This document shows, in pieces, positions 1 to 64,000 of a stretch of DNA of 64,000 bases (the first letter of the stretch is position 1; the number at the start of each line of letters is the position of its first letter). The position numbers and the translations under genes were made by a program. The notes under the pieces were generated by a model, which worked only from the letters and a program-made list of their open reading frames with translations, had not been told where the DNA came from and searched no databases. The stretch comes from Macrostomum lignano. Lineage: Eukaryota. The stretch spans positions 1 to 64,000 of the forward strand of contig NIVC01001443.1 of NCBI GenBank assembly GCA_002269645.1. Reading direction: 5' to 3'.

Positions 1-676
1 ACACGGCTGGCGAAGCGGCAGGTATTTCTGCATTATTCAGAGCAGCCAGAGTATTTTATAGAGAAAGGGAAAAAGCAAGCCTGCATTTTGAAACGGACAC
101 AGAAATTTTATTCGCGCAGAATCGAGTATAGGAGAGAGTAATGGAATGACAGCGCGACCCCCCCCCTACTCAAATGAAGTCCACCGATCATAATCGAGGC
201 ACAATGTCTTGACAAGCTTATAAAACTGTTTTGATTGTAGATTTTTATACATTTTAGCGCGGGCAGTTAGCTCCCTGGATGAGCCCGAGACATCAGCAGT
301 TTTATGCCCTCGAGGGCGCATGACTGCGGGAGCTGCTCAAGGCTTCTGGCTTGAGTTAAACTCCCGCTCAGCAGGTCCCTATAAACAAACATAGCGAGCA
401 TTTCAGTCAACTGCTGCCTTGAGGGGGGAGTAGGAATTGAGTTTCAATGGCCAGTTTTTCACCGCAATATTAAATATCAACAACTGTAATTGAATTTTAA
501 CTCAATGATCATCTGTGTGCGTTCGTCTATGGGGCATGTTTTGTTGGCAATAAAAACACCCTTCTGCCTCCGTCCAGCCACTCTATCGCTAAAAGTTGCG
601 CAATTGATAACATGACTTGACTTTTTGCTGTAGCTTTTGCATATGCATTCCATAACTCGTGGCTCTGGTGATACGA

Positions 677-1597
677 GACCCATTGTATCCTGACCCATTC
701 TATCCTGACCCATTCTATCCTGACCCATTCTATCCTGACCCATTCTATCCTGACCGCATTCTATCCTGACCCATTCTATCCTGACCCATTATTGTATCCT
801 GACCCATTCTATCCTGACCCATTCTATCCTGACCCATTCTATCCTGACCCATTCTATCCTGACCCATTCTATCCTGACCCATTCTATCCTGACCCATTCT
901 ATCCTGACCCATTCTATCCTGACCCATTGTATCCTGACCCATTGTATCCTGACCCATTCTATCCTGACCCATTCTATCCTGACCCATTCTATCCTGACCC
1001 ATTCTATCCTGACCCATTCTATCCTGACCCATTCTATCCTGACCCATTCTATCCTGACCCATTCTATCCTGACCCATTCTATCCTGACCCATTCTATCCT
1101 GACCCATTCTATCCTGACCCATTCTATCCTGACCCATTCTATCCTGACCCATTCTATCCTGACCCATTCTATCCTGACCCATTCTATCCTGACCCATTCT
1201 ATCCTGACCCATTCTATCCTGACCCATTCTATCCTGACCCATTCTATCCTGACCCATTCTATCCTGACCCATTCTATCCTGACCATTCTATCCTGACCCA
1301 TTCTATCCTGACCCATTGTATCCTGACCCATTGTATCCTGACCCATTGTATTCTGACCCATTCTATCCTGACCCATTCTATCCTGACCCATTGTATCCTG
1401 ACCCATTGTATCCTGACCCATTGTATTCTGACCCATTCTATACTGACCCATTCTATCCTGATCCATTCTATCCTGACCCATTCTATCCTGATCCACTAAA
1501 TCCTGACCCACTAAATCCTGACCTGCTAAATCCTGACCCACTAAATCCTGACCCACTAAATCCTGACCTGCTAAATCCTGACCCACTATATCCCGAC
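677..1597. repeat. 15-bp minisatellite (ATCCTGACCCATTCT)n
   Basis: About 60 tandem copies, degenerating rightwards. Confidence 0.97.
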
Positions 1598-2126
1598 CTA
1601 CTTAAGTCCCTATATTGCAAAGACTCAATCAGAGTCTTATTGTCACTGCCGTCTGTGCTATGTTGGCATGCAAGGATAACAAAGGCAGTTTAGTTTGGTC
1701 ATAAGTGTGAATTTGTTGGGCAAAGTCACACCTATGAGCAGCGTATAGAAACTGTGAAAGGATTAACTTGCGGCCACTGTGGAGTACAAGGCGGTCAGTA
1801 ACAAACAATAATCTGCATGAATCCTCTTGTTTATCTGGCCAAGCGGGCCCCATACTGCATGGCTGTTAGCGGATTAAAGCTCGCATCTGTGATGGCCAAA
1901 CTCGTTAGCGGGTTATGCAAACTCAGTTTTTTGTCACTGTTAATCCGAGCTGTTGCCATGCAGAACTGCTGCCTTCTCTCCAGATTCGAAATTGGAGTTG
2001 GAAAAGAAATTTAGTAAAGAAAGAAAAGATTATTTTACTTGAAACTGCGCCACTGAGAACGGAGCTGGCCGAAGGAAGAGAACAGACAAACAGCTACTGC
2101 GCTGGATACACAAGTAGCTCGCCACT

Positions 2127-2140
2127 GTCGCCATAGCAAC
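2127..2140. promoter_or_regulatory. RFX X-box-like palindrome
   Basis: GTCGCCATAGCAAC matches GTNRCC-AT-RGNAAC. Confidence 0.4.
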
Positions 2141-3439
2141 CGCGGCATCAATTTGTTAGGGCGAATCTTTTTTTAAATGTAGCCAAAACTGTTCAAATGA
2201 TATAATGTATGAAATGTATAGTCGTGACTTTCTTCTCAAATATTGAGGACGCGCAGGTCGCCACGTGGGCAAAAGCAGCAGCACTGGCTGACTCGAAATT
2301 GCGAGCTGAGATTGCGAGTCCAGGCAAGCGGAAGAATGGAAACTCAGAAGAGCTCAGAGTCAGTCAGAGAAGAGAGCTGCATGCCCCGACTCTGATGCAG
2401 TTGGAAACTTTGCTTTCGGGCGAGAGGTGGGGGGTGGCAGAGTCTCTCCTGAGCTCCCCGGCTGTCTCTGCGCTGTCACCGCCAGAGGCCTGCCAAAATC
2501 CCATGACCTCATTATGCTAATGCGCGACCCACCAGAAATCTCCTGCAGTTGCCAAGCCGCTGGGGCACTTGATTAAAAATTCAAATCAGCTGCGGACACA
2601 AGAGGATTCTGGATGGCCAATCTCCATCCCTCAGTTCCTCATCAAAGCTTTAACCCTTCAGCATTTGGAATCGATCCATCTCAGCCCGAGCAGAGGCTGC
2701 TGACTGATGGAGCCGGCCGGCCCTGTGCTTCCCTGCTCGAGACATTAAAAAAACAACACACACGCACAAAATCATTTCTGCCGTCTCCAAGACCTAACTG
2801 AATAATTAATGAAGAGCATATTATTATTGTTAAACAACAAACTCCTCTTTGTAGACTTGATTCATGATCGGCTGGCTTGAGTAGTTTCACAAAATGGCGC
2901 AAAGTCAAGATTTGAGAATCTGGGGGGGGGTGGTGGGCATGGCGTGATCAACATCGCGTGTTGGCCGGTTTTATCCCAGTTTCGTGCGGTCTAAAATATG
3001 GGTAGAGACGGACCAAAGGGATTCTTTTGTAGGACCGGTGGCGGGCGAGCGACCATCGACGGAATCCCGAAGCCCAGTCTCTTTTGTCAGCTGGTTATCT
3101 TGGGGGGGGCATTGGTTACCTACTCTGCACGCTATACGCCCTCAGCTGCCACCCACTGGCCTTGGAGACTCCTTGGATTGAAAATCTGGGGACTCGGAGC
3201 AAATCTCTGCGGTGCTAAACCGACTTTGAGCAGGGGGTCATTATCGGATTATTCGAGCGTAAGGCAGGCCGGCAGTGGCGGAGAAGAACTGAGGGCCAAG
3301 TGAGACAGGGCAGCTCAGATCTACAGACTCTCGCAAATCGCCATCGCTCTGATATTGAGGCGGATGAGATATGACTTTTCAGGGCCAAAACCGCTACGGC
3401 AATCTGCAACCTGCAGGGAAGTTGAATGACTTACAGCTA

Positions 3440-3875
3440 TCTACCCCCCGTCCATTCTTACACCCTACTCTACCTACCTACCCTTCTCTCTCCATGCACT
3501 CTTGCACCCTACTCTACCTACCTACCCTTCTCTCTCCATGCACTACTGCACCCTACTCTACCTACCTACCCTTCTCTCTCCATGCACTCCTGCACCCTAC
3601 TCTACCTACCTACCCTTCTCTCTCCATGCACTCTTGCACCCTACTCTACCTACCTACCCTTCTCTCTCCATGCACTCCTGCACCCTACTCTACCTACTTC
3701 CCCTTCTCTCTCCACTCTCACAGCCTACTCAACCTACCTACCCTTCTTTATCCACTCTCACAGCCTACTCAACCTACCTACCCTTCTCTCTCCACTCTCA
3801 CACCCTACTCTACCTACCTACCCTTCTTTATCCACTCTCACAGCCTACTCAACCTACCTACCCTTCTCTGTCCAC
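3440..3875. repeat. ~43-bp pyrimidine-rich minisatellite
   Basis: Repeated CACCCTACTCTACCTACCTACCCTTCTCTCTCCATGCACT variants. Confidence 0.9.
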
Positions 3876-4547
3876 TCGCTTCTCTCTCTGTGTCCCAATC
3901 TAGCATCCCAGCGCAGTCTCGCAGGGCAGATCGATTGCCAGCAAAACAGAAGCCGCGCGCAGCAAAGAGGAGAAAAGAATTTTTACATTTACGCGCAGCA
4001 GTCGCAAAAACATCCGCGGGGCATTTTTCCCTTTAACCTGATTTTCCGCTCGCCTGGCGGCACAGGCCCGCGAGTTGGGGATGAGCCGGGGCGCCGCTGA
4101 TTGCGGAATGCAGGTGGGCTGAGAAGCCTGGAAACGAAAGGCAAATGACAGACGAAGGCCCGGAGAGGCTGCAGGAAGCTGCTCATGGGAAACCCGCAGG
4201 AGGGGCGCCGGTGAAGAGAAGGAGGATAATTCTGCGAGGTGCATTTATCCCAAGCCTCTGCTAATTTGTGTGTTGGGGATGCGGAGAGCTGTGGGAAATC
4301 CTTTTCAGCCCCTCCCGCTCTCAGGCCTGACCCGTTCTCCCCAGGGATATTTATCCCACACCGAATACTCGAGGTGCGCATCGCTGCGTCCCACAGACCG
4401 GGGTCCATTAGAATCTCGTTTTCGTCTCGTCCTGGCTGCCTTTGCTTCTCCTGTGTTCTCAAAGCTGCTTGGGTCAGGAAAAACAGGTGCTGCAAATTCA
4501 CTGGGAGACTCGCAATGATGGCAAATATTACCGATTGATCTAGTGGG

Positions 4548-5275
4548 GGGAGGCTGAAGACCAGCATCCGAGTGATTTGGGGGGCGGAAGACCGGCATCC
4601 GAGTGATTTGGGGGGCGGAAGATGAGCATCCGAGTGATTTGGGGGGCGGAAGACGAGCATCCGAGTGATTTGGGGGGCGGAAGACGAGCATCCGAGTGAT
4701 TTGGGGGGCAGACGACCGGCATCCGAGTGATTTGGGGGGCGGAAGACCGGCATCCGAGTGATTTGGGGGGCGGAAGACCGGCATCCGAGTGATTTGGGGG
4801 GCGGAAGACCGGCATCCGAGTGATTTGGGGGCGGAAGACCGGCATCCGAGTGATTTGGGGGGCGGAAGACCGGCATCCGAGTGATTTGGGGGGGGGGGCA
4901 GAAGACCGGCATCCGAGTGATTTAGGGGCGGAAGACCAGCATCCGAGTGATTTGAGGGGCGGAAGACCGGCATCCGAGTGATTTGAGAGGCGAAAGACCG
5001 GCATCCGAGTGATTTTAGGGGCGGAAGACCGGCATCCGAGTGATTTGAGGGGCGGAAGACCAGCATCCGAGTGATTTGGGGGGGGGCGGAAGACCTGCTC
5101 CAAGCGGTACAGGGGGGGGCGGAAGACCTGCTCCAAGCGGTACAGGGGGGTGGAAGACCTGCTCCAAGCGGTACAGGGGGGGGCGGAAGACCTGCTCCAA
5201 GCGGTACAGGGGGGGTGGAAGACCTGCTTCAAGCGGTACAGGGGGGCGGAAAACCTGCTCCAAGCGGTACAGGGA
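4548..5275. repeat. Compound G-rich minisatellite (two related ~30-bp units)
   Basis: G(n)CGGAAGACCGGCATCCGAGTGATTT to ~5075, then G(n)CGGAAGACCTGCTCCAAGCGGTACA. Confidence 0.92.
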
Positions 5276-6807
5276 GGACGGCAGAAGCCAGTCTCCACTG
5301 AAGCGAGCCGGCGGGAAGACAGCCAATGACAGGCGAATTCGATTACTCCAAGACTAAAGTCATTCGGACAAACAAGATGCAAATCGCCGAGCTCGCTACC
5401 CCAATTCAGCTTCTCTTTGTGCTGATTGAATTTCTCTGCACACGGCTTGAAAAGTTCTCAAAGGCCAAAATTATCAGTTCTAAGAGCGATGATGGCGCAG
5501 TCCCGCCGGATCCAGCATCCCGCGTATGATGAGGCCAGCAAATTTTTCCCAAGCAGACCTCCCGCTGGGCAAATCACATGGCAAGGCGGTGTTTGCAAAC
5601 CTCCTGAGCATAGGGCTCAGATTCCCGGCCCACAATGGGGATAAATTCCTGCGGATCAGTGCAGCAGAAAATCTGCCTCCCCATCGGAACTCTGGAGGGA
5701 CTTAACCTCCCCTGCAATCTCCCTCTCAGAACTGAGCGCCTTCCCCATTCACCGCGGGGAGTTCCCAACCGCACCGCCAATGGTAGAGGAAGGCCCAGCA
5801 GACAAAATACTTTGAAAAAAAGCTTTTGTCTTCCGGTTGCTTTCGTCACAAAGTGTCGGCAACTCGGCGGCGACGGCGGCCCAGGTTCGAGTCCCGAGTC
5901 CGTGGAGCGAAGGCGACGCACCGGGGGGTTGGGTTGGGGGGCAAGCGATCAAGACTTCGGCGGGGCTGGAGGGGAGAAAGGGGAGCGCAGAGCGACTTTG
6001 TGCGCGGGCAGGCAAGCGGAAGACGGGGGGGGGGGGTCTGCGGACTGTTTGTGGGAGCCGCGGTGGCGGTCAGCGGAGCGGAAGGAGCTCAGAGGGGGGG
6101 ACATCTGCAGCTTGGGCCCGCAGGTCTTGGGAAAATCTGAGAATTCCAGCCCAGGCCGTGTGTAGAGAGGCCGGTCTGAGAACCCCGAGAGAGAGAGGGT
6201 GAGCATAGCAACTATGGCTATTTACTCTGGAACAGCGCGAGAGAAATGAGCGAGAACTTATTTATGAACCGGCGACTCAATCAGGTGCCTCATCGGCTTG
6301 TTAGAGTATTATTTTCGATCTCAAAAGTCGGTGTTGTTAAAGTCGTGGCCTGAGGATATTGGGTTACTGAGGCGCCCCCCCTTGATCCCCGCCCCTCCGG
6401 GATGGCGGCTTTGCACTGCTGCTCAAACAATGCAATAACAACAATTTTGCGAGTCAAGAGTCGTTGAGGCGCGCGCGAATCTCAGATCCCGAGCCGAGTT
6501 ATCTTGACGTTTCATCTCTGCCTTCTACTCTCTCCTCCGCACCTACCCAGCTGTAGCCATCTCGCTATCAACTGCACCGAGATCAGCAAGATTGATCAGC
6601 TGTGAAGTGTGTGTCACTCACTTTTGTCTATGTACCCAATTATTAATTACCTACAGATCACCTGACTGACGTATCGATGTGACTTTGAGACGCCTTAAAT
6701 CTGAATCTTGACAATGGAGCTCTAATTGAAATAATGTGCATGTACCATTGCTGGGTCTGGGCCGTCTGGTTCGGATTCTGTAGCCTTACATGTATTGGGA
6801 GAAAGGA

Positions 6808-7092
6808 ATGGAAGCTGCAGGGATGGAAGCTGCATGGATGGAAGCTGCATGGATGGAAGCTACATGGATGGAAGCTGCATGGATGGAAGCTGCGTGGATG
6901 GAAGCTGCATGGATGGAAGCTGCAGGGATGGAAGCTGCAGGGATGGAAGCTGGCATTGGGGAATGGAAGCTGGCATTGGGGAATGGAAGCTGGCATTGGG
7001 GAATGGAAGCTGGCATTGGGGAATGGAAGCTGGCATTGGGGAATGGAAGCTGGCATTGGGGAATGGAAGCTGGCATTGGGGAATGGAAGCTG
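6808..7092. repeat. Compound 15-bp/21-bp minisatellite
   Basis: ATGGAAGCTGCATGG copies followed by GGAATGGAAGCTGGCATTGGG copies. Confidence 0.92.
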
Positions 7093-7872
7093 GCATTGGG
7101 GAATGGAGGCTAGCAGCAATGGGATAACTAAGTATCATTATTGGGATAGCTACGAACGGGTTTTTAAACACGCACTGATGCAGATCGCACAAAAGCTCCC
7201 AACTCATGCAGCACAAGGATGCCAGTTTGATCAACAGATCAGGCAGGGCCGAGGATCTCTCGCAGGCACGCGAGAATGCCGCTAGCGCCCTCAGCGATCA
7301 GCAGCAGCTGATAGTGGCTCCCCTAAGCAAACGAGTGAGAAACGCGTGGGGAAGGAGCTCCAGAGCAGAAGGCGAATGCAGGTGCGGTAATTAGGGGAAG
7401 CGGGGGGGGGAGGCGGGTGAACAGTGCGTGCTCGGAGCAAAGGCTAACAAGTTGGGATCACAAAGCAGTCAAAGCGAGGATTTGAGAAGATGGAGCTCGG
7501 AGCAGCGCAGACCTGTAAAGAGTTTAATACGAATTCTAAAAGCAAAAAAAAGACTAAAGCTGAGAGGCTGCATCGAAATTGAAATTCGCCATCATGATAT
7601 AATAATAGAGAATATGGGACTCAAACGTCAGATCGGCTAATGGGGTGCTCACTGTTCACAGAACAGCAGACTTTGTCAAATCTTGCTGGCTGTGGCGGCC
7701 CAGCCGGGCGTGAAATCGGGGTTGTGAAAGGGAGATGGGGGGGGGGGCTGCGGGATGCGGGGCTCCGTATGGGGCCAAGGAGATCTGGGACTAGGAAGCT
7801 GGGGTGCTGGAGGCCCGATAAAACAGCGGCTCTGAACAAAAGCTTAAAACTGCTGTCAATACTTTTGCTTTT

Positions 7873-8036
7873 ACAAGCTCAAAACTTCACAAGCTCGAAA
7901 CTTCACAAGCTCGAAACTTCACAAGCTCGAAACTTCACAAGCTCGAAACTTCACAAGCTCGAAACTTCACAAGCTCAAAACTTCACAAGCTCGGAACTTC
8001 ACAAGCTCGGAACTTCACAAGCTCGGAACTTCACAA
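7873..8036. repeat. 16-bp minisatellite (AACTTCACAAGCTCGA)n
   Basis: About 10 tandem copies. Confidence 0.92.
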
Positions 8037-8860
8037 GTGTTTGTCGAATTCAATCAAGTTTGCGAGCCAGCGGAAGCAACTGGAAATTTTCAAGCTTGTC
8101 AAACACTCCCTTCCAGGTCCTTGCACTGGGCCTCCTTGGCTGGGAGAAAGTGGCCAAGGCATTCGAGGAGGGGAGCCAGCAAGCGAAACTCCCTCCAGTT
8201 CGCTTGGCTGAATGCGGAACAATTTCCCCAGCTCTGGGAGTTCGATCAGTCGCTCGCATAGGCATCGAAGGTTTTAGGGGATAAATTTCCCAAACACGAA
8301 ACAGAAAAATCTCGCCCCTCCCGCGTGTTGATTCTCAATTCGTCCCCGGGTTGTGGCGAATGTTTGTCCGCCTGGGGGTCCGGGTAGCTCCGGTTCAATT
8401 AGGCCACTTTGTTTGCGCACCGCATGCAGGTCCCCGGCGAGCCCCGGGGCTCCGCAGGGCTCATCATTATAGTTTTCCGCTTGGCTTCAGCCAATCAGAG
8501 AGAGAAAGTTCTGAGCAAGAGGTGCGCACAGGACTCCGTGGACGCGACTTGCAAGAGGAAACTCTTGATCAAGAAACATTCGAAGGGGCAAAAGAGACGC
8601 ACTGACAACTCTGTGTGTTGTTTCTGTTGTTGATTTGCCTACTTGGCAGCGCGAAAAAGATGTTGATCTCGAGTTTCGCAAGTTTTCTCACCTTTGATTA
8701 ATCATTCAGGACTGTGGATCAGCTTTCGGGTTCAGTCAGGTGAATATTCGATGTTCGTAAACCCAATTGATTACAAGTAAGTCTACACTTCCCACTTACT
8801 CGTAAATATTCAAGATCCACAATGTTACCCATCTTGTACATTTAGAATGTTGTCAGTTGG

Positions 8861-9751
8861 GTTCTAATCTGCGCTCTCTGGATTCTAATCTGGCGCTCTC
8901 TAGATTCTAATCTGGCGCTCTCCAGATTCTAATTTGTCGCTCTCTAATTCTAATCTGGCGCTCTCTGGATTCTAATCTGGCGCTCTCTGGATTCTAATCT
9001 GGCGCTCTAATAGATTCTAATCTGGCGCTCTCCTAGATTATAATCTGGCGCTCTCCTAGATTCTAATCTGGCGCTCTCTGGATTCTAATCTGGCGCTCTC
9101 CTAGATTCTAATCTGGCGCTCTCCTAGATTCTAATCTGGCGCTCTCCTAGATTCTAATCTGGCGCTCTCCTAGATTCTAATCTGGCGCTCTCTGGATTCT
9201 AATCTGGCGCTCTCTGGATTCTAATCTGGCGCTCTCCTAGATTCTAATCTGCGCTCTCCTGGATTCTAATCTGGCGTTCTCTGGATTCTAATCTGGCGCT
9301 CTCCTAGATTCTAATCTGCGCTCTCTGGATTCTAATCTGGCGCTCTCTGGATTCTAATCTGGCGCTCTCTGGATTCTAATCTGGCGCGCTCTGGATTCTA
9401 ATCTGTCGCTCTCTGGATTCTAATCTGGCGCTCTCTGTGTTCTAATCTGGCGCTCTCTGGATTCTAATCTGGCGCTCTCTGGATTCTAATCTGGCGCTCT
9501 CTGGATTCTAATCTGGCGCTCTCTGGATTCTAATCTGGCGCTCTCTGTGTTCTAATCTGGCGCTCTCTGGATTCTAATCTGGCGCTCCTGGATTCTAATC
9601 TGGCGCTCTCTAGATTCTAATCTGGCGCTCTCTGGATTCTAATCTGGCGCTCTCTGGATTCTAATCTGGCGCTCTCTGGATTCTAATCTGGCGCTCTCTG
9701 GATTCTAATCTGGCGCTCTCTGGATTCTAATCTGGCGCTCTCTGTGTTCTA
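8861..9751. repeat. 22-23-bp minisatellite (TCTGGATTCTAATCTGGCGCTC)n
   Basis: About 39 tandem copies with TCTGG/CCTAG variants. Confidence 0.95.
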
Positions 9752-10540
9752 AGTGACCTATTTGAACAGTGTTGTAAACTGGAGTCCCCGCAGAAAGTGA
9801 ACAAAGCGGTTCATCAATTAGAAACTGATGCTCCATCGGGAGAGGCTGGTGTCGCAAATGAGTGACAAAGGAAATTCAAACCCGGCCCAACAAGAGAGGC
9901 TCACACCGGCTGTGAGCACCAGCGCAGCCAGCGCACTTGAGCACGAAGGTGCTCGAGCAAGGGCACCTGGGTCCCGTAGTACCGTGGGATGGGGGAGGCT
10001 TACAGGAGGAAGCCAAGGCAGAATTGGGAAGACTGCAGATTCGCACGCAGCGGAGAGGCCCTCGAATGATCAGCGACTGCATGGGAAATGGGATCGCTGG
10101 GAGACAGACCCCCCCCCCCGGATCCCCCAATAAATGCGCGCACGGCTGACCGAGCGCAGGAGAGAACGCGCCAGGTAAGGCTTTATAAGCCCGATGGAGA
10201 AGGGAAGCTGGAGAGCGGGGACGCTGGACCCCCCTTTGACGGGGACCACTATCCGTAGCCTGTCTGGGGATTTGCCCGGGCCCTCGAATTCGGTTGATCG
10301 ATTCGAATATTGGGAATAAAATAAGGAGAAGGGCAGGCAGGCCTTGCCGAAGTCAAGAAGGGATTTCTTCTCGAGCTTTTTTGCTCCTCTCGCCGATCCT
10401 CTTTGTCTGCTCTGCCCCCCTCCCCGATCGCAGACTTTGAAGCCCGGATCTCAACGAGAGGCTTCTCTCGCCGCGCCACCGTGACATGGTCGTATTTTTA
10501 CGAGCTACTAAAATTCTTACACCATTCTACTTTTTACCAG

Positions 10541-13200
10541 GGCGCCCCTGACAATGGTGTCCTTAAGGTGGTGCCCCTGACGATGGTGTCCCCAAGATGG
10601 CGCCCCTGACGATGGTGTCCCAAGGTGGCGCCCCTGACAATGGTGTCCCCAAATTGGCGGCGCCCCTGACAATGGTGTCCCCAAATTGGCGGCGCCCCTG
10701 ACAATGGTGTCCCCAAATTGGCGGCGCCCCTGACAATGGTGTCCCCAAATTGGCGGCGCCCCTGACAATGGTGTCCCCAAATTGGCGGCGCCCCTGACAA
10801 TGGTGTCCCCAAATTGGCGGCGCCCCTGACAATGGTGTCCCCAAATTGGCGGCGCCCCTGACAATGGTGTCCCCAAGATGGCGCCCCTGACAATGGTGTC
10901 CCCAAATTGGCGGCGCCCCTGACAATGGTGTCCCCAAATTGGCGGCGCCCCTGACAATGGTGTCCCCAAGATGGCGCCCCTGACAATGGTGTCCCCAAGA
11001 TGGCGCCCCTGACGATGGTGTCCCCAAGGTGGCGCCCCTGACAATGGTGTCCCCAAATTGGCGGCGCCCCTGACAATGGTGTCCCCAAATTGGCGGCGCC
11101 CCTGACAATGGTGTCCCCAAATTAGCGGCGCCCCTGACAATGGTATCTACAATGGTGTCCCCAAATTAACGGCGTCCCTGGCAATGGTGTCCTTAAGGTG
11201 GTGCCCCTGACGATGGTGTCCCCAAGATGGCGCCCCTGACGATGGTGTCCCCAGGGTGGCGCCCCTGACAATGGTGTCCCCAAATTGGCGGCGCCCCTGA
11301 CAATGGTGTCCCCAAATTGGCGGCGCCCCTGACAATGGTGTCCCCAAATTGGCGGCGCCCCTGACAATGGTGTCCCCAAATTGGCGGCGCCCCTGACAAT
11401 GGTGTCCCCAAGATGGCGCCCCTGACAATGGTGTCCCCAAATTGGCGGCGCCCCTGACAATGGTGTCCCCAAATTGGCGGCGCCCCTGACAATGGTGTCC
11501 CCAAGATGGCGCCCCTGACAATGGTGTCCCCAAGATGGCGCCCCTGAAGATGGTGTCCCCAAGATGGCGCCTCTGACAATGGTGTCCCCAAGATGGCGCC
11601 TCTGACAATGGTGTCCCCAAGATGGCGCCTCTGACAATGGTGTCCCCGAGGTGGCGCCCCTGACAATGGTGTCCCCGAGGTGGCGCCCCTGAAGATGGTG
11701 TCCCCGAGGTGGCACCCCTGAAGATGGTGTCCCCAAGATGGCGCCCCTGACGATGGGTCCCCAAGGTGGCGCCCCTGAAGATGGTGTCCCCAAGATGGCG
11801 CCTCTGACAATGGTGTCCCCAAGATGGCGCCCCTGACAATGGTGTCCCCAAGGTGGCGCCCCTGAAGATGGTGTCCCCAAGGTGGCGCCCCTGAAGATGG
11901 TGTCCCCAAGATGGCGCCCCTGAAGATGGTGTCCCCAAGGTGGCGCCCCTGAAGATGGTGTCCCCAAGATGGCGCCCCTGAAGATGGTGTCCCCAAGGTG
12001 GCGCCCCTGAGGATGGTGTCCCCAAGGTGGCGCCCCTGAAGATGGTGTCCCCAAGGTGGCGCCCCTGAAGATGGTGTCCCTAAGATGGCGCCCCTGACAA
12101 TGGTGTCCCCGAGGTGGCACCCCTGAAGATGGTGTCCCCAAGATGGCCGCCCTGACGATGATGTCCCCAAGATGGCGCCCCTGAAGATGGTGTCCCCAAG
12201 GTGGCGCCCCTGACGATGGGGTCCCCAAGGTGGCGCCCCTGAAGATGGTGTCCCCAAGATGGCGCCTCTGACAATGGTGTCCCCAAGATGGCGCCTCTGA
12301 CAATGGTGTCCCCAAAATGGCGCCTCTGACAATGGTGTCCCCGAGGTGGCGCCCCTGACAATGGTGTCCCCGAGGTGGCGCCCCTGAAGATGGTGTCCCC
12401 GAGGTGGCACCCCTGAAGATGGTGTCCCCAAGATGGTGCCCCTGACAATGGTGTCCCCAAGGTGGCGCCCCTGAAGATGGTGTCTTCAAGGTGGCGCCCC
12501 TGAAGATGGTGTCTTCAAGGTGGCGCCCCTGAAGATGGTGTCCCCAAGGTGGCGCCCCTGAAGATGGTGTCCCCAAGATGGCGCCCCTGAAGATGGTGTC
12601 CCCAAGGTGGCGCCCCTGAAGATGGTGTCCCCAAGATGGCGCCCCTGACAATGGTGTCCCCAAGATGGCGCCCCTGAAGATGGTGTCCCCAAGATGGCGC
12701 CCCTGAAGATGGTGTCCCCAAGGTGGCGCCCCTGAGGATGGTGTCCCCAAGGTGGCGCCCCTGAAGATGGTGTCCCCAAAGTGGCGCCCCTGAAGATGGT
12801 GTCCCTAAGATGGCGCCCCTGACAATGGTGTCCCCGAGGTGGCACCCCTGAAGATGGTGTCCCCAAGGTGGCGCCCCTGAAGATGGTGTCCCCAAGATGG
12901 CGCCCCTGAAGATGGTGTCCCCAAGGTGGCGCCCCTGAAGATGGTGTCCCCAAGATGGCGCCCCTGAAGATGGTGTCCCAAGGTGGCGCCCCTGAAGATG
13001 GTGTCCCCAAAGTGGCGCCCCTGAAGATGGTGTCCCTAAGATGGCGCCCCTGACAATGGTGTCCCCAAGGTGGCGCCCCTGACAATGGTGTCCCCAAGAT
13101 GGCCGCCCTGACGATGGTGTCCCCAAGATGGCGGCCCTGACGATGGTGTCCCCAAGGTGGCACCCCTGACGATGGTGTCCCCAAGGTAGCGCCCCCTGAC
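10541..13200. repeat. 29/32-bp minisatellite (CGCCCCTGACAATGGTGTCCCCAA..GG)n
   Basis: About 90 copies with variant domains along the array (ATTGGCGG form left, GAAGATGG form right). Confidence 0.97.
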
Positions 13201-14162
13201 AGATAAGCAAGTCTGCCAAAAATAGAGTAATTAATAAAACACGGAAAAAATTGACAAGCTCCGACAACTGCGGGACAGACAAACCAATCCCCCAACGGCC
13301 TTCGGCGAGGCGAGATACGCGACTCTAGCGACCGTCTCCAGCCCAGCTGTCGGACCATTGCTAGCCGCGAGTGCCCTTTGAATGCCAGGACAGCCCGGCC
13401 GCCGCCTGTCAGTGTGACAAATGCGATATTTTATTGACTGACTGAGATCCCTGGCGCCGTCTTGACAGAATTGAAGAACTGCCAAGGCTGAGGCGTGGGG
13501 GGGAGGTGTTGGCTGTGAAAAAAATCGGCCCACCAGTCCTCGAAGACCGCATAAATGAGGACGCATTCGACCAGAAAATTCGCGGGCCCATTGACATTGA
13601 AGCCAATAGCTATGGTGTATATAAATATAATGCGAGGGGCTGCTCAATCTCAGACAGTTATGCAAATGCGACCAGCTGCCGCGCAACTCAGCATCGTCAC
13701 CTTTCCCCTACTGCAGACTCCTCCTCCTCCCACCCATCATCTTATAGGCGCCCGATGCGAAAGGAAAAGTTGGCGACGCGTAAAGCCGGCCGGCCCGGCC
13801 CGGCCTGTCAGGGAGGTTTTTCTACTCGGCCAACTCCGGAGCGCCCGCCTACTTCCCGGCTCCTCCTTCCACTTCTCAGCCATCCGCCCTGCATCCGAAC
13901 TTCCCGGTGCCAAGAAGGTCTGGCTGGCTGTGACGGGCGCAAACGCAATCCGGAGCCGCATGGCAGCCAGGGGGGGGGGGAACAAAGACTCCGGGACAGC
14001 ACTCGAAATTCGGATCGCTGACTCCGCCGCCTCGTCAGCTTTCACTTTTCTGAGTTGCGCGGCTTTGTCTGCCAGAGTTTCCACAGGGCCGCCGAGTTCT
14101 GTTCTACAGTGCTCTGGCTCGGCCTCTTAAAGTTGCAAGTGCTGCTAGCTGCTCTTAGCTAC

Positions 14163-16560
14163 TAGTGGTATCTGTCTCATTGCCTGGTCTCTGATCTTGT
14201 CCGGTATCTGTCTGGTCTTGTCCGGTATCTGTCTAGCCTTGTCTCTGGTATCTGTCTGGTCTTGTCTCTGGTATCTGTCTCATTGTCTGGTCTCTGATCT
14301 TGTCTGGTATCTGTCTGATCTTGTCCGGTATCTGTCTGGTCTTGTCTCTGGTATCTGTCTCATTGTCTGGTCTCTGATCTTGTCCGGTATCTGTCTGGTC
14401 TTGTCTCTGGTATCTGTCTCATTGTCTGGTCTCTGATCTTGTCCGGTATCTGTCTGGTCTTGTCTCTGGTATCTGTCTCATTGTCTGGTCTGATCTTGTG
14501 TATCTTGTCCGGTATCTGTCTGGTCTTGTCTCTGGTATCTGTCTGGTCTTGTCTCTGGTATCTGTCTCATTGTCTGGTCTCTGATCTCTGGTATCTGTCT
14601 GGTCTTGTCCGGTATCTGTCTAGCCTTGTCTCTGGTATCTGTCTGTCTCTCTGTGACTGGTCTTTCTCTGGTTCTTTGTCTGCCAGAGTTTGCCGAGTTC
14701 TGTTCTACAGTGCTCTGGCTCGGCCTCTTAAAGTTGCAAGTGCTGCTAGCTGCTCTTAGCTACTAGTGGTATCTGTCTCATTGCCTGGTCTCTGATCTTG
14801 TCCGGTATCTGTCTGGTCTTGTCCGGTATCTGTCTAGCCTTGTCTCTGGTATCTGTCTGGTCTTGTCTCTGGTATCTGTCTCATTGTCTGGTCTCTGATC
14901 TTGTCTGGTATCTGTCTGATCTTGTCCGGTATCTGTCTGGTCTTGTCTCTGGTATCTGTCTCATTGTCTGGTCTCTGATCTTGTCCGGTATCTGTCTGGT
15001 CTTGTCTCTGGTATCTGTCTCATTGTCTGGTCTCTGATCTTGTCCGGTATCTGTCTGGTCTTGTCTCTGGTATCTGTCTCATTGTCTGGTCTCTGATCTT
15101 GTCCGGTATCTGTCTGGTCTTGTCCGGTATCTGTCTGGTCTTGTCTCTGGTATCTGTCTGGTCTTGTCTCTGGTATCTGTCTCATTGTCTGGTCTCTGAT
15201 CTTGTCTGGTATCTGTCTGGTCTTGTCCGGTATCTGTCTAGCCTTGTCTCTGGTATCTGTCTGGTCTTGTCCGGTATCTGTCTGGTCTTGTCTCTGGTAT
15301 CTGTCTGGTCTTGTCTCTGGTATCTGTCTCATTGTCTGGTCTCTGATCTTGTCCGGTATCTGTCTGGTCTTGTCTCTGGTATCTGTCTCATTGTCTGGTC
15401 TCTGATCTTGTCCGGTATCTGTCTGGTCTTGTCCGGTATCTGTCTGGTCTTGTCTCTGGTATCTGTCTGGTCTTGTCTCTGGTATCTGTCTCATTGTCTG
15501 GTCTCTGATCTTGTCTGGTATCTGTCTGGTCTTGTCCGGTATCTGTCTAGCCTTGTCTCTGGTATCTGTCTGGTCTTGTCCGGTATCTGTCTGGTCTTGT
15601 CTCTGGTATCTGTCTGGTCTTGTCTCTGGTATCTGTCTCATTGTCTGGTCTCTGATCTTGTCCGGTATCTGTCTGGTCTTGTCTCTGGTATCTGTCTCAT
15701 TGTCTGGTCTCTGATCTTGTCCGGTATCTGTCTGGTCTTGTCCGGTATCTGTCTGGTCTTGTCTCTGGTATCTGTCTGGTCTTGTCTCTGGTATCTGTCT
15801 CATTGTCTGGTCTCTGATCTTGTCCGGTATCTGTCTGGTCTTGTTTCTGGTATCTGTCTGGTCTTGTCTCCGGTATCTGTCTGGTCTTGTCCGGAATCTG
15901 TCTGGTCTTGTCTCTGGTATCTGTCTGGTCTTGTCTCTGGTATCTGTCTGGTCTTGTCTCTGGCATCAGTCAGGTCTGATCTGGTCTCAGTCAGGTCAGA
16001 TCTGGTCTCAGTCAGGTCAGATCTGGTCTCAGTCAGGTCAGATCTGGTCTCAGTCAGGTCAGATCTGGTCTCAATCAGGTCAAAAAATAAAAGTCTGGTC
16101 TCTGATCTTGTCTGGTATCTGTCTGGTCTTGTCCGGTATCTGTCTAGCCTTGTCTCTGGTATCTGTATGGTCTTGTCCGGTATCTGTCTGGTCTTGTCCG
16201 GTATCTGTCTGGTCTTGTCTCTGGTATCTGTCTGGTCTTGTCTCTGGTATCTGTCTCATTGTCTGGTCTCTGATCTTGTCCGGTATCTGTCTGGTCTTGT
16301 TTCTGGTATCTGTCTGGTCTTGTCTCCGGTATCTGTCTGGTCTTGTCCGGAATCTGTCTGGTCTTGTCTCTGGTATCTGTCTGGTCTTGTCTCTGGTATC
16401 TGTCTGGTCTTGTCTCTGGCATCAGTCAGGTCTGATCTGGTCTCAGTCAGGTCAGATCTGGTCTCAGTCAGGTCAGATCTGGTCTCAGTCAGGTCAGATC
16501 TGGTCTCAGTCAGGTCAGATCTGGTCTCAGTCAGGTCAGATCTGGTCTCAATCAGGTCAA
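14163..16560. repeat. Complex ~23-bp satellite with higher-order duplications
   Basis: TCTGGTATCTGTCTGGTCTTG variants, a 601-bp duplication including unique DNA, and a duplicated (TCAGTCAGGTCAGATCTGGTC)n block at ~15960 and ~16420. Confidence 0.93.
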
Positions 16561-16870
16561 AAAATAAAAGCAAGTAAAACGGTGCAAGAGGCTTACAAAG
16601 GATTTTGACTAAATTAAATTAATTCTATTAATAGCAACTAATTGACACTAATAATAACTCTCCAGTGCAATCTGGGCTCGGTGTACTTAAAGGGATTTAT
16701 AATAATTAAAAAAAGATTGCTCCAGTTCATTCCAGTTCAGCAAAAAAGCACATTAAAAAATACAACATGAAAGCGTTGTTGGCTCTAAGATCTTTCGTTT
16801 TGTAGGGGTTGTATGTTGCGGTATGAGATTAGAATAAAAGACAATTTCTAGACAATTTTAGTCACTAAGC

Positions 16871-17715
16871 CAAGGGGTCGGCAACTCCGGCCCTCGGGGT
16901 CCTTTCACGATATACCAATCCGGCCCGCTCAAGGCTTGTATCTCTTCTCCCTTCTCTCTAATATGCTCTCCTCTCCCTTCTCTCCTCTCCTCTCCTCTCC
17001 TTCCCTCTCTCCTCTCCTCTCCTCTCTCTCCTTCCCTCTCTCCTCTCCCTTCTCCCCTCTCCTCTCTCTTCTCTCCTCTCTCTTCTTCCCTCTCTCCTCT
17101 CCTCTCCTCTCTCTTCTTCCCTCTCTCCTCTCCTCTCTCTTCTTCCCTCTCTCCTCTCCTCTCTCTTCTTCCCTCTCTCCTCTCCTCTCTCTTCTTCCCT
17201 CTCTCCTCTCCTCTCTCTTCTTCCCTCTCTCCTCTCCTCTCTCTTCTTCCCTCTCTCCTCTCCTCTCTCTTCTTCCCTCTCTCCTCTCTTCTCTCTTCTT
17301 CCCTCTCTCCTCTCCTCTCTTCTTCCCTCTCTCCTCTCTTCTCTCTTCTTCCCTCTCTCCTCTCCTCTCTCTTCTTCCCTCTCTCCTCTCCTCTCTCTTC
17401 TTCCCTCTCTCCTCTCCTCTCTCTTCTTCCCTCTCTCCTCTCCTCTCTCTTCCTTCTCTCCTCTCCTCTCTCCTCCTCCTTCTCTCCTCTCCTCTCTCTT
17501 CTCTTCCCTTCTTTCTCTTCTCTCCTCTCTTTCTCTTCTCTCCTCACTTTTGTCTTCTCTCCTCTCTCTTACCTTCTCACCCCCTTCCTCTCCTCTCTCT
17601 CCTCTCCTCTCCCTTCTCTCCTCTCTTTCTTCTCTTCTCTCTTCTCTCCTGGGCCACAGTCATGCGCTGGATTCTTTATCTGACCCTTTGGGTAAAAAAA
17701 GTTTGCCGGCGCCTG
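16871..17715 (-). mobile_element. Non-autonomous hAT-like DNA element (MITE) with internal CT/AG low-complexity tract
   Basis: 8-bp TSD CACTAAGC at 16863-16870 and 17716-17723. Imperfect TIRs CAAGGGGTCGGCAAC / CAGGCGCCGGCAAAC resemble hAT-Charlie (MER58-type) ends. Confidence 0.8.
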
Positions 17716-17892
17716 CACTAAGCTAATGCTCTCACCACATCGAAAAGCCATGGCAAGAGCAGCTGAAGCTTGTAGAGAAAAGGGCTACACACAGATAAAA
17801 TAAAACATAAATATACGCTGCTAATTACTCTACTGCCAGTAGTCAGTAGACAATTTACTCTTATTACAGGTTTTGCGTTCAATCGCGGGAAT

Positions 17893-20321
17893 TTATCTGG
17901 CCCGGTTCTCCAGGAAGCAGCGCAGCAGCAGGTCGGCCGCGTTGCCGGGAGACTTCAGGCCTTGGCGCAACTCGTCAAGCAGCGCCGGCAGGGTGGCTGC
18001 GACAGCCGGACTCTCCCTAAACAGGTCCATCAGGTGCTCGCGCACGTGAAGCCACATCCACTTCTCCAGCTGGGCCACCCGGTGCTGCACCAGCTCGCCA
18101 GAGTCGGTCACCCGCTCCAAAAACTCCATCACAGTCTGCCAAACCTCCGGCACGCCCTCGCCAGTCAGGGCGGAGCAGCGGAGGACGCGGGGCCGCCAGC
18201 CAGACAGCGGGTGCTTCATGCGCTGGTAGGTGCGCAGGGCCCTGCTGAGCTCCGTGGCCGCGTGGTTGGCCGCGGGGATGAGGTTGCCGTCGCACTTGGT
18301 CACCACCACCAGGTCCGCCACCTCCATGACGCCGCGCTTCACTCCTTGCAGCTCGTCGCCACCGCCAGGCGATTGCAGCAGCAGGAACATGTCTACCATG
18401 TCATTAACCTGGCGAGTGGGCGCGGGCGGCGCACTTTGTAAGGATTGGCGACTCATCTGTCCGTCTCCTCTACCCCTCCATCCGTGTCCCCTGCCCCTCT
18501 ATCCGTCTCCCCTACCCCTCCATCCGTGTCCCCTGCCCCTCTATCCGTCTCCCCTACCCCTCCATCCGTGTCCCCTGCCCCTCTATCCGTCTCCCCTACC
18601 CCTCCATCCATCTCCTCTACCCCTCCATCCGTGTCCCCTACCCCTTTATCCGTCTCCCCTACCCCTCTATCCGTCTCCCCTACCCCTTTATCCATCTCCC
18701 CTACCCCTCTATCCATCTCCCCTACCCCTCTATCCGTCTCCCCTACCCCTTTATCCGTCTCCCCTACCCCTCTATCCGTCTCCCCTACCCCTTTATCCGT
18801 CTCCCCTACCCCTCTATCCATCTCCCCTACCCCTCTATCCGTCTCCCCTACCCCTCCATCCGTCTCCCCTACCCCTCCATCCGTCTCCCCTACCCCTCCA
18901 TCCGTCTCCCCTACCCCTCTATCCGTCTCCCCTACCCCTATAGACGTCTTCCCTACCCCTGTATCCGTCTCCTATACCCATCCGTCTGTTCCCCACCTGT
19001 TCATCACCTGTACACCCATTCTCAGCTCTCAGCCTCGTGAGCCTCACCTGGTACTCAGCCTGGCCCACGCCCATAGTCTCAATCAGCAGGCAGTCAAATC
19101 CCGCCGCCTCGCACAGCACAGCCGCATTCTGGGTGTAGCGGGCCACGCCGCCGAGACTGCCGCCGCTGGGAGTTGAGCGAACAAACGCGCTGGGGTGCAC
19201 GCACAGCTCCGGCATGCGGGTAGCGTCGCCTAGCAACGAGCCGCCTGTGGCGCCTGAACTCGGGTCCACCTGAAATTTAGGGCAAACAATATTTTGAAAG
19301 CACTGGTTTAAAAAAGAGATTGGAGCAATTTGAGTCAGAAAAGTAGAGAGAAGAATAGACAGAGAGATGGGTAGACAGTAAGGGAGACTGGGTAGACAGT
19401 AAGGGAGACTGGGTAGACAGTAAGGGAGACTGGGTAGACAGTAAGGGAGACTGGGTAGACAGTAAGGGAGACTGGGTAGACAGTAAGGGAGACTGGGTAG
19501 ACAGTAAGGGAGACTGGGTAGACAGTAAGGGAGACTGGGTAGACAGTAAGGGAGACTGGGTAGACAGTAAGGGAGACTGGGTAGACAGTAAGGGAGACTG
19601 GGTAGACAGTAAGGGAGACTGGGTAGACAGTAAGGGAGACTGGGTAGACAGTAAGGGAGACTGGGTAGACAGTAAGGGAGACTGGGTAGACAGTAAGGGA
19701 GACTGAGTAGACAGTAAGGGAGACTGGGTAGACAGTAAGGGAGACTGGGTAGACAGTAAGGGAGACTGAGTAGACAGTAAGGGAGACTGGGTAGACAGTA
19801 AGGGAGACTGGGTAGACAGTAGGGTGACTGGGTAGATAGTAAGGGATATTGGGTAGACAGTAGGGAGACTGGGTAGACAGTAAGGGTAGACTCACCGTGA
19901 GCACGGCGATTCGCTTGCCTTGCCGCTTTACGAGGTCCTGGCCAATGCACTCGATAAAGGTGGACTTGCCCGCGCCCGGGGTCCCGGTGATGCCAACACG
20001 GAAGCAGCGCTTGTGCTGCCGCTGGGCCAGGTGTTTCAGCAGCCGGTTCACCAGCGCCTGGCCCCGCGCCTGCTTCTCCGGATGGCGCGACTCCACCAGA
20101 GTGATGGCCTGCGCCAGGCCGGTTCGCTGCTGGTTCAGCACCGCCTGGTACAGCCGGGCCACCGTGGGATCGTCCTGTGGCACCGACACGTCGAGGTAGG
20201 TGGTGGTGGCGCCCGCCAGGCCGCGGCAGCGGAGGCCGCTTGCTGGGGCCGGCGCGACCGCCAGCTGGCAGAGACGGTGAAGCGAACGACGCAACTGCGG
20301 GGGCGTCCGGGCATGAAGCAT
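17893..20321 (-). CDS. MMAA: Methylmalonic aciduria type A protein homolog (MeaB/ArgK-family GTPase chaperone of methylmalonyl-CoA mutase), 3 exons, ~387 aa
   Basis: Exons 20321-19896, 19269-19048 and 18408-17893 join in frame at phase-0 GT-AG introns. Motifs: [11 protein letters not shown]-loop [33 protein letters not shown], switch-III-like [25 protein letters not shown]. Arg-rich N-terminus resembles a mitochondrial presequence. Confidence 0.95.
18458..18990. repeat. 21-bp minisatellite in MMAA intron 2
   Basis: (TCCGTCTCCCCTACCCCTCTA)n, G-rich on the transcribed strand. Confidence 0.95.
19368..19890. repeat. 21-bp minisatellite in MMAA intron 1
   Basis: (GGGTAGACAGTAAGGGAGACT)n, about 24 copies, beginning at the donor site. 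Confidence 0.97.
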
Positions 20322-20419
20322 TCGAACTCTGGCAGTGCCTGCCTGCCTCCTTATCCACCTGTCTATCAAATGTCATTGTCGCGCCTACCTGTCTATCTGT
20401 CCACATGTCTCTCTATATC

Positions 20420-20810
20420 TACCAGTGTATCCTATCTACCAATGTATCCTATCTACCAGTGTATCCTATCTACCAGTCTATACCAATCTATCCTATGTAT
20501 CAGTCTATCCTATCCACCAGTCTATACCATCTAGGGTAGACAGTAAGGAAGACTGGTCTACCAGCCTATCTACCAGTCCATTCTATCTACCAGTCCATTC
20601 TATCTACCAGTCTATCCTATCTACCAGTCTATCCTATCTACCAGTCTATCCTATCTACCAGTCTATCCTATCTACCAGTCTATCCTATCCACCAGTCTAT
20701 CCTATCCACCAGTCTATACTATCTAGGGTAGACAGTAAGGAAGACTGGTCTACCAGCCTATCTACCAGTCCATTCTATCTACCAGTCTATCCTATCTACC
20801 AGTCCAGCTA
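20420..20810. repeat. ~20-bp minisatellite upstream of MMAA
   Basis: (TCTACCAGTCTATCCTA)n-type array containing two copies of the MMAA intron-1 unit. Confidence 0.9.
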
Positions 20811-21534
20811 CCTGTCTGCTTGTCAACAGTATCCATAATATCCATAATAACCCTGCATGCATTTAAAAAAGCACAGAACAAAATCAAGCATAAGATTCAG
20901 ACAAAAGACACAAAATATGAATATGACTTTATATAATATTAGAAAGATTAGCTAGCCGACAACAGGCAGAAGGAAGATAATTAGTTTTTTTTCAATTTCT
21001 GTAAACGCGTTTACAAAGTCCAGCGCGAAAGGCGAATCTCAGAGACAACAGTCAAGACAGACACAGATTGACAGACACTGACAGAAAGCAAGTGCCTGCT
21101 GGCATGAAGATAGACACTAATTGGCATCAGGCGGCAGGTGAGGAATCAAACTAGTTTTGTGATCAATACTATCATCAATCAAGAGACAGAAAAATATTTC
21201 CAGATTCGGATAGAGCGAAATTCAACAGAAAACAATCAATAAGATAATCAATTATAGGAAACACCAGGCTAAAATACCGCAACCGCGTGTCACTACTAAT
21301 ACGCAGACCTTATCAGTAGTATAGAATGCTGGGACAGACTAACTTTAACAAATCGTTGACCACAATACGGTAGGCAAATGGATTGAATCGATGGCTCATT
21401 GCGCTCACAATTCGAGTTGAAGAAATGCAAAAAGCAGAGCGGAACAGAGAGAGGGGGAGAGACAAGAAAATCGATCACTGTTGAAATCCATGCATCTCTT
21501 GGGTCAACTGAAATGGCTTGCTGACGCTGAGGTT

Positions 21535-24500
21535 TTATTCATTTAGAAACCGCTCCAGCTCCTCTTCCTCTTTGGACAGAACTGCTTTCGGCTGCTGCTG
21601 CTGCTGTTGCTGCTCAGAAGCAATTGCTCGCTTGCCCGACTTTGTCTTGACCGACTTTTCTGGTTTGACTTTCGATTTTGACTTTGACTTCGGCCTGACC
21701 GGAGGCTCGGGCTGTTCCGGCTCCACCGGCTGCTGCTGCTGTTGCTGCTTTGTCTTCTTCTTTCGCTTCTTCTTGGTCTGCTGCTTTTGCTCCTCAGCTG
21801 ACGGCTCGGGCAGAACCTGAGACTCTGCCGGCTCGTCTTCGTACCTGGTAGTGTGAGCCAATGTTGAACTTATCAAGACAAGAGAGTCTTCTGTCAATAG
21901 ACGATCAGCACACAGACCGTAATAGGCCTTGGGGAGCGATGACCTACAAAGTGACCCTTCTGGAGAGAGATGATGCACACTGTGACCATTCTGGGACAGC
22001 AATGACCCACACTATGACCATTCTGAGAACAGCGATGACCCTTACAGTGACCATTTTGGGGACAGCAATGACCCATGCAATGACCATTCTGAGGACAGCG
22101 ATGACCCACACTATGACCATTCTGAGAACAGCGATGACCCTTACAGTGACCATTCTGGGACAGCAATGACCCACACTATGACCATTCTGAGAACAGCGAT
22201 GACCCTTACAGTGACCATTTTGGGGACAGCAATGACCCATGCAATGACTATTCTGAGGACAGCGATGACCCACACTATGACCATTCTGAGAACAGCGATG
22301 ACCCTTACAGTGACCATACTGGGGACAGCAATGACCCATACAATGACCATTCTGAGGACAGCGATGACCCACACTTTGACCATTCTGAGAACAGCGATGA
22401 CCCTTACAGTGACCATACTGGGGACAGAAATAACCCACACAATGACCATTCTGAGAACGGCGATGACCAACGACCCATACAATGACCCTTTTTGTGACAG
22501 CAATGACACAAAATTATCATTTTTAAACTCAAAATGAACCTTTTTAGGGAGAGGTGATGACTCATAGTCCCCCTAGTGGGTGGGCAGAGATGACCCAAAG
22601 CGATCATACAATATGACCCTCCTGAGGACAACAATGTCCCACACAAAGTTAACTAACTAGAGCACAAACAGAAGGCGATGATGACACAAAAATGGCTCAA
22701 TATTGACCACAACACGCAAAAGCTTTCTGTCAGCAATTGTTCCTATCTAAATATATCGTTTCCAAACTTACTTGGCCAAGAGAGGTCCCCAGTCAATCAC
22801 CGGAGCAGGGGCAGGCGGCACTGCGACCGTCTCTACCTGCTCAGCATCCTCAGCTTCATCACCATCGCCATCAACAGCATCGGCATCAGCAGCAAAAGCA
22901 GCCACTGCAGAATCATCCAGTTCAGCAACATCGTCAAAGCGGGTCGACACGACAGCTCCGGGTAAAGCGTCATCGCTGTCGACATCGTCGGCGACATCGA
23001 CATCCGCATTCGCGACGCCGTCGATCGCATCGACGCCGACCTCGGCAGCGTCAGCAGCAGTCGGGCTGCGCTGACTGGAGGACTGGCTGCTCCTTTCATC
23101 ATCCGCTCCAGCCGGCTCGGGTCGGCTCGGCGACAGCGGCGGCGGCGTCGGCGAAGACGGCAGCTTTGGCTGATGATGAGGCGGAGGCTGAGGCTGCTGA
23201 GATTGCGGCGAAGGCGGCTGCGGAGGCTGGGGTAGCTGAGCGCGACGCAGCTCCATCAGGTACTGCTCGGCGCCGGGAATCAGACGGGCGGGCGGCGCGG
23301 ATAATCGACCGACAACAGCGGGAGGTGACTGTGACGGCAGCGGACTGAGCGGAGACGGGGTCTTAGGCGCGGCGTCGGTGACCGAAGTCTGTTGTTGGCT
23401 GGGTCAAGTTGGAGATAGAGTAGAGTAGAGGATATTTAATTTAATATTGCCCTCCTGCACTTTATAGCATCGCTAATTTTATTGGAAGCCGTCTGATTTC
23501 GCTCAATGATTTATGAAGCAGATCGATACCGACTACTGTACACGCGAAAACACGCCTACACTCAACTATATAATAGAAATGCAGCACCTTCTTCTCTCAG
23601 GTCAGGATGGCCGAGCGGTCTAAGGCGCTGCGTTCAGGTCGCAGTCCTCTTCTGAGGGCGTGGGTTCGAATCCCACTTCTGACAAAAACTTTTTGCGATT
23701 TTATTTTTTTAATCAAAAATGAAAAAATTCTACAAACTAAGTATTTTAGATTTTGTTTTGATTTTCTCTTTAAAAATGTTGAACAACAGCTCATTAAAAA
23801 CTCATTATAAATTTAACAATAGAAAACTCATACCTAGCAAAATTTTGTAGGCGTGAAAAGTGTTTTCGATACATATCGGCCAAGGTTTTACAAGCCGCAA
23901 ATGCATGCCGTATGCCTTTTGAAATATTAAATATATAAAGTAGATGCTTCAGAAATTTTCAAACAACAATTTTAAATTAAACATGAATTAAAAAATGCAT
24001 TTGCATTTATATTGCAACTTTATATTGAAATTTTAAAACAAATACTCGGTACCCATAGGCCATAGCCCAGCTAGATACAAAAAAATCAATTCTTAATAAA
24101 ATTGGATGTTACTTACCTGGAATCGGAAATTCTCGATGCGTCTTCTTTCTTTTTTGAACGTGTGTGATCCATCCTGCAATTAAACAAAACAAATAGAACG
24201 GTTATTAACAGCGTGTTTTTCTTGTTATATCAGATAGCGATTATAATGTCCGTTACGTGCTACTAACAATAAATTAAACAAATACAGTTGTAAGCCTGTC
24301 GTTTTGGTTTAGCTTTCTAATAGCAAAATACACTTATTTAAACTAACCAAAACCCACCCCTGTTAAATCAATTCGCCTTCCAAACCTCCTCAGACTCCAT
24401 TCTAGACACTCCAATCCGCCCAGACTCCATCCTAGACATTCCAATCCCCAGACTCCATCCTAGACACTTCAATCCCCCAGACTCCATCCTAGACACTCCA

Positions 24501-26269
24501 ATCCCCCAGACTCCATCCTAGACACTCCAATCCCCCAGACTCCATCCTAGACACTCCAATCCGCTCCAGACTCCATCCTAGACACTCCAATCCGCTCCAG
24601 ACTCCATCCTAGACACTCCAATCCCCCAGACTCCATCCTAGACACTCCAATCCCCCAGACTCCATCCTAGACACTCCAATCCCCCAGACTCCATCCTAGA
24701 CACTCCAATCCCCCAGACTCCATCCTAGACACTCCAATCCCCAGACTCCATCCTAGACACTCCAATCCCCAGACTCCATCCTAGACACTCCAATCCCCCA
24801 GACTCCATTCTAGACACTCCAATCCGCCCAGACTCCATCCTAGACATTCCAATCCCCAGACTCCATCCTAGACACTTCAATCCCCCCAGACTCCATCCTA
24901 GACACTCCAATCCCCCAGACTCCATCCTAGACACTCCAATCCCCCAGACTCCATCCTAGACACTCCAATCCGCTCCAGACTCCATCCTAGACACTCCAAT
25001 CCCCCAGACTCCATCCTAGACACTCCAATCCCCCAGACTCCATCCTAGACACTCCAATCCGCTCCAGACTCCATCCTAGACACTCCAATCCCCCAGACTC
25101 CATCCTAGACACTCCAATCCCCCAGATTCCATCCTAGACACTCCAATCCCCCAGACTCCATCCTAGACACTCCAATCCGCTCCAGACTCCATCCTAGACA
25201 CTCCAATCCCCCAGACTCCACCGTCCAACCCAGCAAAGATATGCCAGAAAACGCACCCATCATTGGCCTGGCGACTCTCCTCCTCTTCGAGCTGCAGCTC
25301 CAGCACAGCGGTAGTCCTGTCCTCGGTGTTGGCTTCTAGCCGCTGCAATAGTCGCTGTCGCTGAGCGCAGAGGTAGGGCAGGCAGAGGAACCGGTGCACA
25401 TACTTCAGCCCGTAGCCATTTCGCATGGAGGACTCGGCGTAGCGGGTGATCTCGAGCCGCCGGCCGCTCTCCCGGATGGCCATGCGGGCCTGGTCGGCGG
25501 TGACGCTCCGGTGGTGCCCCATGTCTCGGTGATTGGCCAGAACCAGCACCGGCAGGTCCGGCGGCGCCCTGGCCAGCTCCCGCTCTACGTAGGCCATCGT
25601 CCAGGCCTTCGTCATGTCCAGCATCAGCACCACGCCGTGGCAGCCAGCGTAGGCTGCGGCCGCTGCCGCTTCGTCGCTGCCGGCTGAGCCGCCGCTGACA
25701 GCAGCTGTGGGGATTCAAGGATATGGACTGAACATCCCGGCATAACAGACAGCTCTTAACAGGACAAGATATGATCCTAACCTGCTCGAAAGCGAATCCC
25801 AGATCCATCCCGCACTCTTAAATGTTAGACAGTCTCTCTCACCCGAAGCAGCACCTCCCGGACTTCGATTGTCGCAGTCGTTGGCCAGTTTCAGACCCGC
25901 CCGAGCCCGCCTGGGCCGCCCGGAGTCCACGGCGTCCCACACCTGCAGCGTGGCAGATCTGGAGTCGCATTTCCAGCGAATGATAGCGGAGCGCGGGCGC
26001 TCAGTTGGCGCGTACTCCTCAATGAAGGCGCCACCCTGCAGGCGCGCCAGCAGGCAGGACTTGCCAACGCTACTGTCGCCGCGGATGACAATCTTTAGCG
26101 TGTCTGCCGGCTCCACCGCCTGGCTTCTAACAGGCCGGCGCTGCGCCAGCTGCTTTGGCTTGCCCTGCTGCTGCGGCTGCTGAGATGGCAGCAGCGATGG
26201 CGACCCCGCAGCAGTTTCTGCCTCACCAGGGCGTGTCGAGGGCTTCAGAATGCGGCTGATGAAAGACAT
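21535..26269 (-). CDS. RABL6: Rab-like protein 6 homolog, 5 exons, ~622 aa
   Basis: Exons 26269-25843, 25704-25257, 24173-24117, 23398-22772 and 21844-21535 (1869 nt, phases consistent). Motifs: LKIVIRGDSSVGKS, EEYAPT, LQVWDAVD, CHGVVLMLDMTK, ANHRDMGHHR, RYAESSMRNGYGLKYVHRF. Pro/Ser/acidic low-complexity middle, Lys-rich tail ending EEEELERFLNE. Exons 3-4 are less certain. Confidence 0.88.
21955..22510. repeat. 33-bp minisatellite in RABL6 intron 4
   Basis: ATGACCCACACTATGACCATTCTGAGAACAGCG and variants. Confidence 0.93.
23601..23684 (+). tRNA. tRNA-Leu (anticodon CAG), long variable arm
   Basis: GTCAGGATGGCCGAGCGGTCTAAGGCGCTGCGTTCAGGTCGCAG...GGGTTCGAATCCCACTTCTGACA. Intact acceptor, D, anticodon and T stems, A and B boxes, and a TTTTT Pol III terminator at 23690-23694. 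Confidence 0.96.
24392..25221. repeat. 28-31-bp minisatellite in RABL6 intron 2
   Basis: (ACTCCATCCTAGACACTCCAATCCCCCAG)n, about 28 copies. Confidence 0.95.
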
Positions 26270-29200
26270 GCCAGTCTTGCCCTGGCTGGCTACAGTAAAT
26301 TATATTCAAAATTTTACACTTGATTCTAGATTAGTTTAGTGACAGGCCCAATATTACAAGTGGTAATAATTGAGTCAATTATAAAATAGAAAAAAAACTT
26401 TCTGTGGGTTTTAACAATTCCATAGGCTTGAAGAACTTTGATTTTGGCAAAAATGCACTTTGTCCTTTCTTTTCATTTCTTGTCTGCCAAAAATGGGGGG
26501 CAACTGCCTCTGCCTCTTCCTAGGTATTCCCTGCTAATATTGCCATAATAAGAATACTTTCTATACTTAAATAATAAAGATTCTAATATTAGCTGCAATT
26601 TTTACCATTGGTAAATATTTCAAGTGGAATTATGAAAATTAGGTCATATTTTCTATAAACAAACTAATGTATGTCTGTAATAAGATATTAATAATAAATA
26701 TTAAGAATTTGCTATATTTAAGCTGTTAAATTTGTTCAATTTGCAAGCCCTACTCAAAAATATCTCTTTTAGATAAATATGCCTATTATGATATACTATA
26801 TATACATCCTTATTTCTTTTGCTAAATATTAAAAAAATAGAAAAAAAATCACATTTTAATGCTACATTTTGCTCATTGAATGATTTTAAATTTAAATTTA
26901 TATCAAATAAAGATAGTATTAATTAAGTTTAAATAAACTTTATAAACAAATAAAGAAATTTGACTTTAAAAATATAAAAGTATAGACTTAGGTATATTTA
27001 AAGACAATATTTTATAATATTAAACATTAATAAACAATGGCTATAAAAAACTGGTATATTAACTAACAATTAAATAATCAAACTTAATTAGTTTGCTAAG
27101 CCTATAGTTTATTTACCATAAACAAGTGTATTTATTAGTTATATCTCAATCTAAATTATTTATAATAATTTTTACTAGTCTAGTTTTTGTCTAGTTACTC
27201 ATTTTTGATCAATTTTTATTATTGTATAATACTAATAACAATAAATATTTTTAGGAACCATTCAGTTTTATAGCTAGTATAAAACCATTAATGACCTTTT
27301 TCATTCTTATCTAAATGACTTCTTCTAGTATCAATTTTACCTAAGTAATACTTAGGAAATAGGTGCTTTTATAATAAACACACTTATGTTTGAAAGAAAG
27401 ACTTTATATCTTATTTATACTTTATTAAACTCATTTTAGTTTGCCTATTTAAGATTTAGAGTCAAAATCTATTTTTTTGTGAAGTAGGAATACTATAGCC
27501 ATACATAAGCAATATAGCTAAATAGGAAGTGATTTTGTATTCTAGCACTACAGTCAGGAAGATGGCATTTTACCTAGAAAATTTCGGCGTACACAGGGAA
27601 ATTTTGGGCCAATTTTGGCATACATGGCGTACCACGGTTTAGAGAAAGTATCCCATGGTGTGCAATGGCATGCTACGACACATAATTGTACGCTGCACCA
27701 CCGTGGATGTGGGGCCCTGCCCACCCACAATATCCTGAATCCTGATGCATAAAATTTATTTTTTAAAAACTGTTTTTTAAAACTGAAAAGGAAAGAAAAA
27801 TGTTTTTTCTGGTGCTAGCACTAGGTTTTTAAAGTTTTTTTGCAATCAGGATGCAACATTTTTCAAAAAAATTTGGAAAAATTTTCCAATACTTTCCTAA
27901 ATAAATTTTGAAATTGGACATTGCAACTAAAAAGAAATCTGTGTCAAAATAATTTAATTAAATATAAAAACATTGCCATATATTCTAAGGACTCAATGGC
28001 AATAGACCATTCCCATTAAGATAAATGCTAAGTTTTCACTCTATCAGATAAATGATAATTTTATATAGAGATACAAATCCAATTAGTGTTGGATTTAAGT
28101 AGTATATAAAGGCTTAATTGTAGTCATTTTTTTTATATTGAGCCAAAGAACTATTATCAACTCCAATTAGAATTACTGAATTACATGTCGGTTGAGAGCA
28201 ATTAAACTTAGGCTATTAAAGACCTACAACGCATAAATAAAATTCCAAATATTATGATGTCTTTCTACTCAAAAGTTCCAATCCATCCCGTCAAGGCAAG
28301 GAAAGGCGTCGGGGACATTGAGTTTATGAGTGCAAACAAAGCTAATGTAAAATTTTAACTCATCGAGTAAAAAAATTCCGCGAAATAGTAATTTTTAAAT
28401 AATCGCCAGATAAGCAGCGCGAAGATATGTTTGTAGCTGCGTAAAAGTCACAAAAATGCATAAAAAAACCACCCAGCCCCAGGAGGTTGTAAAACGAAAT
28501 ATTGATGTTAATTATGCTCCTAGCAATTCCTAACCAAATGTCATTCATTTTATGCAACGTACTCATGTACAGCATTTAATGATAATATAGGCTACAGCAC
28601 GCACTTTGATCGAATTTCAAACGATCTACATGCTTATCTAGAACTCAACTACTCAGTAATTGATATGGTAAATTTAATTTCTGATGACAGTACATAAAGA
28701 ACATACTGTATAAATGTACTACAAAAGCAAAGGTACGTAATACGTTGGTAATGGTTAAGTTTTATTTACAGCTAGCTGGGCTTACCCTACCCGCAACTTC
28801 ATCACATGCGTTTTACTTTGAGAATAATGTCGTCATTTTTCATTTAGCGGAAAACTTTTCTACTGTTTTCATTATCAATCTCCCACGGATACTACTAGAA
28901 TATCTACGAGCGTAATTCTTAGATGGACCACTCAGCATATTTGCGTGTAAGCTACTTTCAGTTCAGTAAGTATTCTTATTTAAAGACAAGGCTTATTTCA
29001 CTGTCTCTTACCCCCCCAAGCTTAAACCCTCAAACTCCTTCTACCTCTACAATTCAGTGGCTAATGTACATTTATGGCTGAACCAATTAGCAAGCTGTTT
29101 ACGCCTGCAAGCTGGGCTTCTAAACTTATCAAAGTCATCTCAGCTGCCTTTATTCCTAGAATAGATTATGTATTCTTCATTGCTACTGAACTGAAAGTAG

Positions 29201-30560
29201 AAAGCTGTTTTGCATGGCCCCCATCTACTTATTCTAGTGTGTGTGACCTTCCGGAAAAATTAAAATACTTGTCCAGCTTTAAATAAGTAAATGTCCAATT
29301 GGTTTGCAGATTCATTACTGTCGTGTCGGTAAGACTACATGTACATGTACAGGCCGCAGCAACACCAATACGTTATGTACATTGGCTGCATGATGCGTGA
29401 AGTCCCCACTCTGTATGCAACAACTACTACCCTGCTACCAGATTTTGCGCTCCTACTCAATTTGCGTACTCGTAAGCCCGCGCATACGAGCGTATATGTT
29501 CTCATGTGTCGTTGTCTAGCGAACAGATTGAGCTGCGACCGCGGTAGCACCATATTTTAAGTCAAATTTTCGAGCATGTAATACACTTTGCCTGTGCGCC
29601 TAGTCTATTCCCCCAGTGTTAAATAAGCGGTGATAATCAGTAGCGTACCTCTCTGCCACCATAGACAAACCAACGAGATGGATAGACATGGATAGCGGAG
29701 ATAACCCAGGCCTCCTTCGCTCGGAGATTCTGTATGGCTCATCTCCTCGTATCAGGTGATTCTTGGTTATGTTTCAATGCTAACTTTCCGTAGGCTGACG
29801 TACGTAGCTAGCAATTGTTGCCATTAGATATGTACATTTCATAATGACAGTCAGTAAGACAATAAACCAAGCAACGCTCCTACAGAAGATTGTACTTCTT
29901 TACAACGACTAAAGGAACGAAAAACTCGCAAAGAATTTTTTTGGGATAGCCTAAACGCAGTAATAACCGGAGAATATGCGTCACAATCGATATATATATA
30001 TATTTTTAAACTATAATTATTCAAAAGGTTTCCTATAGGGGCATTCGAATTTTTAGAGGTGCACTCAAACAAAAAACACGGCACATAAGGCATAAAAAGC
30101 AAAACAGGATCTGAAACTCAAAAACAAAGGCAAAAACTGAAAATAGCGCAAGCTAAACATCCGTAAGGACTGTGGTATCAGGTAGTGCTGCAAGGTGCTC
30201 AGATCTAATCCTTCCAAAAAACTATGCTCTCTAGGCTTTCCTAACAGTTGTTTTTAAAAAAGGGCATTACCAAAAAAGAATACTCAAACTCTCAGTCAAA
30301 TGTACTCAAAAAGACAGAATAGCGCCTTAAAAAGCAGCCAAAAAAGAAACCGCAAGAAAATAATATTGTCTTCAACAAACTGACCTAAACAATGAACGCA
30401 TGCCGTGAAAAGGAAAGAAGCAACAAGTCTTTAAAACAGTGCCTAAAGCTACGAGCGTATGGGTGAATAGAAAAGATATGGTTAGATTCTCACAAAAAGT
30501 TAACAATACGAGGGGACAAGACAAGAATAAAGTCCAGAGTGAAAAACTAAAAAAAAATTC

Positions 30561-33500
30561 CTAATCCAGCTCCTTCTCCATCTTGATCAGCTCGGCGATG
30601 CCGTGGTTCATCTTGCTGACAGCATCGAACTCGGTGAGACCCATGCGCTCCTTGTTGGAGATGTCGTAGAGTCCGCCGACAGCCTCGGAGTGCTCACCGG
30701 CTGAGCCGCGCACCTGCAGCTGGAACCGGTCGGCCACGCGCTGCAGAGCTTCCTGGCCTCCAGCGGCCAGCTTGGGCAGCTTGATGTGCACCGAGGCGCG
30801 GATCGTGGTGCCCAGGTTCGTCGGGCAGAAGGTCAGGAAGCCGAGACGCTCGTAGTGGCTAAACGCCATCCGCTTCTCGATCTCGTTCACCGCGTTCACC
30901 AGCCGGCCGTAGACCTCCCGGATGCAGCCTCCCTTCTGCATCGAGATTATACGCATGTGGTCCTCCTCGCCGACCCACACTAGGAACGTCTTGCTGTCGT
31001 TGTGGTAGATGCCGCGACCCGTCGGCCAGTAGCGGCACGCGTTCGCCTTCTGCAGGAACCGGTCGCCCTCCTTGAACAAAAAGTGGTCGTCAATCAGCTG
31101 CTGCTGCACCTCCTTGGTCATCCCGGTCAGTGGGTAATACGTGCCCTTCAGCTCGCCCGACATGTCCTTCAGCGTGCCCGACACGAGCTCCTCCAGCTGC
31201 TTGTAGTGCTCCTCCGTCATGTTCGGGTTGAACGGGAACTGCTTCACCGACCTGCCGCACCGGATTCGGGTCGACACGACGTACTTTCCCTCCGGGTCCA
31301 CGTCACCGAACTGGTTCGGGTCGCCCAGCGTGCACGGCGGGTGCCTGTCAGTCCGCTTGAAGCCTCCATGGTACTCCTCGATGATCGGGTCGAACAGGTC
31401 GGCGAACACCGTGTACGCCTCGGCGTCGGGAGCGTAGACACCCACTCCGGAGTCGGGGTTCTCCACGCCTGAAAACAGTAATTTGCTTCACTTAATCCAA
31501 TGCTGTTACACCCTTTTGCAGCACCACAAAATACGTACTACAGCGCCGTAAAACCACATGTGTCCCCTTCTGCTCAATTGCACCCTAACCAAAAACTCAT
31601 ACCCAACTAGCTCAGAAGAGACTGCTCAAAAGATTATACTTAAAGGGTTCAGAAACCGTAAAAATATGCTTCATCTGCATGCTCTTCATCAAGAATAACC
31701 TATCAGTAACAAGTAAATACATCAGGCTTATCAACAACTCCAGTACCAACCCTTATTTGTAAGTAAATCAATTTGTACTAAATGATACACCAGTGTGAAT
31801 CGAAACAGATACACCAGTCTGAATCAAAACTGATACACCAGTCTGAATCAAAACTGATACACCAGTCTGAATCAAAACTGATACACCAGTCTGAATCAAA
31901 ACCGATACACCAGTGTGAATCAAAACCGATACACCAGAGTGAATCGAAACAGATACACCAGTCTGAATCAAAACTGACACACTAAACGGCACAATGACAA
32001 CCAGGTACTTAAGGACCTTTAATTAGTTCAGTGAAATTCCCCTTTAAGGTACAAAGAATGCATGCACAGTTGAATGAGAACCGTGGTCACTAATGTATTA
32101 CTGCGTTAATTTTGTCAGCAAAAACAATATCCGTGCATTGTTGAAAATTGTAAGCAAATGCCGGTATGAATACTTCAGTTTTAGCAATGCGTACAATTCA
32201 ATAAACACGTGAAAGAACCAAGAAATCAGAGTCTCCTCACCAGACTGGATCACGTCCTTCAGAGTTGATCCGAATGACGGAGTGCTCATGTTCTTGAGCT
32301 TGTCGACCACCTCCTTGGTGAGGTGCTTCTTCAGCAGTGAGTGGCAAGTGGCGTCGCCCTGCAGCTTCTGGTAGCCGGCTTCGATGTAGCTGACGACCTC
32401 GGTGTCGACGCCTTGCTCGAGCGCCTTCTCCATGCGGATGAGCTCGGCGATGCCGTGGTTCATCTTGCTGACAGCATCGAACTCGGTGAGACCCATGCGC
32501 TCCTTGTTGGAGATGTCGTAGAGTCCGCCGACAGCCTCGGAGTGCTCACCGGCTGAGCCGCGCACCTGCAGCTGGAACCGGTCGGCCACGCGCTGCAGAG
32601 CTTCCTGGCCTCCAGCGGCCAGCTTGGGCAGCTTGATGTGCACCGAGGCGCGGATCGTGGTGCCCAGGTTCGTCGGGCAGAAGGTCAGGAAGCCGAGACG
32701 CTCGTCGTGGCTAAACGCCATCCGCTTCTCGATCTCGTTCACCGCGTTCACCAGCCGGCCGTAGACCTCCCGGATGCAGCCTCCCTTCTGCATCGAGATT
32801 ATACGCATGTGGTCCTCCTCGCCGACCCACACTAGGAACGTCTTGCTGTCGTTGTGGTAGATGCCGCGACCCGTCGGCCAGTAGCGGCACGCGTTCGCCT
32901 TCTGCAGGAACCGGTCGCCCTCCTTGAACAAAAAGTGGTCGTCAATCAGCTGCTGCTGCACCTCCTTGGTCATCCCGGTCAGTGGGTAATACGTGCCCTT
33001 CAGCTCGCCCGACATGTCCTTCAGCGTGCCCGACACGAGCTCCTCCAGCTGCTTGTAGTGCTCCTCCGTCATGTTCGGGTTGAACGGGAACTGCTTCACC
33101 GACCTGCCGCACCGGATTCGGGTCGACACGACGTACTTTCCCTCCGGGTCCACGTCACCGAACTGGTTCGGGTCGCCCAGCGTGCACGGCGGGTGCCTGT
33201 CAGTCCGCTTGAAGCCTCCATGGTACTCCTCGATGATCGGGTCGAACAGGTCGGCGAACACCGTGTACGCCTCGGCGTCGGGAGCGTAGACACCCACTCC
33301 GGAGTCGGGGTTCTCCACGCCTGAAAACAGTAATTTGCTTCACTTAATCCAATGCTGTTACACCCTTTTGCAGCACCACAAAATACGTACTACAGCGCCG
33401 TAAAACCACATGTGTCCCCTTCTGCTCAATTGCACCCTAACCAAAAACTCATACCCAACTAGCTCAGAAGAGACTGCTCAAAAGATTATACTTAAAGGGT

Positions 33501-36500
33501 TCAGAAACCGTAAAAATATGCTTCATCTGCATGCTCTTCATCAAGAATAACCTATCAGTAACAAGTAAATACATCAGGCTTATCAACAACTCCAGTACCA
33601 ACCCTTATTTGTAAGTAAATCAATTTGTACTAAATGATACACCAGTGTGAATCGAAACAGATACACCAGTCTGAATCAAAACTGATACACCAGTCTGAAT
33701 CAAAACTGATACACCAGTCTGAATCAAAACTGATACACCAGTCTGAATCAAAACCGATACACCAGTGTGAATCAAAACCGATACACCAGAGTGAATCGAA
33801 ACAGATACACCAGTCTGAATCAAAACTGACACACTAAACGGCACAATGACAACCAGGTACTTAAGGACCTTTAATTAGTTCAGTGAAATTCCCCTTTAAG
33901 GTACAAAGAATGCATGCACAGTTGAATGAGAACCGTGGTCACTAATGTATTACTGCGTTAATTTTGTCAGCAAAAACAATATCCGTGCATTGTTGAAAAT
34001 TGTAAGCAAATGCCGGTATGAATACTTCAGTTTTAGCAATGCGTACAATTCAATAAACACGTGAAAGAACCAAGAAATCAGAGTCTCCTCACCAGACTGG
34101 ATCACGTCCTTCAGAGTTGATCCGAATGACGGAGTGCTCATGTTCTTGAGCTTGTCGACCACCTCCTTGGTGAGGTGCTTCTTCAGCAGTGAGTGGCAAG
34201 TGGCGTCGCCCTGCAGCTTCTGGTAGCCGGCTTCGATGTAGCTGACGACCTCGGTGTCGACGCCTTGCTCGAGCGCCTTCTCCATGCGGATGAGCTCGGC
34301 GATGCCGTGGTTCATCTTGCTGACAGCATCGAACTCGGTGAGACCCATGCGCTCCTTGTTGGAGATGTCGTAGAGTCCGCCGACAGCCTCGGAGTGCTCA
34401 CCGGCTGAGCCGCGCACCTGCAGCTGGAACCGGTCGGCCACGCGCTGCAGAGCTTCCTGGCCTCCAGCGGCCAGCTTGGGCAGCTTGATGTGCACCGAGG
34501 CGCGGATCGTGGTGCCCAGGTTCGTCGGGCAGAAGGTCAGGAAGCCGAGACGCTCGTCGTGGCTAAACGCCATCCGCTTCTCGATCTCGTTCACCGCGTT
34601 CACCAGCCGGCCGTAGACCTCCCGGATGCAGCCTCCCTTCTGCATCGAGATTATACGCATGTGGTCCTCCTCGCCGACCCACACTAGGAACGTCTTGCTG
34701 TCGTTGTGGTAGATGCCGCGACCCGTCGGCCAGTAGCGGCACGCGTTCGCCTTCTGCAGGAACCGGTCGCCCTCCTTGAACAAAAAGTGGTCGTCAATCA
34801 GCTGCTGCTGCACCTCCTTGGTCATCCCGGTCAGTGGGTAATACGTGCCCTTCAGCTCGCCCGACATGTCCTTCAGCGTGCCCGACACGAGCTCCTCCAG
34901 CTGCTTGTAGTGCTCCTCCGTCATGTTCGGGTTGAACGGGAACTGCTTCACCGACCTGCCGCACCGGATTCGGGTCGACACGACGTACTTTCCCTCCGGG
35001 TCCACGTCACCGAACTGGTTCGGGTCGCCCAGCGTGCACGGCGGGTGCCTGTCAGTCCGCTTGAAGCCTCCATGGTACTCCTCGATGATCGGGTCGAACA
35101 GGTCGGCGAACACCGTGTACGCCTCGGCGTCGGGAGCGTAGACACCCACTCCGGAGTCGGGGTTCTCCACGCCTGAAAACAGTAATTTGCTTCACTTAAT
35201 CCAATGCTGTTACACCCTTTTGCAGCACCACAAAATACGTACTACAGCGCCGTAAAACCACATGTGTCCCCTTCTGCTCAATTGCACCCTAACCAAAAAC
35301 TCATACCCAACTAGCTCAGAAGAGACTGCTCAAAAGATTATACTTAAAGGGTTCAGAAACCGTAAAAATATGCTTCATCTGCATGCTCTTCATCAAGAAT
35401 AACCTATCAGTAACAAGTAAATACATCAGGCTTATCAACAACTCCAGTACCAACCCTTATTTGTAAGTAAATCAATTTGTACTAAATGATACACCAGTGT
35501 GAATCGAAACAGATACACCAGTCTGAATCAAAACTGATACACCAGTCTGAATCAAAACTGATACACCAGTCTGAATCAAAACTGATACACCAGTCTGAAT
35601 CAAAACCGATACACCAGTGTGAATCAAAACCGATACACCAGAGTGAATCGAAACAGATACACCAGTCTGAATCAAAACTGACACACTAAACGGCACAATG
35701 ACAACCAGGTACTTAAGGACCTTTAATTAGTTCAGTGAAATTCCCCTTTAAGGTACAAAGAATGCATGCACAGTTGAATGAGAACCGTGGTCACTAATGT
35801 ATTACTGCGTTAATTTTGTCAGCAAAAACAATATCCGTGCATTGTTGAAAATTGTAAGCAAATGCCGGTATGAATACTTCAGTTTTAGCAATGCGTACAA
35901 TTCAATAAACACGTGAAAGAACCAAGAAATCAGAGTCTCCTCACCAGACTGGATCACGTCCTTCAGAGTTGATCCGAATGACGGAGTGCTCATGTTCTTG
36001 AGCTTGTCGACCACCTCCTTGGTGAGGTGCTTCTTCAGCAGTGAGTGGCAAGTGGCGTCGCCCTGCAGCTTCTGGTAGCCGGCTTCGATGTAGCTGACGA
36101 CCTCGGTGTCGACGCCTTGCTCGAGCGCCTTCTCCATGCGGATGAGCTCGGCGATGCCGTGGTTCATCTTGCTGACAGCATCGAACTCGGTGAGACCCAT
36201 GCGCTCCTTGTTGGAGATGTCGTAGAGTCCGCCGACAGCCTCGGAGTGCTCACCGGCTGAGCCGCGCACCTGCAGCTGGAACCGGTCGGCCACGCGCTGC
36301 AGAGCTTCCTGGCCTCCAGCGGCCAGCTTGGGCAGCTTGATGTGCACCGAGGCGCGGATCGTGGTGCCCAGGTTCGTCGGGCAGAAGGTCAGGAAGCCGA
36401 GACGCTCGTCGTGGCTAAACGCCATCCGCTTCTCGATCTCGTTCACCGCGTTCACCAGCCGGCCGTAGACCTCCCGGATGCAGCCTCCCTTCTGCATCGA

Positions 36501-39500
36501 GATTATACGCATGTGGTCCTCCTCGCCGACCCACACTAGGAACGTCTTGCTGTCGTTGTGGTAGATGCCGCGACCCGTCGGCCAGTAGCGGCACGCGTTC
36601 GCCTTCTGCAGGAACCGGTCGCCCTCCTTGAACAAAAAGTGGTCGTCAATCAGCTGCTGCTGCACCTCCTTGGTCATCCCGGTCAGTGGGTAATACGTGC
36701 CCTTCAGCTCGCCCGACATGTCCTTCAGCGTGCCCGACACGAGCTCCTCCAGCTGCTTGTAGTGCTCCTCCGTCATGTTCGGGTTGAACGGGAACTGCTT
36801 CACCGACCTGCCGCACCGGATTCGGGTCGACACGACGTACTTTCCCTCCGGGTCCACGTCACCGAACTGGTTCGGGTCGCCCAGCGTGCACGGCGGGTGC
36901 CTGTCAGTCCGCTTGAAGCCTCCATGGTACTCCTCGATGATCGGGTCGAACAGGTCGGCGAACACCGTGTACGCCTCGGCGTCGGGAGCGTAGACACCCA
37001 CTCCGGAGTCGGGGTTCTCCACGCCTGAAAACAGTAATTTGCTTCACTTAATCCAATGCTGTTACACCCTTTTGCAGCACCACAAAATACGTACTACAGC
37101 GCCGTAAAACCACATGTGTCCCCTTCTGCTCAATTGCACCCTAACCAAAAACTCATACCCAACTAGCTCAGAAGAGACTGCTCAAAAGATTATACTTAAA
37201 GGGTTCAGAAACCGTAAAAATATGCTTCATCTGCATGCTCTTCATCAAGAATAACCTATCAGTAACAAGTAAATACATCAGGCTTATCAACAACTCCAGT
37301 ACCAACCCTTATTTGTAAGTAAATCAATTTGTACTAAATGATACACCAGTGTGAATCGAAACAGATACACCAGTCTGAATCAAAACTGATACACCAGTCT
37401 GAATCAAAACTGATACACCAGTCTGAATCAAAACTGATACACCAGTCTGAATCAAAACCGATACACCAGTGTGAATCAAAACCGATACACCAGAGTGAAT
37501 CGAAACAGATACACCAGTCTGAATCAAAACTGACACACTAAACGGCACAATGACAACCAGGTACTTAAGGACCTTTAATTAGTTCAGTGAAATTCCCCTT
37601 TAAGGTACAAAGAATGCATGCACAGTTGAATGAGAACCGTGGTCACTAATGTATTACTGCGTTAATTTTGTCAGCAAAAACAATATCCGTGCATTGTTGA
37701 AAATTGTAAGCAAATGCCGGTATGAATACTTCAGTTTTAGCAATGCGTACAATTCAATAAACACGTGAAAGAACCAAGAAATCAGAGTCTCCTCACCAGA
37801 CTGGATCACGTCCTTCAGAGTTGATCCGAATGACGGAGTGCTCATGTTCTTGAGCTTGTCGACCACCTCCTTGTGAGGTGCTTCTTCAGCAGTGAGTGGC
37901 AAGTGGCGTCGCCCTGCAGCTTCTGGTAGCCGGCTTCGATGTAGCTGACGACCTCGGTGTCGACGCCTTGCTCGAGCGCCTTCTCCATGCGGATGAGCTC
38001 GGCGATGCCGTGGTTCATCTTGCTGACAGCATCGAACTCGGTGAGACCCATGCGCTCCTTGTTGGAGATGTCGTAGAGTCCGCCGACAGCCTCGGAGTGC
38101 TCACCGGCTGAGCCGCGCACCTGCAGCTGGAACCGGTCGGCCACGCGCTGCAGAGCTTCCTGGCCTCCAGCGGCCAGCTTGGGCAGCTTGATGTGCACCG
38201 AGGCGCGGATCGTGGTGCCCAGGTTCGTCGGGCAGAAGGTCAGGAAGCCGAGACGCTCGTCGTGGCTAAACGCCATCCGCTTCTCGATCTCGTTCACCGC
38301 GTTCACCAGCCGGCCGTAGACCTCCCGGATGCAGCCTCCCTTCTGCATCGAGATTATACGCATGTGGTCCTCCTCGCCGACCCACACTAGGAACGTCTTG
38401 CTGTCGTTGTGGTAGATGCCGCGACCCGTCGGCCAGTAGCGGCACGCGTTCGCCTTCTGCAGGAACCGGTCGCCCTCCTTGAACAAAAAGTGGTCGTCAA
38501 TCAGCTGCTGCTGCACCTCCTTGGTCATCCCGGTCAGTGGGTAATACGTGCCCTTCAGCTCGCCCGACATGTCCTTCAGCGTGCCCGACACGAGCTCCTC
38601 CAGCTGCTTGTAGTGCTCCTCCGTCATGTTCGGGTTGAACGGGAACTGCTTCACCGACCTGCCGCACCGGATTCGGGTCGACACGACGTACTTTCCCTCC
38701 GGGTCCACGTCACCGAACTGGTTCGGGTCGCCCAGCGTGCACGGCGGGTGCCTGTCAGTCCGCTTGAAGCCTCCATGGTACTCCTCGATGATCGGGTCGA
38801 ACAGGTCGGCGAACACCGTGTACGCCTCGGCGTCGGGAGCGTAGACACCCACTCCGGAGTCGGGGTTCTCCACGCCTGAAAACAGTAATTTGCTTCACTT
38901 AATCCAATGCTGTTACACCCTTTTGCAGCACCACAAAATACGTACTACAGCGCCGTAAAACCACATGTGTCCCCTTCTGCTCAATTGCACCCTAACCAAA
39001 AACTCATACCCAACTAGCTCAGAAGAGACTGCTCAAAAGATTATACTTAAAGGGTTCAGAAACCGTAAAAATATGCTTCATCTGCATGCTCTTCATCAAG
39101 AATAACCTATCAGTAACAAGTAAATACATCAGGCTTATCAACAACTCCAGTACCAACCCTTATTTGTAAGTAAATCAATTTGTACTAAATGATACACCAG
39201 TGTGAATCGAAACAGATACACCAGTCTGAATCAAAACTGATACACCAGTCTGAATCAAAACTGATACACCAGTCTGAATCAAAACTGATACACCAGTCTG
39301 AATCAAAACCGATACACCAGTGTGAATCAAAACCGATACACCAGAGTGAATCGAAACAGATACACCAGTCTGAATCAAAACTGACACACTAAACGGCACA
39401 ATGACAACCAGGTACTTAAGGACCTTTAATTAGTTCAGTGAAATTCCCCTTTAAGGTACAAAGAATGCATGCACAGTTGAATGAGAACCGTGGTCACTAA

Positions 39501-42500
39501 TGTATTACTGCGTTAATTTTGTCAGCAAAAACAATATCCGTGCATTGTTGAAAATTGTAAGCAAATGCCGGTATGAATACTTCAGTTTTAGCAATGCGTA
39601 CAATTCAATAAACACGTGAAAGAACCAAGAAATCAGAGTCTCCTCACCAGACTGGATCACGTCCTTCAGAGTTGATCCGAATGACGGAGTGCTCATGTTC
39701 TTGAGCTTGTCGACCACCTCCTTGGTGAGGTGCTTCTTCAGCAGTGAGTGGCAAGTGGCGTCGCCCTGCAGCTTCTGGTAGCCGGCTTCGATGTAGCTGA
39801 CGACCTCGGTGTCGACGCCTTGCTCGAGCGCCTTCTCCATGCGGATGAGCTCGGCGATGCCGTGGTTCATCTTGCTGACAGCATCGAACTCGGTGAGACC
39901 CATGCGCTCCTTGTTGGAGATGTCGTAGAGTCCGCCGACAGCCTCGGAGTGCTCACCGGCTGAGCCGCGCACCTGCAGCTGGAACCGGTCGGCCACGCGC
40001 TGCAGAGCTTCCTGGCCTCCAGCGGCCAGCTTGGGCAGCTTGATGTGCACCGAGGCGCGGATCGTGGTGCCCAGGTTCGTCGGGCAGAAGGTCAGGAAGC
40101 CGAGACGCTCGTCGTGGCTAAACGCCATCCGCTTCTCGATCTCGTTCACCGCGTTCACCAGCCGGCCGTAGACCTCCCGGATGCAGCCTCCCTTCTGCAT
40201 CGAGATTATACGCATGTGGTCCTCCTCGCCGACCCACACTAGGAACGTCTTGCTGTCGTTGTGGTAGATGCCGCGACCCGTCGGCCAGTAGCGGCACGCG
40301 TTCGCCTTCTGCAGGAACCGGTCGCCCTCCTTGAACAAAAAGTGGTCGTCAATCAGCTGCTGCTGCACCTCCTTGGTCATCCCGGTCAGTGGGTAATACG
40401 TGCCCTTCAGCTCGCCCGACATGTCCTTCAGCGTGCCCGACACGAGCTCCTCCAGCTGCTTGTAGTGCTCCTCCGTCATGTTCGGGTTGAACGGGAACTG
40501 CTTCACCGACCTGCCGCACCGGATTCGGGTCGACACGACGTACTTTCCCTCCGGGTCCACGTCACCGAACTGGTTCGGGTCGCCCAGCGTGCACGGCGGG
40601 TGCCTGTCAGTCCGCTTGAAGCCTCCATGGTACTCCTCGATGATCGGGTCGAACAGGTCGGCGAACACCGTGTACGCCTCGGCGTCGGGAGCGTAGACAC
40701 CCACTCCGGAGTCGGGGTTCTCCACGCCTGAAAACAGTAATTTGCTTCACTTAATCCAATGCTGTTACACCCTTTTGCAGCACCACAAAATACGTACTAC
40801 AGCGCCGTAAAACCACATGTGTCCCCTTCTGCTCAATTGCACCCTAACCAAAAACTCATACCCAACTAGCTCAGAAGAGACTGCTCAAAAGATTATACTT
40901 AAAGGGTTCAGAAACCGTAAAAATATGCTTCATCTGCATGCTCTTCATCAAGAATAACCTATCAGTAACAAGTAAATACATCAGGCTTATCAACAACTCC
41001 AGTACCAACCCTTATTTGTAAGTAAATCAATTTGTACTAAATGATACACCAGTGTGAATCGAAACAGATACACCAGTCTGAATCAAAACTGATACACCAG
41101 TCTGAATCAAAACTGATACACCAGTCTGAATCAAAACTGATACACCAGTCTGAATCAAAACCGATACACCAGTGTGAATCAAAACCGATACACCAGAGTG
41201 AATCGAAACAGATACACCAGTCTGAATCAAAACTGACACACTAAACGGCACAATGACAACCAGGTACTTAAGGACCTTTAATTAGTTCAGTGAAATTCCC
41301 CTTTAAGGTACAAAGAATGCATGCACAGTTGAATGAGAACCGTGGTCACTAATGTATTACTGCGTTAATTTTGTCAGCAAAAACAATATCCGTGCATTGT
41401 TGAAAATTGTAAGCAAATGCCGGTATGAATACTTCAGTTTTAGCAATGCGTACAATTCAATAAACACGTGAAAGAACCAAGAAATCAGAGTCTCCTCACC
41501 AGACTGGATCACGTCCTTCAGAGTTGATCCGAATGACGGAGTGCTCATGTTCTTGAGCTTGTCGACCACCTCCTTGGTGAGGTGCTTCTTCAGCAGTGAG
41601 TGGCAAGTGGCGTCGCCCTGCAGCTTCTGGTAGCCGGCTTCGATGTAGCTGACGACCTCGGTGTCGACGCCTTGCTCGAGCGCCTTCTCCATGCGGATGA
41701 GCTCGGCGATGCCGTGGTTCATCTTGCTGACAGCATCGAACTCGGTGAGACCCATGCGCTCCTTGTTGGAGATGTCGTAGAGTCCGCCGACAGCCTCGGA
41801 GTGCTCACCGGCTGAGCCGCGCACCTGCAGCTGGAACCGGTCGGCCACGCGCTGCAGAGCTTCCTGGCCTCCAGCGGCCAGCTTGGGCAGCTTGATGTGC
41901 ACCGAGGCGCGGATCGTGGTGCCCAGGTTCGTCGGGCAGAAGGTCAGGAAGCCGAGACGCTCGTCGTGGCTAAACGCCATCCGCTTCTCGATCTCGTTCA
42001 CCGCGTTCACCAGCCGGCCGTAGACCTCCCGGATGCAGCCTCCCTTCTGCATCGAGATTATACGCATGTGGTCCTCCTCGCCGACCCACACTAGGAACGT
42101 CTTGCTGTCGTTGTGGTAGATGCCGCGACCCGTCGGCCAGTAGCGGCACGCGTTCGCCTTCTGCAGGAACCGGTCGCCCTCCTTGAACAAAAAGTGGTCG
42201 TCAATCAGCTGCTGCTGCACCTCCTTGGTCATCCCGGTCAGTGGGTAATACGTGCCCTTCAGCTCGCCCGACATGTCCTTCAGCGTGCCCGACACGAGCT
42301 CCTCCAGCTGCTTGTAGTGCTCCTCCGTCATGTTCGGGTTGAACGGGAACTGCTTCACCGACCTGCCGCACCGGATTCGGGTCGACACGACGTACTTTCC
42401 CTCCGGGTCCACGTCACCGAACTGGTTCGGGTCGCCCAGCGTGCACGGCGGGTGCCTGTCAGTCCGCTTGAAGCCTCCATGGTACTCCTCGATGATCGGG

Positions 42501-43375
42501 TCGAACAGGTCGGCGAACACCGTGTACGCCTCGGCGTCGGGAGCGTAGACACCCACTCCGGAGTCGGGGTTCTCCACGCCTGTCATAGTGTTTTGGGGTT
42601 TGTTTTGAATGCACACAACACTTCGTGATTGAGATTTAGTCTCTTGTGATTCCTATTACCTGACTGAATGACATCTTTTAGGGTGGATCCAAAAGTGGCC
42701 GTCTTCAGGCCCTTTAGTTTTTGCAGCACCTCGGCAGTAAGATGTTTTTTTAGCAGGGACTTGCAGTTGGGATCGGATTGCAGCTTTTGGAATCCATCCT
42801 CGAGATAGGCAATGACGGCTGGGTCCACCTCGTTGCTCGCGCCGCTATGGGGGAGAATTTGTTTAATTTTTGCTTAGATATAGTTCGTTTAGTATAAAAA
42901 TAAATTAATTAAACTGCATTACCTGTTATGATTCATGATTCATGAAGGAATATTTTAGTTTATTTTGTGTGTAGTAGTATAAGTAGTAGTTCATGCATGC
43001 ACTCAGATTTTTTGTTGTTTTGATTGTTTTGAAATTGGATTTTACGTTATTTATGGGAGCGGAACAGCCAGGATAGACAGATTAAAAAGCTTTCTAAAAC
43101 AAAATGTCGAAGCAAGGTCAAAAGAATTGGTGTCTCTCATGCAGCTTCATTTGAAACTGGTTTAACGGAAATAATAGCATTCACACATTCATAGGAGAGG
43201 ATTATGCAGTTAGTAGTTCCCCGTGACTTGACATGCAAGAGTTTTGAAAGCAACTGCAGCATGTCAGCACAATCTCCTTACTATCATTAGGGACTACTTA
43301 CCCACTAACCGGTTGAGCATCTGCCGGTCTCGCCTGACCTCTTTGACCTCCTCGGCCTTTAAATAAGTTCCCCAT
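30561..43375 (-). CDS. Multi-domain arginine-kinase-type phosphagen (ATP:guanido) kinase with 7 concatenated domains, ~2530-2550 aa if the 1-bp deletion at ~37873 is an error
   Basis: First exon 43375-43302 (or 42936-42923), exon 42844-42660, then catalytic exons 42579-41500, 40727-39648, 38875-37797, 37024-35945, 35172-34093, 33320-32241 (1080 nt each, one 1079) and last exon 31468-30561. All catalytic introns are phase 1 (QSG|VENPDSG). Motifs: [58 protein letters not shown]. Confidence 0.9.
30589..42582 (-). repeat. Near-perfect tandem array of a 1852-bp unit (1080-bp exon + 772-bp intron), ~6.5 copies
   Basis: ORF starts recur at 31466, 33318, 35170, 37022, 38873, 40725 (spacing 1852, once 1851). 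Exon and intron sequences look identical by eye except a 1-bp deletion (~37873) and a C>A at ~30854. Confidence 0.97.
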
Positions 43376-44454
43376 TTTGACGAGCTGTCTTGTAGGATTA
43401 GACAGTTAAGGAGTTCACTCGAAGGGAACTAAACTTAGTCGAATGGGAGTGGCTTGTGTGATTGATCGGCGCTCCCAGCTTGGCAGTGGCTGCACAGGAG
43501 TGGACACAGTGTGATCTGTGCAGGCAGGCAATGAAATCTCAGGCGCTGCGGGAGGTGTTGGGGTTGTGTCTGAGCTAAAATACGCGGCGGAATCGGGGGA
43601 GTGGGGGTTAGGCTCTCGTAGGACTGGGGGAGGGCCTGCCGCACATGCGTTGAATTAAGTGTACATTATCGGTTGATAATCTTCTTGAGATTGGTTGTTA
43701 CATTGAGACGTGTTGGTCGTCTCGCTGAGTGAGCATAAGGAGGAACAAGATAAGAAGGAATGAGGCAGTTCATTTAAAACATTTGTTAGTGTAAATATGA
43801 CAGCTGCGAAGATTTGTACTTGTCTGCATTGGCACCCAACCCCGCTGTTTATTTGCGTGATGCAAACTAAAGAAACGTCACGCCAAATGTACATGGCATA
43901 TATAAGCGAGTGTACGCGGTGACTGCATGGGTTGGTTGGTTGAGCAAATATTAAACTGCGGTCTGGTTTAGGGACTTGGCGGTGTCAACGGCAAGGCGCG
44001 GGCAAGTGCAGCAAAAAGAGAAGGGAGGTAGGGGGACCCTGATCAACATGTTTGCTGTCAAAGGGTAAAAAATTCGACTAAATAAAAACACGCTAGGTGG
44101 ATAATGCGCGCATATCTCTGGTTAAGAAATCGACTCCGCATGCAAAACGCAATTTAAAGCTATTTTTCATATATACTCAAGTCCCAGCTCCTGGACAAGA
44201 GCCAGAAGAATTTGACAAAACCTACTGAGTTATACCAAGGACGCATTCAAACTGTATTGCGCATATCATATGCGTAGTGCGAATCTCTAAGAAACAGTCT
44301 GTTATATGTGTCAATCAAAGAGAACTTACATCGTTACCGGATCCATCGTTTTAAATAGTTTTTTTGGAACCAAGAGTCAACACTGGGTTTACCCAAGAAA
44401 GCAGAGCTTTGTCCCTATAGGAACTCTACAAAAAAGACTGAGATTGATGTCTAA

Positions 44455-45250
44455 CTAGCTAATGAGAGGAAAAGCTGCTGAAGCGCGGTTCTGGAGGAAG
44501 ATTAGGGCAGCAAAAGAGGATCCGTGGATCCGGAGTGGATGAAGTTGAAATAGGCGAAGCCAAGGCCTCCCCTGTGCGCAAGCCGGTATGGGGAAGTCAT
44601 GGGGTTGCAGAAGGGCCGGCGCAGCCGCGCAGATTGCAGGCCTTGCCAGTCTCGAAGAGCTTCCGCGTACAGACACGCAGCAGCTGCTTGCCAGCAGCCC
44701 ATCGTCTGTCTGGATGGCGATCTTCTAAAATCAGAGTGCACAGCAAAAGCAGAAAGTGGGGATTTATGGCTCAGCGTACGTCTGGCATCTGCGTCGCTTG
44801 GGGACGGGCAAGGGAAGAATGTTTCTTGGAGATCAAAGCTTTTGGAGGGCTCCTACCCGTTCGCTCCAGCATCCGACAAGCAGCAGAATGCGGTCACGAA
44901 GTATTGACCCAAAAATTCTGTCTGTTCCACCGTTGCCCCTATAACCCCCCCCACAGCGCACAGCACGGGCCAGGCCATCGAATGCCATTTCCCAGCGGTG
45001 CAGATTTTTCAAAGGTTATTCCTCCTTCCTTTTGCCTACTGCCTTGCCTGTAGACCACACCTTCGTGGCCTTTTGCTAAGCATTGATCCGTTTATCCTCC
45101 ACAGTTTTCTGGGTTGGCTCCGCTAGAATTTTTCTGTTTGTAGAGATCTTGAAATGTGGTGATTTGTGCCACATTTTTCGGTTTCTTCATTTAATTTTTT
45201 CTGGTCTGTTCTGGTTTTGATACTCGTATCTGTCTGCTTTGTGTGGTCTC
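44455..45250 (+). mobile_element. Possible degraded LINE ORF2 3' remnant
   Basis: GC-rich island in AT-rich DNA with broken frames (RFWRKIRAAK; LWLSVRLASASLG) and a simple-sequence 3' end. No RT core motif visible. Confidence 0.2.
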
Positions 45251-47213
45251 GGTCTGTCTAGTCTTGTGTGCTGATTCTGTAAATTGTAACGCAATGCGAC
45301 ATATTTTAAATTATAATATACATGTATACTTGTATGCGTAGTAATTTAACCATGCTGCATATCAAATTGCCCCCTAAACTGAACACTAGCGTATGTAAAA
45401 TTTGGAGCGGCGGGAAAGATTAGATTCGGGTGGCGCCATGCTGTGTATGTGCTGCTTTGGCACCTGCAGTTGCAGGTCTCTGTATGCATTGATCACATGC
45501 AAGTGCCGACTCGTATGCGACTATTTACACGATTCGGTAAGTTGTCGGTAGCGACTGCGAGGTACGCATGCATTGATGATATGGTATAAAACAACGCACC
45601 GTCCCTGCACCACGTGTCTACCTGTAGTATCGTTATCTCATGATCACTGCAAAATTAGAGACGACAAGCAAGCACAAAATCGTGGAGCTATACAAGCGTA
45701 TTGTCAATTTTGTTTATTTGCTTTCAAAGTCGGTTTGCACGACGCGGTATCAGATTTATAGTGAAGCTGTTATGTGTCAGAATCAGCCAACAGACAAGCA
45801 TAAACAATTAATCAAAAGCATCACTTAATTTTGCTCGTGCAGTCACAAAAAATTGGATCACTTAAAAACTTCGTGTCTGTTTCATGAAGATATTTAGTGA
45901 TAACGTATAAAAGTAAACCAAGGTTAACTGGTCCGCGGAACGGTCTTAAATTCAGGTTAGTAACTACGGACAGCGGTTCATTAAAAAGTTATCAGCTAAA
46001 CCTAACTGATCTGATCTGGATAGACGTGTCTCATGGTTACTCAGACCGAATATCAGCTTCATTTTATCCGGAGTCTATTACCAAGAAATAGTTAGCAAGA
46101 GATAAAACTCACTCAAAGCCTTAGCAACTAATCTTGTACTTCTGAAATCGGGTATCGAGAATGCATACCCGAGAATGGGGATTTGGCTCTATCAAGCAAA
46201 ATTTGCTCGTATAACGGCCATACATCATATGTGAATATGAATACCAGTTATATGTTACACTGATCGATTCTCTACTCTACAAGGGACTGTACATGTAGGA
46301 ACCATTCGGGATTATAGTCCTGAGAATCCCTTTAGACGATTGAGCTGCTGCATTTCCTTATTTCCATATTCCAAATGTATATACGTATAATAAAAATAAA
46401 CCCACAAAAATTACTGCTGAATTGACACGCACATGTTAAGGATGTTGATATATATACGAGCTTATGTCAGAATATGCGTGAATTTATTGAGGTTTGCATG
46501 TACTCATCCCGTCATCCCGATCCTCAACAGAAAAATATATACACAGCTGCGATGCATGGGTCGTTTGCATTCATCAACATTATAGGCATTTACGTTTGTA
46601 AAGCCCATCGATCGAGTGCTTTGATGTATATAGATAAAAAGACATATGCATGCATCATTGCGTCAATATCGTGGGTATAGCAAATCTCTACCATGGCAGC
46701 TTATATGGCTAATATCATGGAGGAAAGATAATATATAGACATCTGGCTCATCTGACGTCCAATGACCACAGCAGACAGTCAGATACATACAGACATAACA
46801 TGCTCATGCCTCATTCGACAAACAATGCACATGTACCATGGGGGCATTATTTCACAGTACATCAATACAATTAATATATCACACATCTTGTACATGTAAA
46901 TGTGCATTAATCTATTATTGCCAACACTCACAAGTCTCGTAATGACAGCAAATGTACCAAAAATTCTACTTAATTAGCTATCGTATAAAACAATCTAAAC
47001 ACAGACTTGAACCATTAAAAACTCTTGAAATCATTCATCTGTAGGGTCTTTTGAAGTTCCGAGGGGTCGAACCAGCCTAAAAATGGCTGAGCAGGTTTAA
47101 AGCAAAAAAGTAATGCTTCTCTCAGCTAGCTTCCATGAAATTCTATATTTCGAGTCCTTCGGTTCTGTTTCTAGCTGTTTGCCTGCACATCCTTTTGATT
47201 GTAATCACCTTTA

Positions 47214-48618
<1,405 letters not shown>

Positions 48619-49247
48619 TAGGTTGTTACAATTTGTTTTAATTTACTTAGTTCATTATTCGATAAGTTTTTAAACACCTCAAAACCCAACCAGAAATCGC
48701 GCGAGAGATCCAGTAGTCAATCATCTTAGATCTTGTCGGCGTCGGCGACGAATAGGCCTAGGTTTAATTCGATTCGACGATTCGATACATGATCTGCGAG
48801 TCTTCAACCTCTCCTTTCTTGGTAGTGGTATTGTCGTATTGAGAGAATATAGTAATTAGTAAGCACAGCTTTTCGTCTCTTGCGAGCTTGACTGTTGGTG
48901 TTTTGCATGATCAGTCTCACTCACCCACCCGGCCACCCCATGCCATCTCCTTCGGCCTCATTCATCTATGCTGTATGGTCGTGGTGTAGTGTAATCAGTG
49001 TAGACGTGCCGTGTAGTTTATAGTGTAGCTACATTTGTGTGTGTAATACTCACGTCATACAAAGAAAATGACATGATGTGGCTGGTGCATAAAATACTAG
49101 GCTTACATCTTACATGATAAAAACTAAGAAGGCAACACTTGACATACCTTCATACCTTGCAATACAAATTTTATACATGACATGGCAGCATAGTACTGGG
49201 CTAGCTATCTTAATTTTATAAAACCTATTTGCTATGCATCAATGATC

Positions 49248-49740
49248 CCATAGTGTGGATCATGCTAAGTGCACGCGAGAAACGACCCAAAGCTAATTCC
49301 CAAAAGCACGCCGACGACAAGCGAATGCACGCCGATAAATTAAAATTCAAATTGAATACAAAAAACGTATTTTAAATTGCATTGTGTAAAACAAAGCAAC
49401 AAACGATGTACAAAAGAAATGATATATCTTTAAAAACGTGTATTTCTCATACATTAATTTATTTAACAGTCTTATACACTGTTTATTTATAATAGTTTTT
49501 TTTCAAAAGTTAAATGCAATAATACGTATTTTATGTCTGCTTACCATTGCATTGGCAGCTTTGCCACATCAGGTGCCAGGCACGCGGCACGCGGCGCATG
49601 CCAGGCACGCCAGTGTATTTATGTAGTGTGCATTATGCACGCCAAATGCACGCCACTTACCTAATCGCACGCCGGTGCACGCCACTTTTGAAAATGCACG
49701 CGGGAAAATTCTCGCGTGCACTACATGATCTACACTATGG
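49248..49740. mobile_element. 493-bp MITE with ~34-bp TIRs and 8-bp TSD
   Basis: TIRs CCATAGTGTGGATCATGCTAAGTGCACGCGAGAA / reverse complement CCATAGTGTAGATCATGTAGTGCACGCGAGAA. TSD CAATGATC at 49240-49247 and 49741-49748. Many internal GCACGCC motifs. Confidence 0.85.
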
Positions 49741-51126
49741 CAATGATCTATATTGTTAAATATCAAATCAAATATTTGAATAGTCCTATATATCACTTAG
49801 GTGAAACTGTAATGAGTTTTGACTAAATATTTTTTTAGTTTTCAATAATATCAAGTAGGCCTAGTAAATATGATAAAATTTTTATAAAACTCTAAAGTAA
49901 ACAAAAAAGAAATATTTTTAATAGGCCTAGCTTAATCTTTAGTTAGGATATTTAATTTTGTGAAGAAAATTTTGAGAGACCAAGCAAAACAAAGGACCAA
50001 TAGAATAAAGGCCTATCTTTCCATTTTAGATCTAAACCCTCCTTTAGATTTACCTTTTTCATTTGTACTATTGAGATTAGGCCCTAAATTGAACCATAAG
50101 CCTAGTGCAAAAGGATTCCCATGTACAACAGAAGGTAAATATCAATTTTAGCCTATTATATATGACAGCAAGATGTGTGGGTTCCCCAACAGATATTCAC
50201 CCCGACAGATATTTTTTCTTTGGGCAGATAATTCAAACAAAAAATGAATTCATGTTTCGGGATGCATTCCTTACTCTGACGCCATATTTAGCTTTAAAAA
50301 TTTGTAAGCAGAAATTTTTTGTCCCAAAGAAAAAAAAATTGGGATGAATGCAAAGTGTGTCAAAAGACGAATTCATTGGCACCCCTTACAAACACATTTT
50401 GGAAGCAAATATCTCGGGAAATACAAAAGGGAATAATGTGTCTAAGATGTCATTGCAAAGCTGAGACATGCGTCAAGAAGTAATAAAAGTTTCAGAGCAA
50501 ATTATTGAAGCATTGAGACATAGCGATAAATCAAAGTTTTTGTTGATCAACAATCTTCAACCAAGATAAACCAAAACTTTGCTCCTTGCTTATTGGGCAT
50601 CCTAAAGGGGGCACTAGATTACTAGTGGAATTTAGCATGCTAGCTTGAGTTTTATTCAATGTAATTTAAAAAAAACAAAATAATATTTTTCATTGGATAA
50701 AATTAAATAAGTTTAATACGTATTAGGTCTAATTAAGTTTAATTATGTATTAGGTCTATATGTATTAAGCTACAAAAAGATATTTAGATTTTTTGAATGA
50801 TATAGATCTTAACTAAGGATTATCTAGTAAAGTTAAAGCTTAATATATAATTAAATGATATATTATTTTTGTGCAGATGTAGATAAATGATTTTCCAAAA
50901 TATCTAATATATACCTATTGGCAATATGCTACTTTATCCTGTTATTTTATAACTTTGTTTTTAATGCTTTTTCTTTGTATCATTAAAATATCAATCAACA
51001 TTTAATTAAAATTCAAAATTCAGCAATAAATTTGTTCCTAAATATTTTTTTATGTTGCAGAAATTACTTAAGGCCTGATCGCGCTACTTATCAGTAGGCA
51101 TTTAGAGAATATTCAGCTAAAATAGA

Positions 51127-54100
51127 ATGCGCGGTCCACTATCGCTGCCACTACCCAGGCGACTGCGCCAACTGGTGCTGGCCAATTTTGCCTGTCCTGG
51201 CAATCGCACTGGCCACCTCGCTCGCCTGGCATTTCGCCTCGCCTCCCATGAGCAGCAGCACGCCTCCCGCCTGTGCGCCGAGGCTTGCATTGATTTGTTG
51301 CCAGCAGCAACACCCGCCTCGCCGGCGACCTGCCTGGAGGTTGGCTTTGGCGCCGGGCACGCGCTGGCCGAGCTGCGACGACTTCGGCCAGTTGGCGAGC
51401 TTCGCCTTCTGGGCGTCGACGCGAGCAGCTTGGCTTTGAAGCTGGCAACGGCGCAGCTTGGCGGCGAGCCCGACAATGCAAAGCTGTTCCACTGCCAGGC
51501 CGACGACCTGCTGCCTGTGGCCACCGGCAGCTGCAACCTGGTTGCTCAGGTAGCTTAGCCTAGGTTGGCTTCGGCTGCCGATTCTTCAGTGTCTGCTCCC
51601 CCGGGTCTTCAGGTGTTGCTACCCCTTTATAGATTTTTTCAGGCGCTGCTATCTTTAGTTCCTCAGGTGCTATTTGCTATTGCCCCCCGTTCTTCAGGTG
51701 CTTTTGCCCCCCGGTTCTTTATGTGCTTTTGCCCACCGGTTCTTTATGTGCATTTGCCCCCCGGTTCTTTATGTGCTTTTGCCCCCCGGTTCTTTATGTG
51801 CTTTTGCCCCCCGGTTCTTTATGTGCATTTGCCCCCCGGTTCTTTATGTGCATTTGCCCCCGGTTCTTTATGTGCATTTGCCCCCCGGTTCTTTATGTGC
51901 TTTTGCCCCCCCCCCCCGGTTCTTTATGTGCTTTTGCCCACCGGTTCTTTATGTGCATTTGCCCCCGGTTCTTTATGTGCTTTTGCCCCCCGGTTCTTTA
52001 TGTGCTTTTGCCCCCGGTTCTTTATGTGCTTTTGCCCCCCGGTTCTTTATGTGCATTTGCCCCCCCCCGGTTCTTTATGTGCTTTTGCCCCCCGGTTCTT
52101 TATGTGCATTTGCCCACCGGTTCTTTATGTGCATTTGCCCACCGGTTCTTTATGTGCATTTGCCCCCCGGTTCTTTATGTGCATTTGCCCCCCGGTTCTT
52201 TATGTGCATTTGCCCCCCCCCGGTTCTTTATGTGCATTTGCCCCCGGTTCTTTATGTGCATTTGCCCCCCCCGGTTCTTTATGTGCTTTTGCCCCCCGGT
52301 TCTTTATGTGCTTTTGCCCCCCCCCGGTTCTTTATGTGCATTTGCCCCCCGGTTCTTTATGTGCATTTGCCCACCGGTTCTTTATGTGCATTTGCCCCCC
52401 GGTTCTTTATGTGCATTTGCCCCCCGGTTCTTTATGTGCTTTTGCCTCCAGTTCTTTATGTGCATTTGCCCCCCCCCGGTTCTTTATGTGCTTTTGCCCC
52501 CCCCCCGGTTCTTTATGTGCTTTTGCCCCCCCGGTTCTTTATGTGCTTTTGCCCACCGGTTCTTTATGTGCTTTTGCCCCCCGGTTCTTTATGTGCTTTT
52601 GCCCCCTCCGGTTCTTTATGTGCATTTGCCCCCGGTTCTTTATGTGCATTTGCCCCCGGTTCTTTATGTGCATTTGCCCCCCGGTTCTTTATGTGCTTTT
52701 GCCCCCGGTTCTTTATGTGCATTTGCCCCCCGGTTCTTTATGTGCATTTGCCCCCGGTTCTTTATGTGCATTTGCCCCCCCCCCGGTTCTTTATGTGCTT
52801 TTGCCCACCGGTTCTTTATGTGCATTTGCCCCCCCCCGGTTCTTTATGTGCATTTGCCCCCCCGGTTCTTTATGTGCTTTTGCCCCCCCCGGTTCTTTAT
52901 GTGCTTTTGCCCCCCCCCGGTTCTTTATGTGCTTTTGCCCCCCCCCCGGTTCTTTATGTGCTTTTGCCCACCGGTTCTTTATGTGCTTTTGCCCCCGGTT
53001 CTTTATGTGCTTTTGCCCCCCCCCGGTTCTTTATGTGCATTTGCCCCCGGTTCTTTATGTGCATTTGCCCCCCGGTTCTTTATGTGCATTTGCCCCCCGG
53101 TTCTTTATGTGCATTTGCCCCCCCCTGGTTCTTTATGTGCTTTTGCCCCCCCCGGTTCTTTATGTGCATTTGCCCCCGGTTCTTTATGTGCATTTGCCCC
53201 CGGTTCTTTATGTGCATTTGCCCCCCGGTTCTTTATGTGCTTTTGCCCCCGGTTCTTTATGTGCATTTGCCCCCGGTTCTTTATGTGCTTTTGCCCCCCG
53301 GTTCTTTATGTGCATTTGCCCCCCCCGGTTCTTTATGTGCTTTTGCCCCCCCCGGTTCTTTATGTGCATTTGCCCCCCGGTTCTTTATGTGCTTTTGCCC
53401 CCCGGTTCTTTATGTGCATTTGCCCCCCGGTTCTTTATGTGCTTTTGCCCCCCGGTTCTTTATGTGCATTTGCCCCCCGGTTCTTTATGTGCTTTTGCCC
53501 CCCGGTTCTTTATGTGCTTTTGCCCCCCGGTTCTTTATGTGCTTTTGCCCCCCCCGGTTCTTTATGTGCATTTGCCCCCCGGTTCTTTATGTGCTTTTGC
53601 CCCCCCCCGGTTCTTTATGTGCATTTGCCCCCCCCCCCCGGTTCTTTATGTGCTTTTGCCCCCCCCCGGTTCTTTATGTGCATTTGCCCCCCGGTTCTTT
53701 ATGTGCTTTTGCCCCCCCCCCGGTTCTTTATGTGCATTTGCCCCCCGGTTCTTTATGTGCTTTTGCCCCCCGGTTCTTTATGTGCTTTTGCCCCCCCCCC
53801 GGTTCTTTATGTGCATTTGCCCCCGGTTCTTTATGTGCATTTGCCCCCCGGTTCTTTATGTGCTTTTGCCCCCCGGTTCTTTATGTGCTTTTGCCCCCCC
53901 CCCCGGTTCTTTATGTGCATTTGCCCCCGGTTCTTTATGTGCTTTTGCCCCCCCGGTTCTTTATGTGCTTTTGCCCCCCCCGGTTCTTTATGTGCATTTG
54001 CCCCCCGGTTCTTTATGTGCTTTTGCCCCCCCCGGTTCTTTATGTGCATTTGCCCCCGGTTCTTTATGTGCTTTTGCCCCCCCCCCGGTTCTTTATGTGC

Positions 54101-56436
54101 TTTTGCCCCCCGGTTCTTTATGTGCTTTTGCCCCCGGTTCTTTATGTGCATTTGCCCCCCGGTTCTTTATGTGCTTTTGCCCCCGGTTCTTTATGTGCTT
54201 TTGCCCCCCCCCGGTTCTTTATGTGCATTTGCCCCCCGGTTCTTTATGTGCTTTTGCCCCCCCCCCGGTTCTTTATGTGCATTTGCCCCCGGTTCTTTAT
54301 GTGCTTTTGCCCCCGGTTCTTTATGTGCTTTTGCCCCCCCGGTTCTTTATGTGCTTTTGCCCCCCGGTTCTTTATGTGCATTTGCCCCCCGGTTCTTTAT
54401 GTGCTTTTGCCCCCCGGTTCTTTATGTGCTTTTGCCCCCCCCCCCCGGTTCTTTATGTGCTTTTGCCCCCCCCCCGGTTCTTTATGTGCTTTTGCCCCCC
54501 CCCCGGTTCTTTATGTGCATTTGCCCCCCGGTTCTTTATGTGCTTTTGCCCCCCCCCCGGTTCTTTATGTGCATTTGCCCCCGGTTCTTTATGTGCTTTT
54601 GCCCCCGGTTCTTTATGTGCTTTTGCCCCCCCCGGTTCTTTATGTGCATTTGCCCCCGGTTCTTTATGTGCTTTTGCCCCCGGTTCTTTATGTGCTTTTG
54701 CCCCCCCCCCGGTTCTTTATGTGCTTTTGCCCCCGGTTCTTTATGTGCTTTTGCCCCCCGGTTCTTTATGTGCATTTGCCCCCCGGTTCTTTATGTGCTT
54801 TTGCCCCCCCCGGTTCTTTATGTGCTTTTGCCCCCCCCCGGTTCTTTATGTGCATTTGCCCCCCGGTTCTTTATGTGCTTTTGCCCCCCCCCGGTTCTTT
54901 ATGTGCATTTGCCCCCGGTTCTTTATGTGCTTTTGCCCCCGGTTCTTTATGTGCTTTTGCCCCCCCCGGTTCTTTATGTGCATTTGCCCCCGGTTCTTTA
55001 TGTGCTTTTGCCCCCCCCCGGTTCTTTATGTGCATTTGCCCCCGGTTCTTTATGTGCTTTTGCCCCCCGGTTCTTTATGTGCTTTTGCCCCCCCGGTTCT
55101 TTATGTGCTTTTGCCCCCCGGTTCTTTATGTGCATTTGCCCCCCGGTTCTTTATGTGCTTTTGCCCCCCGGTTCTTTATGTGCTTTTGCCCCCCCCCGGT
55201 TCTTTATGTGCTTTTGCCCCCCCCCCGGTTCTTTATGTGCATTTGCCCCCGGTTCTTTATGTGCTTTTGCCCCCCCGGTTCTTTATGTGCTTTTGCCCCC
55301 CCCGGTTCTTTATGTGCTTTTGCCCCCCGGTTCTTTATGTGCTTTTGCCCCCCCGGTTCTTCATGTGCATTTGCCCCCGATTCTTTATGTGCATTTGCCC
55401 CCCGGTTCTTTATGTGCTTTTGCCCCCCGGTTCTTTATGTGCATTTGCCCCCCGGTTCTTTATGTGCATTTGCCCCCCGGTTCTTTATGTGCATTTGCCC
55501 CCCGGTTCTTTATGTGCATTTGCCCCCCGGTTCTTTATGTGCTTTTGCCCCCGGTTCTTTATGTGCATTTGCCCCCCGGTTCTTTATGTGCATTTGCCCC
55601 CCGGTTCTTTATGTGCTTTTGCCCCCCGGTTCTTTATGTGCTTTTGCCCCCCCCGGTTCTTTATGTGCTTTTGCCCCCCCCCGGTTCTTTATGTGCTTTT
55701 GCCCCCCCCGGTTCTTTATGTGCTTTTGCCCCCCAGTTGTTCAGGTGCTACTGCCCTCAGTTGCTAAGGTGCTACTGACCCCAGTTGCTAAGGTGCTACT
55801 GACCCCAGTTGTTCAGGTGCTACTGCCCTCAGTTGCTAAGGTGCTACTGACCCCAGTTGCTAAGGTGCTACTGACCCCAGTTGCTAAGGTGCTACTGACC
55901 CCAGTTGTTTCAGGTGCTACTGCCCTCAGTTGCTAAGGTGCTACTGACCCCAGTTGCTAAGGTGCTGCTGACCCCAGTTGCTAAGGTGCTACTGACCCCA
56001 GTTGTTCAGGTGCTACTGCCCTCAGTTGCTAAGGTGCCACTGCCCCCAGTTGCTAAGGTGCTGCTGCCCCCAGTTGCTAAGGTGGTGCTGCCCCCCGTCC
56101 ATCAGGGCTTGCTAAACCTAACCCTGCAAGCTATGGTTCCCCAACGCCCCACCGGCCCCGCCCCAATTCCAGGTGAACTGCTTCGGCGTGCTGCCCCGCG
56201 CTCAGTTGGCCGGGGCCTGCAGAGAAGCCTACCGGGTGCTCCGTCCGGACGGCCGGCTGGTGGCGGTGGCCGACTGCTGGCTGACCAGCCGGTTGGTCGC
56301 GGAGCTCGGCCGGCCGGATCTGCTGGACAGCCTGGCTGCCCTGGAGGCGGCCGGCTTCTCCAAGTTGAAGCACAGTCGGCGCCAGTGCTGCCTGACTGGC
56401 CGGCCGCTGCACCTGGTCACGGCTGAGGTCCGCTGA
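51127..56436 (+). CDS. Class I SAM-dependent methyltransferase (Methyltransf_11/25-like), 2 exons, 228 aa
   Basis: Exon 1 51127-51549 (CAG|GTAG), exon 2 56173-56436 (TTCCAG|GTG), phase 0. Motif I CLEVGFGAG, acidic GVDAS, then LP...CNLVAQVNC and EAYRVLRPDGRL. Confidence 0.85.
51700..56095. repeat. Minisatellite filling the methyltransferase intron
   Basis: (GGTTCTTTATGTGC[A/T]TTTG-Cn) about 140 copies to ~55733, then a 24-bp unit CCCCAGTTGCTAAGGTGCTACTGA to ~56095. Confidence 0.97.
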
Positions 56437-57555
56437 CCCCCCTTGGAGGAGTGTCCACGCAGACGGAAAAGTGTCTTTCTGACTTTAAGAGCAGTCCAGC
56501 GCCTTTTTCAGTTCGTGCATATTAAAGTGACCGTTTGTTACCTGCGGCCACAGATACTTGAATAAGTAGATGGGCCACTCAGGCATATGTACTTAGTAAA
56601 ACAGCTTTCTACTTTCAATTCAGTAGCAAATAAGAATACATAAGCTTTTATAAAAAGGCAGCTGAAATGACTTTGATAAGTTTAGAAGCCAAAGCTAATC
56701 GGTTCAGCCATAATGTACATTAGCCAGTCCACTGAAATGTACATGGCAGCTTTAGGCTGGAATTCCGTGGAAGGCAATAACGGGCGAGGCGGGGGGGGGG
56801 GGTAGTGTGGAAAGGCGTCGTTGGAAGGTTTAATCTGGAAGAGCCCATAAATGAACCTTGACTTTAAAAATACATTAAAATGCTTCAGTTTAACTTACTA
56901 CTGAACTGATAGTAGCTTACACGCAAATGTGCTGAGTGGCCCATCTAGTTATTCTCATATTGTATCATTGTATCCAAATGATTGAAAACCCCAAGGAATT
57001 ACTCAAAATAAAATATGAATTGCAGAGACTATGGAACTTGAATGAAAAATTGAAACTGGTGGTAGCTGCACCCATGAGACAGGCTGTAAAACAAAAAACC
57101 AGCTTGGCTTTCTGTTTCTACGAAAGTGTCCTAGAGGTTTCAGACCAGAAGTCCTGCAGTATATCTGCAGTTATTAGCCTTGTTAGCTCCTATTTTAATT
57201 GCTGCTTCATCCGGTTCATCAATATGTTGTCAGCCATGTTTTCTGTTGTGGATGATTTTTTGGTTGCTAACCAATGTGTTCAGGCATTTATGAGCCTTTG
57301 GCGTCTGCCAGTGTCTGTCTGCTCAGCTGCAGAAAATTGTATTTTAATAAACTGCGTTCTCGGATATTCGATTTCTTAGCATAGCTGCAATCTTTTTTTA
57401 TGACAGCAAACATTTATAGTTATTTGTTTGACTTAATTTGTTAATTTCTTATTTTTAAATACTTTTTGCGCAACTGGTGTCCGTATAGCGCAGTTATTGG
57501 TACATTTATCTGCAGTCGAGGTGCATTGACTAAGTCTTTCCCTATCACGCTATGG

Positions 57556-57918
57556 CAGAGGTTGGCAAACTTTTTTACCTCGAGGCCAGATAGACAACCT
57601 AGCGCATGAGGGGAGAGAGGAGAGAGAAAAGAGATGAGATGACAGATGAGAGAAAGGAGAGGCGAGGCGAGGCTAAAAGAGAGTAGACGAAAGGAAATGA
57701 GAGATGAAATAGAAGAAGAGAGGAGAATCGAAAGGGAAAGAGAGGAGAGAAGGGAGAGCAGGTGAGAGGATAAAGTAGAGGAGAGAAATGAGAGGAGATT
57801 AGAGAGAAGGGAGCTGAGAAGAGACTACAATAGCAATCCGGCCCGCTCAAGGTTTGTCTCTTCTCAAAGGTCCGAGGGCCGGATGGAGAGGCTTCGCTGG
57901 CCGGAGTTTGCCTGCTGC
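57556..57918 (+). mobile_element. Second, degraded copy of the same hAT-like MITE family, opposite orientation
   Basis: Starts CAGAGGTTGGCAAACTTTTTTACC..GGCCAGATAG..GCGCATGA followed by an AG tract, and ends GGCCGGAGTTTGCC. Shares CAATCCGGCCCGCTCAAGG with the 16871 copy. No TSD found. Confidence 0.65.
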
Positions 57919-57939
57919 TTTCAGTTCTTATTCTACGTG

Positions 57940-58218
57940 CTAATATAATAACAATGATAATAATTTATTACACCTACCCTATGGTTTTTGCGCGGCGCAT
58001 TTTAAGGCTGCGTACGGCTGTCCAGTCCAAGGACTGGGGGGGTCGCCCTCATGCAATTACCCCAGCCAATGCTGGTATCCATTTTACAGCTGGGTGAACT
58101 GAATCGATTCAGAGTTAAGTGTCTTGCTCAAGGACACGAATTTTTCCGAGTGGATTAGGAATCGAACCCCCGACCTTTCAGTCGTGAGTCTGAAGCTCTA
58201 ACCACTAGGCTACAACCC
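57940..58218 (-). mobile_element. tRNA-derived SINE with CORE-like central domain
   Basis: Minus strand: tRNA-like head with A box TAGCCTAGTGG, CTCACGA loop and B box GGTTCGATTCC. Then GTGTCCTTGAGCAAGACACTTAAC (MIR/CORE-like), CACCCAGCTGTAAAATGGATACC, and an ATT-rich tail. Confidence 0.75.
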
Positions 58219-58459
58219 TATCTTAGTCTATGGTGAATATAAGAACTCTACTTGGCTCTTGGCAACGCACCAAACTGGACTAAAGCAAAAAGGTGTATTA
58301 CGTTGGAATATATCATTCCTACAAAATAAGTGGTTAAATGCTTGTTAATGACAATCCTGAACCATAAATGACCTTCCAAACTTAATAAATTAAACTAAAC
58401 TAATAAAATAAACTAATAAATTATATTGTAGAGATTTATAATCTGTTGCAACTCGTACA

Positions 58460-58653
58460 GTTGCCATGGTAACTGCGAGGATCCGCACTCTTGTCTTGAC
58501 GGAATCAATTTCCATTCACCTTATTCGCTTTGTAGATCGCAAAGGAGAGCAGAGCCTATAGAAACTCAGCTATGCGACTATTGTTTCTCGGGAGCTTCTC
58601 AGCCTGCCTGCCCAAGGGTCTCGGAAACTTTCAGATTTGGTTCCCATGGTTAC
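58460..58653. promoter_or_regulatory. Two RFX X-box-like motifs upstream of the ELOVL gene
   Basis: GTTGCCATGGTAAC at 58460-58473 (full consensus) and GTTCCCATGGTTAC at 58640-58653 (near match), 520-700 bp before the ATG. Confidence 0.45.
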
Positions 58654-59176
58654 CGCGCCGGCAGGGGGTTGACAGAAGAACGGAGTGGGTAGAGAAACTT
58701 CTGAATTAGTGTACGCTACGGACGGCTTCTCGTGGGAGAATGGGTGTGTGAGGTTGGGGCTGCTGAGAGCTTGTGTTCTGGCAGACAACCCGCTCTCTCT
58801 GCATTGCTGCCACTCCCCGGCTGTCCCAAACTCTGCACAAGAATGCTCTGCCTCTCCTACCATTGTGCTCAACAGACTCATCTATCCCCTTCCCCTCCCC
58901 CCCAGCCTGCCTGCATTTGTGAGTAGGGCTTAGTGAGCACAGCCTTTATAGGCGTACCTTGGCTTTGATGCCTTCATAAAATCCTCCGTCAGTTGCTATA
59001 GTATCTCAGCCGTCCTGGGGTGCGGACAAATCCCGTTAACATCTCTGTCTAATCCCGGTACCGCTTTGTTTCATAGCCCTGTAGTCTGCTGCTCCTTCTG
59101 AGTCTTCGGTTCCAATCGAACTCCGCCATCTCAATTCCCTGTTCTGTAGATTAGTTTAGAATTATAAATATCAGTT

Positions 59177-60700
59177 ATGGATCTCATAATGGACCAGGCC
59201 GCTCACTTCTACGATAGCTACCAATTCTGGCTGAGAAAAGCCGGTGAGTGAAACCATTGGAATTAGAATTTCAATTAGAGCTCCTATCTGTAATGGTTGC
59301 TATAGGAACTGTTGCCAACGCTTGACTGCACTCGTACGACCTCCGATTCGGATGTTATTATCGCATTGCCTTCTGATAACTTTGATTTTCAGCACGATAA
59401 TCACAATATTCACAATATGCTGTTATTATTTTTGCACTCCGCAGACAAGCGCGTGGCAGACTGGCCGCTAATGAAATCCTACTGGCCCACCTGGGCCCTG
59501 ATGTTCGGCTACCTGATCGCGGTGAAGGTCGGCCAGCGCCTCATGGCCAGCCGCCAGCCCTTCCGCCTGCGCTGGCCCCTGTTCGCCTACAATATCTGCC
59601 TTGTGGTGCTCAACTTTCACATATTCTCCGAGGTAACTGAAGATAACCGAGATATCTACGGATATTTTTTGTTCTAAATATATTCTTTCTTGACAGACTT
59701 TAGCCTGCAGTCTACTGCTACGCTCGTAGTATCAGTAGAGTGGTAGACAAAATTGCAACCTTATTTTATTCAATGGCCTGAAAAGTTAAATTAAGCACGC
59801 GGCAATAATTTCAGCTACTGTACTGCTCTTGGAAACGCAACTACAACTACCTGTGCCAGCACATCGACTACTCGGACAATCCCTACGAGGTTCGCATCGC
59901 CAAGGCCCTGTGGTGGTACTACTTCTCCAAGTGTATCGAGTTTATGGACACAATGTTCTTTGTGCTGAGAAAGAAAAACACGCAGATCAGCTTTCTGCAT
60001 CTCTACCACCACGCCACCATGTTCCCGATCTGGTGGATCGGCGTGAAGTGGGTGGCCGGCGGTCAGTCTTTCCTCGGCGCCATGATCAACTCCTTCATTC
60101 ACGTGCTCATGTACACCTACTATGGGCTGAGCTCCCTTGGAGAGGCTGTGCAGAAGTTCCTGTGGTGGAAGCGGTACTTGACCCGGCTGCAACTGGTGAG
60201 GGAGAGTCTTATGCAGCAATCCAATGCACGCAACACTCAAAGCACAAAAGCCCTGAATCCCAGGAATCCATGCACCACTCTAAATGCGTCCAGTGAAACT
60301 CCCCACGTGTGTAGATTTAAAACAATCATACTTGGCTAATGAAACTGTCCGCAGATTCAATTCTTCATCGGGATGCTGGTCGGCACTCATTCCCTGCTAA
60401 CTGGCTGCGGCGCCGTCCCCATCTGGATGGAGTACTCCGGCATGGTGTACGGCCTCTCCATGATTGCACTGTTCGCCAACTTCTATCACAAAGAGTACGT
60501 CACCAGAAGCAATTTGAACAAGCGGGAAGCCGTCGACAAAGTGAGTGTCCAGAGAAAATCTTATTCACAATTTGTACTTTTTCTGAGTTCGATCGTTTCG
60601 AAAACGAATCGCCCATCTGTTGGCATTGCAGCGACCGAACGGGCAGGCTAACGGACACGCCACTAACGGGCACGTCGCGTCCTCAAAGAAGCAACATTGA
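59177..60700 (+). CDS. ELOVL4: Elongation of very long chain fatty acids protein, ELOVL4-like, 5 exons, 296 aa
   Basis: Exons 59177-59243, 59445-59632, 59815-60195, 60355-60540, 60632-60700 (891 nt). Motifs: [30 protein letters not shown], histidine box [32 protein letters not shown]|IQF, C-terminal KKQH di-lysine ER signal. Subfamily assignment is inferred from the motifs. Confidence 0.93.
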
Positions 60701-60848
60701 ATAGAAATTAATGAATGTAACAGAGGCTCTCATGCGATCTCAGTCGCGTCTGTGGCTTTCAATCTGTTTGGTACAGGCACCTGTTGTTTATGGTCGAAAC
60801 TGGCATCGATCGACCATAAAAAACATGGCCATAGACTACGCCCGTGTA

Positions 60849-61034
60849 AGCCATAGACTATATGAATAGAGAATCAAAATTAGACGCCGCCTATCAGTAC
60901 GAGACTGAATTTAAACTAACTGATTAATTTGCGTGTGAATAGTGACCACAGATGCTAAAAACTGTGATCGTGACTGTCACCTAGGCGAAAGAGCGGCAGC
61001 TAAAATGGATGATCCGTTATTATAGTCTATGGCT
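60849..61034. mobile_element. Small MITE-like element with CCATAGAC-type TIRs
   Basis: 14-bp perfect inverted repeat AGCCATAGACTATA / TATAGTCTATGGCT. No TSD recognised. Lies just downstream of the ELOVL stop codon. Confidence 0.5.
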
Positions 61035-61624
61035 GATACTGTCGTAATCTATGGCAATGCTTTCCTTAACATCTCTCGTGCTGGTTTGTATGGGGATTGC
61101 TTCATGGAGTCTCGCCTTGTTTGACTAAAGTCTCATTAAGATAAGATCGTCAGAAGCAATGGGAAAGAGGGAGTTTTTGCTAACTGCAGATTGAAGTCAT
61201 GTCATTTCGATCATGGTAGATTTTATCATAGATAAGTTAAAAGCCCCATGCCCCACATTGCTGCAAACTGTCATTTGGCTTATATATATTACCATCGCTT
61301 GGCCATACGAGGCCTTTGAACGCTTCGCATAAGCAGGTGTGTAATATTTTATAGCTAAGTGCCAGAATAGAAATTTCAGTAGTCCATACTTGCCTGTTGC
61401 TTCATTTGAGCCTGTCTATTTCTTCTGCTACCAATTCTTCATTGTTGAAGGGGCCAGTTTATTGCGCTTGATTTAAAAAAATGTGCCTTAGTTTCATAGC
61501 CTGGCGCTTTACTTTAAGGAGCGTATGAGTCTCTTTATACTTTAGTAATGGTATCTTCCTCTGGGAGAATGCAATTTCTCGACTCTGCATTCAGCAGCCC
61601 AAACCGCCCGGCTCTATACCTCTG

Positions 61625-62245
61625 ATCATTCAGTAGTCTACCGCCTCTACCCCTGATCGTTCAGTAGTCTACCGCCTCTACCCCTGATCGTTCAGTAGTC
61701 TACCGCCTCTACCCCTGATCGTTCAGTAGTTCACCGCCTCTACCCCTGATCGTTCAGTAGTCTACCGCCTCTACCCCTGATCGTTCAGTAGTCTACCGCC
61801 TCTACCCCTGATCGTTCAGTAGTCTACCGCCTCTACCCCTGATCGTTCAGTAGTCTACCGCCTCTACCCCTGATCGTTTAGTAGTCTACCGCCTCTACCC
61901 CTTATCGTTCAGTAGTCTACCGCCTCTACCCCTGATCGTTCAGTAGTCTACCGCCTCTACCCCTGATCGTTCAATAGTCTACCGCCTCTACCCCTGATCG
62001 TTCAATAGTCTACCGCCTCTACCCCTGATCTTTTAGTAGTCTACCGCCTCTACCCCTGATCGTTCAATAGTCTACCGCCTCTACCCCTGATCTTTTAGTA
62101 GCCTACCGCCTCTACCCCTGATCGTTCAATAGTCTACCGCCTCTACCCCTGATCGTTCAGTAGTCTACCGCCTCTACCCCTGATCGTTCAGTAGTCTACC
62201 GCCTCTACCCCTGATCGTTCAGTAGTCTACCACCTCTACCCCTCA
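61625..62245. repeat. 31-bp minisatellite
   Basis: (TCTACCCCTGATCGTTCAGTAGTCTACCGCC)n, about 20 copies. Confidence 0.96.
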
Positions 62246-62932
62246 GGCACAGCACTGCCTCTCAATTGCTAATTGAGCAAAACTTATTCTGTTGACACCT
62301 TCCTGTCTTTTACTGTTTTCTATTTTGTTTTTATCTCTTTAAATAGACAGTTCTGCTGAGCCAATAACCATTTTAAAGTCTAATTTTGCACCTTTTTGCC
62401 CCGATAACTGCGCGCTGTTTTTTATTTGATTTCCTGTACTTTTTGTGTTATCCACCGGAGTTTTATCCTACCAATATTGTTTTAGTAGATTTTTTGTTAC
62501 GTTGAAGTTTCTTTTTAAAAAATGTCATAAAAGCTGGAGGATTGATGTTTTGATCTCATGTTGTATTTCTCCGTTCTCAGTGGACCCATCATTCTCCATT
62601 ACTGCTGGTCCATGCGTAAGTTTTTAATCTTGCTTTTTGTCATAAATTTTTTTTTTAACTTTTTAAAGTTGATGTTTAACGTCGAGGGCTAGATGGACTT
62701 CATGGTCTGAGTACTTAACAAGAGTTTATTGTTTTGTGTGCCTCTTTTTGTTTACTGATTTCAACGAGAAATTTTAGCGATGAAATACACTTGATAGTTG
62801 AATCTCTGTGCAATAAATTCATGCTTTACTTCCCAGTAAAATGGACTTAAATTCTGTTGTAGTTTTACTAAGTTTTGCTCCGATGCCGGCAGGATATTCA
62901 ACGACCCATCGCCTTTTAAACCCAATCGACAA

Positions 62933-63400
62933 CGACAACAACAGAATACGCAGTTAGCGTCACAGGGCGCGCCTCAAGGCCAGGTCGCGAATGAACGCCA
63001 CACCGCCGGCCGAATCCGGGGCGCCGGCGTCAGCCAGCAGGCAGTCGACGAAACGAGTCAGCAGCAGCACCTCCTGCACCGGCTCTGGGCAGTACGACTC
63101 AGCGCGGATGATGTGGCCTGCCAGCTGGAGTAGCCGACGACGCAGCAGGTCGCTTGGACGGACCAGGCCGGCGCGGTGATACAAAGCCGCGTTGGTCACT
63201 CGCTCGTAGCCGATCTTGAAGGCGGGCAGTCCTGCAGTCCGAGGCCTTGCCTGACCGCCAGAGGGAGGCGTTGTTCCAGGCGGTGATCGAGACCGTTCTG
63301 CTGTACAACGCCGAGACCTGGACGCTGACGGAGTCGCTCGAGCAACAAGTTGACGCGGTGCACGCTGCATGGCCTGCTGCGCGCCGCCTTCAAGATCGGC
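62933..63400 (-). mobile_element. 5'-truncated RTE-clade LINE with inverted 5' segment
   Basis: Plus strand 63241-63400 encodes LFQAVIETVLLYNAETWTLT...LLRAAFKIG. Minus strand from 63223 continues AFKIGYERVTNAALYHRAGL...RRRLLQLAGHIIRAE to a (TGT)n-like tail. TSD CCAATCGACAA at 62922-62932 and 63400-63410. Confidence 0.85.
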
Positions 63401-63759
63401 CAATCGACAATCTAGCAAATCTTTGATGCATCCCTTTAAAGAAGCTCTTGGGCTCACTCATTGGCTGCTAAGCACGCAAAGCAGGGGTGAAACCGCTCGA
63501 TTCAATATCTAGACGAAGTTGACCGATTACAAAGTTGCGCACTGATGTGATCCTCTGCAAATGTCTCTGAAGCATCTGCAGTCTTTGATAAATCCCCGCT
63601 GTAAACTCATGTGTGTACAAACAGGTCAATGTCGTTTGTCTGGTATGGCATTCCTTTTATTGATATATTTTAGTATTGTTTAATTCTTGGCATGAAGGGC
63701 AATGAAAGTTCTCAATCGTGTTGGAAACCCAAAGACGACGTTCGAACCCCTGAGAAAAG

Positions 63760-64000
63760 ACACCTGGGACAATAGGACACCTGGGACAATAGGACACCTG
63801 AGACAAAAGGATGCCTGGGACAATAGGATACCTGGGACAATAGGATATCCTGGGACAATAGGACACCTGGGACAATAGGACACCTGGGACAATAGGACGC
63901 CTGGGACAATAAGACACCTGGGACAATAGGACACCTGGGACAATAAGACACCTGGGACAATAAGACACCTGGGACAATAAGACACCTGGGACAATAAGAC
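63760..64000. repeat. 17-bp minisatellite running off the window
   Basis: (GGGACAATAGGACACCT)n. Confidence 0.95.

Follow-up and report, generated by a model that had tools for sequence, protein, structure and literature searches.

Tandem repeats of a Macrostomum lignano methyltransferase intron resemble its own exon-exon junction: a candidate for intron birth by local duplication

Similarity between an intronic tandem array and the exon-exon junction of its own intron was clear for only one intron, that of a methyltransferase (MT) gene. The sample is very small, with six satellite-bearing introns (MT 1, arginine kinase (AK) 1, MMAA 2, RABL6 2) in a window of 64,000 nucleotides of Macrostomum lignano DNA. 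The initial annotation had described repeat units mimicking their own junction in three introns; this was borne out for MT, found moderate support in AK, and was borderline in MMAA intron 1, where the similarity appears at the peptide level alone. Judged by its repeat structure, the MT intron is a possible case of Rogers-type intron birth. The origin of new spliceosomal introns is still debated and recent traceable animal cases are scarce, and the 4.6-kb MT intron, made of units throughout, is a clear candidate for the tandem-duplication route. With a single robust example and a pooled signal that is weak, the 64 kb provide a lead and do not demonstrate a genome-wide habit.

Tandem arrays make up ~30% of the window and 55% of its intron sequence; for the M. 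lignano genome, 15% simple or tandem repeats have been reported (PMC5730564). All six satellite-bearing introns of the initial annotation were present at their places in GT-AG models with intact reading frames, and the array peptides it quoted occur in the array translations. Splice sites are those of the gene models, which are consistent with the M. lignano proteins of NCBI for MT (P0001, 98% identity) and MMAA (P0002, 100% across both junctions), while the older MMAA models P0004 and P0033 are frameshifted and were set aside as uninformative. The genes with satellite introns were identified as MT, MMAA, AK, and RABL6, and the gene with the 33-nt satellite is the C-terminal part of RABL6. No gene was seen among the open reading frames listed for positions 1-17600, and NCBI calls none across ~7900-17900, so the arrays at 1-17600 were treated as non-genic. 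A tRNA was the only match of an Rfam scan of the window. Two additional M. lignano loci (L004 and L005) were nearly satellite-free, while L006 and L007 are the second genomic copy and the window itself. The arrays are unstable, since from one genomic copy to the other both the number of units and the period change (29 vs 30, 33 vs 31, and 25 vs 26-28).

Each array was compared with its own exon-exon junction by local nucleotide alignment, with all coding sites, AG/G or G/GT pseudo-junctions (a slash marks the junction throughout), and 13 other real junctions as controls. Unit profile HMMs were run against the spliced coding sequence (6.9 kb). Table 1 gives the coordinates of all features.

Table 1. 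Genes, introns, and tandem arrays of the window (positions are those of the window)
Feature	Position	Strand	Remarks
MMAA/MeaB GTPase gene	17893..20321	-	exons 19896-20321, 19048-19269, 17893-18408; P0002 100% across both junctions
MMAA intron 1 (AVLT/VDPSS)	19270..19895	-	21-nt array 19364-19892
MMAA intron 2 (AEYQ/VNDM)	18409..19047	-	21-nt array 18456-18979
RABL6-like GTPase gene	21535..26269	-	5 exons; annotated 625 aa in L006, 628 aa in L007
RABL6 intron b	24174-25256	-	29-nt array 24391-25220
RABL6 intron d	21845-22771	-	33-nt array 21935-22468
AK gene	30561..43375	-	seven contiguous domains
AK domains 2-7	within 30561..43375	-	lie in six 1852-bp tandem repeats; every repeat has a 772-nt intron at VIQSG/V
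Representative AK intron	31469..32240	-	24-nt array inside
AK 24-nt array	31783-31982	-	258 nt from donor, 314 nt from acceptor
AK 24-nt array, five further copies	33635, 35487, 37339, 39190, 41042	-	
AK domain-1 intron	42580..42659	-	80 nt; same position VIQSG/V; satellite-free
MT exon 1	51127..51549	+	gene model; P0001 98% identity
MT intron	51550..56172	+	4623 nt; 96% tandem array; GTAGCT...CCAG
MT intron degenerate units	51550-51688	+	unit layout
MT intron 25-nt array	51671-55756	+	tandem-repeat layout
MT intron 24-nt array	55731-56095	+	tandem-repeat layout
MT intron degenerate tail	56096-56172	+	unit layout
MT exon 2	56173..56436	+	gene model
ELOVL gene	59177..60700	+	four satellite-free introns; served as control junctions

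Array-like units in a ~25-nt register extend from the last 9 nt of MT exon 1 up to the acceptor. These 9 nt, GTTGCTCAG, match the beginning of a repeat unit, and the start of exon 2, GTGAACTGC, resembles the 24-nt unit, as does a second patch of exon 2 at +16..+36, TGCTGCCCC[GCGCT]CAGTTG (p = 0.007). The 24-mer profile also matched the 5' degenerate region at 51609-51672 (nhmmer, E = 0.0011). The spliced MT yields a single contiguous Methyltransf_25/11 match at residues 70-171, which spans the junction. The second genomic copy (L001) has the same arrays, but with a gene length of only 1541 nt its intron measures ~0.85 kb; the number of array units is about five times as high in one copy as in the other.

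The MT 24-mer ranked first at its own junction in nucleotide alignment over the 6.9 kb of coding sequence (p = 0.003-0.009), with the unit, GTTGTTCAGGTGCTACTGC, aligning to GTTGCTCAG/GTG-AACTGC, i.e., to the end of exon 1 joined to the start of exon 2. For the 25-mer, p was 0.04-0.11. The profile HMM of the MT unit had its own junction as the sole match in the 6.9 kb of coding sequence (E = 0.056), and the peptide-level match to the MT junction was not significant. The junction, CAG/GTG, is a full match to the proto-splice site (AG/GT), and the intron ends match the opposite exons weakly (intron end vs exon 1 end, p = 0.03-0.2; intron start vs exon 2 start, p ~0.08); in this comparison the remaining introns gave nothing. 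An 8-mer match, GCTTCGGC, is missing from the second genomic copy; such 8-mer "Rogers" matches were given less weight, since a blastn-short comparison of exons with introns returned only 9-13-mers, equal to background. A search for MT homologues found none outside M. lignano. The Rogers-type birth proposed in the initial annotation is a reasonable reading for MT, as the intron derives from array sequence over its full length, its unit is similar to the ends of both exons, and the second patch of exon 2 matches as well; it does not hold for AK, where the intron is ancient and shared with a barnacle.

Where a unit resembles its junction, we infer that a short genomic segment at or spanning the exon-intron boundary was probably duplicated in tandem by replication slippage or unequal exchange. 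The outermost copies would stay functional as exon end and splice site, while the inner copies would be spliced out and thereby be free to amplify. Amplification of an exonic AG/GT segment may in this way have created the whole 4.6-kb MT intron (Rogers-type, tandem-array), and the AK satellite is a later arrival inside an ancient intron. We hold with about even confidence that ordinary minisatellites expanded inside short introns, that the junction likeness stems from local duplication at the boundary, and that the MT intron was possibly created by this process. It seems unlikely that minisatellite amplification of exonic proto-splice segments gives rise to new spliceosomal introns in M. lignano at an appreciable rate, with the MT and MMAA introns as examples of different ages. 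If this were true, intron birth could be studied live in M. lignano, a flatworm kept in the laboratory for which transgenesis exists and whose genome is very prone to minisatellites. The "routine" conversion of repeats into introns that had been suggested before is unproven, as three of the six introns show nothing.

Introns derived from tandem arrays were reportedly described in human genes by Zhuo et al. in 2007. The MT intron, and perhaps that of AK, fits a known route by which local duplication creates or extends introns. This route is better documented than the few natural cases of the initial annotation imply, an outdated view given the 188 events of tandem-duplication intron gain listed in a 2012 review (PMC3443670). 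As in Rogers-type introns, the MT junction reads CAG/GTG, the unit resembles the end of exon 1 joined to the start of exon 2, and splicing restores an uninterrupted methyltransferase domain from an intron that is little but repeats. In contrast to the single duplication of that model, MT carries ~175 copies in two unit variants, and its intron ends show weak homology to the exons on the opposite sides. In human genes, minisatellites at exon-intron boundaries have been found to make new introns (PMC2812944, De Grassi and Ciccarelli 2009). The likeness to these human introns lies in units of ~20-30 bp with splice-like motifs at the boundary that lengthen or create an intron, in copy numbers that vary between recent duplicates, and in the position of the arrays, with MT units starting in exon 1 and the array of MMAA intron 1 beginning 3 nt inside the donor site. 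However, M. lignano belongs to another phylum, and its arrays reach far greater lengths (up to 4.4 kb).

The arrays of MMAA intron 2 and of RABL6 introns b and d, and probably that of AK, are ordinary intronic minisatellites of M. lignano, and similar arrays occur in the intergenic DNA of the window at a density of 30%. The MT array differs from these in reaching both splice sites and in matching exon sequence. With introners and other transposon-derived introns the satellite introns share that repeated sequence forms most of the intron, but in the window the unit changes from intron to intron. These introns showed neither a common element nor terminal inverted repeats or target-site duplication, and the MT and AK units were absent from the other loci compared.

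At 13 of 15 positions the AK unit, TGATTCAGACTGGTG, agrees with the exon/donor boundary, TGATCCAGTCTG/GTG. The array ranked first at its own junction with p = 0.008-0.04, reaching significance under some scoring schemes only, and its profile HMM had the own junction as the sole match in the 6.9 kb of coding sequence (E = 0.38). The AK junction, CTG/GCG, does not match the proto-splice site, and its similarity to the unit could be a chance match after seven arrays were tested. Position and phase of the intron are shared with AK domain 1, with an M. lignano paralogue, and with a barnacle AK gene, all of them satellite-free. Since the barnacle gene has the same position and phase, the AK intron is ancient and its satellite arose later; birth of the intron from its satellite is ruled out by these satellite-free introns. 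Simple slippage across the boundary offers no direct explanation for an array that lies 258 nt from the donor.

Splice-like motifs within the units allow a functional reading, in which the arrays serve as decoy or recursive splice sites and were selected to regulate the splicing of long introns. The MT 24-nt units carry YYCAG/GTG, where the motif CAG/GTG or AAG/GTG places an acceptor-like beside a donor-like sequence, and the AK units carry CTG/GTGTAT. Yet the ~160 copies of the MT 25-mer read TAT/GTG and have lost the AG, MT copy number changes about five-fold from one genomic copy to the other, and in the gene models the junction of the array-bearing AK introns is also spliced in AK domain 1 and in the AK paralogue, where no array is present, which makes such selection very improbable.

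Seeding from cDNA or RNA, also raised in the initial annotation, would insert copies of the spliced junction into the intron and amplify them there. The MT 24-mer does match the spliced junction slightly better than the exon-intron and intron-exon boundaries (scores of 24, 20, and 20), but for AK the genomic exon-intron boundary scores higher than the spliced junction (22 vs 20, with 12 for intron-exon), so that the fit of the units to genomic exon-intron boundaries is overall comparable to their fit to the spliced junction. The similarity lies mainly in the end of the upstream exon and GTG, which the unspliced boundary has in common, so a spliced template is unnecessary. Matching exon sequence never extends beyond ~20 nt, and tandem duplication in an intron-less ancestor would explain the MT pattern without RNA. 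Seeding of this kind is thus barely credible.

The remaining introns gave little beyond chance. For MMAA intron 1, the nucleotide match to its own junction had p = 0.08-0.9, and the peptide match showed 5/6 identity (LTVYPS vs LTVDPS, p = 0.004-0.02). The array of MMAA intron 2 was at chance level (nucleotide p = 0.5-0.9), as was the RABL6 33-mer (p = 0.5-0.9), and the RABL6 29-mer was not above chance (p = 0.10-0.28). Profile HMMs of the arrays other than MT and AK gave no match at their own junction in the 6.9 kb of coding sequence. The two weaker peptide matches reported earlier (EGQGTRM vs EYQ/VNDM and GSLLSQN vs GPLLAK/Y) had p > 0.5, and the argument from third-position mismatches was rejected, as it follows from the choice of matches by their peptides and from a third-position G+C of ~0.88 in the AK exon. 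A longest-common-substring test of 14 introns led to the rejection of a general duplication at boundaries, since nothing in it was strong: MMAA intron 2 (AGGCTGAG) and RABL6 intron d (CTCTCTTG) each gave p = 0.03, and two MT comparisons p < 0.05.

The junction look-alikes might accordingly reflect pure chance and selection by the reader in place of common descent, as many arrays, three frames, rotations, and flexible peptide matching always yield some look-alikes. Three of six introns at chance level, the peptide-only match of MMAA intron 1, and the dependence of AK on the scoring scheme agree with this, and exact matches of 10-13 nt between unrelated pairs of intron and coding sequence are common background; a 10-mer in RABL6 intron a, for example, equals the junction of RABL6 intron b. 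Chance is nevertheless rather unlikely as a full account, since three independent signals agree in MT (junction, exon-2 patch, and degenerate units running into exon 1) and the profile HMMs of the MT and AK units each matched nothing but the own junction in the 6.9 kb of coding sequence. Pooled values also weigh against it. When own junctions were compared with others, as the initial annotation had proposed, a rank-sum over 13 real junctions gave p = 0.008-0.07 depending on scoring, and Fisher combination of the AG/G-control p-values gave ~0.004; per intron, MT was clear and AK moderate.

The intronic periods of 21, 21, 29, 33, 24, 25, and 24 nt include five of seven multiples of 3 (binomial estimate p ~0.045), and 5 of 16 non-genic array periods are multiples of 3, equal to chance expectation. 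The enrichment, which the initial annotation had pointed out, is marginal and not robust, as the 4-kb 25-nt MT array had been omitted from it and periods shift between genomic copies; its instability is also in keeping with chance.

The cores TCTACC, CTACCC, and CCAGTCT, among others, recur in different satellites of the window. Existing local units could have been copied in by template switching or unequal exchange guided by microhomology, and the likeness of the flanks would then mark the landing site of an array and not its source. The AK junction contains CCAGTCTGG, which is close in sequence to a shared core, and the MMAA intron 1 unit, a satellite family present outside the intron too, recurs upstream of exon 1 within a related 17-nt array in opposite orientation. 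Against this, the MT and AK units were found nowhere else in eight loci (six of M. lignano; ~130 kb), and the MT similarity of ~20 nt with its second exon patch exceeds microhomology. Capture of this kind is improbable, and local duplication at the boundary is preferred.

Comparison of orthologue intron positions, which the initial annotation had named as a test of recent origin, gave a divided result, as the AK intron is shared with barnacle while both MMAA intron positions are absent from mollusc and bird MMAA. The MMAA intron 1 junction, ACG/GTG, is a partial match to the proto-splice site and that of intron 2, CAG/GTT, a full match, and a Rogers-type origin of these introns is conceivable in view of their positions. 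All five introns common to mollusc and bird MMAA are missing in M. lignano, and with two introns at new positions and five lost, the turnover of introns in the lineage deserves to be measured.

The initial annotation's observation that intronic minisatellite units resemble the spliced exon-exon junction of their own intron was partly confirmed. The window is eukaryotic, and its exons are G+C-rich. In the five gene models constructed, all introns are GT-AG and the reading frames are open. Pfam backs the assignment of the RABL6-like GTPase, arginine kinase (AK, through precomputed domain matches), methyltransferase (MT), and ELOVL elongase, and a single unbroken methyltransferase domain crosses the MT junction. 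A single relative of the spliced MT protein turned up in the database, from Macrostomum lignano and 98% identical, and a different M. lignano protein matches spliced MMAA at 100% identity. Junction peptides of the models were found exactly in the annotated NCBI proteins P0001 (MT) and P0002 (MMAA). What had been read as a separate gene with a 33-nt satellite is the acidic, lysine-rich C-terminus of the RABL6-like protein.

Features of the window and their counterparts at other M. lignano loci (L001 and L006, second genomic copy; L004, unrelated locus)
Feature	Window position	Strand	Counterpart	Remarks
MMAA/MeaB GTPase		-		3 exons
RABL6-like GTPase		-		5 exons
Arginine kinase (AK)	30561-43375	-		seven contiguous domains, preceded by an N-terminal, myristoylation-like MGNLFKG start
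Class I methyltransferase (MT)		+		2 exons
ELOVL elongase		+		5 exons
tRNA-Leu(CAG)	23601-23684	+		within RABL6 intron c, antisense to RABL6; sole Rfam/ARAGORN match in the window
MT intron (size comparison)	51550-56172	+	L001 10001-11541	
RABL6 intron d array	21935-22468		L006 8296-8400	16 vs 3 copies
TCTACC(C)AGTCT-core satellites	20416-20806, 19364-19892			one family, on both sides of MMAA exon 1
21-nt-type intron units	20534-20556, 20725-20747			two, embedded in the upstream 17-nt array of opposite orientation
(TAG)n microsatellite	47427-47987		L001 7120-7588	~187 copies in the window, within 47198-48632
GGCAAACTTTTTTACC...GGCCAGA...AACCTAG segment	57540-57600		L004 8157-8299	

Large tandem arrays make up about 30% of the window, with shares of 55 and 30% in intron and intergenic sequence, respectively; in the M. 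lignano genome, simple and tandem repeats account for 15% (PMC5730564). Among the 19 introns, six kinase introns are copies of each other, and six independent introns bear arrays: MMAA 1 and 2, RABL6 b and d, that of the kinase, and that of MT, which carries two arrays of 25 and 24 nt.

The peptide readings of the arrays in the initial annotation proved accurate. Array units were compared with their own junctions; as controls served all sites in the 6.9 kb of spliced coding sequence of the window, pseudo-junctions in an AG|G or G|GT context, and the remaining 13 real junctions. Ungapped identity and gapped local alignment gave concordant results. For the MT 24-mer, its own junction was the best or near-best site anywhere (rank 1, p = 0.003-0.009), followed by the kinase array (rank 1, p = 0.008-0.04). 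The MT 25-mer, the RABL6 29-mer, and, at the nucleotide level, the MMAA intron 1 array reached p = 0.04-0.11, 0.10-0.28, and 0.08-0.9, respectively, and the MMAA intron 2 array and the RABL6 33-mer p = 0.5-0.9. Profile HMMs of the MT and AK units each produced a single match in the 6.9 kb of coding sequence, located at their own junction (E = 0.056 and 0.38, respectively), and those of the remaining arrays had no match at their own junction. At the peptide level, MMAA intron 1 was conspicuous with 5/6 identity (p = 0.004-0.02), the MT unit was not, and two matches previously listed as weak correspond to chance. Pooled over arrays, the rank-sum test gave p = 0.008-0.07 depending on the scoring, and combining the p-values from the AG|G controls by Fisher's method gave ~0.004. 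The effect is therefore real in one intron, plausible in a second, borderline in a third, and absent in three.

Most of the matching sequence is the terminal 9-14 nt of the upstream exon followed by GTG, a stretch also present at the unspliced exon-donor boundary. For the kinase, the genomic boundary scored higher than the spliced junction (22 vs 20); for MT, the spliced junction scored 24 vs 20 at each genomic boundary. None of the matches requires an RNA template or the cDNA template that had been invoked for seeding introns with junction copies. Satellite units across the window also have short cores in common, and the MMAA intron 1 unit recurs upstream of exon 1 within a related array of opposite orientation. 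The suggestion that periods within genes are multiples of 3 had omitted the 25-nt MT array; non-genic multiples of 3 occur at chance rate, and array periods vary between the two genomic copies. The shared cores, the recurring MMAA unit, and the unstable multiple-of-3 pattern count against a general rule.

Laid out on a TTCAGGTG-like motif, the MT intron displays units in a ~25-nt register, the first of which starts at the last 9 nt of exon 1 (GTTGCTCAG|GTAGCTTAGCC vs repeat unit GTTCTTCAGGTGCTTTTGCC). From 5' to 3', increasingly regular copies are followed by ~160 25-mers, ~15 24-mers, and finally a degenerate tail up to CCCCAATTCCAG|GTGAACTGC. The 5' degenerate region was picked up by the 24-mer profile (E = 0.0011), and exon 2 holds a second unit-like patch, TGCTGCCCC[GCGCT]CAGTTG (p = 0.007). 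Direct predictions of the Rogers-type model, in which introns arise by tandem duplication around AG|GT, were only weakly borne out. One MT 8-mer of this comparison is absent from the second genomic copy, and comparable exact matches were also found between unrelated sequences. No MT homologue was found beyond M. lignano. Arrays at locus L007 (NIVC01001443.1) agree with those of the window in period, copy number, and score. The second copy (L001 and L006, NIVC01001373.1) is collinear with the window and carries the same MT arrays in an intron of ~0.85 kb vs 4.6 kb in the window. Array sizes differ strongly between the copies, which elsewhere are ~98% identical at the protein level where measured (MT).

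The AK intron is in phase 1 and interrupts the Gly codon of VIQSG|VEN. At that position, AK domain 1 has an 80-nt intron without satellite, a single-domain AK paralogue of M. lignano has a 78-nt intron, and the intron recurs with identical position and phase in an AK gene of a barnacle. The intron is thus ancient and its satellite a later addition, and intron birth fails for the kinase for this reason. In MMAA (17893-20321, minus strand), five intron positions are common to a mollusc and a bird (L002 and L003), and 0/5 occur in M. lignano, whose two introns lie ~30 nt upstream of one and 21 nt downstream of another of these positions. Both M. lignano sites fall within single-exon stretches of mollusc and bird, and the two introns are therefore lineage-specific relative to these taxa. 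The pattern suggests that introns were both lost and gained, or underwent large shifts, in the M. lignano lineage. Satellites make up ~80-85% of each MMAA intron.

Intron gain through tandem duplication around AGGT is well established, and 188 such events had been catalogued by 2012 (PMC3443670). New introns arising from minisatellite expansion at exon-intron boundaries are described in human segmental-duplication genes (PMC2812944, which cites Zhuo et al. 2007 for tandem-array introns). The MT intron fits these tandem-duplication and boundary-minisatellite introns and belongs to an already known kind; it differs from introner- or transposon-type introns in that its units recur nowhere else in the eight loci searched (about 130 kb, six of the loci from M. 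lignano). The junction-like units most likely stem from tandem duplication of local sequence that lay at an exon-intron boundary or spanned it, in a genome prone to minisatellites. The earlier interpretation is partly supported, and intron birth is possible for the methyltransferase. The junction-like intron satellites of M. lignano are of moderate interest, chiefly as a starting point for testing the whole genome.

Five of the six 1852-bp AK repeats are 100% identical, and one repeat has its frame broken by a single-base deletion. This suggests either that the amplification is very recent or that assembly or polishing of long reads introduced an artefact. The kinase annotation in the second genomic copy is one gene of 388 aa only. 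Imperfect inverted repeats lie on either side of the (TAG)n microsatellite, with 70% complementarity over up to 50 nt and 79-83% in shorter arms, and the whole resembles a foldback or MITE-like element. Neither ARAGORN nor Rfam called a tRNA-like stretch near 58020-58230. The GGCAAACTTTTTTACC...GGCCAGA...AACCTAG segment is probably a dispersed repeat, since it has a further occurrence at a M. lignano locus unrelated to the window.

Follow-up and report, generated by a model that had tools for sequence, protein, structure and literature searches.

Contiguous phosphagen kinases are the textbook illustration of how enzymes evolve when genes are duplicated and fused, and their documented domain number ranges from two (cnidarian and bivalve arginine kinases, or AKs, and trematode taurocyamine kinases, or TKs) to three (the flagellar creatine kinase, or CK, of sea urchins). 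The window analyzed here, a stretch of DNA of 64,000 nucleotides, contains a tandem array of kinase-coding exons that appears to specify seven such domains. This raises the question of whether the array is one gene or several and, if it is one, whether a seven-domain enzyme is made from it. As set out below, the locus is probably a single minus-strand protein-coding gene for a contiguous multi-domain arginine kinase that arose by unequal crossing-over, with copy number and reading frame being those of the assembly.

Structure of the array gene

The array extends from 30589 to 42582 on the minus strand (11,994 nt; period of 1852 nt; 6.48 units) and is built of head-to-tail units, each consisting of a 1080-nt exon and a 772-nt GT..AG phase-1 intron. 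The units are 100% identical, introns included, except for one substitution (30854) and one 1-nt deletion. In each unit exon, the last ~300 amino acids (aa) of one phosphagen kinase domain run on in frame into the initial ~57 aa of its successor, and the inter-domain junction is therefore internal to the exon. With the diverged 5' exon and the terminal exon added, the locus contains seven N-terminal and seven catalytic domains; tblastn recovered the same seven C-terminal and seven N-terminal segments and no other segment of the family in the window. One edge of the array reaches 3 nt into the acceptor at the start of the catalytic segment, here called B, and the other falls 9 codons short of the stop codon. 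Every unit also contains a plus-strand open reading frame of 156 aa, which we rejected as a gene and regard as an antisense shadow of the GC3-rich coding sequence.

The gene model comprises nine exons with canonical GT..AG sites, all on the minus strand; the earlier note on this DNA gave no strand. Exon 2 (42660 to 42844; 185 nt), which lies outside the repeat, accounts for the N-terminal helical domain (A1) of kinase domain 1 and is separated from the array exons by intron 2 (42580 to 42659; 80 nt, GT..AG, phase 1). In exon 3 (41500 to 42579; 1080 nt), the coding sequence runs from the catalytic part of domain 1 through the linker into the N-domain of domain 2. The same arrangement of a catalytic part and the following N-domain recurs in exon 4 (39648 to 40727; 1080 nt; domains 2 and 3), exon 5 (37797 to 38875; 1079 nt; domains 3 and 4), which carries the deletion, exon 6 (35945 to 37024; 1080 nt; domains 4 and 5), exon 7 (34093 to 35172; 1080 nt; domains 5 and 6), and exon 8 (32241 to 33320; 1080 nt; domains 6 and 7). 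The terminal exon (30561 to 31468; 908 nt, including the TAG stop codon) supplies the catalytic part of domain 7, ends in MEKELD, and holds the lone substitution of the array at 30854, an Asp-to-Tyr change at a variable position. The repeated intron (31469 to 32240; 772 nt, GT..AG, phase 1, 38% GC) has identical copies on the same strand at 33321-34092, 35173-35944, 37025-37796, 38876-39647, and 40728-41499, and every copy holds a minisatellite of 8.3 repeats of 24 nt. Acceptors of the internal exons read ..ttttcag/GC and donors ..TCTG/gtgagg, and none of these exons contains a start codon, each beginning mid-domain at residue ~61. The GC3 of the exons is 0.84-0.90, versus an intron GC content of 0.38, and codon bias is strong for the gene as a whole (GC3 0.88). 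No canonical poly(A) signal was found within 1.4 kb of the stop codon.

Since exon 2, the first kinase exon (start at 42844), has no ATG, the start exon must lie further 5'. Two candidates were identified on the minus strand, both of which have a phase-2 GTAAGT donor. The proximal candidate (43302 to 43375; 74 nt), known purely from ab initio prediction, opens with an ATG preceded by an in-frame stop 33 nt upstream, and its phase matches the exon-2 acceptor; its GC3 of 0.33 is non-coding-like, making its coding status uncertain. Besides the proximal exon, the only pairing of an ATG and a donor within 3 kb that keeps the frame into exon 2 is the distal candidate (44330 to 44346; 17 nt), which encodes MDPVT. 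The classical N-myristoylation pattern (G-{EDRKHPFYW}-x-x-[STAGCN]-{P}) requires a small residue where the candidate N-terminus MGNLFKG has a Lys (position +5), although Gly2 is present; MDPVT lacks Gly2. Myristoylation of MGNLFK.. thus finds no support in the pattern, and the mismatch leaves membrane or ciliary anchoring unsupported.

The gene model bears out several features described in the earlier note, namely, the 1080-nt exon spanning the C-terminal ~300 aa of one domain and the N-terminal ~57 aa of the next, the phase-1 introns, and the final MEKELD before the stop codon. The length of 1080 nt that it assigned to every repeat exon is correct for the five other internal exons but is 1 nt too long for exon 5, and its range of 30561 to 42844 takes in the kinase exons while ending, at the upper limit, short of the start exon.

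Identity of the kinase domains

Pfam PF02807 (N-terminal helical) and PF00217 (C-terminal catalytic) each match once per domain, with two matches of each in a two-domain test protein (E = 3e-65 and E = 2.5e-151, respectively). In an alignment to the shrimp AK 4BHL, D62, S63, G64, V65, Y68, R126, and R193 are conserved, as are E225, R229, C271, T273, R280, R309, and E314, and the equivalents of Asp62, Tyr68, Arg193, Glu225, and Cys271 are thus intact, as had been claimed before. The reactive cysteine motif CP(S/T)N(L/I)GT occurs as CPTNLGTT seven times in the repaired protein. The locus therefore has both domains and the cysteine, arginines, and glutamates that define the phosphagen (ATP:guanidino) kinase family. 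The guanidino-specificity loop is full length and aligns gap-free with the shrimp AK stretch ..NLDSGVGIYAPD.., a Pro at position 61 is frequent among AKs, and the D62-R193 pair is kept, with R193 lying within KEGDRFLQ; together with D62-S63-G64-V65 and Y68, this is the configuration of an arthropod-like AK. The domains are 82-83% identical to Macrostomum-type single-domain AKs and about 70% identical to arthropod AKs. Given ~70% identity to AKs of solved structure, their fold is beyond doubt. These features support an assignment of the domains as arginine-kinase-like (EC 2.7.3.3) and of the arthropod-like lineage, in agreement with the arginine specificity proposed earlier, and given ~70% identity to characterized AKs, the enzyme is likely to transfer the phosphoryl group to L-arginine rather than to other guanidino substrates. 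A TK identity was rejected because the specificity loop is not shortened: Schistosoma TK 4WO8 aligns to it with a gap and mismatches (np-gall-), and the array domains do not share the TK configuration.

The closest proteins are the single-domain Macrostomum AKs (82-83% identity), and no protein with at least 84% identity was present in a collection of 5.8 billion proteins. Searches for independent copies of the gene or of its junction gave best values of 83% (single-domain search), 75% (junction-centered search), and 71% (metagenome scan), and the collections searched held no transcript or protein of the source organism. The sole full-coverage match to the junction, P0402, was rejected as a fusion, being an AK with just one domain, preceded by a long MGIFVSK.. 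leader. Among the best-scoring 150 representatives of 1.84 billion proteins searched, the maximum was four domains per protein, and within that set the earlier suggestion that seven would exceed the known cases stands. A four-domain Paramecium AK, also mentioned in the earlier note, did not turn up in the literature search, which found no report on any four-domain phosphagen kinase; a cited title, "four arginine kinases in Paramecium tetraurelia," apparently refers to four separate genes and not to four domains. Elsewhere in the window, a neighboring MMAA gene had matches of 52% or less, and Rfam and tRNA scans returned only a tRNA-Leu. From the ceilings of 84% for the AK and 52% for MMAA, the source was judged to be an animal other than M. 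lignano, probably a flatworm, with an AK most similar to that of Macrostomum.

Reading frame, copy number, and gene number

The deletion in exon 5 lies between 37872 and 37873, where one C of CACC is absent. The shifted frame meets a TGA at 37844-37842, the assembled spliced coding sequence (CDS) of 7646 nt is not a multiple of 3, and the assembled open frame ends after 1150 aa, equivalent to three domains. Two or more complete kinase domains (three, as assembled) are thus in an uninterrupted frame, while seven require one restored base, which gives a protein of 2548 aa and 285.2 kDa. Since four exon junctions lie downstream of the premature stop, mRNA decay would normally be expected. It follows that two statements of the earlier note, that only the last exon has a stop and that the locus encodes a continuous open reading frame of ~2540 aa, fail for the sequence as assembled, which is truncated after domain 3, and that the sizes given there (a ~7.6-kb CDS and a ~285-kDa product) are accurate on condition that the base is restored.

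The deletion is either a consensus error, in which case the product would be the 285-kDa chain of 2548 aa, or a very recent mutation, and sequence alone is indecisive between the two. It is quite conceivable, if somewhat less than an even prospect, that the frameshift is real. In that case the allele would yield no more than three arginine kinase domains (1150 aa, 128.5 kDa), or it would be a null whose mRNA is removed by nonsense-mediated decay. The four downstream units would then be untranslated, freshly inactivated copies, although skipping of the symmetric defective exon could still give a six-domain product (2188 aa). The deletion is, after all, present in the assembled sequence, and redundancy among the domains weakens selection on any one unit. 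Furthermore, the rest of the 12-kb array has no other indel and three nearby MMAA exons have no frameshift, which suggests a low local indel error rate of roughly 1 per 10 kb or less; these MMAA exons cover about 1 kb and are too short to judge the deletion as an error. On the other hand, the errors that remain in long-read consensus sequences are typically indels, and a mid-gene premature stop should be selected against in a gene with such strong codon bias. In addition, apart from the deletion the units differ by just one substitution, implying that the array is either very young or actively homogenized and that there was little time for a real indel to arise.

The copy number of seven is that of the assembly alone, and it has to be considered whether a perfect 1852-nt repeat was over-expanded (or, equally, collapsed) from a real locus for a two- to four-domain AK. 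An assembler or polisher error would likewise be expected to leave 12 kb of perfect identity, extending to the introns and the minisatellites inside them, the unique junctions (A1-B, B::A2, A2-intron-B, and B-stop) need only two domains, and no independent sequence in the collections searched backs the number seven. However, we consider such an artifact unlikely. Minisatellite arrays of up to 4.1 kb in the same window were assembled with realistic unit divergence, which indicates that the long reads were able to span repeats, and 12 kb is within ordinary long-read length. Moreover, the two private differences (the substitution at 30854 and the deletion at 37873) show that the units are not mere copies of a single consensus.

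A polyprotein precursor, cleaved at the linkers into 40-kDa single-domain AKs and amplified for dosage like polyubiquitin, would fit the observation that a unit from VD.. to ..MEKALEQG amounts to a complete AK plus only about two linker residues, and the extreme codon bias suggests a demand for high output. This is nevertheless very improbable, as the linker has no recognizable processing site (neither a dibasic motif nor a 2A-like NPGP), and the characterized contiguous kinases (sea urchin CK, Anthopleura AK, and trematode TK) work uncleaved. A 2A-like skipping site at VENPDSG was considered and rejected, since it reads NPDS where a 2A-like site has NPGP, and ordinary AKs commonly contain GVENPDSG. 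Finally, operons and the trans-splicing of a spliced leader occur in flatworms, and each unit might give its own protein, either as one of several tandem genes or from a polycistron that trans-splicing resolves. This reading can be dismissed, since nothing in the sequence favors it, the internal exons lack starts and begin mid-domain, the six intact units have no stop between domains, splicing of an AUG-terminated leader to the acceptors would give the wrong frame, and a lone unit would encode a circularly permuted enzyme. The earlier proposal of one gene in place of tandem genes is thereby upheld, and we infer that its phase-1-joined exons are spliced into one mRNA.

Discussion

The structure of the locus suggests how a contiguous kinase of this kind may have arisen. 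The ancestor would have been a two-exon single-domain AK, with an N-terminal helical exon (A), a phase-1 intron, and a catalytic exon (B), an organization that the Macrostomum lignano AK gene retains. Two such copies could have fused almost seamlessly to give A1 - intron - B::A2 - intron - B, with the linker Gln standing at the former stop codon of the upstream copy and the linker Gly at the former Met of the downstream copy. Unequal crossing-over between B segments may then have multiplied the unit to the seven domain-coding units in the assembly. Because the B::A2 exon has 1080 nt and both flanking introns are in phase 1, whole 1852-nt units can be gained or lost without breaking the frame, and the observed array boundaries are those expected if the first B of a two-domain ancestor crossed over with the last. 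The N-domain of exon 2 (A1) is 67% identical to the internal N-domains at the amino acid level and 60% identical at the nucleotide level. Synonymous sites between A1 and A2 are saturated (pS of 0.85) with a pN of 0.26, indicating that both have long been under purifying selection. With units that are identical down to their introns, the process would be caught in the act and its mechanism legible.

With the full set of catalytic and specificity residues in every domain, active AK modules are expected, and the product would be a string of independently active modules catalyzing the reaction Arg-P + ADP <-> Arg + ATP. By analogy with the three-domain flagellar CK of sea urchin sperm, the chain could serve as a high-density, poorly diffusible ATP buffer. 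That a 285-kDa, 2548-residue chain of seven identical active AK domains is really made, from a still-expanding exon-plus-intron coding variable-number tandem repeat (VNTR), is a tentative proposal, which we hold with less than even confidence. If true, it would be the largest phosphagen kinase known, with almost double the number of domains of any predicted relative. Its identical symmetric exons could yield, through copy-number polymorphism and exon skipping, a ladder of two- to seven-or-more-domain products, which may be tuned to a compartment where demand is high and diffusion is limiting, for example, epidermal cilia or sperm.

A seven-domain enzyme would sharply extend the two to three domains documented so far (four, if predicted proteins are included). 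Its proposed origin has two steps, a fusion that joined a stop codon to a start codon without a seam and then the multiplication of a symmetric exon-intron unit by unequal crossing-over. The locus would offer a natural series relating domain number to catalysis, cooperativity, and retention in cilia or flagella, and it may represent a coding-VNTR protein-size polymorphism outside vertebrates. Should an artifact lie behind the frameshift or the copy number, or should the allele be null, the locus still provides a new multi-domain AK (at least two and probably at least three domains) from a free-living flatworm-like lineage. To our knowledge, the trematode two-domain TKs were the only contiguous kinases known from flatworms before.

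The closest sequences are the Macrostomum lignano AK (BOX15_Mlig021515g1, P0003) and the Logan transcript P0004, both of which share lineage signatures with the array gene. The only intron of the M. lignano AK gene lies, like intron 2 of the array gene, at the same codon after ..IQSG and in phase 1. In contrast to the array gene product, both proteins have a single domain (370 and 359 aa, respectively), and the genomic neighbors of the M. lignano gene differ from those of the array gene. Among contiguous kinases of flatworms, the TKs of Schistosoma (4WO8) and Clonorchis (CsTK) have a similar domain spacing. They derive from an AK gene, and their guanidino-specificity loop is 2-3 residues shorter than that of AK (PMC3836730). 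They also lack the D62-S63-G64-V65..Y68 signature, whereas the array domains keep the full AK loop, and the CsTK gene is split into 13 exons by 12 introns, compared with one intron per domain in the array gene.

The two-domain AKs of Anthopleura japonicus (PDB 4RF6) and of clams (e.g., Pseudocardium) resemble the array gene product in being contiguous with a short linker; 4RF6 is the top PDB match to the array protein and aligns to it twice, and the inter-domain spacing falls between those of 4RF6 and 4WO8. Such two-domain AKs arose by gene duplication and fusion, according to work cited in PMC11492440. They have, however, only two domains and belong to another AK lineage. Their genes carry an intron at the domain bridge, whereas in the array gene the bridge is inside an exon and the repeat unit is an exon plus an intron. 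Several complete PF02807 plus PF00217 modules also occur in three- and four-domain proteins predicted in public proteomes, namely, those of Lineus longissimus (1060 aa) and of the protists Polykrikos kofoidii and Mallomonas annulata (about 1800 aa), for which our literature search found no publication. Four-domain kinases are predicted in protists such as Polykrikos and Mallomonas, but this is their maximum, and their domains are mutually diverged and about 30% identical to the array domain.

The sea urchin sperm flagellar CK likewise has several complete phosphagen kinase domains in one polypeptide. This contiguous trimer of the sperm tail is documented (PMC3080659); in that long organelle, where diffusion is limiting, it forms the terminus of a phosphagen shuttle, and by analogy, the product of the array gene could act as a shuttle terminus as well. 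It is of note that the array domains are AK type (about 70% identity to AKs and about 40% to CKs), that the three CK domains are mutually diverged while the seven array domains are identical, and that N-terminal myristoylation is demonstrated for the sea urchin enzyme, whereas the candidate N-terminus of the array gene misfits the classical motif. A parallel for the repeat itself comes from a protein family unrelated to that of the array. Human LPA kringle IV-2 is a coding VNTR in which near-identical, multi-kilobase, symmetric exon-plus-intron units are repeated in frame, as in the array, and expand and contract by unequal recombination to give proteins of variable size.

RESULTS

Self-comparison at a shift of 1852 nt gave perfect identity at positions 30589-30853, 30855-36021 and 37873-40730, and at a shift of 1851 nt at 36022-37873; these blocks define a minus-strand tandem array at 30589-42582 (11,994 nt, 6.48 units). 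Exactly two private differences lie within it: position 30854 carries a substitution, and one nucleotide is missing near 37873. Tandem Repeats Finder reported six identical 24-nt minisatellites between 31.8 and 41.2 kb, spaced by 1852, 1852, 1852, 1851 and 1852 nt, and the list of minus-strand ORFs contains seven near-identical phosphagen kinase ORFs. This repeat structure is far beyond chance.

Read on the minus strand, each unit has an acceptor (..ctgttttcag directly before GCGTGGAGAAC..) that opens a 1080-nt exon, and a donor (..ATCCAGTCTG directly before gtgaggag..) that opens a 772-nt intron. The codon at the exon border is split as G/GC, which puts the introns in phase 1 and makes the exons symmetric. 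Each 1080-nt exon starts with approximately 300 aa (VENPDSG...ELIRMEKAL) comprising the remainder of the N-lobe and the entire catalytic domain (segment B), followed by the linker EQG and then, as segment A2, ~57 aa from the start of the next domain, ending in DVIQSG. The last exon (31468-30561, minus strand) ends in ..MEKELD-stop. Upstream of the array, the nonrepeated exon 2 (185 nt, 42844-42660, minus strand) encodes the first N-terminal segment (A1) and is joined to the first large exon via an 80-nt intron. Exon 2 lacks an ATG, and its acceptor is in phase 2. Within 3 kb, an ATG is paired with a donor compatible with this acceptor in only two places: a candidate start exon at 43375-43302 and an alternative at 44346-44330 encoding MDPVT, both on the minus strand. 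A tblastn search with one domain as the query identified seven catalytic and seven N-terminal segments in the window and no further fragment. Over the 1.4 kb that follow the stop codon of the kinase gene (29154-30560, minus strand), neither AATAAA nor ATTAAA occurs, the first AATAAA being located at 29154. With the exception of an uninterrupted frame, this anatomy confirms the observation made in the earlier note.

The frame is broken in the third large exon (exon 5; 38875-37797, minus strand), which is only 1079 nt long, with CACCTCACCAAGG changed to CACCTCACAAGG. The resulting frameshift leads to a premature stop at 37844-37842, so the claim of the earlier note that no exon but the last contains a stop does not hold for the assembled sequence. 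As assembled, the spliced coding sequence is 7646 nt long and has an open frame of 1150 aa (128.5 kDa), equivalent to three complete domains. Restoring one base gives 7647 nt and a protein of 2548 aa and 285.2 kDa, in agreement with the size proposed previously, in which seven CPTNLGTT active-site motifs are spaced by exactly 360 residues. Since all internal exons are symmetric, skipping of the defective exon would yield an in-frame six-domain product of 2188 aa. No other indel was found in the remainder of the array or in the three exons of the neighboring MMAA gene, which points to a low local error rate; even so, the 1-nt deletion may be either an error in the consensus or a genuine mutation.

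Each domain has one match to PF02807 and one to PF00217. The nearest proteins are a Macrostomum lignano arginine kinase (AK) (82% identity, 370 aa) and a Logan transcript product (83%, 359 aa), followed by arthropod AKs at about 70%. Among PDB entries, 4RF6 (the two-domain AK of Anthopleura) and 4WO8 (the Schistosoma taurocyamine kinase, TK) match best, each of them twice; shrimp, crab and Limulus AKs come next, and creatine kinases (CKs) score much lower. In an alignment to Litopenaeus AK (4BHL), the equivalents of D62, S63, G64, V65, Y68, R124/R126, R193, E225, R229, C271, T273, R280, R309 and E314 are all kept, including the five residues that had been noted as intact (Asp62, Tyr68, Arg193, Glu225 and Cys271). 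The guanidino-specificity loop is of full length, whereas that of the Schistosoma TK is shortened. The change of Leu61 to Pro is frequent in AKs, and at the position of the Asp-to-Tyr substitution in domain 7, shrimp AK has His. Based on the conserved residues and the full-length loop, all seven domains look like competent arginine kinases.

Within the gene, the third-position GC content (GC3) varies: the candidate start exon has 0.33, exon 2 has 0.59, the internal N-domain segments have 0.84 and the catalytic segments 0.90, against an intron GC content of 0.34 to 0.38. Segments of unequal age or separate origin could explain this, as could a bias linked to recombination. A 156-aa plus-strand ORF recurring in each unit (31002-31472, 32854-33324, etc.) was rejected: it has no independent support and mirrors the GC3-rich kinase exon on the antisense strand.

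Elsewhere in the window, minisatellites with periods of 15 to 58 nt are located at 677-1598, 3456-5083, 8858-9752, 10541-13201, 14166-17646, 21935-22468, 24391-25220, 51671-56095 and 61617-62243. The biggest are a 4.1-kb array with 159 copies of a 25-nt unit and a 2.7-kb array with a 29/58-nt unit, and such arrays produce long spurious ORFs in several frames. A (TAG)n run of ~187 copies lies at 47427-47987. The only Rfam and ARAGORN match is a tRNA-Leu(CAG) gene (23601-23684, plus strand). The three-exon MMAA/MeaB-like GTPase gene (methylmalonic aciduria type A homologue; 17905-20141, minus strand) reaches ~52% database identity at best, and its two introns are filled with 21-nt minisatellites (18456-18979 and 19364-19892). 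Rab-like small-GTPase P-loop ORFs (..KIVIRGDSSVGKSCLLARL..; 25163-26269, minus strand) are probably exons of another gene, and an exon-like ORF with an ELOVL fatty acid elongase HxxHH box is present at 59944-60339 on the plus strand.

Two groups of database proteins are of note. P0402, a 160-aa AK fragment from ENA, has a 50-residue acidic N-terminal extension starting with MGIFVSK, which fits the classical myristoylation pattern, and an N-domain similar to A2; the protein may represent a lipid-anchored form of AK in a relative. P0007, P0008 and P0010 (JGI and Logan, 550 to 584 aa, 73 to 74% identity) combine an AK with peroxiredoxin domains (PF00578, PF10417 and PF08534) in one predicted protein, an unusual fusion if the gene models are correct.

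DISCUSSION

The kinase locus is a contiguous phosphagen kinase with a clear mechanism of origin. The earlier reading is supported for a contiguous multidomain AK gene but not for a continuous frame. Searches yielded no independent confirmation of the locus: in a collection of 5.8 billion proteins, none was at least 84% identical, a junction-centered search returned relatives without the fused junction, and the best match among metagenome contigs was 71%. Overall, the locus is probably one genuine gene that encodes a contiguous AK of three or more domains; that an intact seven-domain protein is actually made is less likely than not.

The M. lignano AK gene has a single 78-nt phase-1 intron at the identical codon position (..IQSG/IENLDSG), from which the ancestral unit is deduced to be exon A, intron, exon B. 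Compared with the terminal ..MEKELD-stop and single-domain N termini (M-VD..), the linker has Gln at the former stop and Gly at the former Met, and the fusion of domains appears nearly seamless. A1 and A2 share only 60% nucleotide and 67% protein identity; a pN of 0.26 alongside saturation at synonymous sites (pS, 0.85) argues that both were long maintained by selection. Either the two-domain gene or its pair of parental paralogues would accordingly be old, whereas divergence among array units is essentially zero. We propose mispairing between the two B segments, first and last, of a two-domain gene, with repeated unequal crossing-over adding B::A2-intron units; the array limits, the start of B and nine codons short of the B end, are the footprint that such mispairing predicts. 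Amplification in the very recent past, ongoing homogenization or assembler/polisher behavior could each account for perfect identity over 12 kb. Concerted evolution of an older array could likewise have produced the near-zero divergence. The genomic surroundings are rich in tandem repeats, and minisatellite arrays make up about a quarter of the window.

Judged from its sequence, the product is most likely a beads-on-a-string enzyme in which each module would catalyze Arg-P + ADP <-> Arg + ATP. The interdomain spacing equals that of 4RF6 plus eight residues and that of 4WO8 minus five and thus lies within the span set by contiguous kinases of known structure. The extreme codon bias (GC3 of 0.875, versus a GC content of 0.38 in introns) fits high expression. 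The candidate N terminus, MGNLFK, has Gly2 but carries Lys where a small residue is required by the classical myristoylation pattern; given this misfit and the noncoding-like GC3 of 0.33 of the candidate start exon, anchoring is unsupported. By analogy, a giant AK that diffuses poorly could form the end point of a phosphoarginine shuttle in sperm or cilia: sea urchin sperm tails contain a contiguous CK trimer (PMC3080659), and AKs are present in the cilia and flagella of ciliates and trypanosomes.

As the earlier note expected, seven domains would exceed known multidomain kinases. When 1.84 billion representative proteins were scanned with HMMER, multidomain kinases headed the best 150 matches, which were rescored for domain count and reach a maximum of four, in several protist proteins of ~1700 to 1800 aa (e.g., from Polykrikos kofoidii and Mallomonas annulata); three domains were seen in Lineus longissimus and in a Macrobrachium ankyrin-fusion isoform. 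The literature search turned up no publication that mentions four-domain phosphagen kinases, and the study behind the supposed four-domain Paramecium AK concerns four arginine kinases, apparently encoded by four separate genes. Documented contiguous phosphagen kinases have two (PMC11492440, PMC3836730) or three (PMC3080659) domains. A seven-domain phosphagen kinase would be new, and the minimum of three domains in the gene as assembled would equal the known maximum of characterized enzymes.
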